A stretch of DNA of 63,508 nt, the filler included, from Sanchytrium tribonematis (taxonomy: Eukaryota), in NCBI GenBank assembly GCA_018985235.1. It is 25 parts of 25 records of this genome, joined end to end, with 100 filler letters (N's around TTAATTAATTAA, not from the genome) between each part and the next. Parts side by side here need not be neighbours in the genome. Positions count along the whole stretch, not along the records: positions 22,054 to 23,286 come from JADGIG010001353.1; 24 more parts are not named here. The stretch is one strand, 5' to 3'. The notes under the pieces are model-generated. The model was not told where the DNA came from. It searched no databases and saw only the letters and a program-made list of their open reading frames with translations. Shown here one piece after another: positions 1 to 63,508 of the stretch. The number at the start of each line of letters is the position of its first letter. Within the stretch, counting starts at the first letter, position 1. Made by a program: the position numbers and the translations under genes.

Positions 1-1503
1 AAACCAGAATATATCCCATCCGGAGTCGTCAAACTCATATTAAGAGTTAATTCATTTTCAGGTAATATCCCTCAATTTCCACCTACTTTAAGCTATTTAG
101 ATTTATCTAATAACCAATTTAGTGGTCCATTACCAGTATTTTCAAAATTAAGTACATTATATGTGTCTTATAATCAATTAAATGGCCCCATTCAATTTTC
201 CACAAACATGATCAATTTCATTGGCAGAAATAACAATTTTAATGGTTCTATTCCTACTATTCCAGATAGTATGGTTACATTACAAATACAAAACAATGCA
301 TTTACTGGAAATATCCCAAATATTGGTCAAAAACAGACTACTTTTAATGTCGCCTATAATTTATTAACTGGCACTGTTCCAGTCCTTCCATCCACTCTAA
401 CCATATTCAATGTGGCTCGCAATCAATTAACAGGCACTATAGATGCATCTAATATCATTAAACCCATTGTATTATTTATTGCAAATAATTTAATCACAAA
501 ATTCATTTTTCCAACTTCCATCAAATTCACTGTTTGTGATTTATCTAGTAATCCACTTGATTATATCGCATCTCTAAGCAATCAATGTAATATGATTCGT
601 TTAAATTCACTAGATTGCCCATTAATCATCAAATTTGCAAATTCATTGAATATGCCAAGTAATTTTATGGGTATTTTAAATGGTAATTGTTGTTCAGATA
701 CTGGTTTAACATGTTCAGGTGGTCTTGTTAATAGTGTGACATCTATTAATTGGAATAAAAGACAATTAAATGGCCAAATAGATGCCAGTTTGATACCAAA
801 CACTGTCACATCCTTGAATCTCAAAAATAATCACTTGAATGGCCCATTAAATTTACCAAATACCATAAGAAATGTCATTATGAGTAATAATTCATTCTCT
901 GGTGACTTTATAGTGGATAATCAAGTGCAATTATTCATAGATTCTAATAAATTCACCAAATTAGTGATTTTAAACACTATTTTGACAGTTGGTTGTAATA
1001 TTAGCAATAATCCATTGGATTATACTTTATTTAGTACATTTAGCCTATTCTGTGGTCAAACTACAATGATTCCTGATCCACCCATCCCTACACGCATTTA
1101 TTATCATACAAAACCAATTAATGAATTAACGAGCAATGATTTTGTATATTCTGATGTATATACACTAGAAATAACAAGTGCATTATCTACAACTACTAAA
1201 ATACCCTCTAGTATTCCAAATATCCCAGATATGCCATTTTCACTAGCTTCCTTTTTTACCAATTATTTGGTGTGGATTCTAGTAGGAGTCGTCTTTTCTA
1301 CATGTATTATAGTCGTATTAATGGGTAAATATTGGAAAGGACCTCAAATCATCACAAAATTCACTCGAAAACACTCTTTTGGATCCCTAGTCACCTTTTC
1401 AAAGAAATCTAAAATGAAACAAGATGATGATGATGAATATGGCATTAAATCACCAGAACCAATATCATCTCCAACACGTAGAACGTTTAAAGTACTTGAA
1501 TAA
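1..1503 (+). CDS. LRR receptor-like membrane protein (5'-partial)
   Basis: Frame 1 is open from base 1. Plant-type LRRs (LxLxxNxFSGxIP), an internal Cys cap (DCP...LNM...NCCSDTGLTC...INW), an S/T-rich stalk, a TM helix (YLVWILVGVVFSTCIIVVLM) and a basic tail. Confidence 0.8.
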   Translation, partial: KPEYIPSGVVKLILRVNSFSGNIPQFPPTLSYLDLSNNQFSGPLPVFSKLSTLYVSYNQLNGPIQFSTNMINFIGRNNNFNGSIPTIPDSMVTLQIQNNAFTGNIPNIGQKQTTFNVAYNLLTGTVPVLPSTLTIFNVARNQLTGTIDASNIIKPIVLFIANNLITKFIFPTSIKFTVCDLSSNPLDYIASLSNQCNMIRLNSLDCPLIIKFANSLNMPSNFMGILNGNCCSDTGLTCSGGLVNSVTSINWNKRQLNGQIDASLIPNTVTSLNLKNNHLNGPLNLPNTIRNVIMSNNSFSGDFIVDNQVQLFIDSNKFTKLVILNTILTVGCNISNNPLDYTLFSTFSLFCGQTTMIPDPPIPTRIYYHTKPINELTSNDFVYSDVYTLEITSALSTTTKIPSSIPNIPDMPFSLASFFTNYLVWILVGVVFSTCIIVVLMGKYWKGPQIITKFTRKHSFGSLVTFSKKSKMKQDDDDEYGIKSPEPISSPTRRTFKVLE

Positions 1504-1560
1504 ATTTATTTGTTTAATGCGCAATATCATTGATTTGGAGAAAATACAACTCGGACTGAA

Positions 1561-1665
1561 TCAGGATATTTTCTGACGCTTTCTACTTCGAGCAAAATAT
1601 TTTCCAGTAATAAATGGATGTTTTAATCCGTCTTTTGCAGTCATTCTATCATTTGGATCACATTG
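1561..1665 (-). pseudogene. Orphan 3' end of a protein kinase gene (subdomain XI)
   Basis: Minus strand reads QCDPNDRMTAKDGLKHPFITGKYFARSRKRQKIS*. The frame closes about 9 codons upstream, so the kinase body is absent. Confidence 0.6.
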
Positions 1666-2142
1666 AATGAATCTAATTTGATGGGTTGTAGTTTAGGCAA
1701 TAATTTGATTCAAATGAATCCAAATCCAATTTGTAGCATGTATGGCAATAAAATACCAAATCCATCTGATTTTCAATGTAAAGTGGATGTGATTAAACCA
1801 AAAACGACAATACCAACTACCTCTGTTACTGTAGCAGCACCCATCACTAGAAATGTGCGATTATCCACTAAATACGCCACATCTACAAATTACTCAGAAA
1901 TGAGCCAATTTTCTATTTTATTCAATTCTACTAAATATCAGAGTACCACATTAATCAGTGTATTCTCTGGATACTTTGATCACTCCCAATCCATCTTTAA
2001 TCTTGGATTTATGGCATTAATTAGATTTGGCATTTCTACTTTAATTCTTGGATGGATTAGCAGATCTGCTTATGATAAAATTAAATTGAAATTGAGTAGA
2101 AGAACTACTTTAAGTAGCAATCAAAGTGATTTTACAAGTTAA
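1663..2142 (+). pseudogene. Orphan 3' portion of an LRR receptor-like gene
   Basis: C-cap-like CSLGNN, S/T stalk and TM (FMALIRFGISTLILGWI) as in the other LRR genes. No signal peptide and no LRR array upstream. Confidence 0.55.
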
Positions 2143-2236
2143 TAAAGGGTGTAAAAATAATTCTTAATCATTTACTAACTTTTTTGAGGTCCAGTGAGAT
2201 TTTTAACAACACCAACCAATTCTTTTGTCAAATCTA

Positions 2237-4696
2237 TCACGCCACTGGCAAGATGAATAGGACCCACAACCGTAGCATTTCAATTTTATTTTGCTGATTC
2301 ACAGAATCTTGAATTTCTGCTTGTACTTGCTGTCTTTCTTTTTGAATCAATAATTTTTCAGTTTCACATGCCAATTCTTCCCTCTTTAATAGTTCTTCTT
2401 CTCGTTTTCGTAATCCTTCTTCTCTTTTCTTTTCATATTCAATTTTCTGTGCTTTTTCAATGGACTGCTGTTTTAATTTGGATAGTCCAATTTCACCATC
2501 ACCATCTAATTTCATTTGTGCATCATTCAATTCGTGAAATGCTTTTGCGATTTCAACCACTGATCTAACTGGATGTTTATGGCTATATTGTTCTTTCAAC
2601 AACTCTTTAAACACGATTTCACGGGATTCTAATGGATGATACACCATCTCCACATGCACAATTCCACCAGATTTCTGTACAATTTGTCCAAATTTAAATT
2701 TCTTCATCATTTCCACATCATGTTTCGTCCACTCCACTTGATTGTACTCCTCGTTACATCGTGTGCGCACAAATATGACATGTTTTTCATATCCCTGTTC
2801 CATCAAGACATGGGATAGTAAATAATCAATATCCGTCAAAGTATTGCTATCTGCTCTAGATCCAATCACAATCAAAATCGCATTGACGCCATTTGCCATT
2901 TGTGCTGCTTTGGCAACCATGGATGCAATATCAACTGGTGTTTTACCTGTATTATCACCAAATCCAGGTGTATCATAAAGATCAAATTCTTGTAGTTTGT
3001 CATTAATCTCAATTTTAAACGAGACTGGTTTTATTGTTTTTGTGACGGATACCAATCCTGCATTCTCCTCACACACTTTTTGACCCACTAGTTTATTAAT
3101 CAAAGTGCTTTTACCAGATCCAGTGGTCCCAATTACAATGACACTTCTTTTTTGATTGTTAAAATCAAGTGGTTTTACTTGACTTTGTTTGGTTAATAAA
3201 TCTCCTAAATCTTCAAAATAGGGATGGTTAATAGTAATAGATTTAGACAATGCAGTCACATCTTCTTTACTTAATTGTGCCATGCTCAACAAATGTTTTA
3301 CAATTGGTTTCTCTTCTTGCAATAAAGGGGCAATGGTGTCTCTACTAATTTGATACTCTTTTTCAACAAGCAATTGAATCAACTGTAATTGTAAATTTCG
3401 TTCATTCAATTTCAATACGAAATGCATTGCATCAAAATCTTTTGTTTTTAATTGAATATTTGGATATTGCAATAAATGTTTCACTAAAATGAGAGATTTC
3501 ATTTCAATGGCCATGGATAATACAGTTTGTCCTTTTTTATTAATATGATTGATACAATTGCATTTTGTAATCAATAAATCCAATAATTGAATGTCAAATG
3601 GATGTATTTTCAATAAATACTCCATTGCTACAGAATTATTATCATCGTCAATTTGCACATTTTTATAAACATCAATTAATACACTTGCCACATCAAAGCT
3701 ATTGACGATAATGGAATATAATAATGGCGAGATGGATTTACCATCATATACCATTTTTAAATTTGATACTTTATCATCACTTGCATAAAATAATTGCACT
3801 GTTCCAATTTTATTTCTATCAATCAGATCCTTTAATTTGGATGTGTATGGAGATTGTTGAAGCAAGGTTTTAATTTCCTTGTTTTCAGTCAGATCATATG
3901 GAGTTTTCCCATTTTTATTTTTGCAATGGACATCAGCACCACGATCTAATAGTAATTTCACCACACTAGTACCTTCATGATAAGATGCAAAGTGTAAAGG
4001 TGTTTGTCCAACTGAATTTTTGCAATTTATATCAGCACCACGATCCAACAATAGTTTCGCAATTTCAACATAACCATATCTGCTAGCTGAGTGTAATGGT
4101 GTTAAATCATTCACTTCAAAGTTGACATCGGCACCTCGATCAAGTAATAATTGTGCTACTTCCACTTGTCCATATCTGCTTGCGAGGCATAGGAGTCCCT
4201 GAAGGTCAAATTTAGCATCACTATTCAAAAACAATCGTAATAATTCTACTTGGCCAACCTGGCATACTGTCATTAATGGAGTGCGGCCATCATTATTTTT
4301 GATATTTATGTCAGCACCACCTTCAAGCATCAATTTAACCATCAATTTAACAACAGATACGTGTCCTCTCACACATGCAGTATGTAATGGGGTACATCCC
4401 TCATTATTTTTAACATTTATTTCAGCACCTTTGTCGAGTAGTAATTTTGTAGTTTCCACATACCCGTTTGTGCAAGACAAGTGCAATGGCGTCCATTCCG
4501 AGTTTGTCTTGCAATTTACATTCACACCACGCTCCAGCAACAACCGCACGACTTTAATATGTCCGCCTCGACTTGTGTAATGTAAAGCTGTAAATCCACT
4601 GCTATCCTTACAATGAATGTCTGCACCATTTTTGATTAATATCACAATACTGTCAATGTCAAAAGGGTCCTTTTTAAATTCATCCAAGAGACTCAT
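2237..4696 (-). CDS. Ankyrin-repeat protein fused to an AIG1/GIMAP-like P-loop GTPase and coiled coil
   Basis: Repeated TPLH...LLLxxGADIN ankyrin units, G1 GTTGSGKST, G2 SVT, G3 DTPG, G4-like VRTRC and an E/K/Q-rich C-terminus. Confidence 0.85.
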   Translation of the reverse strand: MSLLDEFKKDPFDIDSIVILIKNGADIHCKDSSGFTALHYTSRGGHIKVVRLLLERGVNVNCKTNSEWTPLHLSCTNGYVETTKLLLDKGAEINVKNNEGCTPLHTACVRGHVSVVKLMVKLMLEGGADINIKNNDGRTPLMTVCQVGQVELLRLFLNSDAKFDLQGLLCLASRYGQVEVAQLLLDRGADVNFEVNDLTPLHSASRYGYVEIAKLLLDRGADINCKNSVGQTPLHFASYHEGTSVVKLLLDRGADVHCKNKNGKTPYDLTENKEIKTLLQQSPYTSKLKDLIDRNKIGTVQLFYASDDKVSNLKMVYDGKSISPLLYSIIVNSFDVASVLIDVYKNVQIDDDNNSVAMEYLLKIHPFDIQLLDLLITKCNCINHINKKGQTVLSMAIEMKSLILVKHLLQYPNIQLKTKDFDAMHFVLKLNERNLQLQLIQLLVEKEYQISRDTIAPLLQEEKPIVKHLLSMAQLSKEDVTALSKSITINHPYFEDLGDLLTKQSQVKPLDFNNQKRSVIVIGTTGSGKSTLINKLVGQKVCEENAGLVSVTKTIKPVSFKIEINDKLQEFDLYDTPGFGDNTGKTPVDIASMVAKAAQMANGVNAILIVIGSRADSNTLTDIDYLLSHVLMEQGYEKHVIFVRTRCNEEYNQVEWTKHDVEMMKKFKFGQIVQKSGGIVHVEMVYHPLESREIVFKELLKEQYSHKHPVRSVVEIAKAFHELNDAQMKLDGDGEIGLSKLKQQSIEKAQKIEYEKKREEGLRKREEELLKREELACETEKLLIQKERQQVQAEIQDSVNQQNKIEMLRLWVLFILPVA

Positions 4697-5018
4697 TTTA
4701 ATGAAATGGGGAAACGCGTTTCTTTATAACATGAGATGGCTTTTCTGACCAATGAAATTAGTTGATATTGAACCAATTAGAATTGGAGTTGTGTATCACA
4801 TGAGAGAAAGTGAAACTCTTCCAAATCAAATATTCTGTAAATGATATACCTGATCAAGATATAATGTATATTGTAAGATGCCTTTGCCCAATCGATGGCA
4901 AACATTATTATAGTTTAGAAATGATTACAGGTACTCTTATATATTCCCTTTTGATCAAGGTGGTTTATTTAAGGGATTAACAAAAAAGTTTAGTAAAATA
5001 ATAACATTAATATTTAAA

Positions 5019-5591
5019 ATGGATAAAAACAAAGAAATAGTATTCAGATCTAAATTAAAATTAAATGGTGATATTAAAGCGCACACTCTTCCTAAAACAA
5101 GAAGTTTTCAATCTAAAATAGTTCCAGATTTTGTCACAATGTCTTTAGAGCAATTACAAGGTTACTGCACTTCAAATAATCAATTAACAACACTCCCAAA
5201 ATCACCCGATACATATTTTAAAATAGAATTTTATCTGGGTACACCACATATTATCCATGTGTACTGGATTGATAAAGTATTTCATCTAAAAGTGGATCAG
5301 GAGCAACTGCATTTTTGTTTTAGTGGTCCTGAAACTGCAGCAATTGAGATAATCAATCAAATTCGTGAATTAGTGCAACAATCAACCAATGATTGGAAAC
5401 AACAATCAAGTGAATCAGATTTAAAAATGAAAATTAGAATTCTATCAAATCCTAATCAAAATGAACATGATTTGACTTATAAGATGGGGAATGAAGATAG
5501 CGCAGTAGATGCAATTGCAATGCATTTGTCTATTTATAGCAAAGCATTGAGTTGGAATGAACACAGTCTCAATTCGGCAGAAACTGAATAA
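5019..5591 (+). CDS. Hypothetical protein
   Basis: 190-aa ORF with the stop inside AATAAA. The frame is open upstream to 4914, so a 5' exon is possible. Confidence 0.45.
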   Translation: MDKNKEIVFRSKLKLNGDIKAHTLPKTRSFQSKIVPDFVTMSLEQLQGYCTSNNQLTTLPKSPDTYFKIEFYLGTPHIIHVYWIDKVFHLKVDQEQLHFCFSGPETAAIEIINQIRELVQQSTNDWKQQSSESDLKMKIRILSNPNQNEHDLTYKMGNEDSAVDAIAMHLSIYSKALSWNEHSLNSAETE

Positions 5592-5666
5592 ATGTCATTT
5601 CATTTGTCAAATTCACTCTAATTTACTGCAAATCACTTGCATACCTGCAATTTAACAATGATTGGG

Positions 5667-5755
5667 TTAATTAAATTGTTCCTCTTCTCTTTTTCGTAAT
5701 CCCTCTTCTCTTTTCTTTTCATATTCAATTTTTTGTGCTTTTTCAATGGACTGCT
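5667..5755 (-). repeat. Truncated 3' end of a paralog of the ankyrin-GTPase gene
   Basis: 5679-5755 matches 2393-2469 at 73/77 nt and all four differences are synonymous. It reads QSIEKAQKIEYEKKREEGLRKREEEQFN*. Confidence 0.8.
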
Positions 5756-7002
5756 CAACTCTTTGTATTAGTCATATTTTCAGTAAATAAAGTATTCGAG
5801 TTATCTCCTTTGTACTCAGTGCTTTGATCTGCAGTGTATTCTGTATTTTCATCATTTGTGTAAATTGATCCGTACTTATCATCCTCTGTGTACATTGTGT
5901 CGTATTTTGAGTTCTCATTTTCATCAATTACCTCCACATACTGATCATCCTCCGTGTACATTGTGTCAAATATTTGCTTTTGATTTTTTGGCGCCCTATT
6001 GTCATTAGAATTGACTTCAGTAAAGATAGTTTTGTCAGCTGTAGGATATGAAGTGGAAACAGTGTACTGAGATTCAACTAAATCACTTTCTCGACCATCG
6101 TATTCGCTCCACTCAGATTCTCTAGGAGCAGTGTTGATAGTGCGCAAGGTGCCAGTTGTCTTAGAATAGTCAGTATACATTGTAAGATCTTCTTTCTTGT
6201 CTGTGAAATCAGTGTAAATGGTGTTCGAGACATCTGAAGCCTGATTGTTGGTCCAACCGGATGACTCGCTTGCAATGGTTTCCCTGATATTTCTTCCAAG
6301 AGTTTGTGGTTTCTCAAGATCTTGACCAGTTCTTCTAGAATTTCTTGCCCTTCTGATCATGGCTAAAAGCATAAGCAATGCGAAAGCTCCACCCACTGTA
6401 CCCAATATTATGTATAACGTATTACTGCTAGACCCAGGAGAGTTCTGATTGAGATCTATAACATTACTAGTCTCCAAAAAAGGAGAAGGAGACTGGGATG
6501 GAGCACTAACAAGCTCGTCTGAAGTTGTAATCGATTGCGTTTCTGCAGATTCTACAATTTGCTTAGACGAATTAATATCTTGCAAAATTCTTATCACTAA
6601 ACCTGAAGAGGGATCAGGTATTAGCATTTTCGAGAGAGTAGAAGAATCTTGTCCTTTTTGCAGGTTAGGATTAGAAGCAACGAACCTGAATAATGTCTTG
6701 TATTCATTGTTTGAACTATCAAAACTTGAGCGAGGTAACCTTGCGTCGTACCACTTGCTTTCGCTAACAAATATAGAAAATGGCTTCCATAATTTGATAA
6801 TTTTCGTATTGGGATCTATGAAATGAGCGCTAAGTGCAAATGCTTGAGCATCAGTTGGGATTTGATCTGCTGGTAAAACAACAGCATATTCAACTCCAAA
6901 TTGTTTTGCATCATAATCAATATATTGTATTTTATAAAACAAAGACGATCCTTTGAGTTTGTCTGTAGGAGCTTGCGCAAATAAAAGAGCGAAAAAAAGC
7001 AT
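5755..7002 (-). CDS. Single-pass type I membrane protein with acidic Tyr/Thr-repeat tail
   Basis: ATG at 7002 gives a signal-like MLFFALLFAQA. TM is LYIILGTVGGAFALLMLLAMI followed by RRAR. The tail has repeated T(M/I)(Y/F)T(D/E). Confidence 0.65.
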   Translation of the reverse strand: MLFFALLFAQAPTDKLKGSSLFYKIQYIDYDAKQFGVEYAVVLPADQIPTDAQAFALSAHFIDPNTKIIKLWKPFSIFVSESKWYDARLPRSSFDSSNNEYKTLFRFVASNPNLQKGQDSSTLSKMLIPDPSSGLVIRILQDINSSKQIVESAETQSITTSDELVSAPSQSPSPFLETSNVIDLNQNSPGSSSNTLYIILGTVGGAFALLMLLAMIRRARNSRRTGQDLEKPQTLGRNIRETIASESSGWTNNQASDVSNTIYTDFTDKKEDLTMYTDYSKTTGTLRTINTAPRESEWSEYDGRESDLVESQYTVSTSYPTADKTIFTEVNSNDNRAPKNQKQIFDTMYTEDDQYVEVIDENENSKYDTMYTEDDKYGSIYTNDENTEYTADQSTEYKGDNSNTLFTENMTNTKS

Positions 7003-7130
7003 TAAACCTGTCAACAGAGAAAGTATAACTTCTTTTAATAATTTCAATTCCTGATACACCAATCAAAGTCGCCCAATCATCCTGAATTTAGAATCTGCCC
7101 ACAGACAAGAAAAATGACAGAGAGACAGGT

Positions 7131-7760
7131 CTAGATCAGTGGGAGCCAGATCCTTGTTTTGCTTGCATAATCCTCATAATCTTTACCAAAAAATTTGTTC
7201 AAGTATTGTTCTTCAGTTTCTATTCGAGCTTTAAAGAATTGGTTTAACATAATCAAAAATAAAATACTTGTAATATAATTACATAATAATAGTTGAGTGC
7301 CCATTGTCCACAAATAAAACCCAAGATAAGAAGGATGTCTTGATATTTGAAAGGCACCGGTTGTTACAAGAGTGTGATCCGCTGCTCTTGCCTTTTGAAT
7401 CTGATGGTTGAATGAAGCTTTCGCAGAATACATGGCCCAGGTTCTCATAAATTGACCCAAAACTATCACTATGATTCCAAGAATTGAAATTCTATCAGAT
7501 TTCTCAATCATTTCTAATTCTAGATAATATTCAAGAAGACTTGCAAAAACCATCCATGAATGTTCTTCGGAGTGCGGTATTAAAAAACTTTCACTGGATG
7601 CTTTTTCCTTGTTGAATAATGAAGTCGCAAAGAATTCTAAAAAATGAAAGACAGACATAACCTTCAAATACATATTTAGCCTCCAGCTAAAGTACCCCGA
7701 ATAGCTAAATACAAGTCCTAAAAATGCAGAATACATACTAATCCATGATTTGTCGTTCAT
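7131..7760 (-). CDS. STE14: Isoprenylcysteine carboxyl methyltransferase
   Basis: FHFLEF, FNHQIQ...HTLVTTG, RHPSYLGFYLW and RIETEEQYL..FFG motifs. Confidence 0.92.
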   Translation of the reverse strand: MNDKSWISMYSAFLGLVFSYSGYFSWRLNMYLKVMSVFHFLEFFATSLFNKEKASSESFLIPHSEEHSWMVFASLLEYYLELEMIEKSDRISILGIIVIVLGQFMRTWAMYSAKASFNHQIQKARAADHTLVTTGAFQISRHPSYLGFYLWTMGTQLLLCNYITSILFLIMLNQFFKARIETEEQYLNKFFGKDYEDYASKTRIWLPLI

Positions 7761-7792
7761 GATCTGTTTTAAAAAAGATTAATGAAATTTAA

Positions 7793-8893
7793 TTATTTAC
7801 TTATTGAAACTTTCATAGAAGAATTGTCGGAAAGAGTGCTCAGATTTTCAGGCAATGTTTCTTTTTCCAAAGTTACTTGATCAACATTCGTTTGTTGATT
7901 AACAGTCATGTCATGCTCTGACGTTTCATTTGAAGGTTCCGCACTTTGCGCAGGAACAATTACATCGGCATTATCTGTTGTACCATCAGCAGCTGTGGGG
8001 TTTGGTAAGGGCATGGCAGTTCGAGTGAAAAATAAAACTTGGTCTTCATAGACAAATTTTGGTATATACTTTTCATGTTTTATAGTAAACCGTTGAAATC
8101 CGAATAAAACATAGTAAAATAATGGAAATGCTGAAAAAAAATAATTTAAACCTAAGTAGCAATCACTGCATGTCTCATATGTCACAAATTTTACAAGATA
8201 AGTCACAGATTGAACCAGAAGAGATATTTGAATCAAGATAACGACCCACATTAAACTGTAATTGCTACCCGAGAATATTTTTGCATCTGAGCGCAACTTT
8301 TGGGGCTCTAAATACATAGCAGAAGCGATTGTGATAATTATTATAGGTAGAAAATTGAATATAATATGAATTATAGCCTCTGTGTTTTCCTGGACAACAA
8401 CCAAAGCTATCAATTCTGTTAGATAAACTAAAGTGAGCATAGCGCCAATTGCTTTATGAATTTTGACAATTTTCGTTGTAAAATTATTAGATTTCTCGAA
8501 GACTCCATAATAAAATAGTTCATAATAAGTTGGCATTCCTTTGAAACATAAATAATACTGCCACATCGCAGTACAGACAAAACAAATGACATCCAAAAAG
8601 TCAATATCACTGACATCCCAAATTGGATCTGACCGACTTGAGATTTTTACGATGGAAACTATCAGCCAGCCCGTTAACGGAAATATTAAGTAAATGCTCA
8701 GCATTTTGTAAAAATTAGATTTGTAAGGATTGTCTGTCACGCACATCAGACTCATGAAGCAGACAACACCGAATAAAAATGTTGAGTAAGCGGTATGGTA
8801 CAAACTGACAGAATCTACATGAAGACCAAGCATCCAACTTGTAAATATTGTCATCACGAATGCCATCAGAGGCACAAAAAGAGAATCATTCAT
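7793..8893 (-). CDS. Multi-pass membrane protein of unknown function
   Basis: About 8 hydrophobic segments followed by a polar tail. First in-frame ATG at 8893. Confidence 0.6.
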   Translation of the reverse strand: MNDSLFVPLMAFVMTIFTSWMLGLHVDSVSLYHTAYSTFLFGVVCFMSLMCVTDNPYKSNFYKMLSIYLIFPLTGWLIVSIVKISSRSDPIWDVSDIDFLDVICFVCTAMWQYYLCFKGMPTYYELFYYGVFEKSNNFTTKIVKIHKAIGAMLTLVYLTELIALVVVQENTEAIIHIIFNFLPIIIITIASAMYLEPQKLRSDAKIFSGSNYSLMWVVILIQISLLVQSVTYLVKFVTYETCSDCYLGLNYFFSAFPLFYYVLFGFQRFTIKHEKYIPKFVYEDQVLFFTRTAMPLPNPTAADGTTDNADVIVPAQSAEPSNETSEHDMTVNQQTNVDQVTLEKETLPENLSTLSDNSSMKVSISK

Positions 8894-9371
8894 TATATTA
8901 GCTTGTTTCACCAAACAACGTCTCTTTAAAAAATATTTTGTGAGTTTTAAAATGCTTTTCTTTTCATGGTTAACATTGTTAGTGAGTTAAGATACATTTC
9001 ATTTCTTAAGAAAAGTATTGATGTTGAGTAAGAATATTTGGGCGCTGAAATTAATTATTATATTCGAGAACGGATATTGTGTCAAAAACATGATAATGAA
9101 AAGTAAAGTTGAAAAGCATAAGAGGCTCTTCTTGAAAAATATCCAGTGAAATAATTGGAAAACAAGAAAGGTTTTTGGCTTGAAGCTATAGTGCAACATC
9201 GTTTTTTTGGTCATGTATATTGTACAATATCAATTTAGTAGAGAACTAGTTTATATGAAAAGGCGTGGATGCATTCACTAATGTCGAACTATATAAAAGA
9301 GCCTTGGATGAAATTGAAAAATGTATTGAAAAGTTTAAAAACCTGTTTGGCTTATCAGTTCGTAATGCTTC

Positions 9372-10256
9372 ATGAAACATTTAATTAGTCTGAAGAATTT
9401 ACATATCGATGAAATTCGAGAAATTGTCAAATTGGCACATCAGATCAAAGCTGATCCACTAAAATACAAAATCCAGGGCAAAAAGTCTATGGCCATTTAT
9501 TTTGAAAAACCCAGTACAAGAACAAGATTAAGCGCTCATGTTGCATGCTCAAAATTAGATTTGCAACCAATTTCTTTGGATCCAAATGCATTACAACTAG
9601 GTAAAGAAAGCATTAGGGACACGGCTGAAGTTATGTCCAGTATGGTAAACGGAATATTTGCAAGGGCAAGCGATCAATTTTTAATACAATTTGCAAAATA
9701 CTCTAAAATTCCAGTTATTAATGCTTTATCTGAAAAATATCACCCAACTCAAATATTGGCTGATTTGATGACCATGGAGGAGGCTGGAATCAAAAAGAAA
9801 TGCACGGTCGCTTGGATAGGAGACGGAAACAACATTCTGAATTCAATGCTGGTTAGCTATCCACGAATGGGAATACAATTAAAAATTGCCTGTCCACCAG
9901 GATATGGGCCATTAAAAGAAGCTCTTTCACTTTCTAAAAGCTCCGTCTGCCCGCCAATATTTACAAATCCGATGGAAGCAGCAAAAAATGCAGATTTTAT
10001 TATGACAGATGTATTTATCTCTATGGGGCAAGAGGAAGAAAAAACGAAGCGGTTAAATGATTTCAAAGGTTATCAAGTCAATGAAAAATTATTAGCAATA
10101 GCAAAAAGCGATTGTAAATTTATGCACTGCCTTCCTAGAACTTTACATGAGGTCACTGATGATGTATTTTACGGTAAACAATCGTTAGTCTTCGGGCAGG
10201 CTGAGAACAGGCTGCACACTATTCAGGCTGTATTTTATCACTTTTTAAAAGATTAA
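9372..10256 (+). CDS. ARG3: Ornithine carbamoyltransferase
   Basis: STRTR carbamoyl-phosphate motif, HPTQILAD, GDGNN, SMG and HCLP. Confidence 0.95.
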   Translation: MKHLISLKNLHIDEIREIVKLAHQIKADPLKYKIQGKKSMAIYFEKPSTRTRLSAHVACSKLDLQPISLDPNALQLGKESIRDTAEVMSSMVNGIFARASDQFLIQFAKYSKIPVINALSEKYHPTQILADLMTMEEAGIKKKCTVAWIGDGNNILNSMLVSYPRMGIQLKIACPPGYGPLKEALSLSKSSVCPPIFTNPMEAAKNADFIMTDVFISMGQEEEKTKRLNDFKGYQVNEKLLAIAKSDCKFMHCLPRTLHEVTDDVFYGKQSLVFGQAENRLHTIQAVFYHFLKD

Positions 10257-10264
10257 ATAATAAA

Positions 10265-10906
10265 TTAGACTGCATCGCAATTACTGAAAAAGGCCTTGGT
10301 GATTTCATACCAGAAAAAGTCCTGACTGGGTGATTTTCTGGCAAAATTTGGCTGTTTTTTATAATAAAAAATTGCTGCTTCTAATGCCAATTCACTTGTC
10401 AATCCCCATAAACAGTCTTCTTCGTTTAGTTCAAACTGATGGCAGCGTATAATTGTTGATTTGTTGTGTTTAATAGCATTGGGATTTGTTTTGTAAAATT
10501 TAGAATTTTTAACATCCCAATCGTTGTATTGATAGTTGGTCGGCTCTAGCATTAGTTGGAACTCAAAATAATAAATTTTATCCACTTCATCTGGATTCGC
10601 GATGGGTTCAAAAATTTCGCACTTTGCCAAGACAGGATATACAAGAAGACCATGCGCTGAAATACAAGGCTGTAAGACTTGAATAACATCGCATTCAATA
10701 AGTCCAATTTCTTCCTTCGCCTCTCTAATAGCTGTTTCTACTACCGTTGCATCAACTGAATCATGCTTGCCACCAGGAAAGCAGATTTGGCCAGGGTGAC
10801 TTTTTAATTTTGCACTACGTTTTGTCAATAGAATATACTCCTTTCCTTTTTCTATGATTAGAATCAACACAGCAGCCAGTTTTGACTTTAAAATATCGAT
10901 ATTCAT
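10265..10906 (-). CDS. Nudix hydrolase, CoA diphosphatase (PCD1/NUDT7/8-like)
   Basis: LLTKRSAKLKSHPGQICFPGG, Nudix box AIREAKEEIG and LWGLT. Likely ATG at 10906. Confidence 0.88.
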   Translation of the reverse strand: MNIDILKSKLAAVLILIIEKGKEYILLTKRSAKLKSHPGQICFPGGKHDSVDATVVETAIREAKEEIGLIECDVIQVLQPCISAHGLLVYPVLAKCEIFEPIANPDEVDKIYYFEFQLMLEPTNYQYNDWDVKNSKFYKTNPNAIKHNKSTIIRCHQFELNEEDCLWGLTSELALEAAIFYYKKQPNFARKSPSQDFFWYEITKAFFSNCDAV

Positions 10907-10943
10907 CACACAATTACTCCTTTTGTGGCAAAGATTGGGCTTG

Positions 10944-11705
10944 ATGACCACTTTGATAGAAGAAGAGCTAGAATTATGGAAAGATTTTCTTAGCGGTGTT
11001 ATTGGGGGAGTGTCCGGACTAGTTGCTGGCCAGCCTTTTGATGTAATAAAGTGTAAACTACAAGCGACTTCGATGACTTTCAAAGAAACTTATTCAAGTA
11101 TTAAGAAACCATTTGGCTTTTTTAGTGGTATGGCGTCACCTATGTGCGGAGTTGCTGCGATTAATGCTGTTTTGTTTACTGTGTATGGAGGAATGACTGG
11201 ACCAACTCTGTGGGACGTTTATTTTGCAGGTTGTGCGGCAGGTTTTACTCAATCTGTCATCGCAGTTCCAATCGAGCTAACAAAAATCCAGTCGCAAATT
11301 CACGGCAATGGAAGTATATATCACTTTCGAAGAATATTTCGAGAAAAAGGAATTAAAGGATTATATAGAGGATCTTTGGCAACCGTTCTTCGTGATACTC
11401 CGAGCTATGGTATATATTTCGCAGTATATGAAGGGCTATGTAGCGAAAATCCAACGAGCGCTGAAATGCTAATGAATGGCGGACTGGCTGGAATTTTTGG
11501 ATGGATATTTACGTACCCTATTGATGTTGCCAAGACTGTGATCCAAAGTTCTGAGAATCATACTTTTAAATCAATCTGGAATCTTAATCATCCTACGAGG
11601 TGGTACTTTCGGGGATTGACTGCGACACTTTTGCGAGCCATTCCTACAAATGCACTGACTTTCTTTGCGTATTCGCATAGTATGAAATTATTAGAAAATA
11701 TTTGA
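10944..11705 (+). CDS. Mitochondrial carrier (SLC25; carnitine/basic amino acid carrier-like)
   Basis: Three Px(D/E)xxKxxxQ signatures (PFDVIK, PIELTK, PIDVAK), plus RDTP and RAIP. Confidence 0.9.
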   Translation: MTTLIEEELELWKDFLSGVIGGVSGLVAGQPFDVIKCKLQATSMTFKETYSSIKKPFGFFSGMASPMCGVAAINAVLFTVYGGMTGPTLWDVYFAGCAAGFTQSVIAVPIELTKIQSQIHGNGSIYHFRRIFREKGIKGLYRGSLATVLRDTPSYGIYFAVYEGLCSENPTSAEMLMNGGLAGIFGWIFTYPIDVAKTVIQSSENHTFKSIWNLNHPTRWYFRGLTATLLRAIPTNALTFFAYSHSMKLLENI

Positions 11706-11706
11706 T

Positions 11707-12183
11707 TTATTGCGTCTTGCTTTTTGCGATCAATGAGGAACCTAATTTTGCAAAAATCTTTCCGTTGGCTGGTAATAAATATTGCTTATACAATGGCCCC
11801 AAAAACGGTACATGCATGTACAAGTCTCTTAAAGACCAAACTTCCTCAATTTTCACAATTTTGCCACCTCCAAATGTAAAACTAATCAAGGTTCGTAGCA
11901 TCAAAGGAATGAAGAAAAGCTTGTACTTAATCGTGCAGTCAATCGTAACAACATTTTGGTCAGAAGTGATGCTGTGAATAGTAGGTGATGGGCTCAAATA
12001 TCTGGCGACCAATGCGAAAGATGACTGGATGCCTTGTTTGGCATTCAAAGACATGAGTGGATCAGTGTATAAGCAATCGTCATCTAAATGAGCGCTTAAA
12101 GCTCTGGATTGCTCTGCCAAGTCACTTGAGTATAATGCATTGTGTACTGTCTTTGCTTGAGTGCGTTGTTCTGATGCAACCAT
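11707..12183 (-). CDS. SnoaL/NTF2-like fold protein
   Basis: DDDCLYTDPL...KIVKIEEVWS pattern in a 158-aa ORF. Confidence 0.55.
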   Translation of the reverse strand: MVASEQRTQAKTVHNALYSSDLAEQSRALSAHLDDDCLYTDPLMSLNAKQGIQSSFALVARYLSPSPTIHSITSDQNVVTIDCTIKYKLFFIPLMLRTLISFTFGGGKIVKIEEVWSLRDLYMHVPFLGPLYKQYLLPANGKIFAKLGSSLIAKSKTQ

Positions 12184-12402
12184 TCTTGTTTTAAAGGAGC
12201 AAAACTATTGATATGGCTTTCAGGTCGTTAGGGGCTAATAGATTTCAATGTGCACTGGCGTAAAACTTTGACTAGTCTGATTTAGTCATATTTGAAATTC
12301 TGTCAGATACATGGAATTCCGAGCTAGTTCAAAAAACAAAATCATGATTTGGGTCAAGAGTAATCAGAAATTGTAAGCTGAATGGACGTCCATTGAAACA
12401 AG

Positions 12403-13026
12403 ATGTTTGTTTATCTTTACCTGGCTTTCGGGATAATTCTGGTTACTAAACTAAATCATGAAGGTCTCCATGTTCTCATATATCAAATCCAATATGCAGT
12501 TGTAGCCTTAATCTCCCTTATTTTGTGTATCATGATAAAAAAATCTAATCCGGGATTCCTTGGAAATCCAATAGTCCGGGTTAAATCAAATTCGCTCTCA
12601 GATCTTAAAGATAGTCTACTGGCGAAAAGGCCAAAGAAAATCAATTTTGTATTGCCCTTAACAGATCAAGACCAAAAATTTGAAAATTACTGTGCCATAT
12701 GTCGGACTTTCAAAAATGACAAGGTGTATCATTGCAATCAAGTTGGAAGATGTGTGGAGCAATTCGACCACTTCTGTTTTTTGTTTGAAAATGCAATTGG
12801 AAAGAATAATTATAATTTGTTTCTTTTTACCTTGATTGTTCTAGACGTAATTGTTTTATGGACGATAGTAATATTTAGAGATTACAGAAATGGATTTGAA
12901 TTGGCTGCGTTTATTTCTTTATTGTTTTGCGGATTATTCTCTTTTGCGTTAACTGGATTTCACTGCTATTTAAAATTAAGTAAGAAGCGAACTGTAGATA
13001 TACTGCTAAGTAATAAAGTAAAATGA
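12403..13026 (+). CDS. DHHC-family palmitoyltransferase-like protein (DHFC variant)
   Basis: YCAIC...HCNQVGRCVEQFDHFC...NAIGKNN cysteine-rich domain between TM segments. Confidence 0.8.
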   Translation: MFVYLYLAFGIILVTKLNHEGLHVLIYQIQYAVVALISLILCIMIKKSNPGFLGNPIVRVKSNSLSDLKDSLLAKRPKKINFVLPLTDQDQKFENYCAICRTFKNDKVYHCNQVGRCVEQFDHFCFLFENAIGKNNYNLFLFTLIVLDVIVLWTIVIFRDYRNGFELAAFISLLFCGLFSFALTGFHCYLKLSKKRTVDILLSNKVK

Positions 13027-13034
13027 TTCTTAAT

Positions 13035-13478
13035 TTATTGCACAGGGCACTCTTTTCTTTTAACATCAAATATGTTAAACCCAGATTTAGATTTTTTCGG
13101 AACACATTTGTGATCCATAGGATGTCGATGAGTAAGACATAATTCTAGCCTACAGTCTTTGCACGTAGTGGTTACAGACTTTTTTTGCTTACAGAATTGG
13201 CACTGTTTTACGTTAATAGAGTCTGTTTTTTGACATTTGTTTCTAATGTGCTGTTCCACACGGATATTTGGGTCTTCTCCTTGTGGAATGGCTACGGGAT
13301 TACCGCAAACCATGCACTTGATAGTGCGATTTGTATTTTTAATCTGATTTGGACAATCATGAGATTTAAAATGTTCATCACAGTAATTATTCTTACAAGA
13401 ATAACAAGAAAACGGGAGAAAGTCAATTTTAAGACACTCTCCAACAATACATCGTTTCCCTACAGTCAAGACAGACAT
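13035..13478 (-). CDS. AN1-type zinc finger protein (ZFAND2/Cuz1-like)
   Basis: GKRC...C.KIDFLPFSC..C...YCDEH, and a second AN1 finger CLTHRHPMDHKC. Confidence 0.88.
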   Translation of the reverse strand: MSVLTVGKRCIVGECLKIDFLPFSCYSCKNNYCDEHFKSHDCPNQIKNTNRTIKCMVCGNPVAIPQGEDPNIRVEQHIRNKCQKTDSINVKQCQFCKQKKSVTTTCKDCRLELCLTHRHPMDHKCVPKKSKSGFNIFDVKRKECPVQ

Positions 13479-13669
13479 CAATCTGTTTCACGTGCTGAGT
13501 TTTATTTTAACAAAAGTTGAACATTCCAGAAAAGATTGGAAATTAAAACAGAGCTCTGTGTCCAATCAAAGACTGCAGATGTGTTATTTTTCCCTGAGTT
13601 CAGACCTTTATACAGAGATTTTCGACATAAAAGGAGCGCACGGTATGGTATCCAACAACAATAATTCAA

Positions 13670-13903
13670 ATGGAATCCGCAATGATAGTTATGAGAAGCA
13701 AAAAAAATTGTGACACCTTACAAAAGACGGTGATGATGCGTAATACGATTGATAAAGTGTCTCGGGAGCACCCTCTGCAATTTTTAAGCCACCAGGGAGT
13801 TAGTCCAAGTGTCATGCATAGATATGTTGCGAAAATGATAAGAAATGGACAAACAACATTAGACTACGTTGGGAAAGATTTAGAATATTTGCAAAGTCTT
13901 TAA
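13670..13903 (+). CDS. Small hypothetical protein
   Basis: 77-aa ATG ORF ending in TAAATAAA and filling a gap in a gene-dense region. Confidence 0.35.
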   Translation: MESAMIVMRSKKNCDTLQKTVMMRNTIDKVSREHPLQFLSHQGVSPSVMHRYVAKMIRNGQTTLDYVGKDLEYLQSL

Positions 13904-14084
13904 ATAAATTCATATCAGGATGATAACGCATTTGTTTTGTTGTATACCCATTTTACAAATATAACAACTGTCAGTTTCTTACTCGAATGCCAATACAGTC
14001 TAAGTTGTTCTTGTTTCATTAAATAAAGTGCCCCAGTTGCTCTTGTTATTTTATGTAGTTGGTTCTCATAATTTATTCCAAAAC

Positions 14085-14439
14085 ATGGAGGTCTCTTCAG
14101 AAAACCCAGCCAATGCTAACAATAGCACCAATGATGACCCTGCAAAACACATTTATTATAGTCCCAAAGTTTATGACGATATATATGAGTATAGACAGGT
14201 TCATTTACCCAAAAAGCTATTTAACCATTTGCCACCAGAATTTCAAGGTTTTTTTGATTTACTTAGACCCGACATCAAGACCAGGTAAAATTAAGCCAAG
14301 GCTGTTATCTGAGGAAGAATTACGCTCAATTGGGGTACAGCAATCAACAGGATGGATAAATTTTGGCATCCATAATCCTGAACCACATATTCTTTTATTT
14401 CGTAGGAAACACAATGGCAACCGAGAAATCTCAAAGTAA
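14085..14439 (+). CDS. CKS1: Cyclin-dependent kinase regulatory subunit (2 exons: 14085-14247, 14267-14439)
   Basis: IYYSPK..DD.YEYR.V.LPK in exon 1 and LLSEEE.R.IGVQQS.GW...[11 protein letters not shown] in exon 2, joined by removing a 19-nt intron. Confidence 0.92.
14248..14266 (+). other. 19-nt spliceosomal intron
   Basis: GTTTTTTTGATTTACTTAG. Removal joins the two halves of CKS1 in frame. Confidence 0.88.
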
Positions 14440-14468
14440 ACAGTATGCTATTTATTGATTCATTACTA

Positions 14469-14933
14469 CTATATGAGGTATAATTTTCGCTCTTTGAACT
14501 TTTTTGTAGTTTGCCAAGCAGATGCAAATATTATAATTATTGAACTCAGGAGTGTCAATTGAACAGAAACTATGTACATTGCAATTAATTTGTTGTTTTT
14601 TGGAACATCGGGTATATAAAATGCAATTTTCTTGTACATCACATCCAAATGGAACAAGTAGAAGTACAAGAAGATTTCCAAAAACACAACAACAAATAAC
14701 ATTGCCCATTTTTCAAAATGGATATAATAGGGATCATAAAGATGGTGCCACGTCAAGGCACTACTGAAAAGTATTAATATAACAAAATATAGCCAATTAT
14801 TTGGTAAATGGAATAGGTATAAGCCGATGTTAAACATTGTATATCCAAATAAGGACCACTTTCTATGAAGTTCCATTTCAAGTGGCAAGGTGTCGAAAGT
14901 CCTTTTATGAAAACACATTGGCGATTTGTGCAT
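14469..14933 (-). CDS. Small multi-pass membrane protein
   Basis: About 4 hydrophobic segments. No family recognised. Confidence 0.45.
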   Translation of the reverse strand: MHKSPMCFHKRTFDTLPLEMELHRKWSLFGYTMFNIGLYLFHLPNNWLYFVILILFSSALTWHHLYDPYYIHFEKWAMLFVVVFLEIFLYFYLFHLDVMYKKIAFYIPDVPKNNKLIAMYIVSVQLTLLSSIIIIFASAWQTTKKFKERKLYLI

Positions 14934-15139
14934 ACTCAAAAGCTACACTTTTGATAACAATGGCAGAGTCGGTCGAATAAATAATTCCATTTTCACAAGT
15001 CGGCAAAATTGAGGTGCTCAATTGGAACAAAATCGCGTAATCGTTTGTCCAATATTTTCATGATGAAGGACAATTCGACTTTGCTCAAAATGTTTGAAGT
15101 GCACTTGATTAAAAATGAAGAGACAAAAAACTCAAATAT

Positions 15140-16603
15140 TTACTTCTTTTTGATTGACTGTTCATGGACATCCTGTGCTCTTCCACTCGGGTCAGCATCA
15201 CATCCCTATATTAAAATCCAATACCCAGTCTACTCTTGGTACCCACAAATCTACACTTTCACAGCAACAAGGCTGAGGAAATAATTGTTCAAATAGCATA
15301 CGATACCAGTAGCCTTCTTTAGTTGTTGGAGTATCATGCGAGAATCGGATATGTCGATTTTTGAAGACTGCATCCGTAATTTTCTTGTTTGCGACTTCTT
15401 TTAGAGTATCAATCCATGAGTATCCCACTCCGTCACTAAACTGTTCCTTCTGACGATAGAGTACATTTTGAGGCAAAAAAGGATCATCTGGAGTATCGAA
15501 CGCTTTTCTTAAAATGTATTTTTCCATTCGTTCCTTTGAATGCATTTTTTCAGATGGTTCGATAGTCATTGACAAGTCCAAAAATGATTTATCAAGAAAA
15601 GGAACTCGAGCTTCAACTCCCCAAGCCATGGTTGATTTGTTTGCTCTCAAACAGTCGGAAGAATGAAGGTTGTTCACTCTAGTGACCAACTCTTTTTGCA
15701 AATCTTCGGCGGATGGAGCTTTGTTAAAATACAAATAACCACCAAATACTTCGTCGCTTCCTTCTCCACTAAGTACCATTTTGACGCCATGTGCTTTAAT
15801 TTTTCTAGACATTAGGTACATTGGAGTGCTTGCTCTTATTGTGGTAACATCGTAGGTTTCCAAATGATAAATTACATCACGAATTGCATCAATACCATCT
15901 TGAAGTGTGTATGTGAAAGCATGATGCTTTGTGTGCAAATATTCACTTACTTGTTGAGCTGCTTTTAGATCAGGGGATCCTACAAGCCCTACCGAGAAAG
16001 TGTGAAGCTGATCTGAATAGAGGGATTCGATATTTTCGTTGAATGGACTAGTGGATAGTTTTCCATTTTTGTGATCTCTTAACAATCTACATACAATTGC
16101 ACATATTAGCGAACTGTCAAGACCACCGCTTAAAAGAACTCCAAATGGAACCTGACACATTAATCTTTTCTTAACACTATCAATCAGACTTTCTCTCAGA
16201 ATGTCTAGGTCCAATTTGTTGAATTTTTTAGTTGTTAGCCAATGAGGATTGAAATACTTCACAATATTTTCACTCGAGTCTGTGTGTTTGTTATCATGCT
16301 CCAGATAACTTCCAGGCGGAAAAGCTATAATCCTATCACTGATCTGGTTTAAACCTTTCAATTCGCTACTTAAATAGTATTCATTGTCATTGTAGTTATA
16401 GCTTAAATATAATGGTGTAATTCCAATTGGGTCCCTGGCAGCAAAAGTTCGTTTCTTTTCTTTATCATATAAAATGAAAGAAAACATTCCATCCAGTTCA
16501 TTCATCATTAAATTTAAACCGTCTTTTTGATCCTTGTAATGCTCGTATAAATATATAATAATATGACAATCGCTTGAGAGTTCATCTTTGATCTTGTATT
16601 TAT
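15140..16603 (-). CDS. Glutamine-dependent asparagine synthetase (5'-partial; last exon 15205-15140)
   Basis: LDGMF, ARDPIGITPLY, LLSGGLDSS, LETYDVTTIRASTPM and SGEGSDE. After the intron it continues WGCDADPSGRAQDVH. Confidence 0.95.
15206..15224 (-). other. 19-nt spliceosomal intron
   Basis: GTATTGGATTTTAATATAG. Removal restores the conserved DWGC..DPSGRA terminus. Confidence 0.9.
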
Positions 16604-16703
16604 NNNNNNNNNNNNNNNNNNNNNNNNNNNNNNNNNNNNNNNNNNNNTTAATTAATTAANNNNNNNNNNNNNNNNNNNNNNNNNNNNNNNNNNNNNNNNN
16701 NNN
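16604..16703. other. Artificial contig spacer (first of 24)
   Basis: N44-TTAATTAATTAA-N44, with stops in all frames. Others start at 17944, 19281, 20618, 21954, 23287, 24617, 25943, 27269, 28594, 45202, 46522, 47841, 49159, 50476, 51791, 53100, 54408, 55714, 57017, 58319, 59618, 60917 and 62214. Confidence 0.99.
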
Positions 16704-16900
16704 CCATTTAACTTCATATTGCTCCAATTGATTTGAGTCACTCTATTTAAATTATTGCATGTCAATCCAGATGCCAAACAACAATTTGTATTAAGTTGAT
16801 TCCAAACCGTAAAATTCACGAGATGCATATTCAATCCTAAAGCGAATTGTAGCACGTCTGGACAATCAATAGATACCGCACGTATTAAAGTCAAAAACAT
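16704..16900 (-). CDS. N-terminus of an LRR receptor-like protein (3'-truncated)
   Basis: Short signal peptide, then the cap DCPDVLQFALGLNM...NCCLASGLTC...RVTQINWSNMKLN, the same cap as in 1-1503. Confidence 0.75.
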
Positions 16901-17031
16901 TGGCACTGGGGATTTGTCGAGTTTTTGATAGAAATATGAAGAATTGATTGGTGAAATTGTAGAATGTTCTAATGCTAGTCAAATAAAGTATTAGATACAT
17001 GTGCCATCTCTTATGATCAATATTTATTAAA

Positions 17032-17943
17032 TCAATAGAGTAATTGAGTTCTTGAAGTTGTTTTGATTGTTTTCATTTTTCGAAATGGTGTTTTAGTGAC
17101 GACATAGACAATGACAAGGAAACTAATTAGTATTCTTAGGACTAAAGACAGCGTTATTGTTATTGGAGATATAATTGTTTCAAAATGAGTAGATATATTG
17201 GGACTTTTAGTGGTAGTTTGTAAATTAACAAGGGTGCATCTTATCAGAATAGATTCTGTTGCTTTTAAAGTCATTCTGGTTGATGGTGTGATGATATTTC
17301 TAGTCACTATAGAACGAAGATGTGGGAAAGCATCAAGAGACTCAATTAATTCGGAGGAAACAAGTGGCAAATCAATAGATTTTTCATATGATGATTCAAC
17401 AGAGGTTTTTGAAGCATCTAGATAAGTATATGCATCTGTTCTTGTTGGAGTACCAATAATAGCAATAGTCGATGAGCTTTTTAAACTAGTCCAACTCAAT
17501 GAATATAATCCATTTTGAGAACAAATACTAGGAGATGGCAAATTAGAGACATCTGCTAATGGATTATTACCAATATCACATTTGTTTGCCAATATAGCAG
17601 AATAATCAGTGATTTTTAAGCCTGTAAACAAATTATCACTGATAAATAATTGTCTGGGTCTATTTGCACTAAATGTCCCAGTGAATTGGTTGCCATAGAC
17701 ATAAATAGATGTTAAAGTACTTGGCATTGTAGGTAGCTTCCCCGTAAATAAGTTATTACCTACTCCTAATTGCTGCAAATTACTTGGTAAATTCGCAATA
17801 TTTCCAGTTAACAAATTATTGCCAAGATACAATTGTTGAAAGATTGCAGGGAAGTTAGGGACTGTACCAGTTAACGTGTTGTAATTGACTCCAAACTCAA
17901 TCATGTTAGTGGGATAATTCAATGGCAAAGAACCAGATAATCG
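17032..17943 (-). CDS. LRR receptor-like membrane protein (5'-partial)
   Basis: LRRs (LQQLGVGNNLFTGKLP), C-cap CDIGNNPL, S/T stalk and TM (LVLRILISFLVIVYVV). Confidence 0.8.
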   Translation of the reverse strand, partial: RLSGSLPLNYPTNMIEFGVNYNTLTGTVPNFPAIFQQLYLGNNLLTGNIANLPSNLQQLGVGNNLFTGKLPTMPSTLTSIYVYGNQFTGTFSANRPRQLFISDNLFTGLKITDYSAILANKCDIGNNPLADVSNLPSPSICSQNGLYSLSWTSLKSSSTIAIIGTPTRTDAYTYLDASKTSVESSYEKSIDLPLVSSELIESLDAFPHLRSIVTRNIITPSTRMTLKATESILIRCTLVNLQTTTKSPNISTHFETIISPITITLSLVLRILISFLVIVYVVTKTPFRKMKTIKTTSRTQLLY

Positions 17944-18509
17944 NNNNNNNNNNNNNNNNNNNNNNNNNNNNNNNNNNNNNNNNNNNNTTAATTAATTAAN
18001 NNNNNNNNNNNNNNNNNNNNNNNNNNNNNNNNNNNNNNNNNNNTTTCAATCTTGAATCTTCTTACAAATTTCCCCTAAATTTTAAGATTCAATCCGGATT
18101 GATTCCGGTACAGCCTCAATGGCCATAAATGGGTAAATTTAGGGAATCTTTAGATTGACGCATCACATTGTCAATTAAATAGACATCCCATTTATCCATG
18201 TTATAGAGTCTATACCAGCTCAAATTCACCCTACCACATAATTTTGAAATGTCGATCGATAATTACTTAATTCATATATTCACTAGTTAATTCAATGTTT
18301 TCTTCTTGTGCTTCAAATCCAGGAACCTTTGCATCAAAAGTTTCCTTATCTTTGTGCAACTTCGAACTTTTCTGCAGTCATTGAGTATGTTGTTCCATTT
18401 AATATGCATTTACAACATTAGACCAAACTAAAAAGCACTTAAATGATTCAATGAATTTTGAACCTAAGTAATATAAAATTATCTATAACATTTGCTTTTG
18501 ACATATGTA

Positions 18510-18890
18510 ATTCCTCAATGTTTCAGTCAAACAACAAGTTTTTAAATTTTTTTCGATAATTTCAGGAGTAACTTTTGCCCATTCACAGACAATCCAGTCT
18601 CTTAATTTTACAATTACTGATCTTTGGCTTGTTTGGGTCTACTTGAAATTCATTCAATTGTTCATCATAGAAGTCTAAAATTGATTTTAATCAAACCAAC
18701 AACTGCAAGTTGGCAATAGCCTTTTGTTTTTGCTGGAACTTATTATGGAGGTATGAATCAATTTTCGATCCAGTATGAGCGCTTGCTTGATTCCAAACTA
18801 ACAATATCCATGTATTTCTTTTATAATTCTTGAGTAACCCAACCTTTTTTCGTATAACCGACAATCTTGTTTGTGGGGTTTTCAAATGTC
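18510..18890 (-). mobile_element. Degenerate pogo/CENP-B-type (DDE_1) transposase relic
   Basis: ILLVWNQASAH (cf. LLVWDxxxAH), LQLLV* (cf. LQPLD), then RDWIVCEWAKVTPEIIEKNLKTCCL (cf. WIxxAWxxVxxxxIxxSFKKCG). In-frame stop present. Boundaries approximate. Confidence 0.6.
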
Positions 18891-19760
18891 AAAGGATTAA
18901 GACTATCTATCAGGGAAGTCAAAACATGCTTTGACTTGCTAAAAAGTCTTTCACAAATGAGGTTGGGTTTAAATGAGATAAATCTATATTGGCTTTCAAA
19001 ATTCTTTTTTTTGGTTTGTACTTGCTTTTAAAGCTTGTTGAACAAAATTTAATTCAGAACTGCTTGGTTCGCTAACAATTTCAAATGATGGGCTTAAACG
19101 AAAAAGCTGGACAGTAAGGTTTTAGTTTAAATTTTATACTACGTATAATAAGTTCTCGTTTAAAATTTTATTTGAATTGACTCAAATCTTACACCTAATG
19201 CTACATATGCGAGTTGTGTTGATATTTGTAAGATTTGATTTTCCTAATAATTTTTAAAACATGAATTTTGTTGGCGATGANNNNNNNNNNNNNNNNNNNN
19301 NNNNNNNNNNNNNNNNNNNNNNNNTTAATTAATTAANNNNNNNNNNNNNNNNNNNNNNNNNNNNNNNNNNNNNNNNNNNNTTAAATCTTTTTGACTGCAC
19401 TTTGTTAAAAGTGAATTTGTTAAATCTGCACAATTCGAACAATAACTGGATCTTATGGCAGAATTTGGAATAGAATTAGAATTTATACATGTAAGCGCAG
19501 CGATATATGCAGTGGAACAAGTATTTGAGAGTGAAGAAGTTGTCATGTTATAAAATTTGGAGCAACTTTTTCTTTATTTTATTACTGACCAATCACAGAA
19601 TAAAGTGATAAACTGCAAGGTAATTATCTGATTGCAAATATACAATTGGAAGGATAAAATTAGATAATCTTGCCCAAAATCAAAATTAATCCAGAGAATT
19701 GAGAGCAAAATCGTTGTAGTCAGAATATTGATATCATTTCTTATCTAATTTCCAATCTAT

Positions 19761-20617
19761 TTATTCCAATTTTACCTCATTCAAAGCATCTTCCAGTTCC
19801 TGAATTATTTGTTTGATTGTGAATTTCTTTCTTTGTTTGTTAAATCTGCTCATATCTTGCCAAATTTGTTTATTTGTCAATAATTCATGTAAATAAATAC
19901 TCATTTCCTCACTGATACTCTCCAAATTCCCTTCATTTACTAAATAACCAGATTGTTTCATAATAATTGTTTCTTTGACACCTCCAGAATTCATTCCAAT
20001 TACAGGAATTCCATAGCTCATGGCTTCAATGGGGACTATTCCAAAGTGTTCATGACTGGGTGTATAGATAATTGCTTTTGATTTGCTTAAAATAAATTGT
20101 TTTTGCAAATTCGTGCAAGATTTAATAAATGTCACAGATTTAGATAAATCAATTTCTGACACTTCTACACCATTAAATACATTGTAATCTAGTTGTAATT
20201 CATTGCATATATCTATTAAATGCTCCAATGTGGTCAAATTCTCTTGTAAATTCACATCAAATCCACCAACCAATAATAATTTAATATTAGAAATTGGCAA
20301 ATTTGAATGCTTCATTCTATTTATTAGTTTATAATAGGCATAAATAGCGCGTTGAATTTGTTTTTTACCCTCAAATCTGTTTATACTGCTAATCACTTGA
20401 TAATTATAGGCAAATAATTCATTTCCAGTATATTTGATATATTCTGTCCCTGGATATAATACTTGGATATTCTTGCTTCCAAATGTATTTTTATAAATTT
20501 GACTGGTGTATTGGCTATTTACAAATACTTTAAATGCCATATTTGTAGAAATACGCTCTAATTGATCAAATGGCCATCTGTAAATCATTTTCAATAAATG
20601 ATCACGCCTAGTCAATA
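19761..20617 (-). CDS. ALG2: Alpha-1,3/1,6-mannosyltransferase (5'-partial)
   Basis: VNSQYT, SINRFEGKK, YTPSHEHFGIVPIEAM and NSGGVKET. Confidence 0.85.
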
Positions 20618-20717
20618 NNNNNNNNNNNNNNNNNNNNNNNNNNNNNNNNNNNNNNNNNNNNTTAATTAATTAANNNNNNNNNNNNNNNNNNNNNNNNNNN
20701 NNNNNNNNNNNNNNNNN

Positions 20718-20935
20718 TCATAGTTTCTAAAGTTATAAATCAACTTATACTCTCCAGAATAGAATGTATGAAGACCAGTGGCGACACTTTTAAAGTAGTT
20801 TTGAACAAAACCAGTAGCAACCAATTCCGTTGCTTCTACTTGATTTTGTGTCAATTTCACTGGATTTCTCTCACAAATCGACAAAGGTCTGACAGATTCT
20901 GACATGAATCCATTCAACACTGTAATAAACAACAT
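20718..20935 (-). CDS. Possible NTF2-like protein N-terminus (3'-truncated)
   Basis: VATGFVQNYF...LHTFY resembles the first NTF2-like helices, with promoter-like motifs upstream. Confidence 0.35.
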
Positions 20936-21159
20936 TTAGAAACTGGGGACACGCTTTCTATTTATATCCAGACGTGTTATTATTGATCCAATCAAATGGA
21001 TTTCTGAGCAACGTGTGTTGAAACATGTCAAATATTTTATTGTTTTCCATTAGAAGATAAAACAAGTTGACTAGTCATTGGAACTCGCAATTTTATCAGT
21101 GGAATTAGATATTTACGTTCTTTATCGGTATACAGCCCTGTTCAAAAATTGAATCACAC

Positions 21160-21590
21160 TCAAATGAAATTTCTTTTTCTAAATTAGTATGTAATACCTT
21201 GGGTGCATTCTGTGCTTTATTAAAAATGTAACCCCAAGTATCAGGCAAATAACCTTAGCACCGACGTACATGTATCCAAGATTAGTAGAATCACCTAAAA
21301 CAGAAGATGTCGTTATTAAAACTTTTTTGTGACCTCCAAATGAAACAGTATCAAAGTGATGATTTACACCTAAAACATAATCTCCCTTCTTGAGGGAACT
21401 TGTCCGCCTCCAAAACTCATTAAAATTAGAAAAAGGGGCTACTCTTGTCCAAACCAGAGGATCTTAATATTCTTGCAAATTTGGAATAGTGCCGTCATTG
21501 TAAAGTCCATCTTTGCATTTATAGCTCCAATTTTGGTGGTGGAACAACATCTGCAGCGGAGTATTTTGTTTTTCCGAATCTTTTTTTTGA
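21160..21590 (-). pseudogene. CDC50/LEM3 flippase subunit pseudogene fragment
   Basis: KKRFGKTKY...VPPP/WS...IPNLQEY*D...W.RVA.F..F, LKKGDY...SFGGHKKVLITTSSVLG...LGYMY...FLIKHRMHPR. One frameshift and one stop. 5' boundary approximate. Confidence 0.75.
21179..21197 (-). other. 19-nt intron retained in the CDC50 pseudogene
   Basis: GTATTACATACTAATTTAG interrupting HPR/K, with a CTAAT branch motif. Confidence 0.65.
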
Positions 21591-21870
21591 AAATAAAATA
21601 AAATCGTATGTAAATAGAACAAGTGGATAGTAGATATTAGGGGAACTCTCTGATTTTCCTCAGCTGATCAAAATTGCTATCGGAATGATTAAATCTAATG
21701 AATAATTGGTCTAACGCATTATGTGTGGATGCACTTACAAACTGTTATTCAACAGACAAATATTACTTGAATAAATTAATTGGACCGCTTTTTATTTAAT
21801 TAGAATTGTATACAAAGCCATGGCATTGTTTTCTTAAGATTTTCTTCATTCAATAATCTCCTTGAAACAT

Positions 21871-21953
21871 ATGGGTGAAAAGTTGACTGAAGATCAAATT
21901 GCAGAATTTAGAGAAGCATTTTCATTATTTGACAAGGATGGAGATGGAACCAT
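21871..21953 (+). CDS. CMD1: Calmodulin N-terminus (3'-truncated)
   Basis: [27 protein letters not shown]. Confidence 0.88.
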
Positions 21954-22053
21954 NNNNNNNNNNNNNNNNNNNNNNNNNNNNNNNNNNNNNNNNNNNNTTA
22001 ATTAATTAANNNNNNNNNNNNNNNNNNNNNNNNNNNNNNNNNNNNNNNNNNNN

Positions 22054-23286
22054 GGCTCATTACATCGGTTTTTTGGTAAAAATACAGTCCTAGCAACCGG
22101 AGGTTATGGTAGAGCTTATTTTTCATGCACTTCAGCGCATACTTGTACTGGAGATGGAACTGCTATGGTTGCAAGAGCTGGTTTGCCATTACAAGATATG
22201 GAATTTGTTCAATTTCATCCTACCGGAATATATGGTGCTGGTTGTTTAATTACTGAGGGCTGCAGAGGAGAAGGCGGTATATTACTAAATAGCGAGGGAG
22301 AACCATTTATGAGAAGATATGCTCCAGTTGCTAAGGATTTAGCTAGTCGAGATGTGGTTAGTAGATCTATGACTATCGAAATCAAAGAAGGACGCGGCTG
22401 CGGTCCTCAAAAAGATCACATTTATTTACAGCTTAGTCATTTGCCTAAAGAAGTGCTTCATGAGAGGCTGCCGGGAATTTCAGAGACTGCTGCAATATTT
22501 GCTGGTGTAGATGTCACAAAGGAACCAATTCCTATTTTGCCAACAGTTCATTATAATATGGGTGGAATTCCTACAAAATACACCGTAATTTAATTTTATT
22601 TAGGGTCAAGTTATTGGTGTTGATAAAGACGGAAAAGACATCATCATTCCAGGACTTTATGCTGCTGGAGAAGCTGCTTGTGTAAGTGTTCATGGAGCTA
22701 ATAGACTAGGTGCCAATTCTTTGCTTGATATCGTTGTATTTGGACGTGCCTGTGCGCTTCATATTGCAGAGAATAATAAGCCAAATACAAACGAAAAGGC
22801 ATCTTCTGACTTGGGGGTGGCCTCATTTAAAGATCTTGCTTCTTTGAAGGAGAAGAAAGGAAAGGTTGGTGCTGCTAAAATAAGACAGAATATGCAAAAA
22901 GTTATGCAGAGTGATGCTGCTGTGTTCAGAACTCAGTCCACTCTAGAAGCAGGTTGCAAATCTATCTCTGAAGTTGCAAAGTCTTTCGACGGTGTAGTCG
23001 TCAATGACAAAAGCAATGCCTGGAACACAGATTTAGTAGAAACCGTGGAATTGCGCAATTTACTCACAAATGCTGTTCAAACTATGTATTCTGCCGAAGC
23101 TAGAAAAGAAAGTAGAGGAGCTCACGCTAGAGATGATTTTCAAGAAAGAAATGATAAAGAATGGATGAAGCACACTCTATCGTGGCACGACGAAAAAACT
23201 GGAGAAGTCACTCTCAAGTACCGCGAGGTTGCTATGAAAACTTTGGATGAAAAAGAATGCAAATCCGTTCCTCCATTTAAGCGAGT
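22054..23286 (+). CDS. SDH1: Succinate dehydrogenase flavoprotein subunit (partial, one intron)
   Basis: [38 protein letters not shown]...[15 protein letters not shown] and [10 protein letters not shown]. Confidence 0.97.
22585..22603 (+). other. 19-nt spliceosomal intron
   Basis: GTAATTTAATTTTATTTAG, phase 0, containing an in-frame stop. Removal gives [13 protein letters not shown]. Confidence 0.93.
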
Positions 23287-23386
23287 NNNNNNNNNNNNNN
23301 NNNNNNNNNNNNNNNNNNNNNNNNNNNNNNTTAATTAATTAANNNNNNNNNNNNNNNNNNNNNNNNNNNNNNNNNNNNNNNNNNNN

Positions 23387-24616
23387 ATTTAGGATTTCAG
23401 TTGACTCAATCAGGAATTAAGCCTAATCCAAAGAAAGTGTCTTGTATTTTGGCACTTCACCAGCCCCGAAATGTGTCAGAATTAAGGAGCCAATTGGGTA
23501 TGATAAACTTTTTTAGGCGCTTTATACCACAATGTGCTGGTATATTAGCACCCCTAACCCAATTAACCAAGAAATCAGTTAAGTTTGAATGGACAATTGA
23601 ACATCAACGTCGTTTAGACAGTTGTAAAAAGATGCTGGCTTCTAAAACCTTATTAGTTTACCCATTATTCGACAAGCCATTTCACATTTACTGTGATGCA
23701 AGTGAATATGGTCTTGGGGTGTGTATTTTTCAGTACGATGAGGAAAATATTCCCAATCCGATCTATTTTTATTCGAGAAAATTCAATCCTGCTCAATTGC
23801 GGTACACTGTTGTACATAAAGAAGCATTGGCAGTGATTTCTATTCTTAAACATCTCAGAAAGTTGTTGTATGGGTGTGATTTGCGAATTTACACTGACAG
23901 TTTGAACTTGTCATATTTGCAAACATCAAATAGTTTAAAATTACAGCGGTACTTTATGGAAATAATGGATTTCAACCCCACAGTTGAGCATATTAGTGGA
24001 AAATCGAATGTTGTGGCAGATTTATTGTCTCGCATGAACTTCCAACAATCATTTTTAGAATCACTCGCTATTGAGGACTTTCCATTATCTACACAATATA
24101 TACGAACTGCACAACTAGCAGATTCTGATCTTCAAACCCATTTGCTTCAACTTGAAAGAGACCAGAATTCAAGGAAAAATGAATTTGAATCAAATGAAAA
24201 CCAAAGTAGTGAATATTGTGTCAAATTGATTGAAAATAATGTTGTACTGTGCAAAAAGGATTCATTTCAGATGATTATTCCACAAAATTTGAGAAAGGAT
24301 ATACTTGTTTGGGCACATGATTTGTTTGGTCACCCAGGACAAGGACGAATGTATAATACATTAAAATCCTACATCTATTGGATGGGATTACAACAAGATA
24401 TCAAACAATTTGTCAAGAAATGCCACATTTGTCAAACTGGAAAACAAAATAAGAAGAATTATGGCAAATTGCACAAAACCACAGTTGATATGGACATAAA
24501 TCCATTCCAAGTTGTTGCAATTGATGTGGTTGGTCCCCTTAGTAGTGTATCTGAGGATGATGGGATTGTATTTACTCATATTTTAACAATTATTGACATT
24601 AAAACACGATTTATTG
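23387..24616 (+). mobile_element. Ty3/gypsy LTR retrotransposon pol fragment (RT thumb, RNase H, integrase)
   Basis: LGMINFFRRFI, YCDASEYGLG, KEALAV, HISGKSNVVADLLSR, H..GH...CHIC zinc finger and AIDVVGP. ORF uninterrupted. Confidence 0.93.
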
Positions 24617-24716
24617 NNNNNNNNNNNNNNNNNNNNNNNNNNNNNNNNNNNNNNNNNNNNTTAATTAATTAANNNNNNNNNNNNNNNNNNNNNNNNNNNN
24701 NNNNNNNNNNNNNNNN

Positions 24717-25942
24717 TGCCAAATTTAAGATTAGTTTTAATCGGAGATCCTTATCAGCAAATATATGAAGGCTTGGGGAGCGATTCTAAATATATGATGG
24801 ACATATCAGACTATCTATCCCTACATTCCCCGATACCCACGAAGCAACTGTGCTTAAGTTATAATTTTAGATCCACAAACACACAACTACTTGACATACA
24901 GACTAAATTGCTTCAAATGAAGCCAGCTATTCGCAGTGGTTTGACGGATTTGTATGAGAAACCTGCGAAAGTTCACTACGTCAAAATAATAACATTAAAT
25001 GATGACGCTTACATTGACTTTATATATGGCATTATCGATTCAATGATGCAGATAAACATAAACGGTAAAGATATCTGTATTTTAAATCCTAGTGGTTCTG
25101 TCCGAAATGATAAAGATTCTGCTTCAAAAAAACTGCTTCGAACAATTAGATCAAAACTTGAAGAAGACTACAGCAGTAATGATTTGTATAAGGCAAATGA
25201 CTGCACGAGCATCGAAATTGACACGGTTCACAGTATGAAAGGGAAAGAAAGGGGACATGTGATAGTTATTAATGTGGTGGAATCTAATTTTGGATTTAGA
25301 CCAGATGCTTTGAATTTATTTTACGTCGCAGTATCTAGAGCTAAATACTCGCTTCATCTGGTTGTTCCGCAACTCAGCAGCTATAGAGAGTCAAAATTTC
25401 TAAAAATGATTCAAGGAGATCTGGATGGCTATGAGCCTTACAATGGAGACACAGAGGCAGAGCTCTCCTTAAATCTGAAAAATGCAGTAACAGAATATAT
25501 AGGCACAATACCTATGCACATAAAAGAAAAGTTCAGAGTAAAATACAAATTGAGAGAAAAGAAATCTTTATGCCAGTTTGATGTTATTCCCTTTGATATG
25601 CCAGCAGCTTCTTTAAATTATGGCGAGACATTAGCTAAAAAGGTTGGAATGCGTGTTTTCTTTGGAAGATTTATGGAAAAAGTTGCCGTTTGTAGCGCAT
25701 TTAAGACAGTTGGTGTCGTATCATTAGTTAATGATTTGATGTCTACTGTATTAATTAGGCAAACTGATTTGCAGTATCTGAAAACGGAAGTTATTCCGCC
25801 AAGTTTAATCCAACAAGCTAGAATTTTAGTCAGCAATAGGGAAATTAAAAACGCAAAAGTTGTGGACAATGCCTCGGGTAAGTTGCTTGTTTGTGAAGTC
25901 ATAAAATCCGCAAAAGTTGATGGTAAAAGGGTTAAGTCTGCT
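24717..25942 (+). CDS. Superfamily 1 (UvrD/REP-like) helicase fragment
   Basis: LIGDPYQQIY (III), NFRS (IV), TVHSMKGKE (V) and YVAVSRAK (VI). Confidence 0.85.
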
Positions 25943-26042
25943 NNNNNNNNNNNNNNNNNNNNNNNNNNNNNNNNNNNNNNNNNNNNTTAATTAATTAANN
26001 NNNNNNNNNNNNNNNNNNNNNNNNNNNNNNNNNNNNNNNNNN

Positions 26043-26790
26043 TGAATTTACCAATAAAGCAAACCACATTTGAACAAGATTGCCAAAATATTAATGTATT
26101 CTACATTTACTCTAATAAACTGTTGCCCACGCCATCAGATTGGCCCCAAAATCACAAAGTTGTTGGAAATTTAGAATTACCAGACTCTCCCAAGCCACTT
26201 CCAGATGCTTTATTACAATTTATCAATCAACACAAGAATATTCCGATTATTTATATTGGATTAGGTAGTATGTTGAGTGTCGTATTTAAGCCAGATGAAG
26301 TAGAAGCGTGTTTAAATAAATTAGCAAATGGGGTCTTTCTGACCATTAAAAATGGTAATAAGCTCGCCTGTGTCTTACACACTGTGGCTAGTCAATCTGT
26401 GACCCCATTAGAATCTACTAATCCCAATTTATTCATCTTAAATGAACCCGTGGCGCATTCTCAATTATTCCCCAAAATGTCCATGATTCTTCATCACGGT
26501 GGAATGGGTACGACACACACTGGTTTATTAGCTGGTAAACCATTCTACCTTGTGGCCCTACTAGTGATCAACCATTTTGGCAAGATGTTGTTTTAAAACG
26601 TGGCTGTGGCCCTAAAGGATTCCCAATTAGTGAATTGGATCCTATGAAATTGAGTACTTGTTTGATGGATGGATTGAATCATTTGGATTTTTACAGTGAA
26701 AATGCAAGAGCCATGAGCAAATCAATGCAAACAGAACAAGGGGCGAAATATATTGTTAAAAACATGGCAAATCTATTAAATATGGAATAA
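26043..26790 (+). CDS. GT1 glycosyltransferase (sterol glucosyltransferase-like) C-terminus, frameshifted near 26542
   Basis: PSDWP, IYIGLGSM, H..LFP...HHGGMGTT...AGKP, then in a shifted frame ILP...DQPFW...G.GP to TAA at 26790. Confidence 0.75.
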
Positions 26791-26791
26791 A

Positions 26792-27268
26792 TCAATTTAT
26801 TTTCAATGGATGTGCTTCTGTATTAAAAACATACTCATTTAAATCCAATAAATTATCATTAAATGTCAAAAATAAATATTTCAAAGTTTCTGCTAAAAAC
26901 CACGAATCTTGCAAATTAAAATGTTCTCCACTAATTACATGCACGCCTGCATATCCACTGGGTGTATAACAATATAATTGAATGCGTTGCATTATCCTGA
27001 AATTCATTAATAAATATTTCTTATTTTTGGTGATGCGCCATAAATAAAAGACGGATTCGATTAATTCTGGTCGTAATTGATAGTATGGGTCATTTGCAAT
27101 CATATTATGAGATGTATCTGGTGATAATTTTGTGGGTTGAAACTCGTATTGATCCCAACACAAATTTGTGAATATTTCTGCGTATTCTAAATATTGATTA
27201 TTTTTACTTTGTTTGAGCGTGTCACTAGATTGGAAATAGTTGTGGGATGCTCTCAATGCCAACAGACC
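26792..27268 (-). CDS. GH47 alpha-1,2-mannosidase C-terminus (5'-partial)
   Basis: YQLRPELIES, QDSWFLAETLKYLFL and FNTEAHP. Confidence 0.92.
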   Translation of the reverse strand, partial: GLLALRASHNYFQSSDTLKQSKNNQYLEYAEIFTNLCWDQYEFQPTKLSPDTSHNMIANDPYYQLRPELIESVFYLWRITKNKKYLLMNFRIMQRIQLYCYTPSGYAGVHVISGEHFNLQDSWFLAETLKYLFLTFNDNLLDLNEYVFNTEAHPLKIN

Positions 27269-27368
27269 NNNNNNNNNNNNNNNNNNNNNNNNNNNNNNNN
27301 NNNNNNNNNNNNTTAATTAATTAANNNNNNNNNNNNNNNNNNNNNNNNNNNNNNNNNNNNNNNNNNNN

Positions 27369-27758
27369 AGAGCGCAAATATTACCATATCAAACCATTTT
27401 TGCAATGTTTAGAAAATTTACGCATGAAGAATTACTGGAGGATCTCACCGAAATTTGTTATGAAATTCAGGGTAATTTCATTATCAAAAGTGAGTTGTGT
27501 TTTAATGAGAAAAACATTATTTCTGCCCGAAATGACATCCTTTTAAAGTTATTTTCTGGATTTCCCTTTTTAAAGTCTGATGTTCAGTCGAATTTGTTAA
27601 ATGAAGACCTTTTAGTCATACTAAAACCTCTTTGTATTTTAGAAGACCAATTGTGGCGATGTAAATACAACGCGGATACGGACTTTGAAATTCAATTTCC
27701 AAAATACCACGAAAGGCAGAAGCGTTTGGTAGCGGAGTTGGAATTAAGCCTGGACTAG
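27369..27758 (+). CDS. Probable RNA polymerase III subunit RPC5 C-terminal part (5'-partial)
   Basis: IQGNFIIKS...ARNDIL...W.....D.DF...FP....RQ resembles the RPC5/Sin pattern, recalled from memory. Confidence 0.5.
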   Translation, partial: RAQILPYQTIFAMFRKFTHEELLEDLTEICYEIQGNFIIKSELCFNEKNIISARNDILLKLFSGFPFLKSDVQSNLLNEDLLVILKPLCILEDQLWRCKYNADTDFEIQFPKYHERQKRLVAELELSLD

Positions 27759-27839
27759 TATCAATTTACAACAATTATCTAATAAAAATATTCTCGCGAT
27801 TGTATTTCTTAGATAATCTCCAAGTTTTATATTCTTAAA

Positions 27840-28397
27840 ATGCTTTCTCGTTATCTTTTACAAGGATTTCGAACCACTTACAAATATAATGCAGCAACGA
27901 AAATGGAGCCATTTCAACCTCAGAATAAAGCTGAATTTGCGCTTACATCAATCGATAAACTAGTCAATTATATTAGAACTGGCAGTATTTGGCCAATGAC
28001 ATTTGGGCTAGCTTGTTGTGCCGTGGAAATGATGCATATGGCAGCTAGTCGATATGATCAAGATCGATTTGGAATATTGTTTAGAGCTAGTCCAAGACAA
28101 TCTGATGTGATGATTGTTGCTGGCACACTCACTAATAAAATGTCACCTGCACTGAGGAAGGTATATGATCAGATGCCTGAACCTAGATGGGTCATCTCAA
28201 TGGGAAGTTGCGCAAATGGCGGTGGCTATTATCACTATTCTTATGCAGTTGTGCGTGGTTGCGACAGAATTGTTCCCGTTGACATTTATGTTCCAGGATG
28301 TCCGCCCACGGCAGAAGCATTGCTCTATGGTGTATTGCAACTTCAAAAGAAAATTAAAAAGACAAGAAACGTTACATACTGGTATAGGCAGCAATAA
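27840..28397 (+). CDS. NDUFS7: NADH:ubiquinone oxidoreductase PSST subunit
   Basis: [37 protein letters not shown] and [12 protein letters not shown]. Confidence 0.97.
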
Positions 28398-28413
28398 ATC
28401 AATTTAAATGATT

Positions 28414-28593
28414 TTATTGATCATAAACAGTTATAAAATCAATTTTAGAATTTGGATCTTCATATACGGTAATAAACTCGTCCTCTTGTGGTTTGTATTC
28501 AGTAATAAATTTTAATGCGCGGTCGTCATAAGTGGTTATAAAATCTACTGGTTCTTCTTTGTATGTCGTTATAAATTCGAGAGGTTTGTCTTC
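28414..28593 (-). CDS. 3' end of a protein with FITxY repeats
   Basis: EDKPLEFITTYKEEPVDFITTYDDRALKFITEYKPQEDEFITVYEDPNSKIDFITVYDQ*. Confidence 0.65.
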   Translation of the reverse strand, partial: EDKPLEFITTYKEEPVDFITTYDDRALKFITEYKPQEDEFITVYEDPNSKIDFITVYDQ

Positions 28594-28695
28594 NNNNNNN
28601 NNNNNNNNNNNNNNNNNNNNNNNNNNNNNNNNNNNNNTTAATTAATTAANNNNNNNNNNNNNNNNNNNNNNNNNNNNNNNNNNNNNNNNNNNNGC

Positions 28696-28971
28696 ATGGG
28701 ATATTTGAAAGAATTAGTCAAGGTCAGAATTGAGGATCAAGGCAAATTAAGTAAGAATTTATTTGTTAGCTTTTATCAACATGATTCTCAAAGGCTCTGC
28801 ATAGCTATCACATCAAAATTTGTTTCTGATATTATCCCCAAATCATTATTTGCTCACGGTCGAGAAGGTCTTTTGCTTAATTCTGATTGTAAAATTTCAG
28901 ACTTTTTAGATGAAAATGATACGGACCTTTTGACCTTTAAAATAATAGACTTGCAGAATAAAGCTTTTTAA
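28696..28971 (+). CDS. Hypothetical protein (possibly 5'-partial)
   Basis: 91-aa ORF at the contig start. Confidence 0.35.
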   Translation: MGYLKELVKVRIEDQGKLSKNLFVSFYQHDSQRLCIAITSKFVSDIIPKSLFAHGREGLLLNSDCKISDFLDENDTDLLTFKIIDLQNKAF

Positions 28972-29111
28972 TTGTATTCAACTATGACTGATATTAGAAA
29001 TAGAATTTGTACCTTTTGTATTTCCTTGTAACTATAATCTTGCGACATGATTTGTTGAAAATGGTGTCACTTCAATTTCACATCTCCTCTTAAACAAACT
29101 AATTCCCAAAT

Positions 29112-30200
29112 ATGGTAATGGTCTCGGAGTTCACCTCTAATATACAAATACTCAAAGACAGTAAAAAAACATACGAATTTGATGTGGGAACTGAATATGC
29201 GTGTCATCAAATTATTGGAAATGGTGCATATGGAAGTGTTTGTTCCGCAACTCATCGTTCAGGTACTAAAGTAGCAATTAAAAAGATTTCTCCATTTCAA
29301 CACCAACTTTTTATGGTCAGAACAATTCGTGAAATTCGAATTTTAAAGCACTTTCAACACGAAAACATTGTGCAAATTCTATCCACTATAGATCCGATCA
29401 AAGATAAATTTAAGGATATTTATCTAGTTGAAGAATTAATGGAAACTGATTTGTATCGAGTTTTGCGCACTCAGAAATTATCTGATGAGCATTGCCAATA
29501 TTTATTATATCAAGTTCTGCGTGGACTAAAATGCATTCACTCCGCTAACATTTTACATAGAGATTTAAAGCCAAGTAATTTGTTGATCAATAGCAACTGC
29601 GAGCTCAAAATTTGCGATTTTGGTCTTGCAAGACTTCAAACTGATTTTGATAAAGAATCACAAATGACTGAATATGTGGCTACTCGATGGTATAGAGCAC
29701 CCGAGATTATGCTGAGCTTGAAACAATACTCTAAAGCTATTGATGTTTGGAGCGTGGGATGTATCTTGGCGGAAATGTTAAGCAACAAACCATTATTTCC
29801 TGGAAAGGATTATCATCACCAACTAATTTTAATTCTAGATGTGCTCGGAACGCCCACTCATGACGATTTTGAATCAATCCAGTCAAAAAGAGCCCGGGAT
29901 TATGTCGCTTCTTTACCTTTCAAGCCTAAACAACCACTGGAACTTTTATTTTCTAATGCTTCCGAATTAGCTATTGACATGCTTAAGAAGCTTCTAATAT
30001 TTCACCCCGAAAAGCGAATAACTGTGGAGGAAGCATTAGCTCACCCATATTTAAAAGCGTATCATGATGAATCAGATGAACCTGTTACTCTTCCTATGAG
30101 TGATGTGTTTGATGTTGACAGATTCAAGGATGAATTGACACCGGATCAATTGAGTGAACTTCTCTACACTGAAGTGGTATCATATCCTTCCAGGCTATAA
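29112..30200 (+). CDS. MAP kinase, ERK/Fus3/Kss1 type
   Basis: GNGAYG, VAIKK, HRDLKPSN, DFG and MTEYVATRWYRAPE with a TEY activation loop. Confidence 0.96.
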   Translation: MVMVSEFTSNIQILKDSKKTYEFDVGTEYACHQIIGNGAYGSVCSATHRSGTKVAIKKISPFQHQLFMVRTIREIRILKHFQHENIVQILSTIDPIKDKFKDIYLVEELMETDLYRVLRTQKLSDEHCQYLLYQVLRGLKCIHSANILHRDLKPSNLLINSNCELKICDFGLARLQTDFDKESQMTEYVATRWYRAPEIMLSLKQYSKAIDVWSVGCILAEMLSNKPLFPGKDYHHQLILILDVLGTPTHDDFESIQSKRARDYVASLPFKPKQPLELLFSNASELAIDMLKKLLIFHPEKRITVEEALAHPYLKAYHDESDEPVTLPMSDVFDVDRFKDELTPDQLSELLYTEVVSYPSRL

Positions 30201-30238
30201 TTATAATAAAATTTTTATTTTGAACTTGACGAGGGGTG

Positions 30239-30565
30239 ATGAAAATTTTGACAACAAATGGAATTGTTGCTTACATGCGCAAAGCACCAAGCATACCACT
30301 TGATTTGACTAAATTACAACAGAGGATTAAAAATCATAAATTGGATACATCAAATTCGGAACTCATGGCTGAGATCAAAGATTTAAGAAAAACTCACAGT
30401 GTTCAACAACTAGCCAAAAAATATAAATGTTCTCCACTAGCAATCAGTATGGTGGCTCCTAAAAAAGGAGCTGCTCTGCAGCTAGAAAAAGAACAATGGC
30501 AACGGTCTTCTTACGCTCAACAATTAGTGAAAATAAGAAAATATCAAAGAAAAGCGATGTGGTGA
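30239..30565 (+). CDS. Probable mitochondrial ribosomal protein mL58 (MRPL20-like)
   Basis: EIKDLR...LAKKYKCSPLAISMVAP...W...RKAMW pattern in a basic protein. Confidence 0.55.
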   Translation: MKILTTNGIVAYMRKAPSIPLDLTKLQQRIKNHKLDTSNSELMAEIKDLRKTHSVQQLAKKYKCSPLAISMVAPKKGAALQLEKEQWQRSSYAQQLVKIRKYQRKAMW

Positions 30566-30600
30566 TCTTAATAATAAATATACGTCTATGCTTGATATAT

Positions 30601-31212
30601 TTATTGTCCTGTTAATTCTGCGGCATTACTGGTTTGTAGCAGACCTACAATTAATCCGAATAAGCCAATGACACTCCCAAAAATCTCCACGACTAAGACC
30701 TTAACAAACAATTGAGGATCGTGAGCATCTGCCAATGCAGTGGCGCTACCACTTATTCCAATAGTAATGCCACAAAATAGATTGCAAAGTCCTACCGTTA
30801 AACCGCTCCAAAACAGCGCATATCCCGTGAAGTAGTCATTGTCATTGTAGCTTTTCACAGTAGTCAATTTACCGCTAAATACAATTGCGATAATGATACC
30901 GTAGATTGCGACTGCCTCACAAAAAATAATACTGATTAAATTTTTCGTTTTGATTCGAGGAACCCTTACTCCGCCACCCAATATTGAAGCCCCAACGATA
31001 TAAATACCAAGAGCTGCACCTATTACACTTAGACCTATACTAAACCCAATACCCAGGCTCGCAAAAGCAAATGGCGAAATTGAGTCTTTACCATATAAAA
31101 ATCGCCCAGGAGAGAAATCTTCACCGTGACCAGTAAATAGCATATTTAGTCCAACTATAGTAAGTATTATTATTGTGTAATAAAGATAACTGGAGTAGTA
31201 ATTATATGCCAT
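30601..31212 (-). CDS. VMA16: V-ATPase proteolipid subunit c''
   Basis: [21 protein letters not shown] and [13 protein letters not shown]. Confidence 0.95.
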
Positions 31213-31425
31213 AAATTTCAAGAAACGAGGAGATTTAAAAAAATATTGTGCTCAATGAAATAAAATGTTTAACAGAAAACTTGTGGAAGCCATGCTTGGC
31301 ATTTAATCTGTGTGCAACTTCATCAAAATGTGCTTTGTCAATTTTTACATTAGGTGTTCTTGATTGGTTGGGCAAGCAATAGATTGTTATTAATTGTTCC
31401 GCTCGCATTTCAATCACTTACTCTC

Positions 31426-32949
31426 ATGGATGCCCGTCAAAGCACCTTTGAAGAATACTTTGCTGAAGATGAAGTCGACTTTTTAGAAACGCCAACTAGG
31501 GAATCTTTTGATTTACCATCGATTGAAGAATTCTGCGAGTCTCGGTTTAATTTTAAGGATGTTGATTTTGATAAACTGTCCAGTGCGCTGGACAAAGAAA
31601 TTGAAGCGGACTTTTTAAGTAACTCTGAACTGAAAAACGAGGATTCTGATCTCACCAAAATTGACATGGTTGATGATCAAGTTTATGAATCTGCTGAGCT
31701 GGAGAAATATACAAACCAAATTGATGAGGAATCTAATTCCAGTGCACTAGATGAGGAAACTTTACAGGAGCTCGATTTTGAAAATGTTTTTTATAAGAAA
31801 GACGATAGTGTCATACCAAAATCAAGCTCAAATTTTGATATGAGAAATAGCTCCAAGCTATCAAGCATACATCCGGGTGAAGCTGCTGTTGCTAATAATT
31901 TACTAAGCGAACTTATACAACTAGAAGAAGTCTCTGAAGCAAATAGTCAGAATACAAAGTTCAATGAACCTGCCAATGACAGAATTAGCAAATCTCGAAA
32001 TAGTTTCTCGGGTTTGCCGAGTATGACCAGGTCTTCTCCTCAATTATTGAATTCTAGCTCCAATTTAGAATTATCAAAAACTAATATTTCAAAAACGGAT
32101 ATTTTGTCGAGTAGCTCCGCGCAACTTGCAGTTCCAAGTTTCTCCGAAACTATTTCCCCTGAATACAATCATGCAGTTTCCACTAAAAGCAAAGTCCCAT
32201 CTAATCTTCCACCAATATCTACCAGGAGTTCCTTACTTGCACCTAAAAAAAATGGAATTAAAAGGTCGTCGTATTATATGGGTCATTTAGAGAACCAAGA
32301 TAACGAATTAGAAAAATTTGATACTCCATCAATGCCCTACAGGAGTGCTACTGTTGGTAGAAAAGATAGCTTTCAAACCAAATTTTATAAAAAAAAAGAA
32401 AATATACAAGTTAAATTTTTCAGTTTTAAAGACGAATTAGAAAACAAACCTGGTTCTACGAGAGCTAGGTCGTTAATCTGCGGTGTGGTATGCTGTTTTT
32501 CAATTTTTGCGTTATTGATATTATTGGGAGTAGTTGCTCTGGTATTTAACATTGTTCTTGGGGCGCCCACTGCTTCTTCTTCAGCCATCAGCGATGCAAA
32601 TTTATCAGGTGGATCTTATAATTGGATTGTGAATGGAACTATTAAAAACGATGGATTTCTTTCTCAATCGGTCTCCCTCAGCACTGCAGTTTTAGTGCTT
32701 GAAGTGATCAATGCTAATGGCCCAAAACCACAACTTTCCCCTGCTCAATATTACCAGGTACTTCTCTCGAAAGGCTCTAGTAATCTGCAATTTAATGTGT
32801 CTACCACTGTAATTGGAACGAATATGGCATCTATTTGTCAGAACAAACAGAATACATTTGCAAATTTGAAGTTAAGTTTTTCCAGCTCTGCTATTCTTGT
32901 CATACCGAAAAATTTCGATTTGACATTCAAACTACCATGTCCAAAATAA
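31426..32949 (+). CDS. Hypothetical protein: acidic/Ser-rich disordered region, one TM, beta-rich C-terminal domain
   Basis: Long ORF with TM ICGVVCCFSIFALLILLGVVALVF. Confidence 0.55.
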   Translation: MDARQSTFEEYFAEDEVDFLETPTRESFDLPSIEEFCESRFNFKDVDFDKLSSALDKEIEADFLSNSELKNEDSDLTKIDMVDDQVYESAELEKYTNQIDEESNSSALDEETLQELDFENVFYKKDDSVIPKSSSNFDMRNSSKLSSIHPGEAAVANNLLSELIQLEEVSEANSQNTKFNEPANDRISKSRNSFSGLPSMTRSSPQLLNSSSNLELSKTNISKTDILSSSSAQLAVPSFSETISPEYNHAVSTKSKVPSNLPPISTRSSLLAPKKNGIKRSSYYMGHLENQDNELEKFDTPSMPYRSATVGRKDSFQTKFYKKKENIQVKFFSFKDELENKPGSTRARSLICGVVCCFSIFALLILLGVVALVFNIVLGAPTASSSAISDANLSGGSYNWIVNGTIKNDGFLSQSVSLSTAVLVLEVINANGPKPQLSPAQYYQVLLSKGSSNLQFNVSTTVIGTNMASICQNKQNTFANLKLSFSSSAILVIPKNFDLTFKLPCPK

Positions 32950-32964
32950 ATAACCTAAACTTTA

Positions 32965-34405
32965 TTATGCGTGTAGTCCTACAGAGACTTGGGGATATCT
33001 TTGAACCAAAAGATCATAGAATTCAGGATTTGATTGTCTCAATGCTTCTGGATCTTCTGCAAGACAAACAAAAGTTGTAGCAATACCAGCGTTGATGACA
33101 GTTCCGACATTTGAGAATATAAAGACTCCTAAAAAGCAAGAAACTATTGCCCATAGCCAGGGAAACACATTGTCTGGAACACCACCATAAGCAATTGCAT
33201 AAATTATTAGTGGTATTACGAAGCAAACGAGTGCAACGAAGAAGGTACCTAAAAATATTACCCTATCAATCAAAATCTCATTAATAATGACATCCAGACC
33301 TCTAGATTTTAGCAGATTCCATGTATCTTTAGCCGCAGTGCAGTAATCTTTCCCGTAAATAGCCACCTGGGTAAATGCGTAGTAATTAAAACTAAATTAA
33401 ATAGAATTACAATTCCAATAATCCTTCAAAACATCTAACAATACATTCTAAACAGCACAGAATGACGAAGGCAACTGGAGTATCACTACGTTGTCTTGCA
33501 TAGTTTAACAATTGGCGAATCATTTGCACAATAGTAATTAGCAACGCCCCAAAACAAACAGAACCAAATGAAGTGGTCATTGCACGCTTCAAGGAAGAGA
33601 ATGTGGGAGAACTTGGCATATTGTCAGCTAAAAAATAATAGGTAGCGTATACACCGCAAACAGCAACATGCACAAGATATCGAATAACATTCATAGCCCA
33701 GTAAGAACTAAACATTCCATAGATGACACAAAAAACAAAAGAAGGATTTTTTCCATTATAAATGAGTTGTCCATTGGAATCTTTTGATAAAGCAAATTTG
33801 ATGTAATAAGACATAAATGCTCCAGCAGAAAACCCACTCCAAATTAAACTTAATATGTCACCCGCAAATACTGTATAGATAGTAGCTGGATATTTTCTAG
33901 TGACTTTAACTACAGTACTTAACAACGCGGCCAAAAAAGGGATTTGAGATCTAATTCCAAACCACATAAATACAATAATCACCAAAACGATAACATTGAT
34001 TATGGCCATTACTATATTGAAAGTAAATAAAATAATTGTTGAAATAGCTAGTATGACAAAATAAAACCAGAACGAAAATTTAACCAAAGCTTCAGGAAAT
34101 CTTTGCATGCAAGATAAGTACACGATTGTCATACCAATTGCGAATGCAAATCCAACAAATAAACTAGCAATTCCAGCAGCGGAAAACGGGTTGTCTTCAG
34201 AACTACCAGATTTGGTATTTCCTGAGTCAGGGTGTATTATCCACTCCCATTTTGCAGTTGAATACGCCCAAATAGATAATGCCAAAAAGGCAATGGTATT
34301 CATCCAAAAAAGAATTGCGGCCCAAAGATCTTGCGCTTTTGGTTTTTGTTGCACATTATCAACTAGTTGGCTATTATCATGCTTTTCCTTCACAACTTGC
34401 ACCAT
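32965..34405 (-). CDS. PNS1: Choline transporter-like protein (CTL/SLC44), 2 exons
   Basis: DLWAAILF, SSLKRAMTTSFGSVCFG, spliced LLEFFNYYAFTQVAIYGK and TTFVCLAEDP. Confidence 0.88.
33392..33410 (-). other. 19-nt spliceosomal intron
   Basis: GTAATTCTATTTAATTTAG, phase 2. Removal gives LLEF-FNYYAF. Confidence 0.92.
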
Positions 34406-34441
34406 ATTCAATTTAGTTTCAAAAGATCTCCTTTCAAACAA

Positions 34442-35179
34442 ATGAATGTTCTACAGCGCAAAACGTATGACAAATTGAGAATTTACAGAAAATCTCACTT
34501 AGCCCCCGTAGATACCATTGGCTGTGAAATGCTCGGAGAAGGCACCGAAAAAGTGCGTCGCTTTCAAACATTAATAGCCTTGATGCTTTCGCCGCAAACA
34601 AGAGATGAGATGACAGCGCAAGCAATGCAAAGGATCAAAAATCACTGCGAAATGCATTACGAAAGGACACTGTGTCTAGAAACGCTACTTAAAATTAGGC
34701 AGGAGGATTTTCAAGAACTCATAAATTGCGTCGGATTTTATAGAACCAAAGCTAAAAATATTAAATTGACCACGAATTTAATTAACGAAAGCAAGGATAA
34801 AGATATACCTGATACTATCGAAGGTCTCACTGAATTTCCAGGAGTTGGACCTAAAATTGGATACCTTTGTTTGCAAACTGCATACAACAAGGTTGATGGA
34901 ATTGGTGTAGATGTTCATGTTCATAGAATTAGTAATAGACTCGGGTGGGTTGACTCCAAAAATCCAGAAGATACGCGATTGCAGCTGCAGAAATTTTTAC
35001 CTAAAGAATATTGGGACAAAATCAATATAATGCTTGTTGGTTTTGGACAAACAGTTTGCAAGTCTAAAAGACCACTTTGTAAGGAATGCCCTATATCAGT
35101 GGACTGTCCCAGTTGCAATATAGAGGATCTAAGTAAATTTGTAAAGACTAAAAAGAAGAAAACCACCAAATCAAAATAA
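34442..35179 (+). CDS. Endonuclease III-like DNA glycosylase (NTH1)
   Basis: APVDTIGC, LSPQTRDE, HhH PGVGPK, VDVHVHRI and a CxxxxxxCxxCxxxxxC Fe-S motif. Confidence 0.93.
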   Translation: MNVLQRKTYDKLRIYRKSHLAPVDTIGCEMLGEGTEKVRRFQTLIALMLSPQTRDEMTAQAMQRIKNHCEMHYERTLCLETLLKIRQEDFQELINCVGFYRTKAKNIKLTTNLINESKDKDIPDTIEGLTEFPGVGPKIGYLCLQTAYNKVDGIGVDVHVHRISNRLGWVDSKNPEDTRLQLQKFLPKEYWDKINIMLVGFGQTVCKSKRPLCKECPISVDCPSCNIEDLSKFVKTKKKKTTKSK

Positions 35180-35197
35180 ATTTATGGTTGTAGAAGC

Positions 35198-35422
35198 TTA
35201 ATTTTGCTGATTTTCTTCAAAGACTAGCCCTGGGACTTTTCCGTATTTTTTATTTGCTGCATTTTTGAATTTTTGTCCTTTAGACTCATATTTCAAATCT
35301 TCTTGAGCTACATGTCCTTTTCTTATTTTTCTCTCTTTTCTAACAGATCCATCCGCTCTTATGGACTCTGGGATAACCCCATCTTTGTAATTATTGCCAG
35401 AATGTGAGTCGTGATTGTTCAT
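35198..35422 (-). CDS. PYM/WIBG Mago-binding protein
   Basis: IPESIRADGSVRKERKIRKGHVAQED...VPG. Confidence 0.8.
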   Translation of the reverse strand: MNNHDSHSGNNYKDGVIPESIRADGSVRKERKIRKGHVAQEDLKYESKGQKFKNAANKKYGKVPGLVFEENQQN

Positions 35423-35445
35423 AAGTTTCACATCAAAAGAAAATT

Positions 35446-36625
35446 TTATTGTGCATTTTTAAATACGTAAAATCCTTCTTCAATGGTTAATCCTTCGGCC
35501 TTGACTTTAACACCATCAACTTCTTCTTCTTGTCTAGCATTTATATTCCAAACCCTTGTCATTACCTTACACAGCTCCAATAATTCTTCATCCTCCGCAT
35601 CTTTCACGTACTTGAAGAATGCTGGTTGCCAGTCTTCTTCAGTTTCTTTTCTCTCCTTACGAAGTCTGCGTTGTTCCTCTTCTACTTCTGATTTGAATTT
35701 GTTTGCAGCAGAAAAATTTCCATCTTTTAAAGCTTGAGTGACCTTTCCCCAAACTTGATTTGTTTCTAGTGGACCCTGTTCTTCCAAAGGCTTGGGAGTC
35801 AATGTTTCTCGGTTTTCTTTTATGGCATCAAAAAAAGTACGCTCAGAAGTTCCGTTCGGACTAGCAGATGTATACTTAATTTTTGATTCCTCAGTCCATT
35901 TCCCGGAAATCGTGGCAAAACTATCTTTTTGACTATTGAATAATTCAGCTTTGAACGTGTGATATTGTCCGGAAAACCACGCTTTTGGTATAAATTCAAA
36001 ATGAGCCCAATGTCCGCTCTTGCTAACAATTTTTACTTGACCCATTAACTCAATAAAAACATTTGCACTAAACAAACCTCTGAGTGCAATCTGAGGCAAT
36101 GACACAAGATACAAATCTTGTGGCGTTTTGATGACTATACGCCCATATGGTATAACCTAAATAAATAGAAATTACTTGGATCCATGTTCCTTTGAATGAA
36201 GACTTTTGTTTTACTTGTCCAGTCATTTCCACATCATTCCCCAATATATGGAAAGAAGTAATTGGGGGATGGTGTGAAGTTTGTTCCGCACTCAATTGAA
36301 TTCCATCAATTGAGGCAAAAAATTGTTCACCCAAAATTGGATTATAAGGCTTCTTCTCATTTCCACGACTTGCGTAACTCCCAAATAACTGAGATATAAA
36401 CCATCTCGCAACGTTAACAAGTCTCTCTTCGGGATCATTACAATTCATGCTCTTGTAATACTTTGGGTGGTCCAAATAATAAGATGAATACTCTGTCATG
36501 CTTAGCCCATTCAACATAAATGCGGGGGAGGTGATTGACGACAGGTCTCCTGTAAATGATGTTAACGATCCTAAAAATTTAACAAATTCGCTCTTTTGAT
36601 CGCTCTTGGATTCAGTTGGAGACAT
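35446..36625 (-). CDS. KES1: Oxysterol-binding protein, Osh4/Kes1 type (2 exons)
   Basis: GDLSSITSPAF, EKKPYNPILGEQF, EQTSHHPP and KSEVEEEQRRLRK. Confidence 0.9.
36157..36175 (-). other. 19-nt spliceosomal intron
   Basis: GTAATTTCTATTTATTTAG, phase 0. Joins WIQ to VIPYGRIVI and the downstream OSBP frame. Confidence 0.9.
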
Positions 36626-36763
36626 ATTTCTGATTGAAACAAGGAAATTACTCTCAAAATTTCGGACAAATGAGAATTTGTTTATTAAGTAAATAGAACC
36701 CGAGAGGAATAAAATACTTTAAAAACTATTCGAAAGTCAGACACAGAATTTATTTTTCGGCCA

Positions 36764-37297
36764 ATGCCTAACCGGCTCGTTGTTTGGTCCTACGGAGTCA
36801 TGGAAAAAATTTTCCAACAAAAGGATAAGTCAAAGCAGCTAATCAAGGCAAATGTAGACACATTTAGAAAATTAACAAAAACAGTAATTTTAGAAATGAA
36901 TTCAAAATACATTCAAACAGATATTGGAGCATTGGATTTTGCAGTTATATTAGAAAAAGCATATAAGAGTGAATTTTGTCTAGTCGATACTATTCAACAA
37001 AGAGCGATCGAAAAGCTTTATCAAGCCTACAATTCTTTAGATAAAAATGAGTCGCCTTCGCTTTTAAGGCAGCTTTCGCTTCCAAGTCTTGATGAAATAG
37101 ATGAGTCTTTCTTATTCGATAATGAGGCTATGAGGCGAAGAACTGTGTCCTCACCACCAGAAAGAAAATTTATCGAAAGCAATCAACAGTGGTCGCAAGT
37201 CGTCTTGGACTCTATCATTTCACAAGGCACGGTTGGCGTTACTCCATATTGCTTAACGATCGAAATTCCAAGCCCAAAAATTTACGAATTAAAATAA
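36764..37297 (+). CDS. Hypothetical protein
   Basis: 177-aa ATG ORF with the stop inside AATAAA. Confidence 0.5.
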   Translation: MPNRLVVWSYGVMEKIFQQKDKSKQLIKANVDTFRKLTKTVILEMNSKYIQTDIGALDFAVILEKAYKSEFCLVDTIQQRAIEKLYQAYNSLDKNESPSLLRQLSLPSLDEIDESFLFDNEAMRRRTVSSPPERKFIESNQQWSQVVLDSIISQGTVGVTPYCLTIEIPSPKIYELK

Positions 37298-37358
37298 ATG
37301 AAACTAGATATCCTAATTCTTATCAGTCGATATCGAATCTCTCTGAAACATAACATAA

Positions 37359-38204
37359 ATGGCCGAAGCTGGCAACATAAAATACTTTTTGGGTGGGATG
37401 TCGTGTATGTGCGCTGGCTTTGTTACAAACCCTATTGATGTAATTAAAATTAGACTGCAATTGAATACTGGAAATATTTCCTCAATGTCTTTAAAAGAAA
37501 AAGTGGTATTTATTACTGGTGGATCTCCCTATTTTGCTCTGCAAGGTCTTGGTCCAAGTCTACTTAGAGAAAGTACATATTCCATGATGCGAATGGGTCT
37601 ATATGAACCCATCAAAGATTTATTGGACAATATGGCGGGGTCTCAAGGGAAACCCAGCTTGCTACTTAAAATTGCAAGTGGAGCGATGTCTGGAGCAATA
37701 GCGAGTTCTTTGGCAAATCCCACAGATTTAATTAAAATTAGATTACAAGCAAAAGATACCAAATATAGTGGAATGCTGGATGCATTTACGAAAATTATTC
37801 AAAAAGAAGGCGTGAAAGGCCTATATCGCGGCGTTTTCCCTACCACTGTTAGAGCAATGATACTCACTGCTTCTCAATTGCCATCATATGACCAAGCGAA
37901 GTATATTCTTAAATCTAGCGGGTATTCAGAAGGTTTGAAAACTCATCTTATTTGTAGTTTTTTTGCATCTTTCGTAGTTGCAACTACAACCTCTCCTGTC
38001 GATGTTATCAAATCAAGGTGGATGAATAGCAGCGGACTCTACAAAAGCGTATTTGAATGTGCTGGTAGCATTTTTAGGAAGGAAGGACTCACTGGATTTT
38101 ATAAAGGCTATCTTTTTAATTGGCTCCGAATTGGACCTCATACTATGATAACTTTTCTTGTCTACGAGAAATTAAGGAAACATTTTGGTGTCAAACCTCT
38201 GTAA
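37359..38204 (+). CDS. Mitochondrial carrier (UCP/dicarboxylate/oxoglutarate group)
   Basis: PIDVIKIRLQ, PTDLIKIRLQ, PVDVIKSR, SQLPSYDQAK and WLRIGPHT. Confidence 0.92.
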   Translation: MAEAGNIKYFLGGMSCMCAGFVTNPIDVIKIRLQLNTGNISSMSLKEKVVFITGGSPYFALQGLGPSLLRESTYSMMRMGLYEPIKDLLDNMAGSQGKPSLLLKIASGAMSGAIASSLANPTDLIKIRLQAKDTKYSGMLDAFTKIIQKEGVKGLYRGVFPTTVRAMILTASQLPSYDQAKYILKSSGYSEGLKTHLICSFFASFVVATTTSPVDVIKSRWMNSSGLYKSVFECAGSIFRKEGLTGFYKGYLFNWLRIGPHTMITFLVYEKLRKHFGVKPL

Positions 38205-38262
38205 TATCCGATCAAGAAATGCAAAAACTAGCATTTGAATAAATTTATTACGGCTCTAAAAC

Positions 38263-39474
38263 TTAATTGGAAATGGCGTCTGTTGAAATGGCATCTGAAG
38301 ATTGTAATTTGGAATCAGTACTTGAGTTTCCTTTCTTTCTGGATATATTTACGGTTGGGACACTGTCAGAAACAAATTCATCTGGTCTGGAATTTTCACC
38401 AATACCCTCTTCAATGGAAGGCGATAAATCATCCGCTAGACCCAACTTGTCCGCCTCTTCACTTATACCATCAATATACGATGCAATGTCGGATTCTGAA
38501 GCAGCTTCAGAACTTTTTGTCGCAGTAGGTGATGACTTCCCCAAAGTTAAAGCCTCTGACTCGATCTTGTTAAGTAATGGGTCTAAAATAGATTTAGTAG
38601 AATTTAACTGATCAGTAGTCGTGCTGTTCTCAAATATGTTCAAATCCACCTCACCTTGATCGGCAAAAAATGGAGTTAGGCTTTCAATTTTTGGCAAATT
38701 TGAATTATCATTATTAGAGTCCTGTCTTTCTGAAGCATCATCTATAATTTTAGATTTTTCTTTATGGATTTTCTTCAGATGTTCTTCATGTTTGGAATTT
38801 TCCTTCTGCTTCTGTTTTTCTTTCTCCAAAAGCATCTTTTTCAACTGCTCTTTTTTTAATCTCGTACTACTATCGCGATCATCCGGTAGTCTCTTAAAGT
38901 CATCTCTCTCTTTTTGCTCCCGAGTTTTTGTTCCTGTAAGCCAACTAAATGCTTTACGCAAACCAGAAGAGATTGGGTGAGCAACCCTATTAAAAATACG
39001 TTTCACAGGATTAAATTTGACAGGACTTGAGCATGGTTGCCCTCCAACTCCAAAATTCTGCGTTGCAAAAGTGAAAACCCCATTTCTTTTAAATGAGAAT
39101 CCCATTTTATTGACGCTCGGGTCAATAATATTCTTCCAATGCTCAGGTGACGTTTTCCAAAGTAAATACAAGTGCTGGGCAAACGAAGCATCGTTTCCTC
39201 CATTAAAAGCCTTGGGTGTTTTTAAAATATTTTCAGATCGAGAAAATCCGGCGAAGCCTGATCTTTTCATTCGGTCCCATGGAGATCCAAATGCGGCACT
39301 CTCGTGAACCATCTGCTGATAAGCAGCCATTTCATTCGAGTGAGTGTTTGCTGCAACATCGAGATTGGGTTGATCACAAACAGGCTGCAAACCTCGAGCT
39401 AGGCGATCCTTATTTACAAAGTTCAACAAATAGTTTTCAACATTGGCATAAATCAATACAGAGACGAACCACAT
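38263..39474 (-). CDS. Secreted CAP/SCP-domain protein with a charged and S/D-rich extension
   Basis: Signal MWFVSVLIYA, VNKDR...L.P, AANTHS.EMA, ENI, WKTSPEHWKNI and TQNFG. Confidence 0.8.
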   Translation of the reverse strand: MWFVSVLIYANVENYLLNFVNKDRLARGLQPVCDQPNLDVAANTHSNEMAAYQQMVHESAAFGSPWDRMKRSGFAGFSRSENILKTPKAFNGGNDASFAQHLYLLWKTSPEHWKNIIDPSVNKMGFSFKRNGVFTFATQNFGVGGQPCSSPVKFNPVKRIFNRVAHPISSGLRKAFSWLTGTKTREQKERDDFKRLPDDRDSSTRLKKEQLKKMLLEKEKQKQKENSKHEEHLKKIHKEKSKIIDDASERQDSNNDNSNLPKIESLTPFFADQGEVDLNIFENSTTTDQLNSTKSILDPLLNKIESEALTLGKSSPTATKSSEAASESDIASYIDGISEEADKLGLADDLSPSIEEGIGENSRPDEFVSDSVPTVNISRKKGNSSTDSKLQSSDAISTDAISN

Positions 39475-39705
39475 TTGTGCCACAGTTTCCCCGTTCAATA
39501 TAAATGTATTTTTGATTGTATCCAAGTTTCGGTGACACAACTTTTGGGCGAATCAATGACCAGATGGCGACATTTGTACCAAAGGAGTTTATTCAAGGAG
39601 TTTGAATGACTCTAGACTGATCCTTGTACCTCAAAGAGATTGACTTTAATGCATGTCTGCTCAATTAACTCGCTAAGCTAATTTTACCTAGAAACAAGCC
39701 ACCTT

Positions 39706-40920
39706 ATGTCTGAAGCGGGTTTCTACGTGTTTCTTGTCATAGTAGAGCTATTTATGATTGTAATGCCAATTCTGTTAGTAATTCGACGTAAATCAGAGTA
39801 TATTGACAAACGGGACTGGAAGCCCTTAGTCATTTTGGCAGTGGTTAATATTGTGACAGCTACATTACAAATTTTTTCTTTGTCACCATTATGGGGTATC
39901 ACTTTCGAGAGAAGCTGCATTATTTCGCCTTTAGCTTTGCCAATGACAATATTTACTTTCGTTGGAATTTACTTTATGAGGTGCTTACGGCTATTTCGAG
40001 ATTATTACTACAATCAAACTAAGTCTAGAAGCGGTAAGGTTCTCGATGGATTTGAAAAATTTTTGCTCAAAGGATTTATAACTAGAAGGAAAAGCTTGAA
40101 AGCGGCTAGAAGAAAAGATTCATCAAACACCAGTAGTAGCTTTTTACTGAATGTGACGAAGACCAGCGGTAGTTGGAAACGAGCCATTGGAATACCACTT
40201 GCAATTGTATTGTTCGGTTTTGTGTTTGGCTCAATATATGGCGGCTATAAGTGTGTGAACGCACTACCAATTGTATTTACCATGGTATCTCTCTATGCTA
40301 TTATGACACTTACCTTTTTTATACTTTTGCGAAAAGTCAAAGATCCATATTTTGTCAAATTTGAGATGCTTGCAAGTTCAGTTCTATTTATAGTACTAAT
40401 TCTTGCCTCCGGAGGCCAGTATGCAGTATTAGGAAAAAACAAAAATCCATCTGAGGTGGATGTTGCATTGCCTGGTATTTACCCATTGATTATTGTTATA
40501 ATGAGCAATGTCCTGAGCTATCTGATGCCTGTAGTGCTATCTTTCAAATCCAAAAATATAATTGCAAAAGAGGGTGGTACGAAATCCTCTGATATCAAGT
40601 CAATCTTGCATAATAAGCAAGAATGTGCGGAATTTTTAAAATTGTGTGCAGACTACTTTGTATTAGAAAACGCTCTATTTTTACAAGCATACGACAATGT
40701 TAAACTCTCCCCTACTGAAGATGGATTGAAAATGCTTTATAAAGAATTTATCCAGTCTGGAGCAACAAATGAGCTGAATATAAATGGAGCTTTGCGATCA
40801 AAAGTCAGACTAAATCTAGAAAATCCTCTGGAAGTTCAACTCCAACTGATGGATGTGGTTGAAAAACAAATTTCAAAGCTTTTGGAAGAAAATATTTTAA
40901 GGCATTATCTAGATGACTAA
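39706..40920 (+). CDS. Seven-TM protein with C-terminal RGS domain
   Basis: About 7 hydrophobic helices, KDPYFVKFE, and RGS motifs ENALFL and FIQSGATNELNI. Confidence 0.8.
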   Translation: MSEAGFYVFLVIVELFMIVMPILLVIRRKSEYIDKRDWKPLVILAVVNIVTATLQIFSLSPLWGITFERSCIISPLALPMTIFTFVGIYFMRCLRLFRDYYYNQTKSRSGKVLDGFEKFLLKGFITRRKSLKAARRKDSSNTSSSFLLNVTKTSGSWKRAIGIPLAIVLFGFVFGSIYGGYKCVNALPIVFTMVSLYAIMTLTFFILLRKVKDPYFVKFEMLASSVLFIVLILASGGQYAVLGKNKNPSEVDVALPGIYPLIIVIMSNVLSYLMPVVLSFKSKNIIAKEGGTKSSDIKSILHNKQECAEFLKLCADYFVLENALFLQAYDNVKLSPTEDGLKMLYKEFIQSGATNELNINGALRSKVRLNLENPLEVQLQLMDVVEKQISKLLEENILRHYLDD

Positions 40921-40965
40921 AAAGTTTTCAAATAAATTACAATTTTAAATTTCGAGGAGACTTTA

Positions 40966-41451
40966 ATGACAAAGCTTTACATTCCTTCTCTTAATGATAA
41001 TGTTATTGGGATAGTGGAAACAAAGCTATCTAGCGAATATTACCGACTTAACATCAATTCAACTCAAACGGCAATTATAAGCAATCTAGACTTCAAAAAA
41101 GCGGTGAAGCGCAATAAGCAGCAATTAGAAGAAGGTGACGCGGTCTTTGCAAAATTGATGGAAATAGTCCCTGACCCACTTTTGTCTTGCAAAGAAACGG
41201 ATGGACTCTTGCTTTCGGGAATGATAGTTAAAGTTAATTGTGCATTTTGTCGTGAATTTCCAAAGTACAATGCTATACTACAGAAGATATTCCAATTCAA
41301 ATGTTTGGTAGGTTTAAATGGATTCATACACATAGAGTCAGAAGATTCGGCAATTCTTTTAGTTTTGTACAATATTTTGCAAAAAGGCCAATATTTTGAC
41401 GAGAATGAATTTAAAAAACTTGTTTATGAGGCCACTAATAAAAATTCTTAG
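40966..41451 (+). CDS. RRP40: Exosome subunit RRP40
   Basis: YIP..ND.VIGIV, F..A.KRNK..L..GD.VFA, P.LSC and VGLNGFI. Confidence 0.8.
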   Translation: MTKLYIPSLNDNVIGIVETKLSSEYYRLNINSTQTAIISNLDFKKAVKRNKQQLEEGDAVFAKLMEIVPDPLLSCKETDGLLLSGMIVKVNCAFCREFPKYNAILQKIFQFKCLVGLNGFIHIESEDSAILLVLYNILQKGQYFDENEFKKLVYEATNKNS

Positions 41452-41540
41452 ATATATATTCTACTGGAAAATATAAGAGATACGTGAACGGTCAATCGAA
41501 CCTATTGAAACAAATTTTCATTGAGATTTATCGTAATAAA

Positions 41541-44376
41541 ATGTCAAAATTAGAGCAGCTCTTTGATAGAAATGCTAACGTAGATTCGGAACTTGAGCTA
41601 GAGAGCTCAGATCAACTTAATACCCTTCAGATACCCAAGCCTTTAAATGCATTTCAAAACACTTATAATTCTAATCAATCATTTCAATCTCGACATGCTA
41701 GCGTTCAAAGCGATACCAGTAATTTAATACTTTTTGATCAAGGTAATGACAAAGATAACATGGCAAATTATTTATCAACTAGATCAATAGACACATTTGT
41801 GAGTTCCACACCACAGGTAAATCAAGATGTGCCAAAAACGCAATTAAAGTGGATTCTTAATACATGGAGTGGCGTATTTATACCCTCAATACACGCATGC
41901 ATAGGTATTACAATATTTCTAAGATTACCTTGGATTATTGGATGGAGCGGCGTCACAATGAGCTTGATTTATTTACTCATTGGGCAAACGCTTATTGGTT
42001 TGACATGTACATCTGTCGCAGCAATTGCTTCAAATGGATTTAAAAGTGGCGGCGGTCCTTATTATATGATATCAAGAAGCCTGGGCAAAGAAATCGGAGT
42101 TTCTGTTGGTTTAATATTATGGCTTAGTCTTTGTGTATCATCAACAATATATATAAGTGGTTCGGCCTTAATATTGTCACGATTTTTATTTCCAGCTATG
42201 TCATTTAAAGATCTTTCTTGGAATACTCACGTTTATGGATCAGTTCTTCTTTTATTATTGACTCCATCTCAATTTTTGAATAAGAAGCATCTTTACTTTC
42301 TAAACATGACATTGTTCGCGTTTGTTATTCTAAGTGTTCTTAGTTTGATGATTGGTCTTTTATCTAATGAGCCAAGATATGATGGAATTCAAAAATTGCC
42401 AGGAAATTTGTCTCAAAATATGGAACCATCGTTTCTTGATTTTGAGTCGGACTTACTTGTCGCTGGCGGTCCATTTATGTACTTTTTCGCGGTCTTTTTC
42501 CCTTCTATTTCGGGAATCATACCGGGTTTAAATAGAAGTGGTTCCTTAAGACATCCAGCTGAGTCTTTAAAAATAGGGTTGTTTTCAAATTTGTTAATTA
42601 CGACTATTCTTTATACCATAATAATTCTACTGCTTGGGTGTGTCGTCAATCAGGACTTGCTTCAGCGTCAATACTCTAATAACAGTGACAGGCTTGTAAT
42701 TGCAATGGTTTCATGGCCAACAGACGTAGTTCAACTTGTATTAATATTTTTTTCTGCAATTGGAGCTGCAATATATTGTTTCTCTGGTGCTAATTCACTT
42801 TTAGGATCAGTTGCCAACGACGGCATCATTCCAATTTTAAAAAATCTGAATGCTACTAAAAAAAGTTCTTTGATTTGGAGAACCATTTTAGTCACAATGA
42901 TTGTTACATTAATATTTCTTCAAATTGGGAGCTTTGACATTTTATCAAAAGCCACCTCTTTGATAAATTTACTTACTTTTTGTTTCCTTAATTGGAGTAC
43001 AGCACTTTTGGGGTTTTTGAAAACACCTGGTTGGAGACCCTCATTCAAGTTTTATCATTGGTCATCGTCTTTATTGGGTGGAATTTTAAGTCTCGGTCTA
43101 ATGTTCGCATTTGACTGGAGAATCGCTGTTGGCGCAGTCTTGTTCATGGGCGTTTTAATTGGATATGTTCAATATTATGGTGCACTTGTTGACTGGGGCG
43201 ATGCTATCACAGCTCTAAATCTACAAATCAGCCAACGAAATCTTGTAAAGCTAGAAAAGTACTCTGATACTAATGTTAAAAATTGGCGCCCCCAATTATT
43301 AGGATTTGCTCCCATTAATCATGAGCATGATTCTTTGCCTGCGATATTGTCATTCTTATCGCAAATCAAAAAAGGTCGTGGTCTAACAATTATATTGAGT
43401 GTTATCATCACAGAGGATTTGAATAAAGTATACTCAGAAAAGCAAAATGAGAAGCTCCAACAGCTTTTGAAAAGCAAAATGGTGGACCATGGTATTAATG
43501 GATTCGCAGAAGTCTTAGTGTCAAGGAGTTTAGTTGATGGTATTGCACATGCAGTACAATTATCTGGACTTGGGAAGCTTTCGCCTAATACTGTTGTCAT
43601 GGGGTACATGTCCACAAGAGACAACATGGAAAAATGCGAGCAATATGTGGAAGCAATCAAGGCAGTTTTAATTTGCAAAAAGGGTCTTGTATTGCTGAAA
43701 TCGGTGTCTGAGTTTCCGACTGCACATCAATTACAAACAGGATACATAGATGTATATTGGATTAGACATGATGGCGGAATGTTGAGCATTCTTCCGCATC
43801 TGCTTAAAAAACACCACATATGGAGAAAATGTAAACTAAGAATATTTGCTCTAGCCGAACTTACAGACAATAGTGTGGAAATTGAACGAAACTTAAAAGA
43901 AGCATTGTTGGAACTAAGAATTGAGGCTTACAGTGAAGTGATAGAGCTAGGGGATTCTGATATAAGCGAATTTACTTATGAGAGAACGATGCAGCTACAA
44001 GAACGCCAAGAGTACTTGAAGAAAATAAGACATGATATGGGTAGAAATCGTAAAAATTCCCTTCATTTGTTTATTCGTGATGAGGCTAGTTCTTTGGCTA
44101 TATCGCCCTACATCAAGCAGCAAAATAAGAAATTGTATTTGTAATTAATTAAGGGATAAAAGTAAAATTGAATACATGAATACTTCAGTGAAAGTGAATT
44201 CAATAATGAAGAAACGATCTTCAAAGTCTCCATTGGTTTTTTGCAATTTACCAATTCCAAATGGTTCTCAATCTGCTTTAGACTACCTAGAATATGTTGA
44301 CGTATTATGCACCGATCTCAAACGAGTCATTTTGGTTAAGGGCGCTGGCTTCGAAGTTGTCACCAGTTCATTTTAA
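41541..44376 (+). CDS. Cation-chloride cotransporter (SLC12, KCC-like), 2 exons
   Basis: GVFIP...IFLRL.W, GGGPYYMISRSLG, FFPS.SG, PGWRPSFKFY, KNWRPQ, IDVYWI.HDGGML, and a terminal MNTSVKVN...LVKGAG.EVVT. Confidence 0.92.
44135..44153 (+). other. 19-nt spliceosomal intron
   Basis: GTATTTGTAATTAATTAAG, phase 2. Attaches the conserved SLC12 C-terminal segment in frame. Confidence 0.85.
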
Positions 44377-44447
44377 TTCTCAGGAACACTTCTTTAAAAT
44401 AAATTCATTCTAACACGCAAGAACTTGATGTTGATTTACTATTTGGA

Positions 44448-45201
44448 ATGCGGAACTTTAGAAAGAATGATTATATATTCGATTATTTTCAAAACAAAAA
44501 AATAATGCTCTCGATTCAAAAATTTACCATTTACTCTCAGATATCTTATGGGACTACTGATAACTCCATACAAACAGAGGATGTTGAAAAACAGGACCTC
44601 AATCTACAAACTAGTAACTCGATAGAGGGAGAAACACAAACAATTTCAAGGCCATTTATTAAATTAAATCCTATAGATCTTATTGAAGAAGCAATAATTG
44701 AAAATAGAATGTTTTCAAGTATTTACAAATATGCAGACTCTAATGCTTATTATCTAATGAAAGCTATTAATCAAATACAGGCGAAGAAATACGAGGAAGT
44801 TCTCATAAGTATCAATGATCAGAATTGTTTACTTGTTATTAACAATCAAAAATCATCACTTTTGTACCTCATTGATGAAGGCAGCAATATAAATACCAAA
44901 CAATTACCCGAAAAAATTAGTGTTATAATGGAAAGTCAATTTGGCACGTATTTAGGTAATACCATTGATTTTAAATCATATAACAAAAACGAAATCCACA
45001 GCTCTAAAATTCTGGATATTTCTTATTCCAAAAACTTGGTAGCGCTATCCGAAGGGATTCTAATGGGTGGGAAGTTTGTTCTAAATGAGAATATCAGTTC
45101 GTTCGCATCGCTAAGTAATGACTTTATATTAATTGGGACATATAATGGTATTATAAAGCAATATAGAGTTTCGAACGATATGTGCGTCTTTGAAAACAGC
45201 G
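44448..45201 (+). CDS. Hypothetical protein, possibly WD40-like (3'-truncated)
   Basis: Long ORF with repeated xQT motifs and ILIGTYNGII. Family uncertain. Confidence 0.4.
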
Positions 45202-45301
45202 NNNNNNNNNNNNNNNNNNNNNNNNNNNNNNNNNNNNNNNNNNNNTTAATTAATTAANNNNNNNNNNNNNNNNNNNNNNNNNNNNNNNNNNNNNNNNNNN
45301 N

Positions 45302-45662
45302 AATCACTATTATTAGAAATGGATCTAGAATGTATAGAATGCATGGAATATGGATTGGAATGGATTTTAGGGGTGATTATTGGATTATTAGGAGTATTAT
45401 AGGAAAATTGAGAATTGGATTTGGTATTTTGTGGCATTTTTACATTCATTTCTTGCTCAATTTCTAATAATAGTGATTCTAAATTATCTTCTGCAGGTGC
45501 ATGATGGGAATCTACTCCAGAATCTACATCTGGCAAACTTTGTAAATTATCTGGATTTTCATTCATTTCTATTGCTATGTTCTGCAGTGTGTCATTACTT
45601 AACTGGTTTATCATGTCAACGGTGGAAGAATTGTCAAAATCAATGCGTAGAAATGGATGCAT
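45302..45662 (-). CDS. Hypothetical protein N-terminus (3'-truncated)
   Basis: N/S-rich ORF running into the spacer. Confidence 0.4.
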
Positions 45663-45718
45663 TCAAGTGAGTATTCTGAGATTTGAATTTCAAACGGGGA
45701 GAATTTTCAAAAATTGAA

Positions 45719-46521
45719 ATGAAAATGCAAAATGTAATTCCGCAACATCAATTAGATAAATTAGTGATCAACTGGCTTTCAGAAGATGTGCCTTCTTTTG
45801 ATATTGCTGGTGCCATTTTAGAAGACAGGCCATGCCAGGCAACAATAATTGCGAAAGCACATGGAATCGTGGCAGGTATCCCATTTGTAGATGCAGTATT
45901 CACATACCTACATTGCACTGTAGAATGGCTTGTCAAGGATGGCCATGAAATCACTCAGATTACAACTCCAATTTGCAAAATTAAAGGATTGGCAAAACAA
46001 ATTCTCTTGGGTGAAAGAATTGCACTAAATGCACTCGCACGATGCAGTGGAGTGGCTACAATGTCCAATGAAGCTATGAAATTAGTCAATTCAGTGCAAT
46101 ATCACGGATTGGTGGCAGGAACAAGAAAAACGACTCCAGGATTCAGATTAGTAGAGAAATACGGAATGCTTGTTGGCGGTGTAGATTCTCATAGAATGGA
46201 CTTGTCTAGTATGGTGATGCTCAAGGACAACCATATTGACAGCTTAGGAAGCATTAAATCAGCAGTTGTAGCCACCAAGAAATATTCTGGATTTCACACT
46301 AAAATTGAAGTGGAGTGCAGAAATGATAATGATGCTACAGAAGCAATACAAGCAGGCGCAGATGTGATTATGCTTGATAATTTTAGTCCCGAGAATGCAA
46401 AAGAGACAGCTAAAGCCCTGAAGCAGAAATTTAAAAATCATCATTTTATAATCGAAGTTAGCGGCGGCATTTCTTTGGAGAATATCAAAGACTATTGTGG
46501 AGAATATATAGATGTGATCAG
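45719..46521 (+). CDS. BNA6: Quinolinate phosphoribosyltransferase (3'-truncated)
   Basis: WLSEDVPSFD, GERIALN, AGTRKTTPGFR, HRMDLS..VMLKDNH, IEVE and MLDNF. Confidence 0.95.
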
Positions 46522-46621
46522 NNNNNNNNNNNNNNNNNNNNNNNNNNNNNNNNNNNNNNNNNNNNTTAATTAATTAANNNNNNNNNNNNNNNNNNNNNNN
46601 NNNNNNNNNNNNNNNNNNNNN

Positions 46622-47078
46622 TTTTTCTTAATGCTCCAAATTCTTCGTTTGACTTTAAAAAGGATCTCTTTTTCACAATGCTGACACTTTTTAATTTGGT
46701 AGATTGAAATTGTTGAATTTCATGCAAGAACTCGTCTTTATCTTCAAAAATTGAACGAGCAACAACGTTTTGCGAACGATGAGTTGTTTTTACAATCTTA
46801 TTGACTGGAGATACTAATTTCAAATCCAACAAGCCTTGTGGAAACTCGGGAATCGTATTTAAAGTTTTAATATTCTCGATATCTTGACTTTGATGATTTG
46901 GAGGTTGGTTGCATTCTTTCATATTTGTGACATTTCTAACTTTTTGCTTCTTCAATATCATTCTTGCTTTTCGTTTGGTTGCATTCATAAGCTTACGTAG
47001 CCATGAAACTTTTAGTATCTCACATTGAGTTGCAGTGTCGCACTTTTTTGTAGTGGTATGCGTAGCAGTGTTGTCCAT
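46622..47078 (-). CDS. Hypothetical protein with a WH2/thymosin-like motif (3'-truncated)
   Basis: FLHEIQQFQSTKLKSVSIVKKRS. First in-frame ATG at 47078. Confidence 0.4.
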
Positions 47079-47226
47079 GAGTATACGATGTTCGTCCGCC
47101 TTATATGGAAAAAACAAACGGCGCGACGGTAGTATTTGATTGGGCACATACCAGATGTGCAAAATGTGAAATCGATAGCCTTAAATGTCAAACCGATATG
47201 CCAAAATCATGAATAAAAAAGGCAAA

Positions 47227-47344
47227 AGCTACAGCACATGGGATTCCCACCCCGTCTCCGATGGCAGTACTAACCATGCCAGCACCTGCTTAACTTCTGA
47301 AATTTAACAGGATCAGGTGTTTCCAGGTGTGTATGGCCGTAGCT
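47227..47344 (-). rRNA. 5S ribosomal RNA
   Basis: AGCTACGGCCATAC...CCTGATCC...GAAGTTAAGC...TTAGTACT...GGGAATCCCATGTGCTGTAGCT. 118 nt, paired termini and a downstream T run. Confidence 0.95.
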
Positions 47345-47456
47345 GATTATGAAGTGGAGAATGGTTTATAAACATGCATTTATTAAGTTTATGCATACAC
47401 AAAATAGTACATATCCGGTATATCTTATAAGTTATCCCAATACATTTGCAGATTTC

Positions 47457-47840
47457 CTAAATAGGCGTGATCCAATCCAAGTATACATCGATTTCCGATG
47501 GCGGTCCATACCATCCTGTCATGCAAGGTGCTTCATCCGCCTCAACCAACACAATTTCGTCGTTGTTATACGCAAGATCTATTGTTCCATGGAATGATTC
47601 TGGTATATTTAAATTTGGTAAAGTCGCATCCTTTCCTTGATACACAACCATTCCATTCTTACAATATAACCTAAATTTATTTATCATTTCTAAACGCTCT
47701 GAGCACCAAAGCGGACCTTTGATGGTTTGACCATTAAAAATTTGACCAGTAAATCTTTTAGGTTTATCTGCTGGTTTAATAAATGTTCCAATTTTTGGAG
47801 TTGAATTTTGTTTCCATACTTTCCTATGCAATAAAAAATT
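47457..47840 (-). CDS. ATP-grasp (R2K/DUF4343-like) domain fragment
   Basis: FIKPADKPKRFTGQ, SE......FRLY..NG and IDLA...IVLVEAD...GWYG. Confidence 0.6.
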   Translation of the reverse strand, partial: NFLLHRKVWKQNSTPKIGTFIKPADKPKRFTGQIFNGQTIKGPLWCSERLEMINKFRLYCKNGMVVYQGKDATLPNLNIPESFHGTIDLAYNNDEIVLVEADEAPCMTGWYGPPSEIDVYLDWITPI

Positions 47841-47941
47841 NNNNNNNNNNNNNNNNNNNNNNNNNNNNNNNNNNNNNNNNNNNNTTAATTAATTAANNNN
47901 NNNNNNNNNNNNNNNNNNNNNNNNNNNNNNNNNNNNNNNNG

Positions 47942-48370
47942 ACTGCTAGCAAGTCTCAATGGGAATCCATTACTTCGGTAGTCAGTGGTAGATTTGTTAA
48001 TGGCTATGCACGTAATGACTGGATATTGGGATATCTGTTCAGAGCAACAAGCGGTGGATTATTTAGTGTTGCCGGGCTTGGAGGTGTCAACCAGGCTGGA
48101 ATAGAGAATGTGGATTTGTCAGATATCGTAGATGGGCACATGCTGTATCGTGTGAATATGCCTAGGATACTAAAAAGATTTGGTCTAAATGTGCTCAACG
48201 ATCAATTATCACTGGTTTATAAAAAAGATAAGCAATTCCGCGAGCGAAAAGATAGCTCAAACGATGAAGAAATACAATTAGATGAGCGGATAAAAAATAT
48301 TTCTAATCAAGCAGCGAAAAATGAGGCAGAACTTGAAAATGAATTGAGTGAAGCCAATAAGAAAGAATAA
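47942..48370 (+). CDS. DUF726/TMCO4-like protein C-terminus (5'-partial)
   Basis: W.....VVSGRFVNGY..NDWILGYLFRA...VAGL...IENVDLSDIVDGH..Y. Confidence 0.85.
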   Translation, partial: TASKSQWESITSVVSGRFVNGYARNDWILGYLFRATSGGLFSVAGLGGVNQAGIENVDLSDIVDGHMLYRVNMPRILKRFGLNVLNDQLSLVYKKDKQFRERKDSSNDEEIQLDERIKNISNQAAKNEAELENELSEANKKE

Positions 48371-48420
48371 ATTTTTTGAAACAAATTGAAAATGCCTTTG
48401 GAATATGCTCTTCAACATAA

Positions 48421-49158
48421 AGGTCGATTTGGACCAATATTTTACTTCATTCGAGCAGACCTGCCAAGACCATTCAAATGCAACAATTTGAACAATTATT
48501 ACAAGAAAACGGTGTTAAATTGCGGCTAACTCTACTTGATACAGTAGGTTTTGGCTTAACACTGAATCGATCGTCAGATCTCGAACCAATTTTGGCGTAT
48601 ATAAAGGCACAATACGAAAGTCATTTGAATATTGAGAGGTCTACTGAAAGAAAACATATACAAGATACCAGAATTCACTGTATACTTTATTTTATCCCTC
48701 CTACAGGACATGGATTGAAAGAACTCGATGTGCTTGCCTTGAAAACACTTTCAAATTGGTGTAATGTAATACCTGTAATTTCAAAGGGAGATGCATTTAC
48801 ACCCGACGAATTAACAAAGTTCAAAGAATCAATTCTTGCTTCATTAAAGGAATTTGAGATTCCAGTATATCCTTGGAATTCAGGCGAAGGAAAAGATCAA
48901 GTTTCAGACATTCTGCAACATTACCCCTATGCTGTAGTGGGTGCTAATGAAAGCATCAAAGATAAGACTGGAAAGAGTGCTCCCGTGCGCAAATATAGTT
49001 GGGGCTCGATTAAATGTAATTCTTATTAATTTAGTGGATGACGATACACAGACAGACGTTCCTAAGCTTAGGAGACTTTTGATAAGTGACAATATGGCAG
49101 ATTTGATTGAATCTACTCATGTCCGCCATTTTGCTCAATATAGAGCCGGCTTTATGCA
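48421..49158 (+). CDS. Septin (N-terminal P-loop absent, 3'-truncated, one intron)
   Basis: ENGVKLRLTLLDTVGFG, DTRIHCILYFIPPTGHGL..LD, NVIPVISKGD, PYAVVG, R.YSWG|...D..KLR.LL. Confidence 0.85.
49016..49034 (+). other. 19-nt spliceosomal intron
   Basis: GTAATTCTTATTAATTTAG, phase 1. Gives WGSIKLDDDTQTDVPKLRRLL in the septin unique element. Confidence 0.9.
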
Positions 49159-49673
49159 NNNNNNNNNNNNNNNNNNNNNNNNNNNNNNNNNNNNNNNNNN
49201 NNTTAATTAATTAANNNNNNNNNNNNNNNNNNNNNNNNNNNNNNNNNNNNNNNNNNNNCACTAGGGCAGCTCTTTTTTACAATTGGACCACAATTTTGCG
49301 ATAAAACTAACGAAATTAACAAAAACGCCATCATATTTTCTGAGTCTTCCCCTTTTCTCCTACTTACGTCTAATTATACCGCAAGTGAAGAGGTTTTATG
49401 CGTATATTAACAAGTAAATTTAATCAAATCAGACTGATTATACCCGATTTAGTCATTCTAATTCTATTTTTTGATATTTTATTAAATTTTGATAAGAATT
49501 AATAATCCAGCATAAAAGGACTTTTTTGCTAGAATCTGACCTATCTTTAAGCTGAATTTATTCATGAAAGACCCAAATTCTAAATCAAATCATATAAATC
49601 CCGACCTTTCAGACTTCTTTCAAATGTATGCACAGATACGTTTCACCAGATTATAGAAACGAATGCAGATTTA

Positions 49674-50336
49674 TTATAAGTCTAGTTTGTCTAGGATTTT
49701 GGCAACTAGATTTGCAAATATACGCTTCTCGGAATACAATTCAATGTTTCCTCTGGAGATCGATCCTTTTTTCGCTTCCGGCGTTAAGTTGTATTGGACA
49801 ACTTCATTTTCATCAAATACTTTTAACTTATCATTCAAATGTTTTTTTCGAAATCGAGTTTTGATGTCTTCTTCGTTTTCTTCTTCTGTAACAGGGAATG
49901 TGTTCAGTCCAGCTTTGCTTATACCATCTGGAGTATTTTGGACAATAAAAGTGGTCTCTTTCCAATTGAGCAATTTGAAAATTTTAAAGTAACATTCAAT
50001 AAAAGGACTAGATATGTAAAACATATCCAATTTAATTTCAAGGTCAGAAATGTAAGATTCTAACTGGTTTTTCCTCATTTGATTCCTATTAAGTCTAATA
50101 AGTTCTAAGACGCAAATAAACTGAGTGGTTACTCCTTGAATCAGATATAATTCAACATTATCCATCAAGATATCCAATAAAATCAAGCTATTAGGATTAG
50201 TGTTTACGAGATAATGTACAATAGCCGGGTGTTGACGCACTATATCTCGGTATCCTTCTTCCAATTGTGGAGACACTGGTGATTTAATCAAACTTATAGC
50301 TGTTTCTTCAACACATAAATGATAGTCAAATGTCAT
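49674..50336 (-). CDS. Hypothetical protein
   Basis: 220-aa ORF, no family recognised, may extend to the contig end. Confidence 0.4.
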   Translation of the reverse strand: MTFDYHLCVEETAISLIKSPVSPQLEEGYRDIVRQHPAIVHYLVNTNPNSLILLDILMDNVELYLIQGVTTQFICVLELIRLNRNQMRKNQLESYISDLEIKLDMFYISSPFIECYFKIFKLLNWKETTFIVQNTPDGISKAGLNTFPVTEEENEEDIKTRFRKKHLNDKLKVFDENEVVQYNLTPEAKKGSISRGNIELYSEKRIFANLVAKILDKLDL

Positions 50337-50770
50337 TTTTGCCTTTGAAAGCTTGCTAGCAAAAGTAAGGCTGGAACCACCAACAAAATCTTTCAGTTTA
50401 AGCGGTTTTTCTTCATAACTACATGTAGCGGATGATAGATTGACAGTCAGGATGTATTCTCTAAGTTTTTGAATANNNNNNNNNNNNNNNNNNNNNNNNN
50501 NNNNNNNNNNNNNNNNNNNTTAATTAATTAANNNNNNNNNNNNNNNNNNNNNNNNNNNNNNNNNNNNNNNNNNNNTGGATTGTAAAAAACGTGAACTGCT
50601 ATTACGAAATGAATAAAAAATTGTATTTATGTATCTCGAGTTTAAAAGTTGCACTATAATGCTCAGCGAAACCTTACAATGTTAAATAACTGATCACGAG
50701 GAAACGGATACACTGTACTTGGATAAAAAAAAATTTGAATATAGGATTCGCCGTTAAACTTGAAACCTGG

Positions 50771-51790
50771 ATGAGCTCGGATGAAGAAGTGTCTATTTTT
50801 GACCAGAGTGACATTATCAACTTGGAAAGTTTAACGCAAGAGGAATTATTTAAAATTGAGCAGGATGTATTCAAAGCGATAGAATTATTTAATCAAAACA
50901 AGTTCAACGATGCAATAAAAATGCTTGAAGTTAGAGCAAATCAAGATGGTATTTTTGCTGTTGCGGTTGGCTGTTTATTATTCATGAGAGCCATAAGTAC
51001 TTTTAATAAGGACGACATAGATAAAGCGATGGCAGCGTTGGAATTGTCTATATCTGTTGCAAGTGCACAAAATACCAAACAATCTTATATTAGTAAATTC
51101 ACGAGCGTCCTATTCAAGCAAGAACTGCACTGGATAACGGCTAGGTGTTCGACGATACAAAGTGAAGCAAATATGCTTAGTTCATTTTTATTTATACTGC
51201 AAGAAAATATGACGGGCTTATTAAAAGCGGGACTTTTTCTAACTAAAGGTGTTAATGGTATAGAAGAAGTTTATAAATCAAAAGATGTGGAAATGGATCA
51301 AAATACTGTAGGCGCAGTGAATTTTTGTTTTGGAGCAATCCAAGCGGTAACAGCGTTATTGCCCTCAAGAGTATTAAAACTGATCAGTATATTCGGATAT
51401 TCAACTAACAAAGATCTGGGATTTGATCTTATGCACCAATGTGAAAGCGGAACAAGTATCTATAAGGAGTTGGCACCAATTTTTCTTCTTGGTATTCATT
51501 GCATATTGATGAGTTTTGCACCCAACACTCAGCAGCCCAGCCAAGTCAAGGCCATGCAAGAGAGATTAGATATCTGCTTATCAAAAAATCCTGATTCAGT
51601 ATTTTATTTAGTTATAAATTCAAGATTTTCAAGAGGGAAAAGAGATTTAAAAATGGCCGCATCAATTCTTCAAAAAGCCATTGACGTCCAAGACGAATGG
51701 ATTGGTATTAAGCTTCTTAGTGAATTTGAACTTTGTATGACAAACCTTTTTTTACTTAAGTTTGAAGTAGTATTCTCAATGCTAGATAAG
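50771..51790 (+). CDS. IML2/TTC39-like TPR protein (3'-truncated)
   Basis: AIELFNQNKFNDA, RAISTFNKDDI..A and LP..VLKLIS.FGY...K..G pattern. Confidence 0.7.
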
Positions 51791-52286
51791 NNNNNNNNNN
51801 NNNNNNNNNNNNNNNNNNNNNNNNNNNNNNNNNNTTAATTAATTAANNNNNNNNNNNNNNNNNNNNNNNNNNNNNNNNNNNNNNNNNNNNCAAGGGATCA
51901 TTGTACAACAAAAACTAGATGTTGTACAAATAAAACAATAATAAAAGCGTGTTTTATATTAAAAATAAAATTAAAAATGTGCTTTCTGACTGTTTATTTA
52001 TGATATTGACTCATCAGTGACTTGACAAATATCAATTTTGCAATTCAAATTTTACAAAATTCAAAAATTTATCTTTATGAATTCAATATTCTCATAAACT
52101 TGATTATATTCAATAAAAAGGGCTTTTTTTAAGCATTCTAAAAATACCCAACATCAATACTTTTCCAACAAAAATGAAATGTGTAGATGGGAAAAAAGGC
52201 AAATTTGCCATCACGTTTCAATATGGTGGGATTTAAGATATTTAAAAATATAAATATATATTTATATTCAAATACAAATATAATTA

Positions 52287-53054
52287 GGGCCAGCGCAGAA
52301 AGTCCGGGTAAATATTAGCATTAACTAAAATATTTGAGACACTCCGTTGTCATCTAAACGGTCTCGCAGAAAGTCTAAATATTCCCCGAATAAATCAATT
52401 AAATGAACAATCCCACTCTTGAAATTTTGGTAGTAACTATTGCCATATATCTCAAATTAAAAGCCAGCCCATCATCGCAAATGTCTAGATTCTATTTTGG
52501 TAGACAAAGACGACTAGATGCAGCATTATTATTTGATATTCCCGATGAGCATTTCTATCAATTGAATTATTACCATATTCAGAGTCCCAAAGAGCCCAAT
52601 TGAAAATTTGTCGACACAGAAGAGATGAAATTGCCATTTCAATGTTTGATCAATAGAAATAAATTTATTAGGAATTTGAGTGCGCATTTTCATTTGTTAC
52701 TTGTGGTAATCTTTGCTCTGGATTACTAATCTGTCTCTACTTGAATTTGTGGATGAGCTTGGGATTGAATCATTTGCAAAGTGCTAGTAATAAATGGATT
52801 AATATTGGAGTCATTCGTTCTTTGTTCTGGATTGTCGGGTGTAGAAAAAAACATTGTTGTTGTCACAGCTGGGAAATATGGCATCTAGCAAAAGACACAT
52901 TGCCCACATCTAAAATGGACCAATAGAAAGCCGCACAATATTTCTCGACAGCTCGCGGCTGCGTAAAAAATGCTAATTATTTGATTGGCTATAAATAGTC
53001 AAGAAATAGTCAAAGTGATCAATGCATATTTACTCGGACTTTCTGCGCTGGCCC
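52287..53054. mobile_element. Non-autonomous PIF/Harbinger-type DNA transposon (768 bp)
   Basis: 29-bp TIRs GGGCCAGCGCAGAAAGTCCG(G/A)GTAAATAT at 52287-52315 and 53026-53054 (one mismatch), flanked by TTA at 52284-52286 and 53055-53057. Confidence 0.85.
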
Positions 53055-53888
53055 TTAGACCATGAAATATTTGTATTTTAAAATAAATATTAAAAATATN
53101 NNNNNNNNNNNNNNNNNNNNNNNNNNNNNNNNNNNNNNNNNNNTTAATTAATTAANNNNNNNNNNNNNNNNNNNNNNNNNNNNNNNNNNNNNNNNNNNNA
53201 TATTGTTTTCTTTCCTCAAAAGGAATTGGATTTTCATATAATTTGCTCATCTTAGAACTAATAAAAAATTATTTATCAATCACCAAATGTATCAGATAAA
53301 TGGCTAAAAAGATGGGTCCAGGATAATTTCCCCAAGTCGTGAATCCTGGGATTTGTTGTTATTTTTAAAAAGGATAAATTATTCGAGAAAATTCATTCTG
53401 ACTTGCTGATTATAAAATTGATCATGCAGACACAGAACGGCTTAACTCTTATATCAACAACAAAGATCGATTAAAATAATGATGCGCTGTCTTTCTCATG
53501 GTAACGCTTAAGATACAAGTATTTCGTAATATTTTATCTTGTTTCTTTAAGTTTTTATTGGAATGGGGTGATGAAGTTATGTATTTTCACATGTGGTGTG
53601 GTAAATCATGGAGAGCTAAAATTTTGACCATAAACAAGTCCCCTTATGTAATTTACAACAATTAATTACAATCAAGTGATACATTAAAGTTCAACTACTA
53701 TAAAAAAGGAGGTTGATGTGATTCTATCAACTGTGGAGATGCCTTAGTTAAAATTTGAAGCTGATTTCCTTAGATTTTAATGCTTCAAATTTGAAATATT
53801 ATAGGGGGATATCTGACCCTTATATGAATAACGGTGATGACTTAAGTCATTCATTTCAAATTGAATGAGTATATCATCGTCGCTGTAA

Positions 53889-54407
53889 TTAACATTTTAT
53901 TTTTAACTCTAAGCAATCTGTAATGCGGATGAAAGCTTTGGACAATTCGTCTTCTGTCAATGCATATGTCCACCTAAACCAGCCAATGTTCTGGTTCATG
54001 AATGCCTGCCCTCGGGGCATATAAACACCAAACTTAATAAGCTTTTTGAATAATTCCTCTTCTGTAGAAGTAATGTGATTTGAAAGATTGACGTAAACAA
54101 AAAATCCTCCATCTGGCTCTAAAAATGGAATATCGTAAGCCTTTAAAAACGAGACAACTTTTTTCAGGCATTTTTGGCAGTGGAGTTTGTTGTTTTCCAG
54201 AAATCGGTCAACTTTTTCAGTCTGTGATAGAAAATTTGTTAAATGAATATCTGCAAATCTGCTAATTGCAGAAAAATAACAAGCATTGTGCATCATTTTG
54301 ACCAGTTCAACATTAAGTGATCCAAATACACCAACTCTAATGCCATTCATGCAAAAATCTTTGGAAAAGGACCAAACAAAATGGGTCTTCTCTTTATCTA
54401 TTATATT
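53889..54407 (-). CDS. PLP-dependent class I/II aminotransferase, ACC-synthase-like (5'-partial)
   Basis: HFVWSFSKDFCMNGIRVG, GGFFVYVNL and GWFRWTYA. Confidence 0.85.
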   Translation of the reverse strand, partial: NIIDKEKTHFVWSFSKDFCMNGIRVGVFGSLNVELVKMMHNACYFSAISRFADIHLTNFLSQTEKVDRFLENNKLHCQKCLKKVVSFLKAYDIPFLEPDGGFFVYVNLSNHITSTEEELFKKLIKFGVYMPRGQAFMNQNIGWFRWTYALTEDELSKAFIRITDCLELKIKC

Positions 54408-54614
54408 NNNNNNNNNNNNNNNNNNNNNNNNNNNNNNNNNNNNNNNNNNNNTTAATTAATTAANNNNNNNNNNNNNNNNNNNNNNNNNNNNNNNNNNNNN
54501 NNNNNNNTCATTGGTCAATACATTATCCTTTTCGAACATTCTCTTGATTGCTTATAATACGGTCATCTCTTTTTAAATTTGTAATATGCTGACTTTTCCT
54601 TAAAACACGTTTCA

Positions 54615-55580
54615 ATGAAAGCAAAAGATTCTAAAATCGACTTTGAGAGTATCTCAGATGAGCCCACTAAGCTTGTATTGTGTGAAGTATTTGAAAAGCT
54701 GATGGATAAGATGCAACTAATAGAAAAGAAACAAGATGAGCAGATGGAAAAATTGAAAAATATGGAAACGAAACAATATGAGCAGATGGAAAAATTGAAA
54801 AATATGGAAACGAAACAATATGAGCAGATGGAAAAATTGAAAAATATGGAAACGAAACAATATGAGCAGATGGAAAAATTGAAAAATATGGAAAAAATAC
54901 AAGCAGGTTTAAGTGCTCAAGTGAGTGCGCTTTTAAGTGACAATAAGATTGTTTTAGCATCAATTGGAAGAATTGAAAAACAATTAGGCATCTTATCAGA
55001 ATCATCAGTCAGACAGTCTTTTGAAAAGAAATAAGGATTGTCCTTTGCTAAGTCATTAACATTTCACTCTATAAATGATGTTTTCCAGCACATTACTAAT
55101 CAGCTCAACAATGATCCCTAGCCTATTCAATTCAAATCGAAAGTATATTACGAGACTAAACTGTTAGAAATCTATATATTGAATTGAAACTATACAGCGT
55201 TGATTTCAATAACTCTGATAGAAACGATGCTTTCAAGCAACTTTAACAATACCAGGCTAAAGGCATGATGAAATTCGGGATTAAAATTAGACCACAAATG
55301 AGTCATTGAGAGACTATCGTTATCAAATGAGGGAAAGCAAACTTAGGAATATTGATGAATGTGGTTTAACGGTGGAATTTTTACACAACAATCAAAATTG
55401 AAGTTGCCAAGAATCAATTATTGTTGTGTATTGATCTCATCGAAAAATACATTCGCCTTAGTGAACTTGATGACCGCAAAACTTTTTTGAAAAAAGGATA
55501 TGTTTTTACCGTTAGGACACCTGGATATAAAAAGAGCTTCAATTTAAAAATTGATGTTGAAGTAGTAAATGTGAATTAAT
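54615..55580 (+). pseudogene. Coiled-coil repeat gene with a decayed 3' half
   Basis: ORF to 55034, then the frame continues past TAA (KK*GLSFAKSLTFHSINDVF) with further stops and shifts, and a terminal stretch IEVAKNQL...KGYVF...VNVN*. Confidence 0.45.
54736..54894 (+). repeat. 42-bp perfect tandem repeat (about 3.8 copies)
   Basis: Unit ATGAGCAGATGGAAAAATTGAAAAATATGGAAACGAAACAAT starts at 54736, 54778, 54820 and 54862. Encodes (Y)EQMEKLKNMETKQ. Confidence 0.95.
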
Positions 55581-55813
55581 AACTTACCCATAACCACATT
55601 TCCAAAAAAAAACTCTTTTGCATTTTAAATTCTCAACATGGCTAGATTAGTAGATTCGATATAACCATGTCCTTTTGACTCATGTCAAATGTTAATTTCA
55701 AATTAGATTTACGNNNNNNNNNNNNNNNNNNNNNNNNNNNNNNNNNNNNNNNNNNNNTTAATTAATTAANNNNNNNNNNNNNNNNNNNNNNNNNNNNNNN
55801 NNNNNNNNNNNNN

Positions 55814-57016
55814 CACCATTGTCGCACTAAGCAGCTGCAATTTTGTGAAATTAATTGGCCAAGTGCCTCAATATTTAAAATATTTAGATATTTCCATGAA
55901 CAAGATTAGTGGTAAGTTACCAGAATTTTCTCAATTAAAGGGACTCGTAGTCTCTTTTAATCAATTTAGTGGTCCAGTCCCTCAAAACTTCCCAATTGCA
56001 ACAAAAGTTTTATTAAATAACAACAATTTTAATGGTACATTGCCACAAGCCCCTAATTCTTTTCAGTATTCTGCAAATGACAATCAATTTAGTGGACCTG
56101 TGGACATTCCAAGTTCTTCCTTTTTATATTACGAGGTACAAAATAATCTTTTAAGTGGACCAATCACTGATTTTCAGCGAATTTATTCGGGTGTTTTCCG
56201 CAATAATTTATTAAGTGGTACCATTCCAGTAATTCCTAATGGTGTAAGTGGTTTAGATTTGTCATTCAACTTATTTACAAATCTAACGGGTCCATTTCCA
56301 GCTATAGGAATGCCAAATCAAGTCAATTCTAATCAAATTAGTGGTGAAATTGCAATGTTACAATTGACTTATACGAAATATTTGTTTCTTTACAACAATT
56401 CCATTTCTAATATCTATATTGCAGCACCAAATACGCTTCAATATTGTGATATTACCAAAAATCCCATTTTAAATTATACTAATTTGGGGAATTGTGTAAA
56501 TAATTCAGATTCTTTTTTGAAACTAAATGTGATGACTTCTGAGATTACGACTATTGCAAGAGCTTCTACACCATTCTCAACGATCATTTCAGTTACATCT
56601 GCAGCAGAAGCAGCAATTACTAGCTCATCATTAGTATTAACAAATTCTCCATCTTCTGCCACGACTCAGCCATTCGCAAATGAAAATAAGGTCTTGTCAG
56701 TGGCATTTACCACTGAAATAACTGAATATTTGAATACTGGAATTGAAATACCAGGTATATTTTATTTATTTAGAAATCATTTTGACCAGAAGGTTGTTTT
56801 TCAAAACTACAGCAAGTACTTCTCTTGATGTAGGAAGCACCTATTTATTTGTAAACTCAACAAGAGGATTACAAACGAAATATGCTAATTTAACATTCAA
56901 ACCGAGTTATAAATTGAATGAATTTGTAAATTTGAGTGTGCTTTCTATTGTGAAATTGGTGATTAATTCAATGATCATTGTGATATTACCATCGTTTATG
57001 AAATTTGAACGAAAGA
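55814..57016 (+). CDS. LRR receptor-like membrane protein (partial, one intron)
   Basis: LRRs (LDISMNKISGKLP), C-cap CDITKNPI and an S/T stalk. The TM (VLSIVKLVINSMIIVIL) lies in the second exon. Confidence 0.8.
56755..56773 (+). other. 19-nt spliceosomal intron
   Basis: GTATATTTTATTTATTTAG, phase 1. Links the LRR/stalk ORF to the TM-encoding ORF. Confidence 0.82.
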
Positions 57017-57117
57017 NNNNNNNNNNNNNNNNNNNNNNNNNNNNNNNNNNNNNNNNNNNNTTAATTAATTAANNNNNNNNNNNNNNNNNNNNNNNNNNNN
57101 NNNNNNNNNNNNNNNNT

Positions 57118-57497
57118 CCCATCATACCAATTTCTGATTTTAACGAAGGCATATCATTTGCAAAATCTCAGTATTTCATTATTCATTTAGGCCAAAACCA
57201 TTGGCAGCGTATGTTTTTTCACACGATAAAGCACTCCAAAATCAGGTATTAGACAATATCTGCGCTGGAAATACTATGATTAATGACGTTCTTATGCATA
57301 TGGGCTATTTGACTTTACCTTTTGGTGGTTGTGGAAATTCTGGCCAAGGAAGCTACCATGGAAAGTTTGGGTTTGATCAATTTACTCATAGTAGAACGGT
57401 ATTGCATCGTCCGATTATTGATGAGCCCATAATGAACATTCGCTATCCGCCACTCACAGAATCTAAGGTCAATTGGTTAAATTTTCTTTTAGGGTAA
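57118..57497 (+). CDS. Aldehyde dehydrogenase, ALDH3/HFD1-like C-terminus (5'-partial, one intron)
   Basis: PII...SQ|PKPLAAYVFS, LPFGGCGNSGQGSYHGKFGFDQFTH and RYPP. Confidence 0.9.
57171..57190 (+). other. 20-nt spliceosomal intron
   Basis: GTATTTCATTATTCATTTAG, phase 2. Gives FAKSQPKPLA. Confidence 0.85.
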
Positions 57498-57530
57498 AGT
57501 AAAATGAACGATTCAGAATAATTTATTGCT

Positions 57531-58318
57531 TTAAAAACAGCATCTCCACCAAGATTTTTTGGGTTCACTAACTTTTTCCTCCTCTACCGCTTTTTCCACA
57601 TGGGGCGTCGTTTGCTAAATGAGATAAAAATACTTGCAAATCTTTGAAGGCTTGGACTTTGAGCCAATCAAAGTCTAAATTAAGTTTTGTCTCCTTCGAA
57701 AACCCACTATTTTGAGTATTTGTAGATATAGTGCTTCCACCACCATTGCTTTTAAGCATGTTATCGAATAATTTGTATAAATATTGGTAATCTGGATCTT
57801 CTTCAAAAGCAAGCCTTCTAGCATAGGTCATGTACTCCGACAATTCTTTAGGTAAATTTGCACATAGTTCAGATATTGGGGTTGCTTGTTTTTTCTCTCC
57901 GATTTTTTCGTACTTTTGCCTATTGGTAGCAGCTTTAAGACCCTGCCACGGCAATGAGCCTCTTAAAAAGTAAACAAAAACATGTCCCAGTGCCTCTATG
58001 TCATCTCTACGACTCTGTTCTCTACCCAAATGTGTGTGAATAGACATATACCTAGCAGTGCCACTAAGGGACTTTCGTTCCCTGTAAGGAATGTGTTGCT
58101 TTGTTCTTGGATCTCTGTAATGTTTGCACATTCCAAAATCAAGCAAAAATACAATATGTTGGGAAGAACCTCCTGGCCTTCCAATTAAAAAATTATCTGG
58201 TTTTATATCTCTATATATTAAATGTTTGTTGTGAAGCAGTTCAATTCTTTTAATCATCTGTATAGCTAAGTACGCCGTTGTTTGTATGGTGAATTGCCTG
58301 TTGCACATATCAAATAGA
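57531..58318 (-). CDS. Casein kinase I, Yck1/2 (gamma-like) type (5'-partial; last exon 57614-57531)
   Basis: [29 protein letters not shown] and LPWQGLKA. The spliced C-terminus ends KKSWWRCCF*. Confidence 0.93.
57615..57633 (-). other. 19-nt spliceosomal intron
   Basis: GTATTTTTATCTCATTTAG, phase 0. Exposes a terminal Cys-Cys motif typical of Yck-type CK1. Confidence 0.85.
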
Positions 58319-58418
58319 NNNNNNNNNNNNNNNNNNNNNNNNNNNNNNNNNNNNNNNNNNNNTTAATTAATTAANNNNNNNNNNNNNNNNNNNNNNNNNN
58401 NNNNNNNNNNNNNNNNNN

Positions 58419-59617
58419 TGAATATTGACCAGATGACAGTGAAGTACAAATCCCTCCCCGACACACGCACAAAAGTCAATGCCTCCGGTAAAAGACCATA
58501 CGAGTATGACCGACTCCGTCCTCGTAAGCCCTGTTCTTATTGTAAGGCTGTTCACCCAGGACGTATCAGGCATCCTGACAGCCCTAATTATGAACCTCCC
58601 TCTGGCAATTCCAGAGTGCCTTCTACCAGAGCTTCCTCACCTGGTCGCTCACGTCACCCCTCTAATTACTCAAGACTTCCCCACCCATCTCCACATCACA
58701 GTGGCTCCCCCATTCGCAGTGCAGATGTCCGTCATCTGTCTGCAGAAGTGGTCCCCGTAAATCTTCCCAAAGAGGATTCACAACACTTGCCTCCCTCAGA
58801 CTTTACGGATTTCATTCCGGTTGACCTACCCAGTCCCACTAAGCCCCTTACGCAACTGATCATCACCTTTCCCTACAAGAGACATGGCGTGTCACGTAGA
58901 GACTGGGACGCAGAGATGGAAGATCGAATCTCTGAATGGCAGGTCAGTACGATTGGTGCCTTGCCCTTCAAGCTTGACAAGTACCCAGAACTATTACAAT
59001 ACGCTGATGATGATGACCGCCAGCATTCTCGATGGCAGAGTGATGGCTTTGTGAATTCCAACCTCACTGCCCACGTTGACCCCGTCGCCAAACGTATTAG
59101 CTGGTCCATTCTCCCCGCTTCACTGTGCAACATGCACGCACAGGCTGTCGAACGTCAATCACCCATCATTGGATTTGTGATTCCCTACCGCGCTCTCCTT
59201 GGACAGGCAAATCCTTCCTCGGCCAATCTCCTTACTGCCTTAGAATTCCTATGTGATCCACTCTTCACCAAGATAGATCAATCCTTCTTTGGAAAGAAGA
59301 CCTTTGACCTACAATGCACTGTCAAATTGGCTCCTTCTATCTCCAATATCCAAAATCACTTGCAGGATTTTGTGGACGTCTTTGGCGCTGCGCTGGTTCA
59401 TAGACAGAAAGTGAGCCAACGCCCTCCAAAGACACAACCTTGTCGATTCCTCAGTAAATCCCACTCTGCCTATCCTCCTCTATGTGACTTCATACATCAC
59501 TTAGAGGCACCTACTCCTGACTTCTCTTCTAAACCAATGTTTAGAGGCCTGATCAACCACAAACCTGCTGTCATACTATTGGACACAGGGGCAGAAATCA
59601 ACATCATGTCATATGCA
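58419..59617 (+). mobile_element. Probable retrotransposon gag-protease fragment
   Basis: Open frame with CSYC...H...H, a Pro/Ser-rich linker and the aspartic protease motif ILLDTGAEINIMS. C-rich composition unlike the host genes. Confidence 0.6.
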
Positions 59618-59717
59618 NNNNNNNNNNNNNNNNNNNNNNNNNNNNNNNNNNNNNNNNNNNNTTAATTAATTAANNNNNNNNNNNNNNNNNNNNNNNNNNN
59701 NNNNNNNNNNNNNNNNN

Positions 59718-60916
59718 GCCCACCGCATGAGCTTGCCTTTGTGATCTTGCAGCGTCAACAGCCATCGCAATGCCGCTGCATCCGTCACTACCGTGGTAGG
59801 GTTACCCCACACGTAAGGTCGGAAATGGTTGAGCGATAGCACAACCGTTGTGACAGCTAAGCACTCTAGCGCCGTGGCGCCCATCTTCGCGTCTTGCGTA
59901 GAGTTGATTTTTGAAAAATAAACCACCACTACTTCCATTTCCTCCCTCCCATTTACTGTGCGCCTGCGGCCTGCCGCAGGTGCAGCCTCTTTGCCGCTGA
60001 GCTGTTCCACCGGTTTGAACTGCGTCAGTATGCCACACGTAGCCGTTTGAGAGGCGTCTGTGTACAGCACGAACGGCAAGTTGAAGTCCAGGTGCGACAC
60101 CAGTTTCGCTGAGCACATGGCTTCTTTCAGTGCTGCAAAGGCGTCCTGCCTTCGTCGGTCCCACACCATGTCAGCATCTGTTTTCGTCATTTCTACTAAT
60201 GGTGCAGCCAGCCTAGCGAAATCTTGCACATAGCGCCGGTAGTAGTTGAAGCAGCCAAGCACAGTGCGTATGAGGCTCCTGTCAACTCTACCTTTTTGGT
60301 TTAATGGGGCGCTCATGTCTGCCATAGCCTTCACCTTATCAGGGTCAGGGCGTATGCCACCTGAGCCCACAATTTGACTTCTGTTTTGAAACCACTGGCA
60401 CTTGTGTCTAGACACGCTCAGTCCTGCCTTTTCAATCCTTGACAGCACAAGTTTGATGTGTGCAATATGGGACTCAATTGAATCGTCATATATCAGCACG
60501 TGTACATCATCGACGTACACCATTGCATACGCACCTAGGGCAGAGCCCAGGGTGTTGTGCATTAGGCGGGTGAACTGCGCAGGCAAGTTCGCCAGTCCAA
60601 ATGGTGCAACTGTGTACTGCCACAATCCCCCATCAGGTGTGCGAAACGCTGTCTTCGCTTTGTCACCCTCTCGCAGTGGTATCTGATGGTAGCCTGCAGC
60701 CATGTCAATTGATGACATATAGCGTGCGCCCTTCATCTGATGTACCATGTCATCAATATTTCCTAATCCTCTGCTATCTCTTTTAGTCACCGCATTTAAC
60801 CGTCGGAAGTCCACACAGAAGCGAATTTTGTCACCCTGTCTGGCTAACACTGGGTTGCATGCCCATGGTCCATTGCCAGGCTCCACTTGCTTACGCAGGT
60901 GCATGGCCTTGACATG
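59718..60916 (-). mobile_element. Ty3/gypsy RT-RNase H fragment, GC-rich
   Basis: RFCVDFRRLN, DMAAGYHQI, KTAFRT, PFGLAN, YVDD, YTDAS, ECLAV and TDAAALRWL. Confidence 0.93.
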
Positions 60917-61016
60917 NNNNNNNNNNNNNNNNNNNNNNNNNNNNNNNNNNNNNNNNNNNNTTAATTAATTAANNNNNNNNNNNNNNNNNNNNNNNNNNNN
61001 NNNNNNNNNNNNNNNN

Positions 61017-62213
61017 TAGAATCAGCCCATGATACTGCAGTGCAACCAACAAAAATGTTTTTATTCCATCTTCCTTGAATCAATTCGATCTTTGCCAAAA
61101 ATAATTTTGGTACCAAAGGTAATGAAAAATTTAGAGCTAAATTTAAAACTTTGCATGGTTCAATTTCAACCAGTTGCTGATTTGGTGTTAAAAGCTCTGA
61201 TTTGCAAATAAATGAAAGTTTGCTACTACTCTTATTGTTTAGCATCAGAGGCAAATTCAAGGATGTTCCGCACATTCTCGAACCTAACCATAAATAATGA
61301 AAATTGGTGACCAAAATGCCGTCAAAATCTTTTATCAGTTCATATTTAAAAGGCTCGGAAACCTGACGAGAATATTTCACGCTAAGCGCGTCTGCGGGTA
61401 TGCTTTGCAGTGGATAAAATAAGTTTGTAAGCAAATTGAAATTAATTTCATACTTTTTGCAACTAATTTCAAGGTCTATCTCTAGCTCTTTAAAAATCAA
61501 CGCGCCTTTAATTGTAACAATTATCTTAAACGAAAGCGATCCTAATCTAGAGAGGCTGATCGTGTTGCTGCAAATATAATAATTGTCTGAAATTTTCAAA
61601 AAATCATAAATCAATTCTTTGTCTTTCATCATTTTAATACTATCTTTTTGTTCTTGATCAAATTGAAATGACTCGAAATACTGGGAACTTAAAATTTCTG
61701 AGCCTTGTACTACCTGTGATGATACTATGACTCCGTTTGGTACAATAACTGGAAATTTGATACCCACAATTTTCCCAATATAGGTATCATCCAATTCAAG
61801 TTTTTGGGACTTGATATGCTTTACGCAGGAGAATTCATCAATATTTTCATAAGCTGCTTTGCAAACCATAAATATTTCAGAATTCTTAACCGGTATAGAC
61901 AATTTGTATTCATTGTTGACGTAGACAAATATACAATCTTTTGTACTATATTTTAAGCAAAAGTTAATGGGTAACTCTAAAGATTGAAAAACTTTTAGAC
62001 TTGTATCATTTGGTACAATCAAAAAGTTTTCTTCGTTTTTGACTTTAAATCTAACAGATAGATCGATTTCATTGCTCTTCTTATTTAAAAACTTCAGAAA
62101 TTGCCCATTCCATTCTACCGTAAAATCGCATTCTCTTCCATCAAGTAGATAGCTCTCGATTTTACTAATTGGCAAATGATTTTCAAGCAAGCATAAATCG
62201 GACTTATTATATA
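61017..62213 (-). CDS. Internal fragment of a large beta-rich protein
   Basis: ORF of about 390 codons spanning most of the contig. No family recognised. Confidence 0.45.
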
Positions 62214-62396
62214 NNNNNNNNNNNNNNNNNNNNNNNNNNNNNNNNNNNNNNNNNNNNTTAATTAATTAANNNNNNNNNNNNNNNNNNNNNNNNNNNNNNN
62301 NNNNNNNNNNNNNAAAAGTGGTCACACAATTTGATACGTGAATCACGTATAGGATGACCAAAATCGTATAAATATACCAAATAGCAACAAATACAA

Positions 62397-63158
62397 ATGT
62401 TTTTCTTGTCTATCTCTCTAGCTTTTCCGCAACTTCCAACAAGAACCATGTACGAAAACCCCAATTCGTTATTTGCTGAGGCAACTGAATCCCTGGAACT
62501 TGAAAGTCTCATCGAAATCGAAGAACCTTCAGAAGTAGTAGTATTAACTCCCATTCCAAGTCCCACTTTACAAATCTTGCCAAGCCCTACGCTCCCTTCG
62601 CTATCATCAACAGGTCCTAAGGTTGATCCATCACCTCAAACCGCGCAAATCGCGGCTTCTCCAAAGCCCGAAACTTCAACTAGTAATGGACAAGCGGCAT
62701 GTATCGCGGCTTTAGGAAGTAATCAATTGCCTGGAGGGCTGACATGTCATCACACATACAACAAAGACAATCCACTTGCTGCAGGATTTGGTGGGTGCGA
62801 TTTAGTCAAAACCAGCGAGGGCGGGATCAGAGATATTGAGCTTGTTTGGGCATTTGCGAAATCCAAGGGATATTTGGTAAAAGGTGGCGGAAATTGTTTT
62901 GACGTTGAGCAATATTCGTTCAACGGTAAGTCTGTAAAACTTATAGTTATGGACAACGGATCGTATCACGATATATCTATACCTGCGTATGAGGCATTGA
63001 CAGGCGTTAAACCTGGTCCTAATTGTGAAGATGCGGTTTGTCCGATAGGGAACTTTGTAGTTACAAAAGTTGGAAATGTCAAGGCCGAATTCGATAGTTT
63101 TTCTGAGGAATACTTAAAGAGAAATTATCCCAATTCCAAGATCGAGTTAGAATATTAA
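62397..63158 (+). CDS. Secreted protein with Pro/Ser/Thr linker and RlpA/expansin-like DPBB domain
   Basis: Signal MFFLSISLA, and NGKSVKLIVMD...HDISIPAYEAL matching the DPBB pattern G.SV.V.V.D...DLS..AF..L. Confidence 0.6.
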   Translation: MFFLSISLAFPQLPTRTMYENPNSLFAEATESLELESLIEIEEPSEVVVLTPIPSPTLQILPSPTLPSLSSTGPKVDPSPQTAQIAASPKPETSTSNGQAACIAALGSNQLPGGLTCHHTYNKDNPLAAGFGGCDLVKTSEGGIRDIELVWAFAKSKGYLVKGGGNCFDVEQYSFNGKSVKLIVMDNGSYHDISIPAYEALTGVKPGPNCEDAVCPIGNFVVTKVGNVKAEFDSFSEEYLKRNYPNSKIELEY

Positions 63159-63172
63159 TGATTCATTTAAAT

Positions 63173-63508
63173 TTAACTTTTATTTTTTACCCTTTTTGAT
63201 TTTCTTCTCTCATTTGATTTACTTGTTTTTCTATCAACTTTGACAAATCCTTCACCTTCTTGCTTTTTTGCTTGAGATTCCTTTTTGTGTCCTTTGGTGG
63301 ACTTCTTTTTATTACTTGGGTTGCTTTGGGCACTTGTTTTGAATTTATTACCGTCCTCTATCGCAATTGGACGCTTCTCTGGTGTTAACACAGCTGAATA
63401 TGACTTTTTATGAACTAAATGAGAGTTCTTGTATCCCATCCAAGAAGGCCGAGCTGGTGGAGTTTTGTACAGGATTATTTCAATGCTTTCATCCGACGAT
63501 ACACTGTC
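63173..63508 (-). CDS. Lys-rich C-terminus of an unknown protein (5'-partial)
   Basis: Frame open from the window end to TAA at 63173. Confidence 0.4.
   Translation of the reverse strand, partial: DSVSSDESIEIILYKTPPARPSWMGYKNSHLVHKKSYSAVLTPEKRPIAIEDGNKFKTSAQSNPSNKKKSTKGHKKESQAKKQEGEGFVKVDRKTSKSNERRKSKRVKNKS

Follow-up and report, generated by a model that had tools for sequence, protein, structure and literature searches.

Eleven short segments that interrupt protein-coding genes in the window, as we call the whole 63,508-nucleotide stretch of joined contigs analyzed here, are best explained as genuine U2-type spliceosomal introns of near-fixed 19-nt length, with a GT(A) donor, a predicted branch A at position -6, and a terminal AG, in a sanchytrid fungus. 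We place the probability of this reading at about 0.9. The original prediction, that eleven GT-AG segments occur on seven contigs and in all three phases, was borne out at all coordinates: ten segments are 19 nt and one is 20 nt long, six lie on the plus strand and five on the minus strand, seven of the 25 contigs carry them, and phases 0, 1, and 2 are represented by four, three, and four segments, respectively. Its reading of the segments as fungal nuclear spliceosomal introns of near-fixed length also holds as the best one, and the lineage can now be given as Sanchytriomycota.

Sanchytrium is a fungus parasitic on algae. The septin open reading frame (ORF) of the window is 100% identical to the EukProt S. 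tribonematis protein P0148 over 198 residues, compared to 80% for Amoeboradix gromovi, and in a quick SDH1 tree of 48 rows (the window and 47 hand-chosen sequences of 120 homologues) the window grouped with P0001 (SH-aLRT, 100) beside Blastocladiomycota (84, weak). Judged by these sequences, the host is Sanchytrium tribonematis or a nearly identical member of the Sanchytriomycota.

Motif and length of the segments

Position counts, which were absent from the original prediction, revealed a T at -8 and an A at -6 from the 3' end in 11 of 11 segments. The consensus comprises a donor that is mostly GTA and then T-rich, followed by T-8, A-6, three mostly-T bases ending at -3, and AG; the exceptions are the CKS1 segment, which starts with GTT, and the SLC12 segment, which ends with AAG. 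When the inner letters were shuffled in 200,000 trials, an invariant A column at any position arose in 6 and the T-N-A pair in none. The A at -6 is likely the branch point; the Stentor branch has the same offset. U12-type introns have an extended donor consensus and a pyrimidine-rich branch consensus; neither was present in the position counts, and the donor tail is U/A-rich.

AT-rich GTA..TAG 19-mers occur 18 times in the window, whereas 20 local dinucleotide shuffles gave 5.15 on average and never more than 9; among the lengths compared (12 to 39 nt) only 13 nt (9 versus 7) and 24 nt (7 versus 6) also slightly exceeded the shuffle maximum, far below the 19-nt excess. Only 8 of these 18 are segments of the predicted set, which also includes the CKS1 (GTT) and SLC12 (AAG) segments that escape the pattern. 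Half of the remaining ten were inspected, and all five (19757-19775, 14448-14466, 28751-28769, 45148-45166, and 62366-62384) were rejected, being located in open frames, across a stop codon, or in intergenic DNA. Also rejected were 22610-22628, which is within a continuous ORF, and a perfect-looking 20-nt motif at 32271-32290, which is within a continuous ORF of 531 codons; the motif alone is therefore insufficient to call an intron. A noisy codon-score scan for GT..AG joins of 12 to 120 nt recovered 2 of the 11 segments at its thresholds.

The alternative that survives best, albeit an unlikely one, is that the segments, though real introns, make up just the short mode of a broad distribution of the usual kind, whose longer members were missed in the window. 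The sample consists of 11 introns in 61 kb (about 0.23 per kb of ORF), all 19 to 20 nt long, a count of the window rather than a genome-wide census, and a long intron is hard to see close to a start codon or where a gene has no homologues; however, all six of the Pfam domains found split over two frames are joined by 19-nt segments, a motif scan without fixed length gave a flat background outside the 19- to 20-nt class, and long ORFs already make up about 80% of the DNA. Two tails from relatives that are incompatible with 19 nt under the branch rule, described below, also favor a broader distribution.

Junctions in the eleven genes

The segments had been predicted to restore conserved sequence in nine named genes, and this proved strictly correct for four. 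In SDH1 (22585-22603, plus strand, phase 0, predicted branch A at 22598), the junction is gap-free against 10 homologue rows and scores highest among 18 alternatives when compared with 120 homologues (370 versus 300), while retention of the segment leads to a frame stop after 2 codons; the 3' exon matched two distant loci in metagenome contigs at 49 to 51% identity. In the choline transporter-like gene PNS1 (33392-33410, minus strand, phase 2, predicted branch A at 33397), the 19-nt junction is the best of 19 alternatives, and 24 of 27 records cross it without a gap; the other three, P0121 (the window's own ORF), P0123 (A. gromovi), and P0125, end one residue past it. The septin junction (49016-49034, plus strand, phase 1, predicted branch A at 49029) is the best of 47 alternatives and is crossed gap-free by 8 distant homologues, while five sanchytrid-type records end just past the site. 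The single 20-nt segment, in an aldehyde dehydrogenase gene (57171-57190, plus strand, phase 2, predicted branch A at 57185), yields a gap-free alignment with a Rhizobium aldehyde dehydrogenase and the best score of 11 alternatives (115 versus 112).

For OSH4/KES1 (36157-36175, minus strand, phase 0, predicted branch A at 36162), the boundary is fixed to within one residue: the two halves match yeast Osh4 up to residue 176 and again from residue 186, with a spliced link of 8 residues versus 9. Three further boundaries are partially supported. The downstream exon of the SLC12/KCC transporter (44135-44153, plus strand, phase 2, predicted branch A at 44148) matches KCC structures from its first full residue, whereas the upstream side is variable, so that the prediction stands on the 3' side only; the segment has stops in all three frames. 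Removal of the CKS1 segment (14248-14266, plus strand, phase 1, predicted branch A at 14261) unites Pfam CKS positions 1 to 29 and 29 to 67, which fall in two frames, and the conserved halves meet across a variable loop that is 4 residues longer than that of Suc1/Cks1, and homology therefore does not set the intron boundaries. Near the 3' end of an asparagine synthetase gene (15206-15224, minus strand, phase 0, predicted branch A at 15211), removal recovers a C-terminal motif shared with Escherichia coli AsnB, but the comparison is ambiguous, as the 19-nt option ranks second of 27 against one distant homologue (113, against 116 when 28 nt are removed up to the same acceptor) and searches of PDB did not fix the junction.

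The last three boundaries are supported by motif and frame only. This includes the tail of casein kinase 1 (57615-57633, minus strand, phase 0, predicted branch A at 57620), for which conserved sequence had been claimed; the gene has the full motif, and its spliced tail closes with a Cys-Cys motif, a putative lipid-anchor signal of the kind seen in Yck1/2-type kinases. A candidate at the 3' end of CDC50/LEM3 (21179-21197, minus strand, phase 2, predicted branch A at 21184) has the full motif, and homology runs to the last residue of the upstream exon, with 6 residues following the junction whether the segment is spliced or retained. The other candidate, in a leucine-rich repeat (LRR)-containing gene (56755-56773, plus strand, phase 1, predicted branch A at 56768), also has the full motif, and its removal adds 81 codons up to the contig end, versus a stop after 24; a search for a homologue spanning this junction found none. 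Six of the 11 boundaries thus rest partly or wholly on motif rather than on homology.

It is very improbable that the segments are kept in the mRNA, with +1 frameshifting, translational bypassing, or truncated or split proteins as the outcome. Ten of the 11 lengths are 3n+1, but one is 3n+2 and all three phases are present; public gene calls show apparently complete ORFs ending in or just past the segments, but these ORFs were made by TransDecoder on genomic contigs. Moreover, at the SDH1, PNS1, septin, ALDH, and OSH4 sites, homologues could not accommodate another six or seven residues, and the GT, the AG, and T-8/A-6, all of them invariant, are features of splicing, not of slippery sites. 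A search of sequencing runs for RNA data covering 28694-38690 listed none, which carries no weight for or against splicing.

Spliceosome annotation and intron sites in relatives

Non-spliceosomal excision systems, too, typically act on inserts that are very short and uniform, and several segments can be drawn with their flanks as weak hairpins. However, folding z-scores for all 11 segments range from -1.66 to +1.34 with no shared structure, unlike the conserved end structures that define tRNA-type and euglenid nonconventional introns, no common repeat was found in the flanking triplets, and the GT..AG ends and branch-like A argue for splicing, as does the annotation of a core spliceosome and lariat debranching enzyme in A. 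gromovi. Removal by tRNA-type or structure-guided RNA excision, or at the DNA level like the internal eliminated sequences of ciliates, is even less probable than retention.

The A. gromovi eggNOG sheet (PMC8371127, supplement file 4) lists Prp8, Brr2, Snu114, SF3B1, U2AF1, and U2AF2, a Prp16-type helicase, Prp22, Prp17, Prp5, Cwc22, Cwc25, and Isy1, as well as U1-70K, SF1, and Dbr1; Prp5 and Snu114 are among the rows listed for S. tribonematis. Spliceosome losses had been proposed as a point to check, and neither Slu7 nor Prp18 was matched in the A. gromovi sheet, whether by name or by KO/KOG number. This absence is weak evidence, since Yju2, SF3B6, and Smu1 were likewise not found in the sheet and the inventory reflects published annotation rather than sequences, with about half of the proteins annotated. 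In the window itself, Rfam detected 5S rRNA only.

The PNS1 intron site is shared by the window, A. gromovi, and P0125, and the septin site by the window, A. gromovi, and P0149 to P0151, in relatives with 59 to 85% protein identity. Seven read-through tails were back-translated, of which three were informative, two of these (septin) on only two codons. A length of 19 nt fits best for septin P0152 (A. gromovi) and P0151, where the exon codons that can be seen agree (2 of 2 in each), and for P0124, in which 11 of 11 codons past the junction agree; this last site, in PNS1, is absent from the window. With the T-8/A-6 rule applied, P0151 and P0152 fit only 19 or 30 nt and P0124 only 19 nt, while the P0150 septin tail fits 17, 18, or 21 or more nt, neither 19 nor 20, and the P0122 PNS1 tail is incompatible with 19 nt. 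The 17-nt fit of P0150 was discounted because fits ending on TAG are uninformative, the window's own septin tail having given a false 14-nt fit. From the protein records we infer the same length in at least three other genomes; a single intron length across the whole clade is not proven.

The least probable reading, that the segments are assembly or whole-genome-amplification artefacts or pseudogene insertions, is already largely refuted by cross-species conservation: although the published sanchytrid genomes were made by multiple displacement amplification and small contigs do carry lesions (near 48433, the septin lacks residues ~15 to 75 by comparison with P0148, and the frame shifts near 26540), the two 16.5-kb contigs carry 5 of the 11 segments, an intact EukProt copy of the septin on a longer contig has an identical read-through, and the sites recur in other species; artefacts would not be expected to follow one consensus.

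Proposed mechanism and other short-intron systems

If the segments are spliceosomal introns, U1 and U6 would read the short donor and U2 would pair with the U-N-A element, giving a lariat loop of 14 nt from donor G to branch A. Only three bases would separate the branch A from the AG, so that distance, not scanning or a polypyrimidine tract, would fix the acceptor, and this spacing would render the second-step factors Slu7 and Prp18 unnecessary; an excerpt of a review describes both as dispensable below 7 nt in yeast substrates (PMC3392075). The length may lie near a steric floor, reached through deletion bias during genome reduction in a parasitic lineage, and the shrinkage would have followed the split from Blastocladiomycota, independently of Microsporidia, heterotrichs, mikrocytids, and nucleomorphs. 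A more tentative extension, possible but doubtful as a whole, is that the entire phylum Sanchytriomycota splices one ~19-nt class, by extrapolation ~2,000 per genome and the shortest in any opisthokont, with the branch A locked at -6 as in Stentor and an otherwise complete spliceosome without Slu7 and Prp18.

The comparisons below draw on excerpts of the cited papers. Stentor coeruleus has introns of 15 to 16 nt, whose branch A is nucleotide 10 in the 15-nt form and 11 in the 16-nt form, which is -6 in both, and canonical U2-type machinery (PMC9505925). The sanchytrid segments resemble these in their U-rich GTA..AG sequence, nearly uniform length, and A at -6, the last of which suggests a shared geometric limit, but they are 19 to 20 nt long, with a predicted loop of 14 nt versus 10, an invariant T-8, a density of about 0.23 per kb of ORF, and a fungal host, and are known here from sequence only. 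Chlorarachniophyte nucleomorph introns (18 to 21 nt, with a molecular-caliper model put forward for them) are similar in size class, AU-richness, and canonical ends; in contrast, they are dense (>800 in ~300 genes) and are described with splice-site signals only, whereas the sanchytrid segments have a fixed branch-like element and are in the main nucleus of a fungus (PMC6009652, PMC10245619). The rhizarian mikrocytids are likewise parasites with a narrow size range (16 to 17 nt) and conserved intron sequence, but their spliceosome is very reduced and the excerpt reports no introns in metabolic or transporter genes (PMC10245619), unlike the introns in sanchytrid enzymes and transporters and the U1-70K, U2AF, and SF1 kept by A. 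gromovi.

Short introns also occur in reduced parasites of the fungal radiation: Encephalitozoon cuniculi has only 37 introns, which are poorly spliced, its short ones measuring roughly one-third of 76 nt, and those of Rozella are ~30 nt (PMC6349667). The sanchytrid introns are shorter than both, interrupt housekeeping genes such as SDH1 in the middle or toward the 3' end, and have a separate origin, as sanchytrids branch with Blastocladiomycota. Splicing efficiency here may be low, since short microsporidian introns are spliced at <20% on average (PMC6349667). The opisthokont parasites myxobolids and dicyemids share the reduction of the donor to GTa and the near or complete absence of a polypyrimidine tract, but their introns have a broader distribution, longer medians (22 to 27 nt), and a weak, movable branch A (PMC13644364), in contrast to the tighter length and fixed A of the sanchytrid segments.

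Nucleomorphs and Stentor thus hold as the precedents originally named, with mikrocytids (16 to 17 nt), myxozoans (median, 22 nt), and Microsporidia (~25 nt) omitted. Given these, short introns in opisthokonts are not new, but the 19-nt length class appears to be. The literature searched contained no report of tiny introns in sanchytrids, and introns of 19 to 20 nt would fall below the classes that we found described for fungi and animals, including both the ~25-nt microsporidian introns and a 22-nt median reported in 2026 as the animal minimum. If confirmed, they would bring the independent origins of uniform introns of ≤21 nt to four, this one being the first in Fungi. Sanchytrid splicing factors are fungal and so lend themselves to residue-level comparison with yeast structures, which would make testable both the minimum intron length and the loss of second-step factors under a fixed short branch-to-AG distance; if the phylum-wide reading is true, no other natural minimal-intron system would stand closer to the yeast spliceosome.

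The expectation that gene predictors would split such genes is matched by EukProt, which holds both unspliced OSH4 halves and unspliced SLC12, CKS1, PNS1, and septin ORFs. Since public sanchytrid proteomes were called without intron models, leaving genes split or truncated, inferences of gene content and gene loss drawn from them merit re-annotation.

Size, enrichment, and coding context of the GT..AG segments

The window comprises two contigs of ~16.5 kb and 23 contigs of ~1.2 kb with a G+C content of 34%, and ~80% of it lies under long ORFs. All eleven GT..AG segments of the original prediction were recovered at the positions claimed, on the coding strand and spread over seven contigs, with ten being 19 nt and one being 20 nt in length. 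The use of all three phases was likewise borne out (phase 0 in four segments, phase 1 in three, and phase 2 in four). AT-rich GTA..TAG 19-mers occur 18 times in the window versus a mean of 5.15 and a maximum of 9 in 20 shuffles; among lengths of 12 to 39 nt, 13 and 24 nt also pass their shuffle maxima, slightly, and no further length besides 19 nt does so. The only rival explanation with real weight is that the segments are real introns representing the short mode of a broad length distribution.

When the segments are left unspliced, the upstream frame stops within 1 to 35 codons in 11/11 cases; retention of the segments, or their passage by frameshifting, is an alternative without real weight. 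It had been proposed that removal restores conserved sequence, and this holds gap-free for SDH1, PNS1, septin, and ALDH. The spliced SDH1 frame is without gaps in 10 homologue rows and is the best of 18 GT/GC..AG joins (120 homologues), the PNS1 junction shows no gap in 24 of 27 records (best of 19 joins), and eight distant septin homologues cross the junction gap-free, with one ending before the site (best of 47 joins). ALDH is gap-free against a Rhizobium enzyme, its junction being the best of 11 joins by a small margin. For four other genes, the proposal stands in part. The spliced link of OSH4 is eight residues versus nine in yeast Osh4; in SLC12, KCC structures fix the acceptor and the donor side is variable; the two conserved halves of CKS1 meet in a loop that exceeds those of Suc1 and Cks1 by four residues; and in asparagine synthetase, compared with Escherichia coli AsnB, the 19-nt join comes second to one of 28 nt that shares its acceptor. 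The candidate introns of CDC50, CK1, and the LRR gene are supported by motif and frame logic. The eleven segments are a real feature; we infer their splicing, and likewise the branch chemistry and any change of the spliceosome.

A branch-like signal and the splicing machinery

Alignment at the 3' end revealed a signal absent from the original prediction: T at position -8 and A at position -6, counted back from the intron end, in 11/11 segments. T also occupies each of positions -5, -4, and -3 in 10 of 11, 10 of the 11 donors read GTA, and T makes up 62% and A 30% of the inner letters. After shuffling of the inner letters (200,000 trials), an invariant A column arose in 6 trials and a T-N-A pair in none. 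U2 branch sites have U-N-A at their core. A motif scan over lengths of 14 to 60 nt peaked at 19 nt, with 11 matches that include ten of the predicted segments, and returned at most five at any other length, a count that is partly circular because the motif was derived from the segment set. A 20-nt match to the intron consensus at 32271 to 32290 (+) falls within an uninterrupted ORF of 531 codons (31354 to 32946), of unknown family, and could be a splice site of a cryptic or regulatory kind. In Stentor, the branch A is at position 10 of 15-nt introns and position 11 of 16-nt introns, i.e., at -6, the same offset as the invariant A of the Sanchytrium segments (PMC9505925).

The segments are most likely U2-type introns near a physical floor. 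The short donor would be recognized by U1 and U6, the lariat loop would be 14 nt, and with a fixed branch A, distance would set the acceptor. Removal by a nonspliceosomal route is a rival without real weight, and folding of the segments gave no shared structure.

For the machinery of U2-type splicing, we used the eggNOG annotations in supplement file 4 of PMC8371127, covering the Amoeboradix gromovi sheet in full and, for S. tribonematis, the opening part. Prp8, Brr2, Snu114, SF3B1, U2AF1, U2AF2, SF1, and U1-70K are annotated in A. gromovi, as are Prp5, a Prp16-type helicase, Prp22, Prp17, Cwc22, Cwc25, Isy1, and Dbr1. Snu114 appears as two ORFs on one contig (rows 445 and 451), as expected if an intron went unrecognized. 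Slu7 and Prp18 had no match in the A. gromovi sheet by name or KO/KOG numbers, a weak result because Yju2, SF3B6, and Smu1 were likewise without a match and about half of the proteins are annotated. According to a review, Slu7, Prp18, and Prp22 are dispensable in the second step if the branch is <7 nt from the acceptor (PMC3392075), which fits the -6 branch position.

Placement of the host and probable introns in its relatives

The best named matches of SDH1 are Blastocladiella and Allomyces (67 to 68%), and in a quick SDH1 tree, the window and the public protein record P0001 shared a long branch (SH-aLRT, 100) next to Blastocladiomycota (84). Over 198 residues, the septin ORF matches P0148, a EukProt record of S. 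tribonematis, at 100% identity, and it is from this match that the species is assigned; P0152 and P0123 are from A. gromovi. PMC8371127, which founded Sanchytriomycota, described sanchytrid genomes of 10.5 and 11.2 Mb with 36% and 35% G+C from whole-genome amplification. The ENA/NCBI proteins P0001, P0122, P0124, P0125, and P0149 to P0151 are 58 to 86% identical to those of the window; these records show at least three more sanchytrid-like genomes in public assemblies, besides the two described species.

The proteins in PMC8371127 are TransDecoder calls on genomic contigs, and because sanchytrid gene calls ignore introns, the C termini of relatives' proteins read into them. The PNS1 proteins of A. 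gromovi (59% identical) and P0125 end at the same residue as the window ORF, and P0122 and P0124 are without this intron. Five of five sanchytrid-type septin records (79 to 100% identical) end at most eight residues from the same site. An artefactual origin is excluded as the source of the segments because of this conservation across species, even though small contigs do carry lesions.

We fitted all back-translations of the relatives' C termini in every phase with introns of 10 to 44 nt. For A. gromovi P0152 and P0151, 19 nt fits best (2/2 visible exon codons), and it also fits best for P0124, with 11/11 codons of the window exon, at a site that is intron free in the window. When the T-8/A-6 pair is also required, P0151 and P0152 allow 19 or 30 nt and P0124 allows 19 nt only. 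Under the same requirement, the P0150 tail fits 17, 18, or at least 21 nt and not 19 or 20 nt, and the P0122 tail does not fit 19 nt; the P0149 tail was uninformative. Judged from protein records, the length class is probably common to at least three other genomes, intron positions would be conserved in part and not in part, and some length variation among relatives is likely.

Intron density, annotation, and other features of the window

Intron density in the window is 0.23 per kb of ORF cover; Allomyces has 1.30 introns per kb of coding sequence (PMC8476143). By extrapolation from 11 in 61 kb, a genome of 11 Mb would have ~2,000 introns. Uniform introns are 15 to 16 nt in heterotrichs, 16 to 17 nt in mikrocytids, and 18 to 21 nt in chlorarachniophyte nucleomorphs (PMC10245619, PMC6009652), in agreement with the nucleomorph and heterotrich precedents first cited. 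Trichomonas introns go down to 23 nt (PMC12316389). The shortest opisthokont introns that we found for comparison with 19 to 20 nt are those of myxobolids (median, 22 nt; PMC13644364), Encephalitozoon cuniculi (short introns near one-third of 76 nt), and Rozella (~30 nt) (PMC6349667). Our search of the freely readable literature found no report of sanchytrid introns. The main text of PMC8371127 lacks "splic" and has "intron" in a reference title only, and passages of PMC10459994, PMC9730499, PMC10622942, PMC10406608, and PMC10158995 yielded none.

Gene callers were expected to split these genes, and EukProt indeed holds both unspliced OSH4 halves and a truncated SLC12; its CKS1 ORF uses the downstream frame and continues through the intron. 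Of seven window ORFs looked up in EukProt, six were present, two being intron-free controls; the seventh, the asparagine synthetase ORF truncated at the end of its contig, had no match.

On its 1.2-kb contig, the septin gene skips from residue 14 to residue 76 of the EukProt copy P0148 and changes frame at 48392 to 48433, so that it is probably a damaged duplicate or a chimera arising from amplification. A glycosyltransferase-like gene at 26045 to 26787, with motifs that we take to be of the sterol glucosyltransferase type and no Pfam match, has a shift of frame near 26540 that GT..AG signals do not accompany and is probably misassembled or a pseudogene. RRP40 (40936 to 41448, +) apparently starts at its S1 domain, presumably lacking the usual N-terminal domain, and no intron candidate was seen upstream. 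Three divergent LRR-containing genes (1 to 1500, 17035 to 17943, and 55815 to 57015; ~28% mutual identity) suggest a lineage-specific family.

LTR-retrotransposon pol fragments with reverse transcriptase, RNase H, and integrase zinc domains lie at 23389 to 24615 (+) and 59720 to 60916 (-). The contigs at 58419 to 59617 and 59718 to 60916 have 49 to 52% G+C, compared with 34% for the entire window, and could represent foreign DNA or contamination. On both long contigs, many pairs of genes lie only tens of bases apart, and the stop-to-stop frames of a NUDIX protein (10268 to 11089, -) and a mitochondrial carrier (10800 to 11702, +) overlap head to head. A 42-nt tandem repeat occupies 54720 to 54894, and the two copies of an 85-nt direct repeat (93% identity; 2385 to 2469 and 5671 to 5755) lie in the region of the ankyrin gene and in intergenic sequence downstream. 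A single 5S rRNA gene (47226 to 47344, -; Rfam, 89.5 bits) lies between protein-coding ORFs.

What the first reader, a model, noticed from the sequence alone, without database searches (positions are those of the whole stretch)
22585..22603. Branch point fused to the 3' splice site: invariant YTNAYWWAG with A at -6
Seen: aligned at their 3' ends, all 11 introns have Y at -9, T at -8, A at -6 and Y at -5 (TTTACTTAG, TTAATATAG, CTAATTTAG, TTTATTTAG x3, TTAATTTAG x2, TTAATTAAG, TTCATTTAG, CTCATTTAG). Ten of 11 start GTA. Established: YTNAY is the U2 branch consensus, and Stentor tiny introns also place an A six nt from the 3' end. Inference: the lariat loop is about 14 nt, there is no room for a polypyrimidine tract, and U1 and U2 could barely bind simultaneously. 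This suggests a ruler-like mechanism convergent with ciliates.
Basis: partly seen in the sequence, partly recalled or inferred. Interest (0 to 1): 0.85.

Follow-up and report, generated by a model that had tools for sequence, protein, structure and literature searches.

The report
Nineteen-base introns in a parasitic fungus
Genes of a little-studied fungal parasite of algae (a sanchytrid, likely Sanchytrium) are interrupted by inserts of only 19-20 bases that all carry an A six bases from their end; they are likely spliceosomal introns, shorter than any fungal introns found in my literature searches, with that A predicted to be the branch point, although no RNA evidence was obtained.

Summary
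The window is 25 joined contigs of a sanchytrid fungus (closest named relative Amoeboradix gromovi; likely Sanchytrium tribonematis). Homologues fix five junctions to the residue, including 22585-22603 in SDHA; four are likely; two are weak. One intron position is shared with Amoeboradix, and an environmental relative's protein tail implies a further 19-nt intron with A at -6. Only the A at -6 beats an AT-matched background (11 of 11, corrected p about 2e-6; 0.014 for the five firm ones). T-8, Y-9 and Y-5 do not, so 'invariant YTNAY' is overstated. The A is likely the branch point (14-nt loop, 5-nt tail), anchored to the 3' end. This geometry is known (Stentor, Yarrowia lipolytica; wider spacing in Giardia and Trichomonas), so it is not ciliate-specific. 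What appears new is the lineage: uniform 19-nt introns in a fungus whose published proteomes were predicted without introns and are truncated at them. Amoeboradix annotations keep U1-70K, U2AF65/35 and SF1 but list no Slu7 or Prp18. No RNA evidence. The scan had not noted this before; one unchecked note describes 26-34 nt Rozella introns.

The parts
22585..22603 (+). 19-nt phase-0 GT-AG intron in the succinate dehydrogenase flavoprotein (SDHA) gene; the finding itself; junction fixed
   Evidence: The 5 closest of 80 loci (88-89% identity) run through this point with no insertion; removing 19 nt gives an open 404-aa frame; only GT-AG pair that joins the frames nearby
22598..22598 (+). A at -6 (+14), predicted branch adenosine
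   Evidence: Invariant in 11 of 11 introns, corrected p 2e-6; function inferred
22054..22584 (+). SDHA upstream exon (cut by contig start)
   Evidence: Pfam FAD_binding_2 187-378
22604..23286 (+). SDHA downstream exon (cut by contig end)
   Evidence: Pfam FAD_binding_2 383-414 and Succ_DH_flav_C
33392..33410 (-). 19-nt phase-2 intron, choline-transporter-like (Pns1) gene; junction fixed; position shared with Amoeboradix
   Evidence: Pfam 1-210 then 212-326; A. gromovi P0135 and unnamed P0137 ORFs stop at the same residue as the window's read-through, P0134 and P0136 run through
36157..36175 (-). 19-nt phase-0 intron, oxysterol-binding protein gene; junction fixed
   Evidence: Gap-free junction against 3 of 3 sanchytrid-like orthologues incl. 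A. gromovi P0129
49016..49034 (+). 19-nt phase-1 intron, septin gene; junction fixed
   Evidence: Both exon pieces meet at the same PDB residue (e.g. 4kv9_A 262, 6upa_B 238, 2qag_B 263); Pfam 230/231
57171..57190 (+). 20-nt phase-2 intron, aldehyde dehydrogenase gene; junction fixed; has C at +14 and A at +15 (= -6)
   Evidence: Gap-free alignment across the junction to a bacterial ALDH
15206..15224 (-). 19-nt phase-0 intron, asparagine synthetase gene; likely
   Evidence: Downstream piece carries the conserved C-terminal motif of E. coli AsnB; a 28-nt alternative donor is not excluded
44135..44153 (+). 19-nt phase-2 intron, SLC12 cation-chloride cotransporter gene; likely
   Evidence: SLC12 domain continues in the next frame; alternatives of 13, 22 and 28 nt exist
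14248..14266 (+). 19-nt phase-1 intron, Cks1 gene (the one GTT start); likely
   Evidence: CKS domain split over two frames; alternatives of 37 and 16 nt not excluded
57615..57633 (-). 19-nt phase-0 intron, casein kinase 1 gene; likely
   Evidence: Removal gives a C-terminus with a cysteine pair as in yeast Yck1/2 (recalled, not aligned); other pairs possible
56755..56773 (+). 19-nt phase-1 candidate intron, LRR gene; weak
   Evidence: Joins a 313-codon and an 80-codon frame; no homologue test possible
21179..21197 (-). 19-nt candidate intron at the 3' end of a Cdc50 relic; weak
   Evidence: Lies past the Pfam domain end; the gene fragment has an in-frame stop upstream

Best explanation
These 19-20 base GT-AG inserts are likely U2-type spliceosomal introns of a sanchytrid fungus, and the invariant A six bases from the 3' end is predicted to be the branch point, so splicing would give a 14-base lariat loop and a 5-base tail. 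Shown: the inserts, their exact boundaries in five genes, their near-uniform length and the enrichment of that one A. Inferred: the 5' GTA is read by U1/U6 with little further pairing (+5 G is absent in 11 of 11); the U-rich stretch before the A pairs loosely with U2 GUAGUA, as proposed for Stentor; the first AG after the branch A docks as the 3' splice site at a fixed 3-nt spacing. Specificity would come from spacing (length 19, A-to-AG distance) more than from sequence. The single 20-nt intron keeps the A at -6 rather than +14, so the A is likely positioned from the 3' end. With so short a branch-to-AG distance the exon-ligation factors Slu7 and Prp18 would be dispensable and may have been lost.
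For: Exact junctions by homology in 5 genes. A-6 in 11 of 11, the only column beyond composition. Motif peak only at 19 nt, non-A control flat. Pns1 intron position and GT+stop start shared with A. gromovi and one unnamed relative. Out of sample: the C-terminal tail of unnamed protein P0136 is explained only by a phase-0 intron of 19 nt (of 5 frame-compatible lengths tried) at a different site, and its codons force T at -9 and A at -6. No internal AG in 11 of 11. A. gromovi's published annotation lists Prp8, Brr2, SF3B1, Prp16/22, Prp17, Cwc25, Isy1, U1-70K, Luc7, U2AF35, U2AF65 and SF1/BBP, and has no rows for Slu7 or Prp18 by name or identifier (PMC8371127 supplement 4). Slu7 is dispensable in yeast when the branch-to-3' site distance is under 9 nt (bioRxiv 10.1101/212811, passage). 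Same A position in Stentor and Y. lipolytica.
Against: No RNA reads, spliced junctions or lariats were seen. A motif-blind gene finder recovered only 4 of 11 exactly among 39 calls, the rest mostly noise. The flanking branch consensus is weak (2-6 of 7 matches to TACTAAC). The 3'-anchoring rests on one 20-nt intron. The out-of-sample A has about a 1-in-4 chance prior. The Slu7/Prp18 blank comes from an automatic table covering about half the proteins, which also lacks rows for U1C, Prp28, Yju2 and Prp40, and the identifiers searched were recalled. snRNAs could not be examined (no genome held; none in the window).
Confidence: 0.75

Rival explanations
1. The inserts are spliceosomal introns, but A-6 is part of an extended 3' splice-site signal read by protein (U2AF35/U2AF65 or SF1), as with the extended acceptor of C. 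elegans, and branching occurs at varying upstream As.
For: U2AF35, U2AF65 and SF1/BBP are annotated in A. gromovi; positions around the A are not enriched beyond T-richness; A is common at -10 (7 of 11) and -7 (5 of 11).
Against: No other column is all-A; the CK1 and Cks1 introns offer only one other internal A past +3 (at +9 or +10), giving loops at or below Stentor's; the position equals the branch A of the TACTAAC motif in Y. lipolytica.
Confidence: 0.1
2. The A is the branch point but is measured from the 5' end (+14), a minimum-loop ruler like the pattern described for myxozoans, and its distance to the AG looks fixed only because nearly all introns are 19 nt.
For: 10 of 11 introns are 19 nt, so +14 and -6 coincide; in myxozoans and Dicyema the conserved As move away from the AG as introns lengthen (PMC13644364).
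Against: The homology-fixed 20-nt intron has C at +14 and A at +15.
Confidence: 0.1
3. The inserts are not spliced by the spliceosome: they are assembly errors, pseudogene lesions, or are removed by a protein endonuclease/ligase route like the 19-20 nt HAC1 intron of fungi (recalled).
For: No RNA evidence; one candidate sits in a relic gene; the window has at least one plain frameshift without an insert (about 26539).
Against: 11 unrelated sequences share GT, AG, length and A-6; they interrupt core genes (SDHA, septin, Cks1); one position is conserved across genera; a spliceosome is annotated in the sister genus; HAC1-type introns do not follow GT-AG (recalled).
Confidence: 0.05

Closest known systems
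Tiny introns of Stentor coeruleus (heterotrich ciliates; PMC9505925, parts 1-3 of 6 read)
   Same: GUA start, AG end, AU-rich, near-uniform length, weak branch consensus but an almost invariant A six nt from the 3' end that moves with the 3' end; 5-nt tail; about a fifth of genes carry introns.
   Different: 15-16 nt (10-11 nt loop) against 19-20 nt (14-15 nt loop); Stentor's main class is a multiple of three, these are not; unrelated lineage; Stentor's are annotated genome-wide, these rest on DNA and protein homology.
Yarrowia lipolytica introns with constrained branch-AG distance (PMC2483917, passages)
   Same: A fungus; TACTAAC-NN-AG puts the branch A at -6; no 3' pyrimidine tract.
   Different: Long introns (median about 204 nt) with a strong ACTAAC consensus in about 71%; here 19 nt and only the A is conserved.
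Fused branch point and 3' splice site of Giardia, Trichomonas, Spironucleus (PMC6679479, PMC2483917, passages)
   Same: Fixed branch-to-AG spacing; moving the motif abolishes splicing in T. vaginalis.
   Different: Wider spacing, strong extended consensus, very few introns, longer introns.
Mikrocytos mackini 16-17 nt introns (PMC10245619, passages)
   Same: Parasite with a very narrow intron length range.
   Different: Highly conserved intron sequence, 224 introns, 17-19 spliceosomal proteins and no U1 snRNA found; the sanchytrid annotation keeps U1 proteins, U2AF and SF1.
Microsporidian miniature introns (Encephalitozoon cuniculi; PMC2483917, PMC6349667, passages) and myxozoan/dicyemid short introns (PMC13644364, parts 1-2 of 3)
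   Same: Short introns in reduced parasites; E. cuniculi has CTAAYTT near the 3' end; myxozoans reduce the donor to GTa.
   Different: Longer (about 25-36 nt; 22-27 nt) and less uniform; E. cuniculi has strong donors; myxozoan As track the 5' end.
Chlorarachniophyte nucleomorph introns (Bigelowiella natans; 18-21 nt recalled)
   Same: Similar length, AT-rich, GT(A) donor.
   Different: Reported to show no branch-point signature (PMC2483917); relic nucleus.

Membership tests
U2-type (major) spliceosomal introns | GT-AG boundaries whose removal restores the reading frame | tested here: met
   5 of 11 exact by homology, 4 of 11 likely, 2 of 11 weak
U2-type (major) spliceosomal introns | Removed from the RNA | not testable with these tools
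   No sequencing runs could be obtained
U2-type (major) spliceosomal introns | Branch adenosine forming a lariat | tested here: inconclusive
   Invariant A at -6 but no lariat mapping
U2-type (major) spliceosomal introns | Host encodes a major spliceosome | tested here: inconclusive
   Core proteins annotated in the sister genus; snRNAs and this genome not examined
Ultra-short uniform introns (Stentor/Mikrocytos/nucleomorph kind) | Narrow length range under about 25 nt | tested here: met
   10 of 11 are 19 nt, 1 is 20 nt; motif peak only at 19; no further split Pfam domain among 269 of 272 ORFs scanned; window only
Ultra-short uniform introns (Stentor type) | A six nt from the 3' end with weak surrounding consensus | tested here: met
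Yarrowia/Giardia-type fused strong branch motif | Strong conserved (W)CTRAY branch consensus | tested here: not met
   2-6 of 7 matches to TACTAAC; flanking columns not enriched
Yarrowia/Giardia-type fused strong branch motif | Fixed branch-to-AG distance | tested here: met
   A at -6 in 11 of 11, taking the A as branch point
U12-type (minor) introns | RTATCCTTT donor and TCCTTAAC branch (recalled consensus) | tested here: not met
   Donor columns +4 to +8 are T/A-rich with no CC

The most novel reading that the evidence does not exclude
Sanchytriomycota independently evolved the shortest introns in the fungal kingdom: roughly two thousand near-uniform 19-nt introns per genome, defined by spacing alone, spliced by a spliceosome that keeps U1, U2AF and SF1 but has dropped the exon-ligation factors Slu7 and Prp18 because the 3' AG sits only 3 nt past the branch A; the published proteomes are broken at these introns, so some inferred gene losses in this phylum are artefacts.
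Probability: 0.3. Interest if true: 0.8.

Novelty: new member of a known kind. Interest (0 to 1): 0.58.

Why it matters
It adds a fungal, independent origin of near-minimal introns, converging on the same A-to-AG spacing as Stentor and Yarrowia; that points to a lower geometric limit set by the spliceosome's active site rather than by lineage. It offers a comparison of loop size (10-11 nt in Stentor, 14-15 nt here) at constant tail length, and a testable link between short branch-to-AG distance and loss of Slu7/Prp18. Practically, sanchytrid proteins were predicted as plain ORFs on genomic contigs (PMC8371127), and 3 of 7 read-through ORFs looked up are in EukProt as truncated proteins, plus the downstream OSBP fragment; re-annotation with a 19-nt intron model could change gene-content and gene-loss counts for this phylum.

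Tried and rejected
No whole genome was held, so genome-wide logos, snRNAs and splicing proteins of this organism could not be checked; no RNA evidence was obtained. The one metagenome scan (SDHA query) gave 80 loci, none sanchytrid-like in GC (the 5 closest are 44-53% GC), useful only as intronless controls. Scans of viral contigs and prokaryote genomes for sanchytrid loci found none. The profile search added no new sanchytrid; of 170 Pns1 homologues, 156 span the junction, 3 with a gap near it, and only P0135 and P0137 stop at the window's position, so an older origin of that intron is neither shown nor excluded. Rfam found only a 5S rRNA. A motif-blind Viterbi gene finder was too noisy to define the set: 39 calls, 4 exact matches, several fusing separate genes. 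PDB searches with 21 and 23-aa exon pieces found nothing. Other 19-nt AT-rich GT-AG stretches (62366-62384, 28430-28448, 19757-19775, 51084-51102, 52555-52573) were set aside because no frame or homologue needs them; 62366-62384 also has A at -6 and cannot be ruled out. These five were left out of the counts. In-frame 18 or 21-nt introns would escape frame-based detection; the motif scan shows no excess there (1 vs 0.6, 0 vs 0.5). Rejected readings: myxozoan, ciliate or nucleomorph origin; U12-type introns; a strong YTNAY consensus.

Full report
Source. The window is 25 contigs joined by 24 N-spacers, mostly 29-41% GC, gene-dense, standard code. The MAP kinase at 29112-30197 is 89% identical to a cluster that contains an Amoeboradix gromovi protein, while other named fungi reach at most 65%; OSBP and Pns1 are 70% and 59% identical to EukProt proteins of the same naming style, the OSBP one named as A. 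gromovi. The window's own proteins are held by EukProt. So this is a member of Sanchytriomycota other than A. gromovi, likely Sanchytrium tribonematis (inference; published GC 34.6%, 11.2 Mb, PMC8371127 section 6). No whole genome was available and no RNA evidence was obtained.

The intron at the given coordinates. 22585-22603 interrupts SDHA; read-through stops after two codons. The 5 closest of 80 metagenome loci (88-89% identity, taxonomy not determined) run through this point with no insertion, and removing exactly 19 nt gives a stop-free 404-aa frame that aligns as one block to three of them. It is the only GT-AG pair near the break that joins the frames.

The other ten. All were located. 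Junctions fixed to the residue: Pns1 (Pfam 210/212, relatives P0134 and P0136), OSBP (3 of 3 orthologues gap-free), septin (both pieces meet at one PDB residue), ALDH (20 nt; gap-free to a bacterial enzyme). Likely but not unique: asparagine synthetase, SLC12, Cks1, CK1 (alternatives listed; the CK1 C-terminal argument is recalled, not aligned). Weak: an LRR gene with no homologue, and a Cdc50 relic with an upstream in-frame stop. To look for introns that break the pattern I ran a motif-blind gene finder (39 calls, 4 exact matches to the 11, mostly noise) and scanned 269 of 272 candidate ORFs with Pfam; no further split domain appeared. Five other 19-nt candidates that no frame requires were left out.

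Is the motif more than chance? Interiors are 62% T and 30% A. A at -6 in 11 of 11 has p 1.6e-7 (2.2e-6 corrected; 0 of 100,000 permutations); in the 9 firm-or-likely introns an all-A column arises in 5 of 100,000 permutations, in the 5 firm ones in 1.4%. T-8 (corrected 0.13), Y-9 and Y-5 are not beyond composition; matches to TACTAAC are 2-6 of 7; +5 G is absent in all. Across the window the full pattern peaks only at 19 nt (9 vs 0.4 expected) while the non-A control does not (2 vs 1.5). So the signal is a positioned A in a U-rich 19-mer, not a strong YTNAY consensus.

Evidence from relatives. Proteins of relatives were called as plain ORFs, so they read into introns. A. gromovi P0135 and unnamed P0137 end at the same residue as the window's unspliced Pns1, which means a phase-2 intron starting GT plus stop at the same place. 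Unnamed P0136 lacks that intron but its tail is the shifted reading of the downstream exon; of five frame-compatible lengths only 19 nt can end in AG, and the codons force T at -9 and A at -6. This is one out-of-sample case, with about a one-in-four chance for the A alone. The OSBP intron is absent in all three relatives, so positions turn over within the group.

Mechanism. Most likely these are U2-type introns with the branch A at -6: 14-nt loop, 5-nt tail, first AG used (no internal AG in 11 of 11). The 20-nt intron has C at +14 and A at +15, favouring a 3'-anchored position. Three bases separate the A from the AG, so there is no downstream pyrimidine tract, but most fungi lack one anyway (PMC2483917, passages). 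The published automatic annotation of A. gromovi (3,755 rows held; the S. tribonematis sheet is cut to 171 rows) lists U1-70K (both species), Luc7, U2AF35, U2AF65, SF1/BBP, SF3B1, Prp8, Brr2, Prp16/22, Prp17, Cwc25 and Isy1, and has no rows for Slu7, Prp18, U1C, Prp28, Yju2 or Prp40 by the names and recalled identifiers tried. Absence there is weak evidence, as only about half of the proteins were annotated and genes are split at introns. It fits, though, that Slu7 is dispensable below 9 nt in yeast (bioRxiv 10.1101/212811, passage).

Comparison with what is known. A at -6 is described for Stentor and follows from the 2-nt branch-AG spacing of Y. lipolytica; fused branch/acceptor motifs are described for Giardia, Trichomonas and Spironucleus (PMC6679479, passages). 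Uniform ultra-short introns are described for Mikrocytos (16-17 nt; PMC10245619, passages), myxozoans and Dicyema (22-27 nt medians; PMC13644364, parts 1-2 of 3) and microsporidia (about 25-36 nt). The architecture is therefore a known kind. Sanchytrid introns appear undescribed: searches for Sanchytrium or Amoeboradix with 'intron' gave 8 and 9 listings, seen as listings except two: in the genome paper and the TPPP paper the word occurs only in a reference title, and proteins were predicted with TransDecoder on contigs. Searches for tiny or smallest fungal introns and passages of a 644-genome fungal intron survey (PMC8476143) showed no 19-nt fungal introns. The library is incomplete, and the genome paper's main supplementary PDF and one spreadsheet could not be read, so 'shortest in Fungi' is provisional.

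Scale. 11 introns in 61.1 kb of sequence would extrapolate to about 2,000 per 11.2-Mb genome (inference from one window), roughly one per five or six genes.

Verdict. Observation partly confirmed (A-6 real, rest of the motif compositional); interpretation partly supported; new member of a known kind; interest 0.58.

Noticed in passing
window 26045-26790 (+), break near 26539: Sterol glucosyltransferase-like gene changes frame with no GT-AG insert; looks like a one-base indel (sequencing error or pseudogene), judged from a recalled family motif.
   Followed up: partly
window about 21160-21560 (-): Cdc50 relic: 3' part only, in-frame stop near 21465, divergent conserved motifs, yet it carries a well-formed 19-nt intron-like sequence with the best branch consensus of the set (6 of 7).
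   Followed up: partly
window 58419-59617 and 59718-60916: Two contigs with 49-52% GC (one with reverse transcriptase/RNase H hits) against about 34% elsewhere; possibly host or contaminant retroelement DNA. A 35%-GC Gypsy-like pol fragment lies at 23387-24616.
   Followed up: no
P0128, P0129, P0130 (OSBP orthologues): All three end abruptly about 17 residues before the window's protein does, with tails that look like read-through into another intron absent from the window; in P0130 the tail would fit an 18 or 21-nt intron with A at -6 if its stop is TAG.
   Followed up: partly
PMC8371127 supplement 4, A. gromovi rows 1135-1136: SF1/BBP is annotated on two adjacent ORFs of one contig, probably one gene split by an unannotated intron.
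   Followed up: no
window 1-1503, 17035-17943, 55815-57015: Three LRR genes with a serine/threonine-rich stalk and a hydrophobic segment near the C-terminus; likely members of an expanded surface-protein family.
   Followed up: no
window 47226-47344 (-): 5S rRNA gene between protein-coding genes.
   Followed up: no
window 2237-4723 (-): Ankyrin-repeat protein of about 820 aa with a C-terminal P-loop GTPase-like region and coiled coil.
   Followed up: no
window 62366-62384 (+) and 20727-20750 (-): Two further intron-like stretches near contig ends (19 nt with A at -6 but no T-8; 18 or 24 nt in frame) that cannot be tested.
   Followed up: partly
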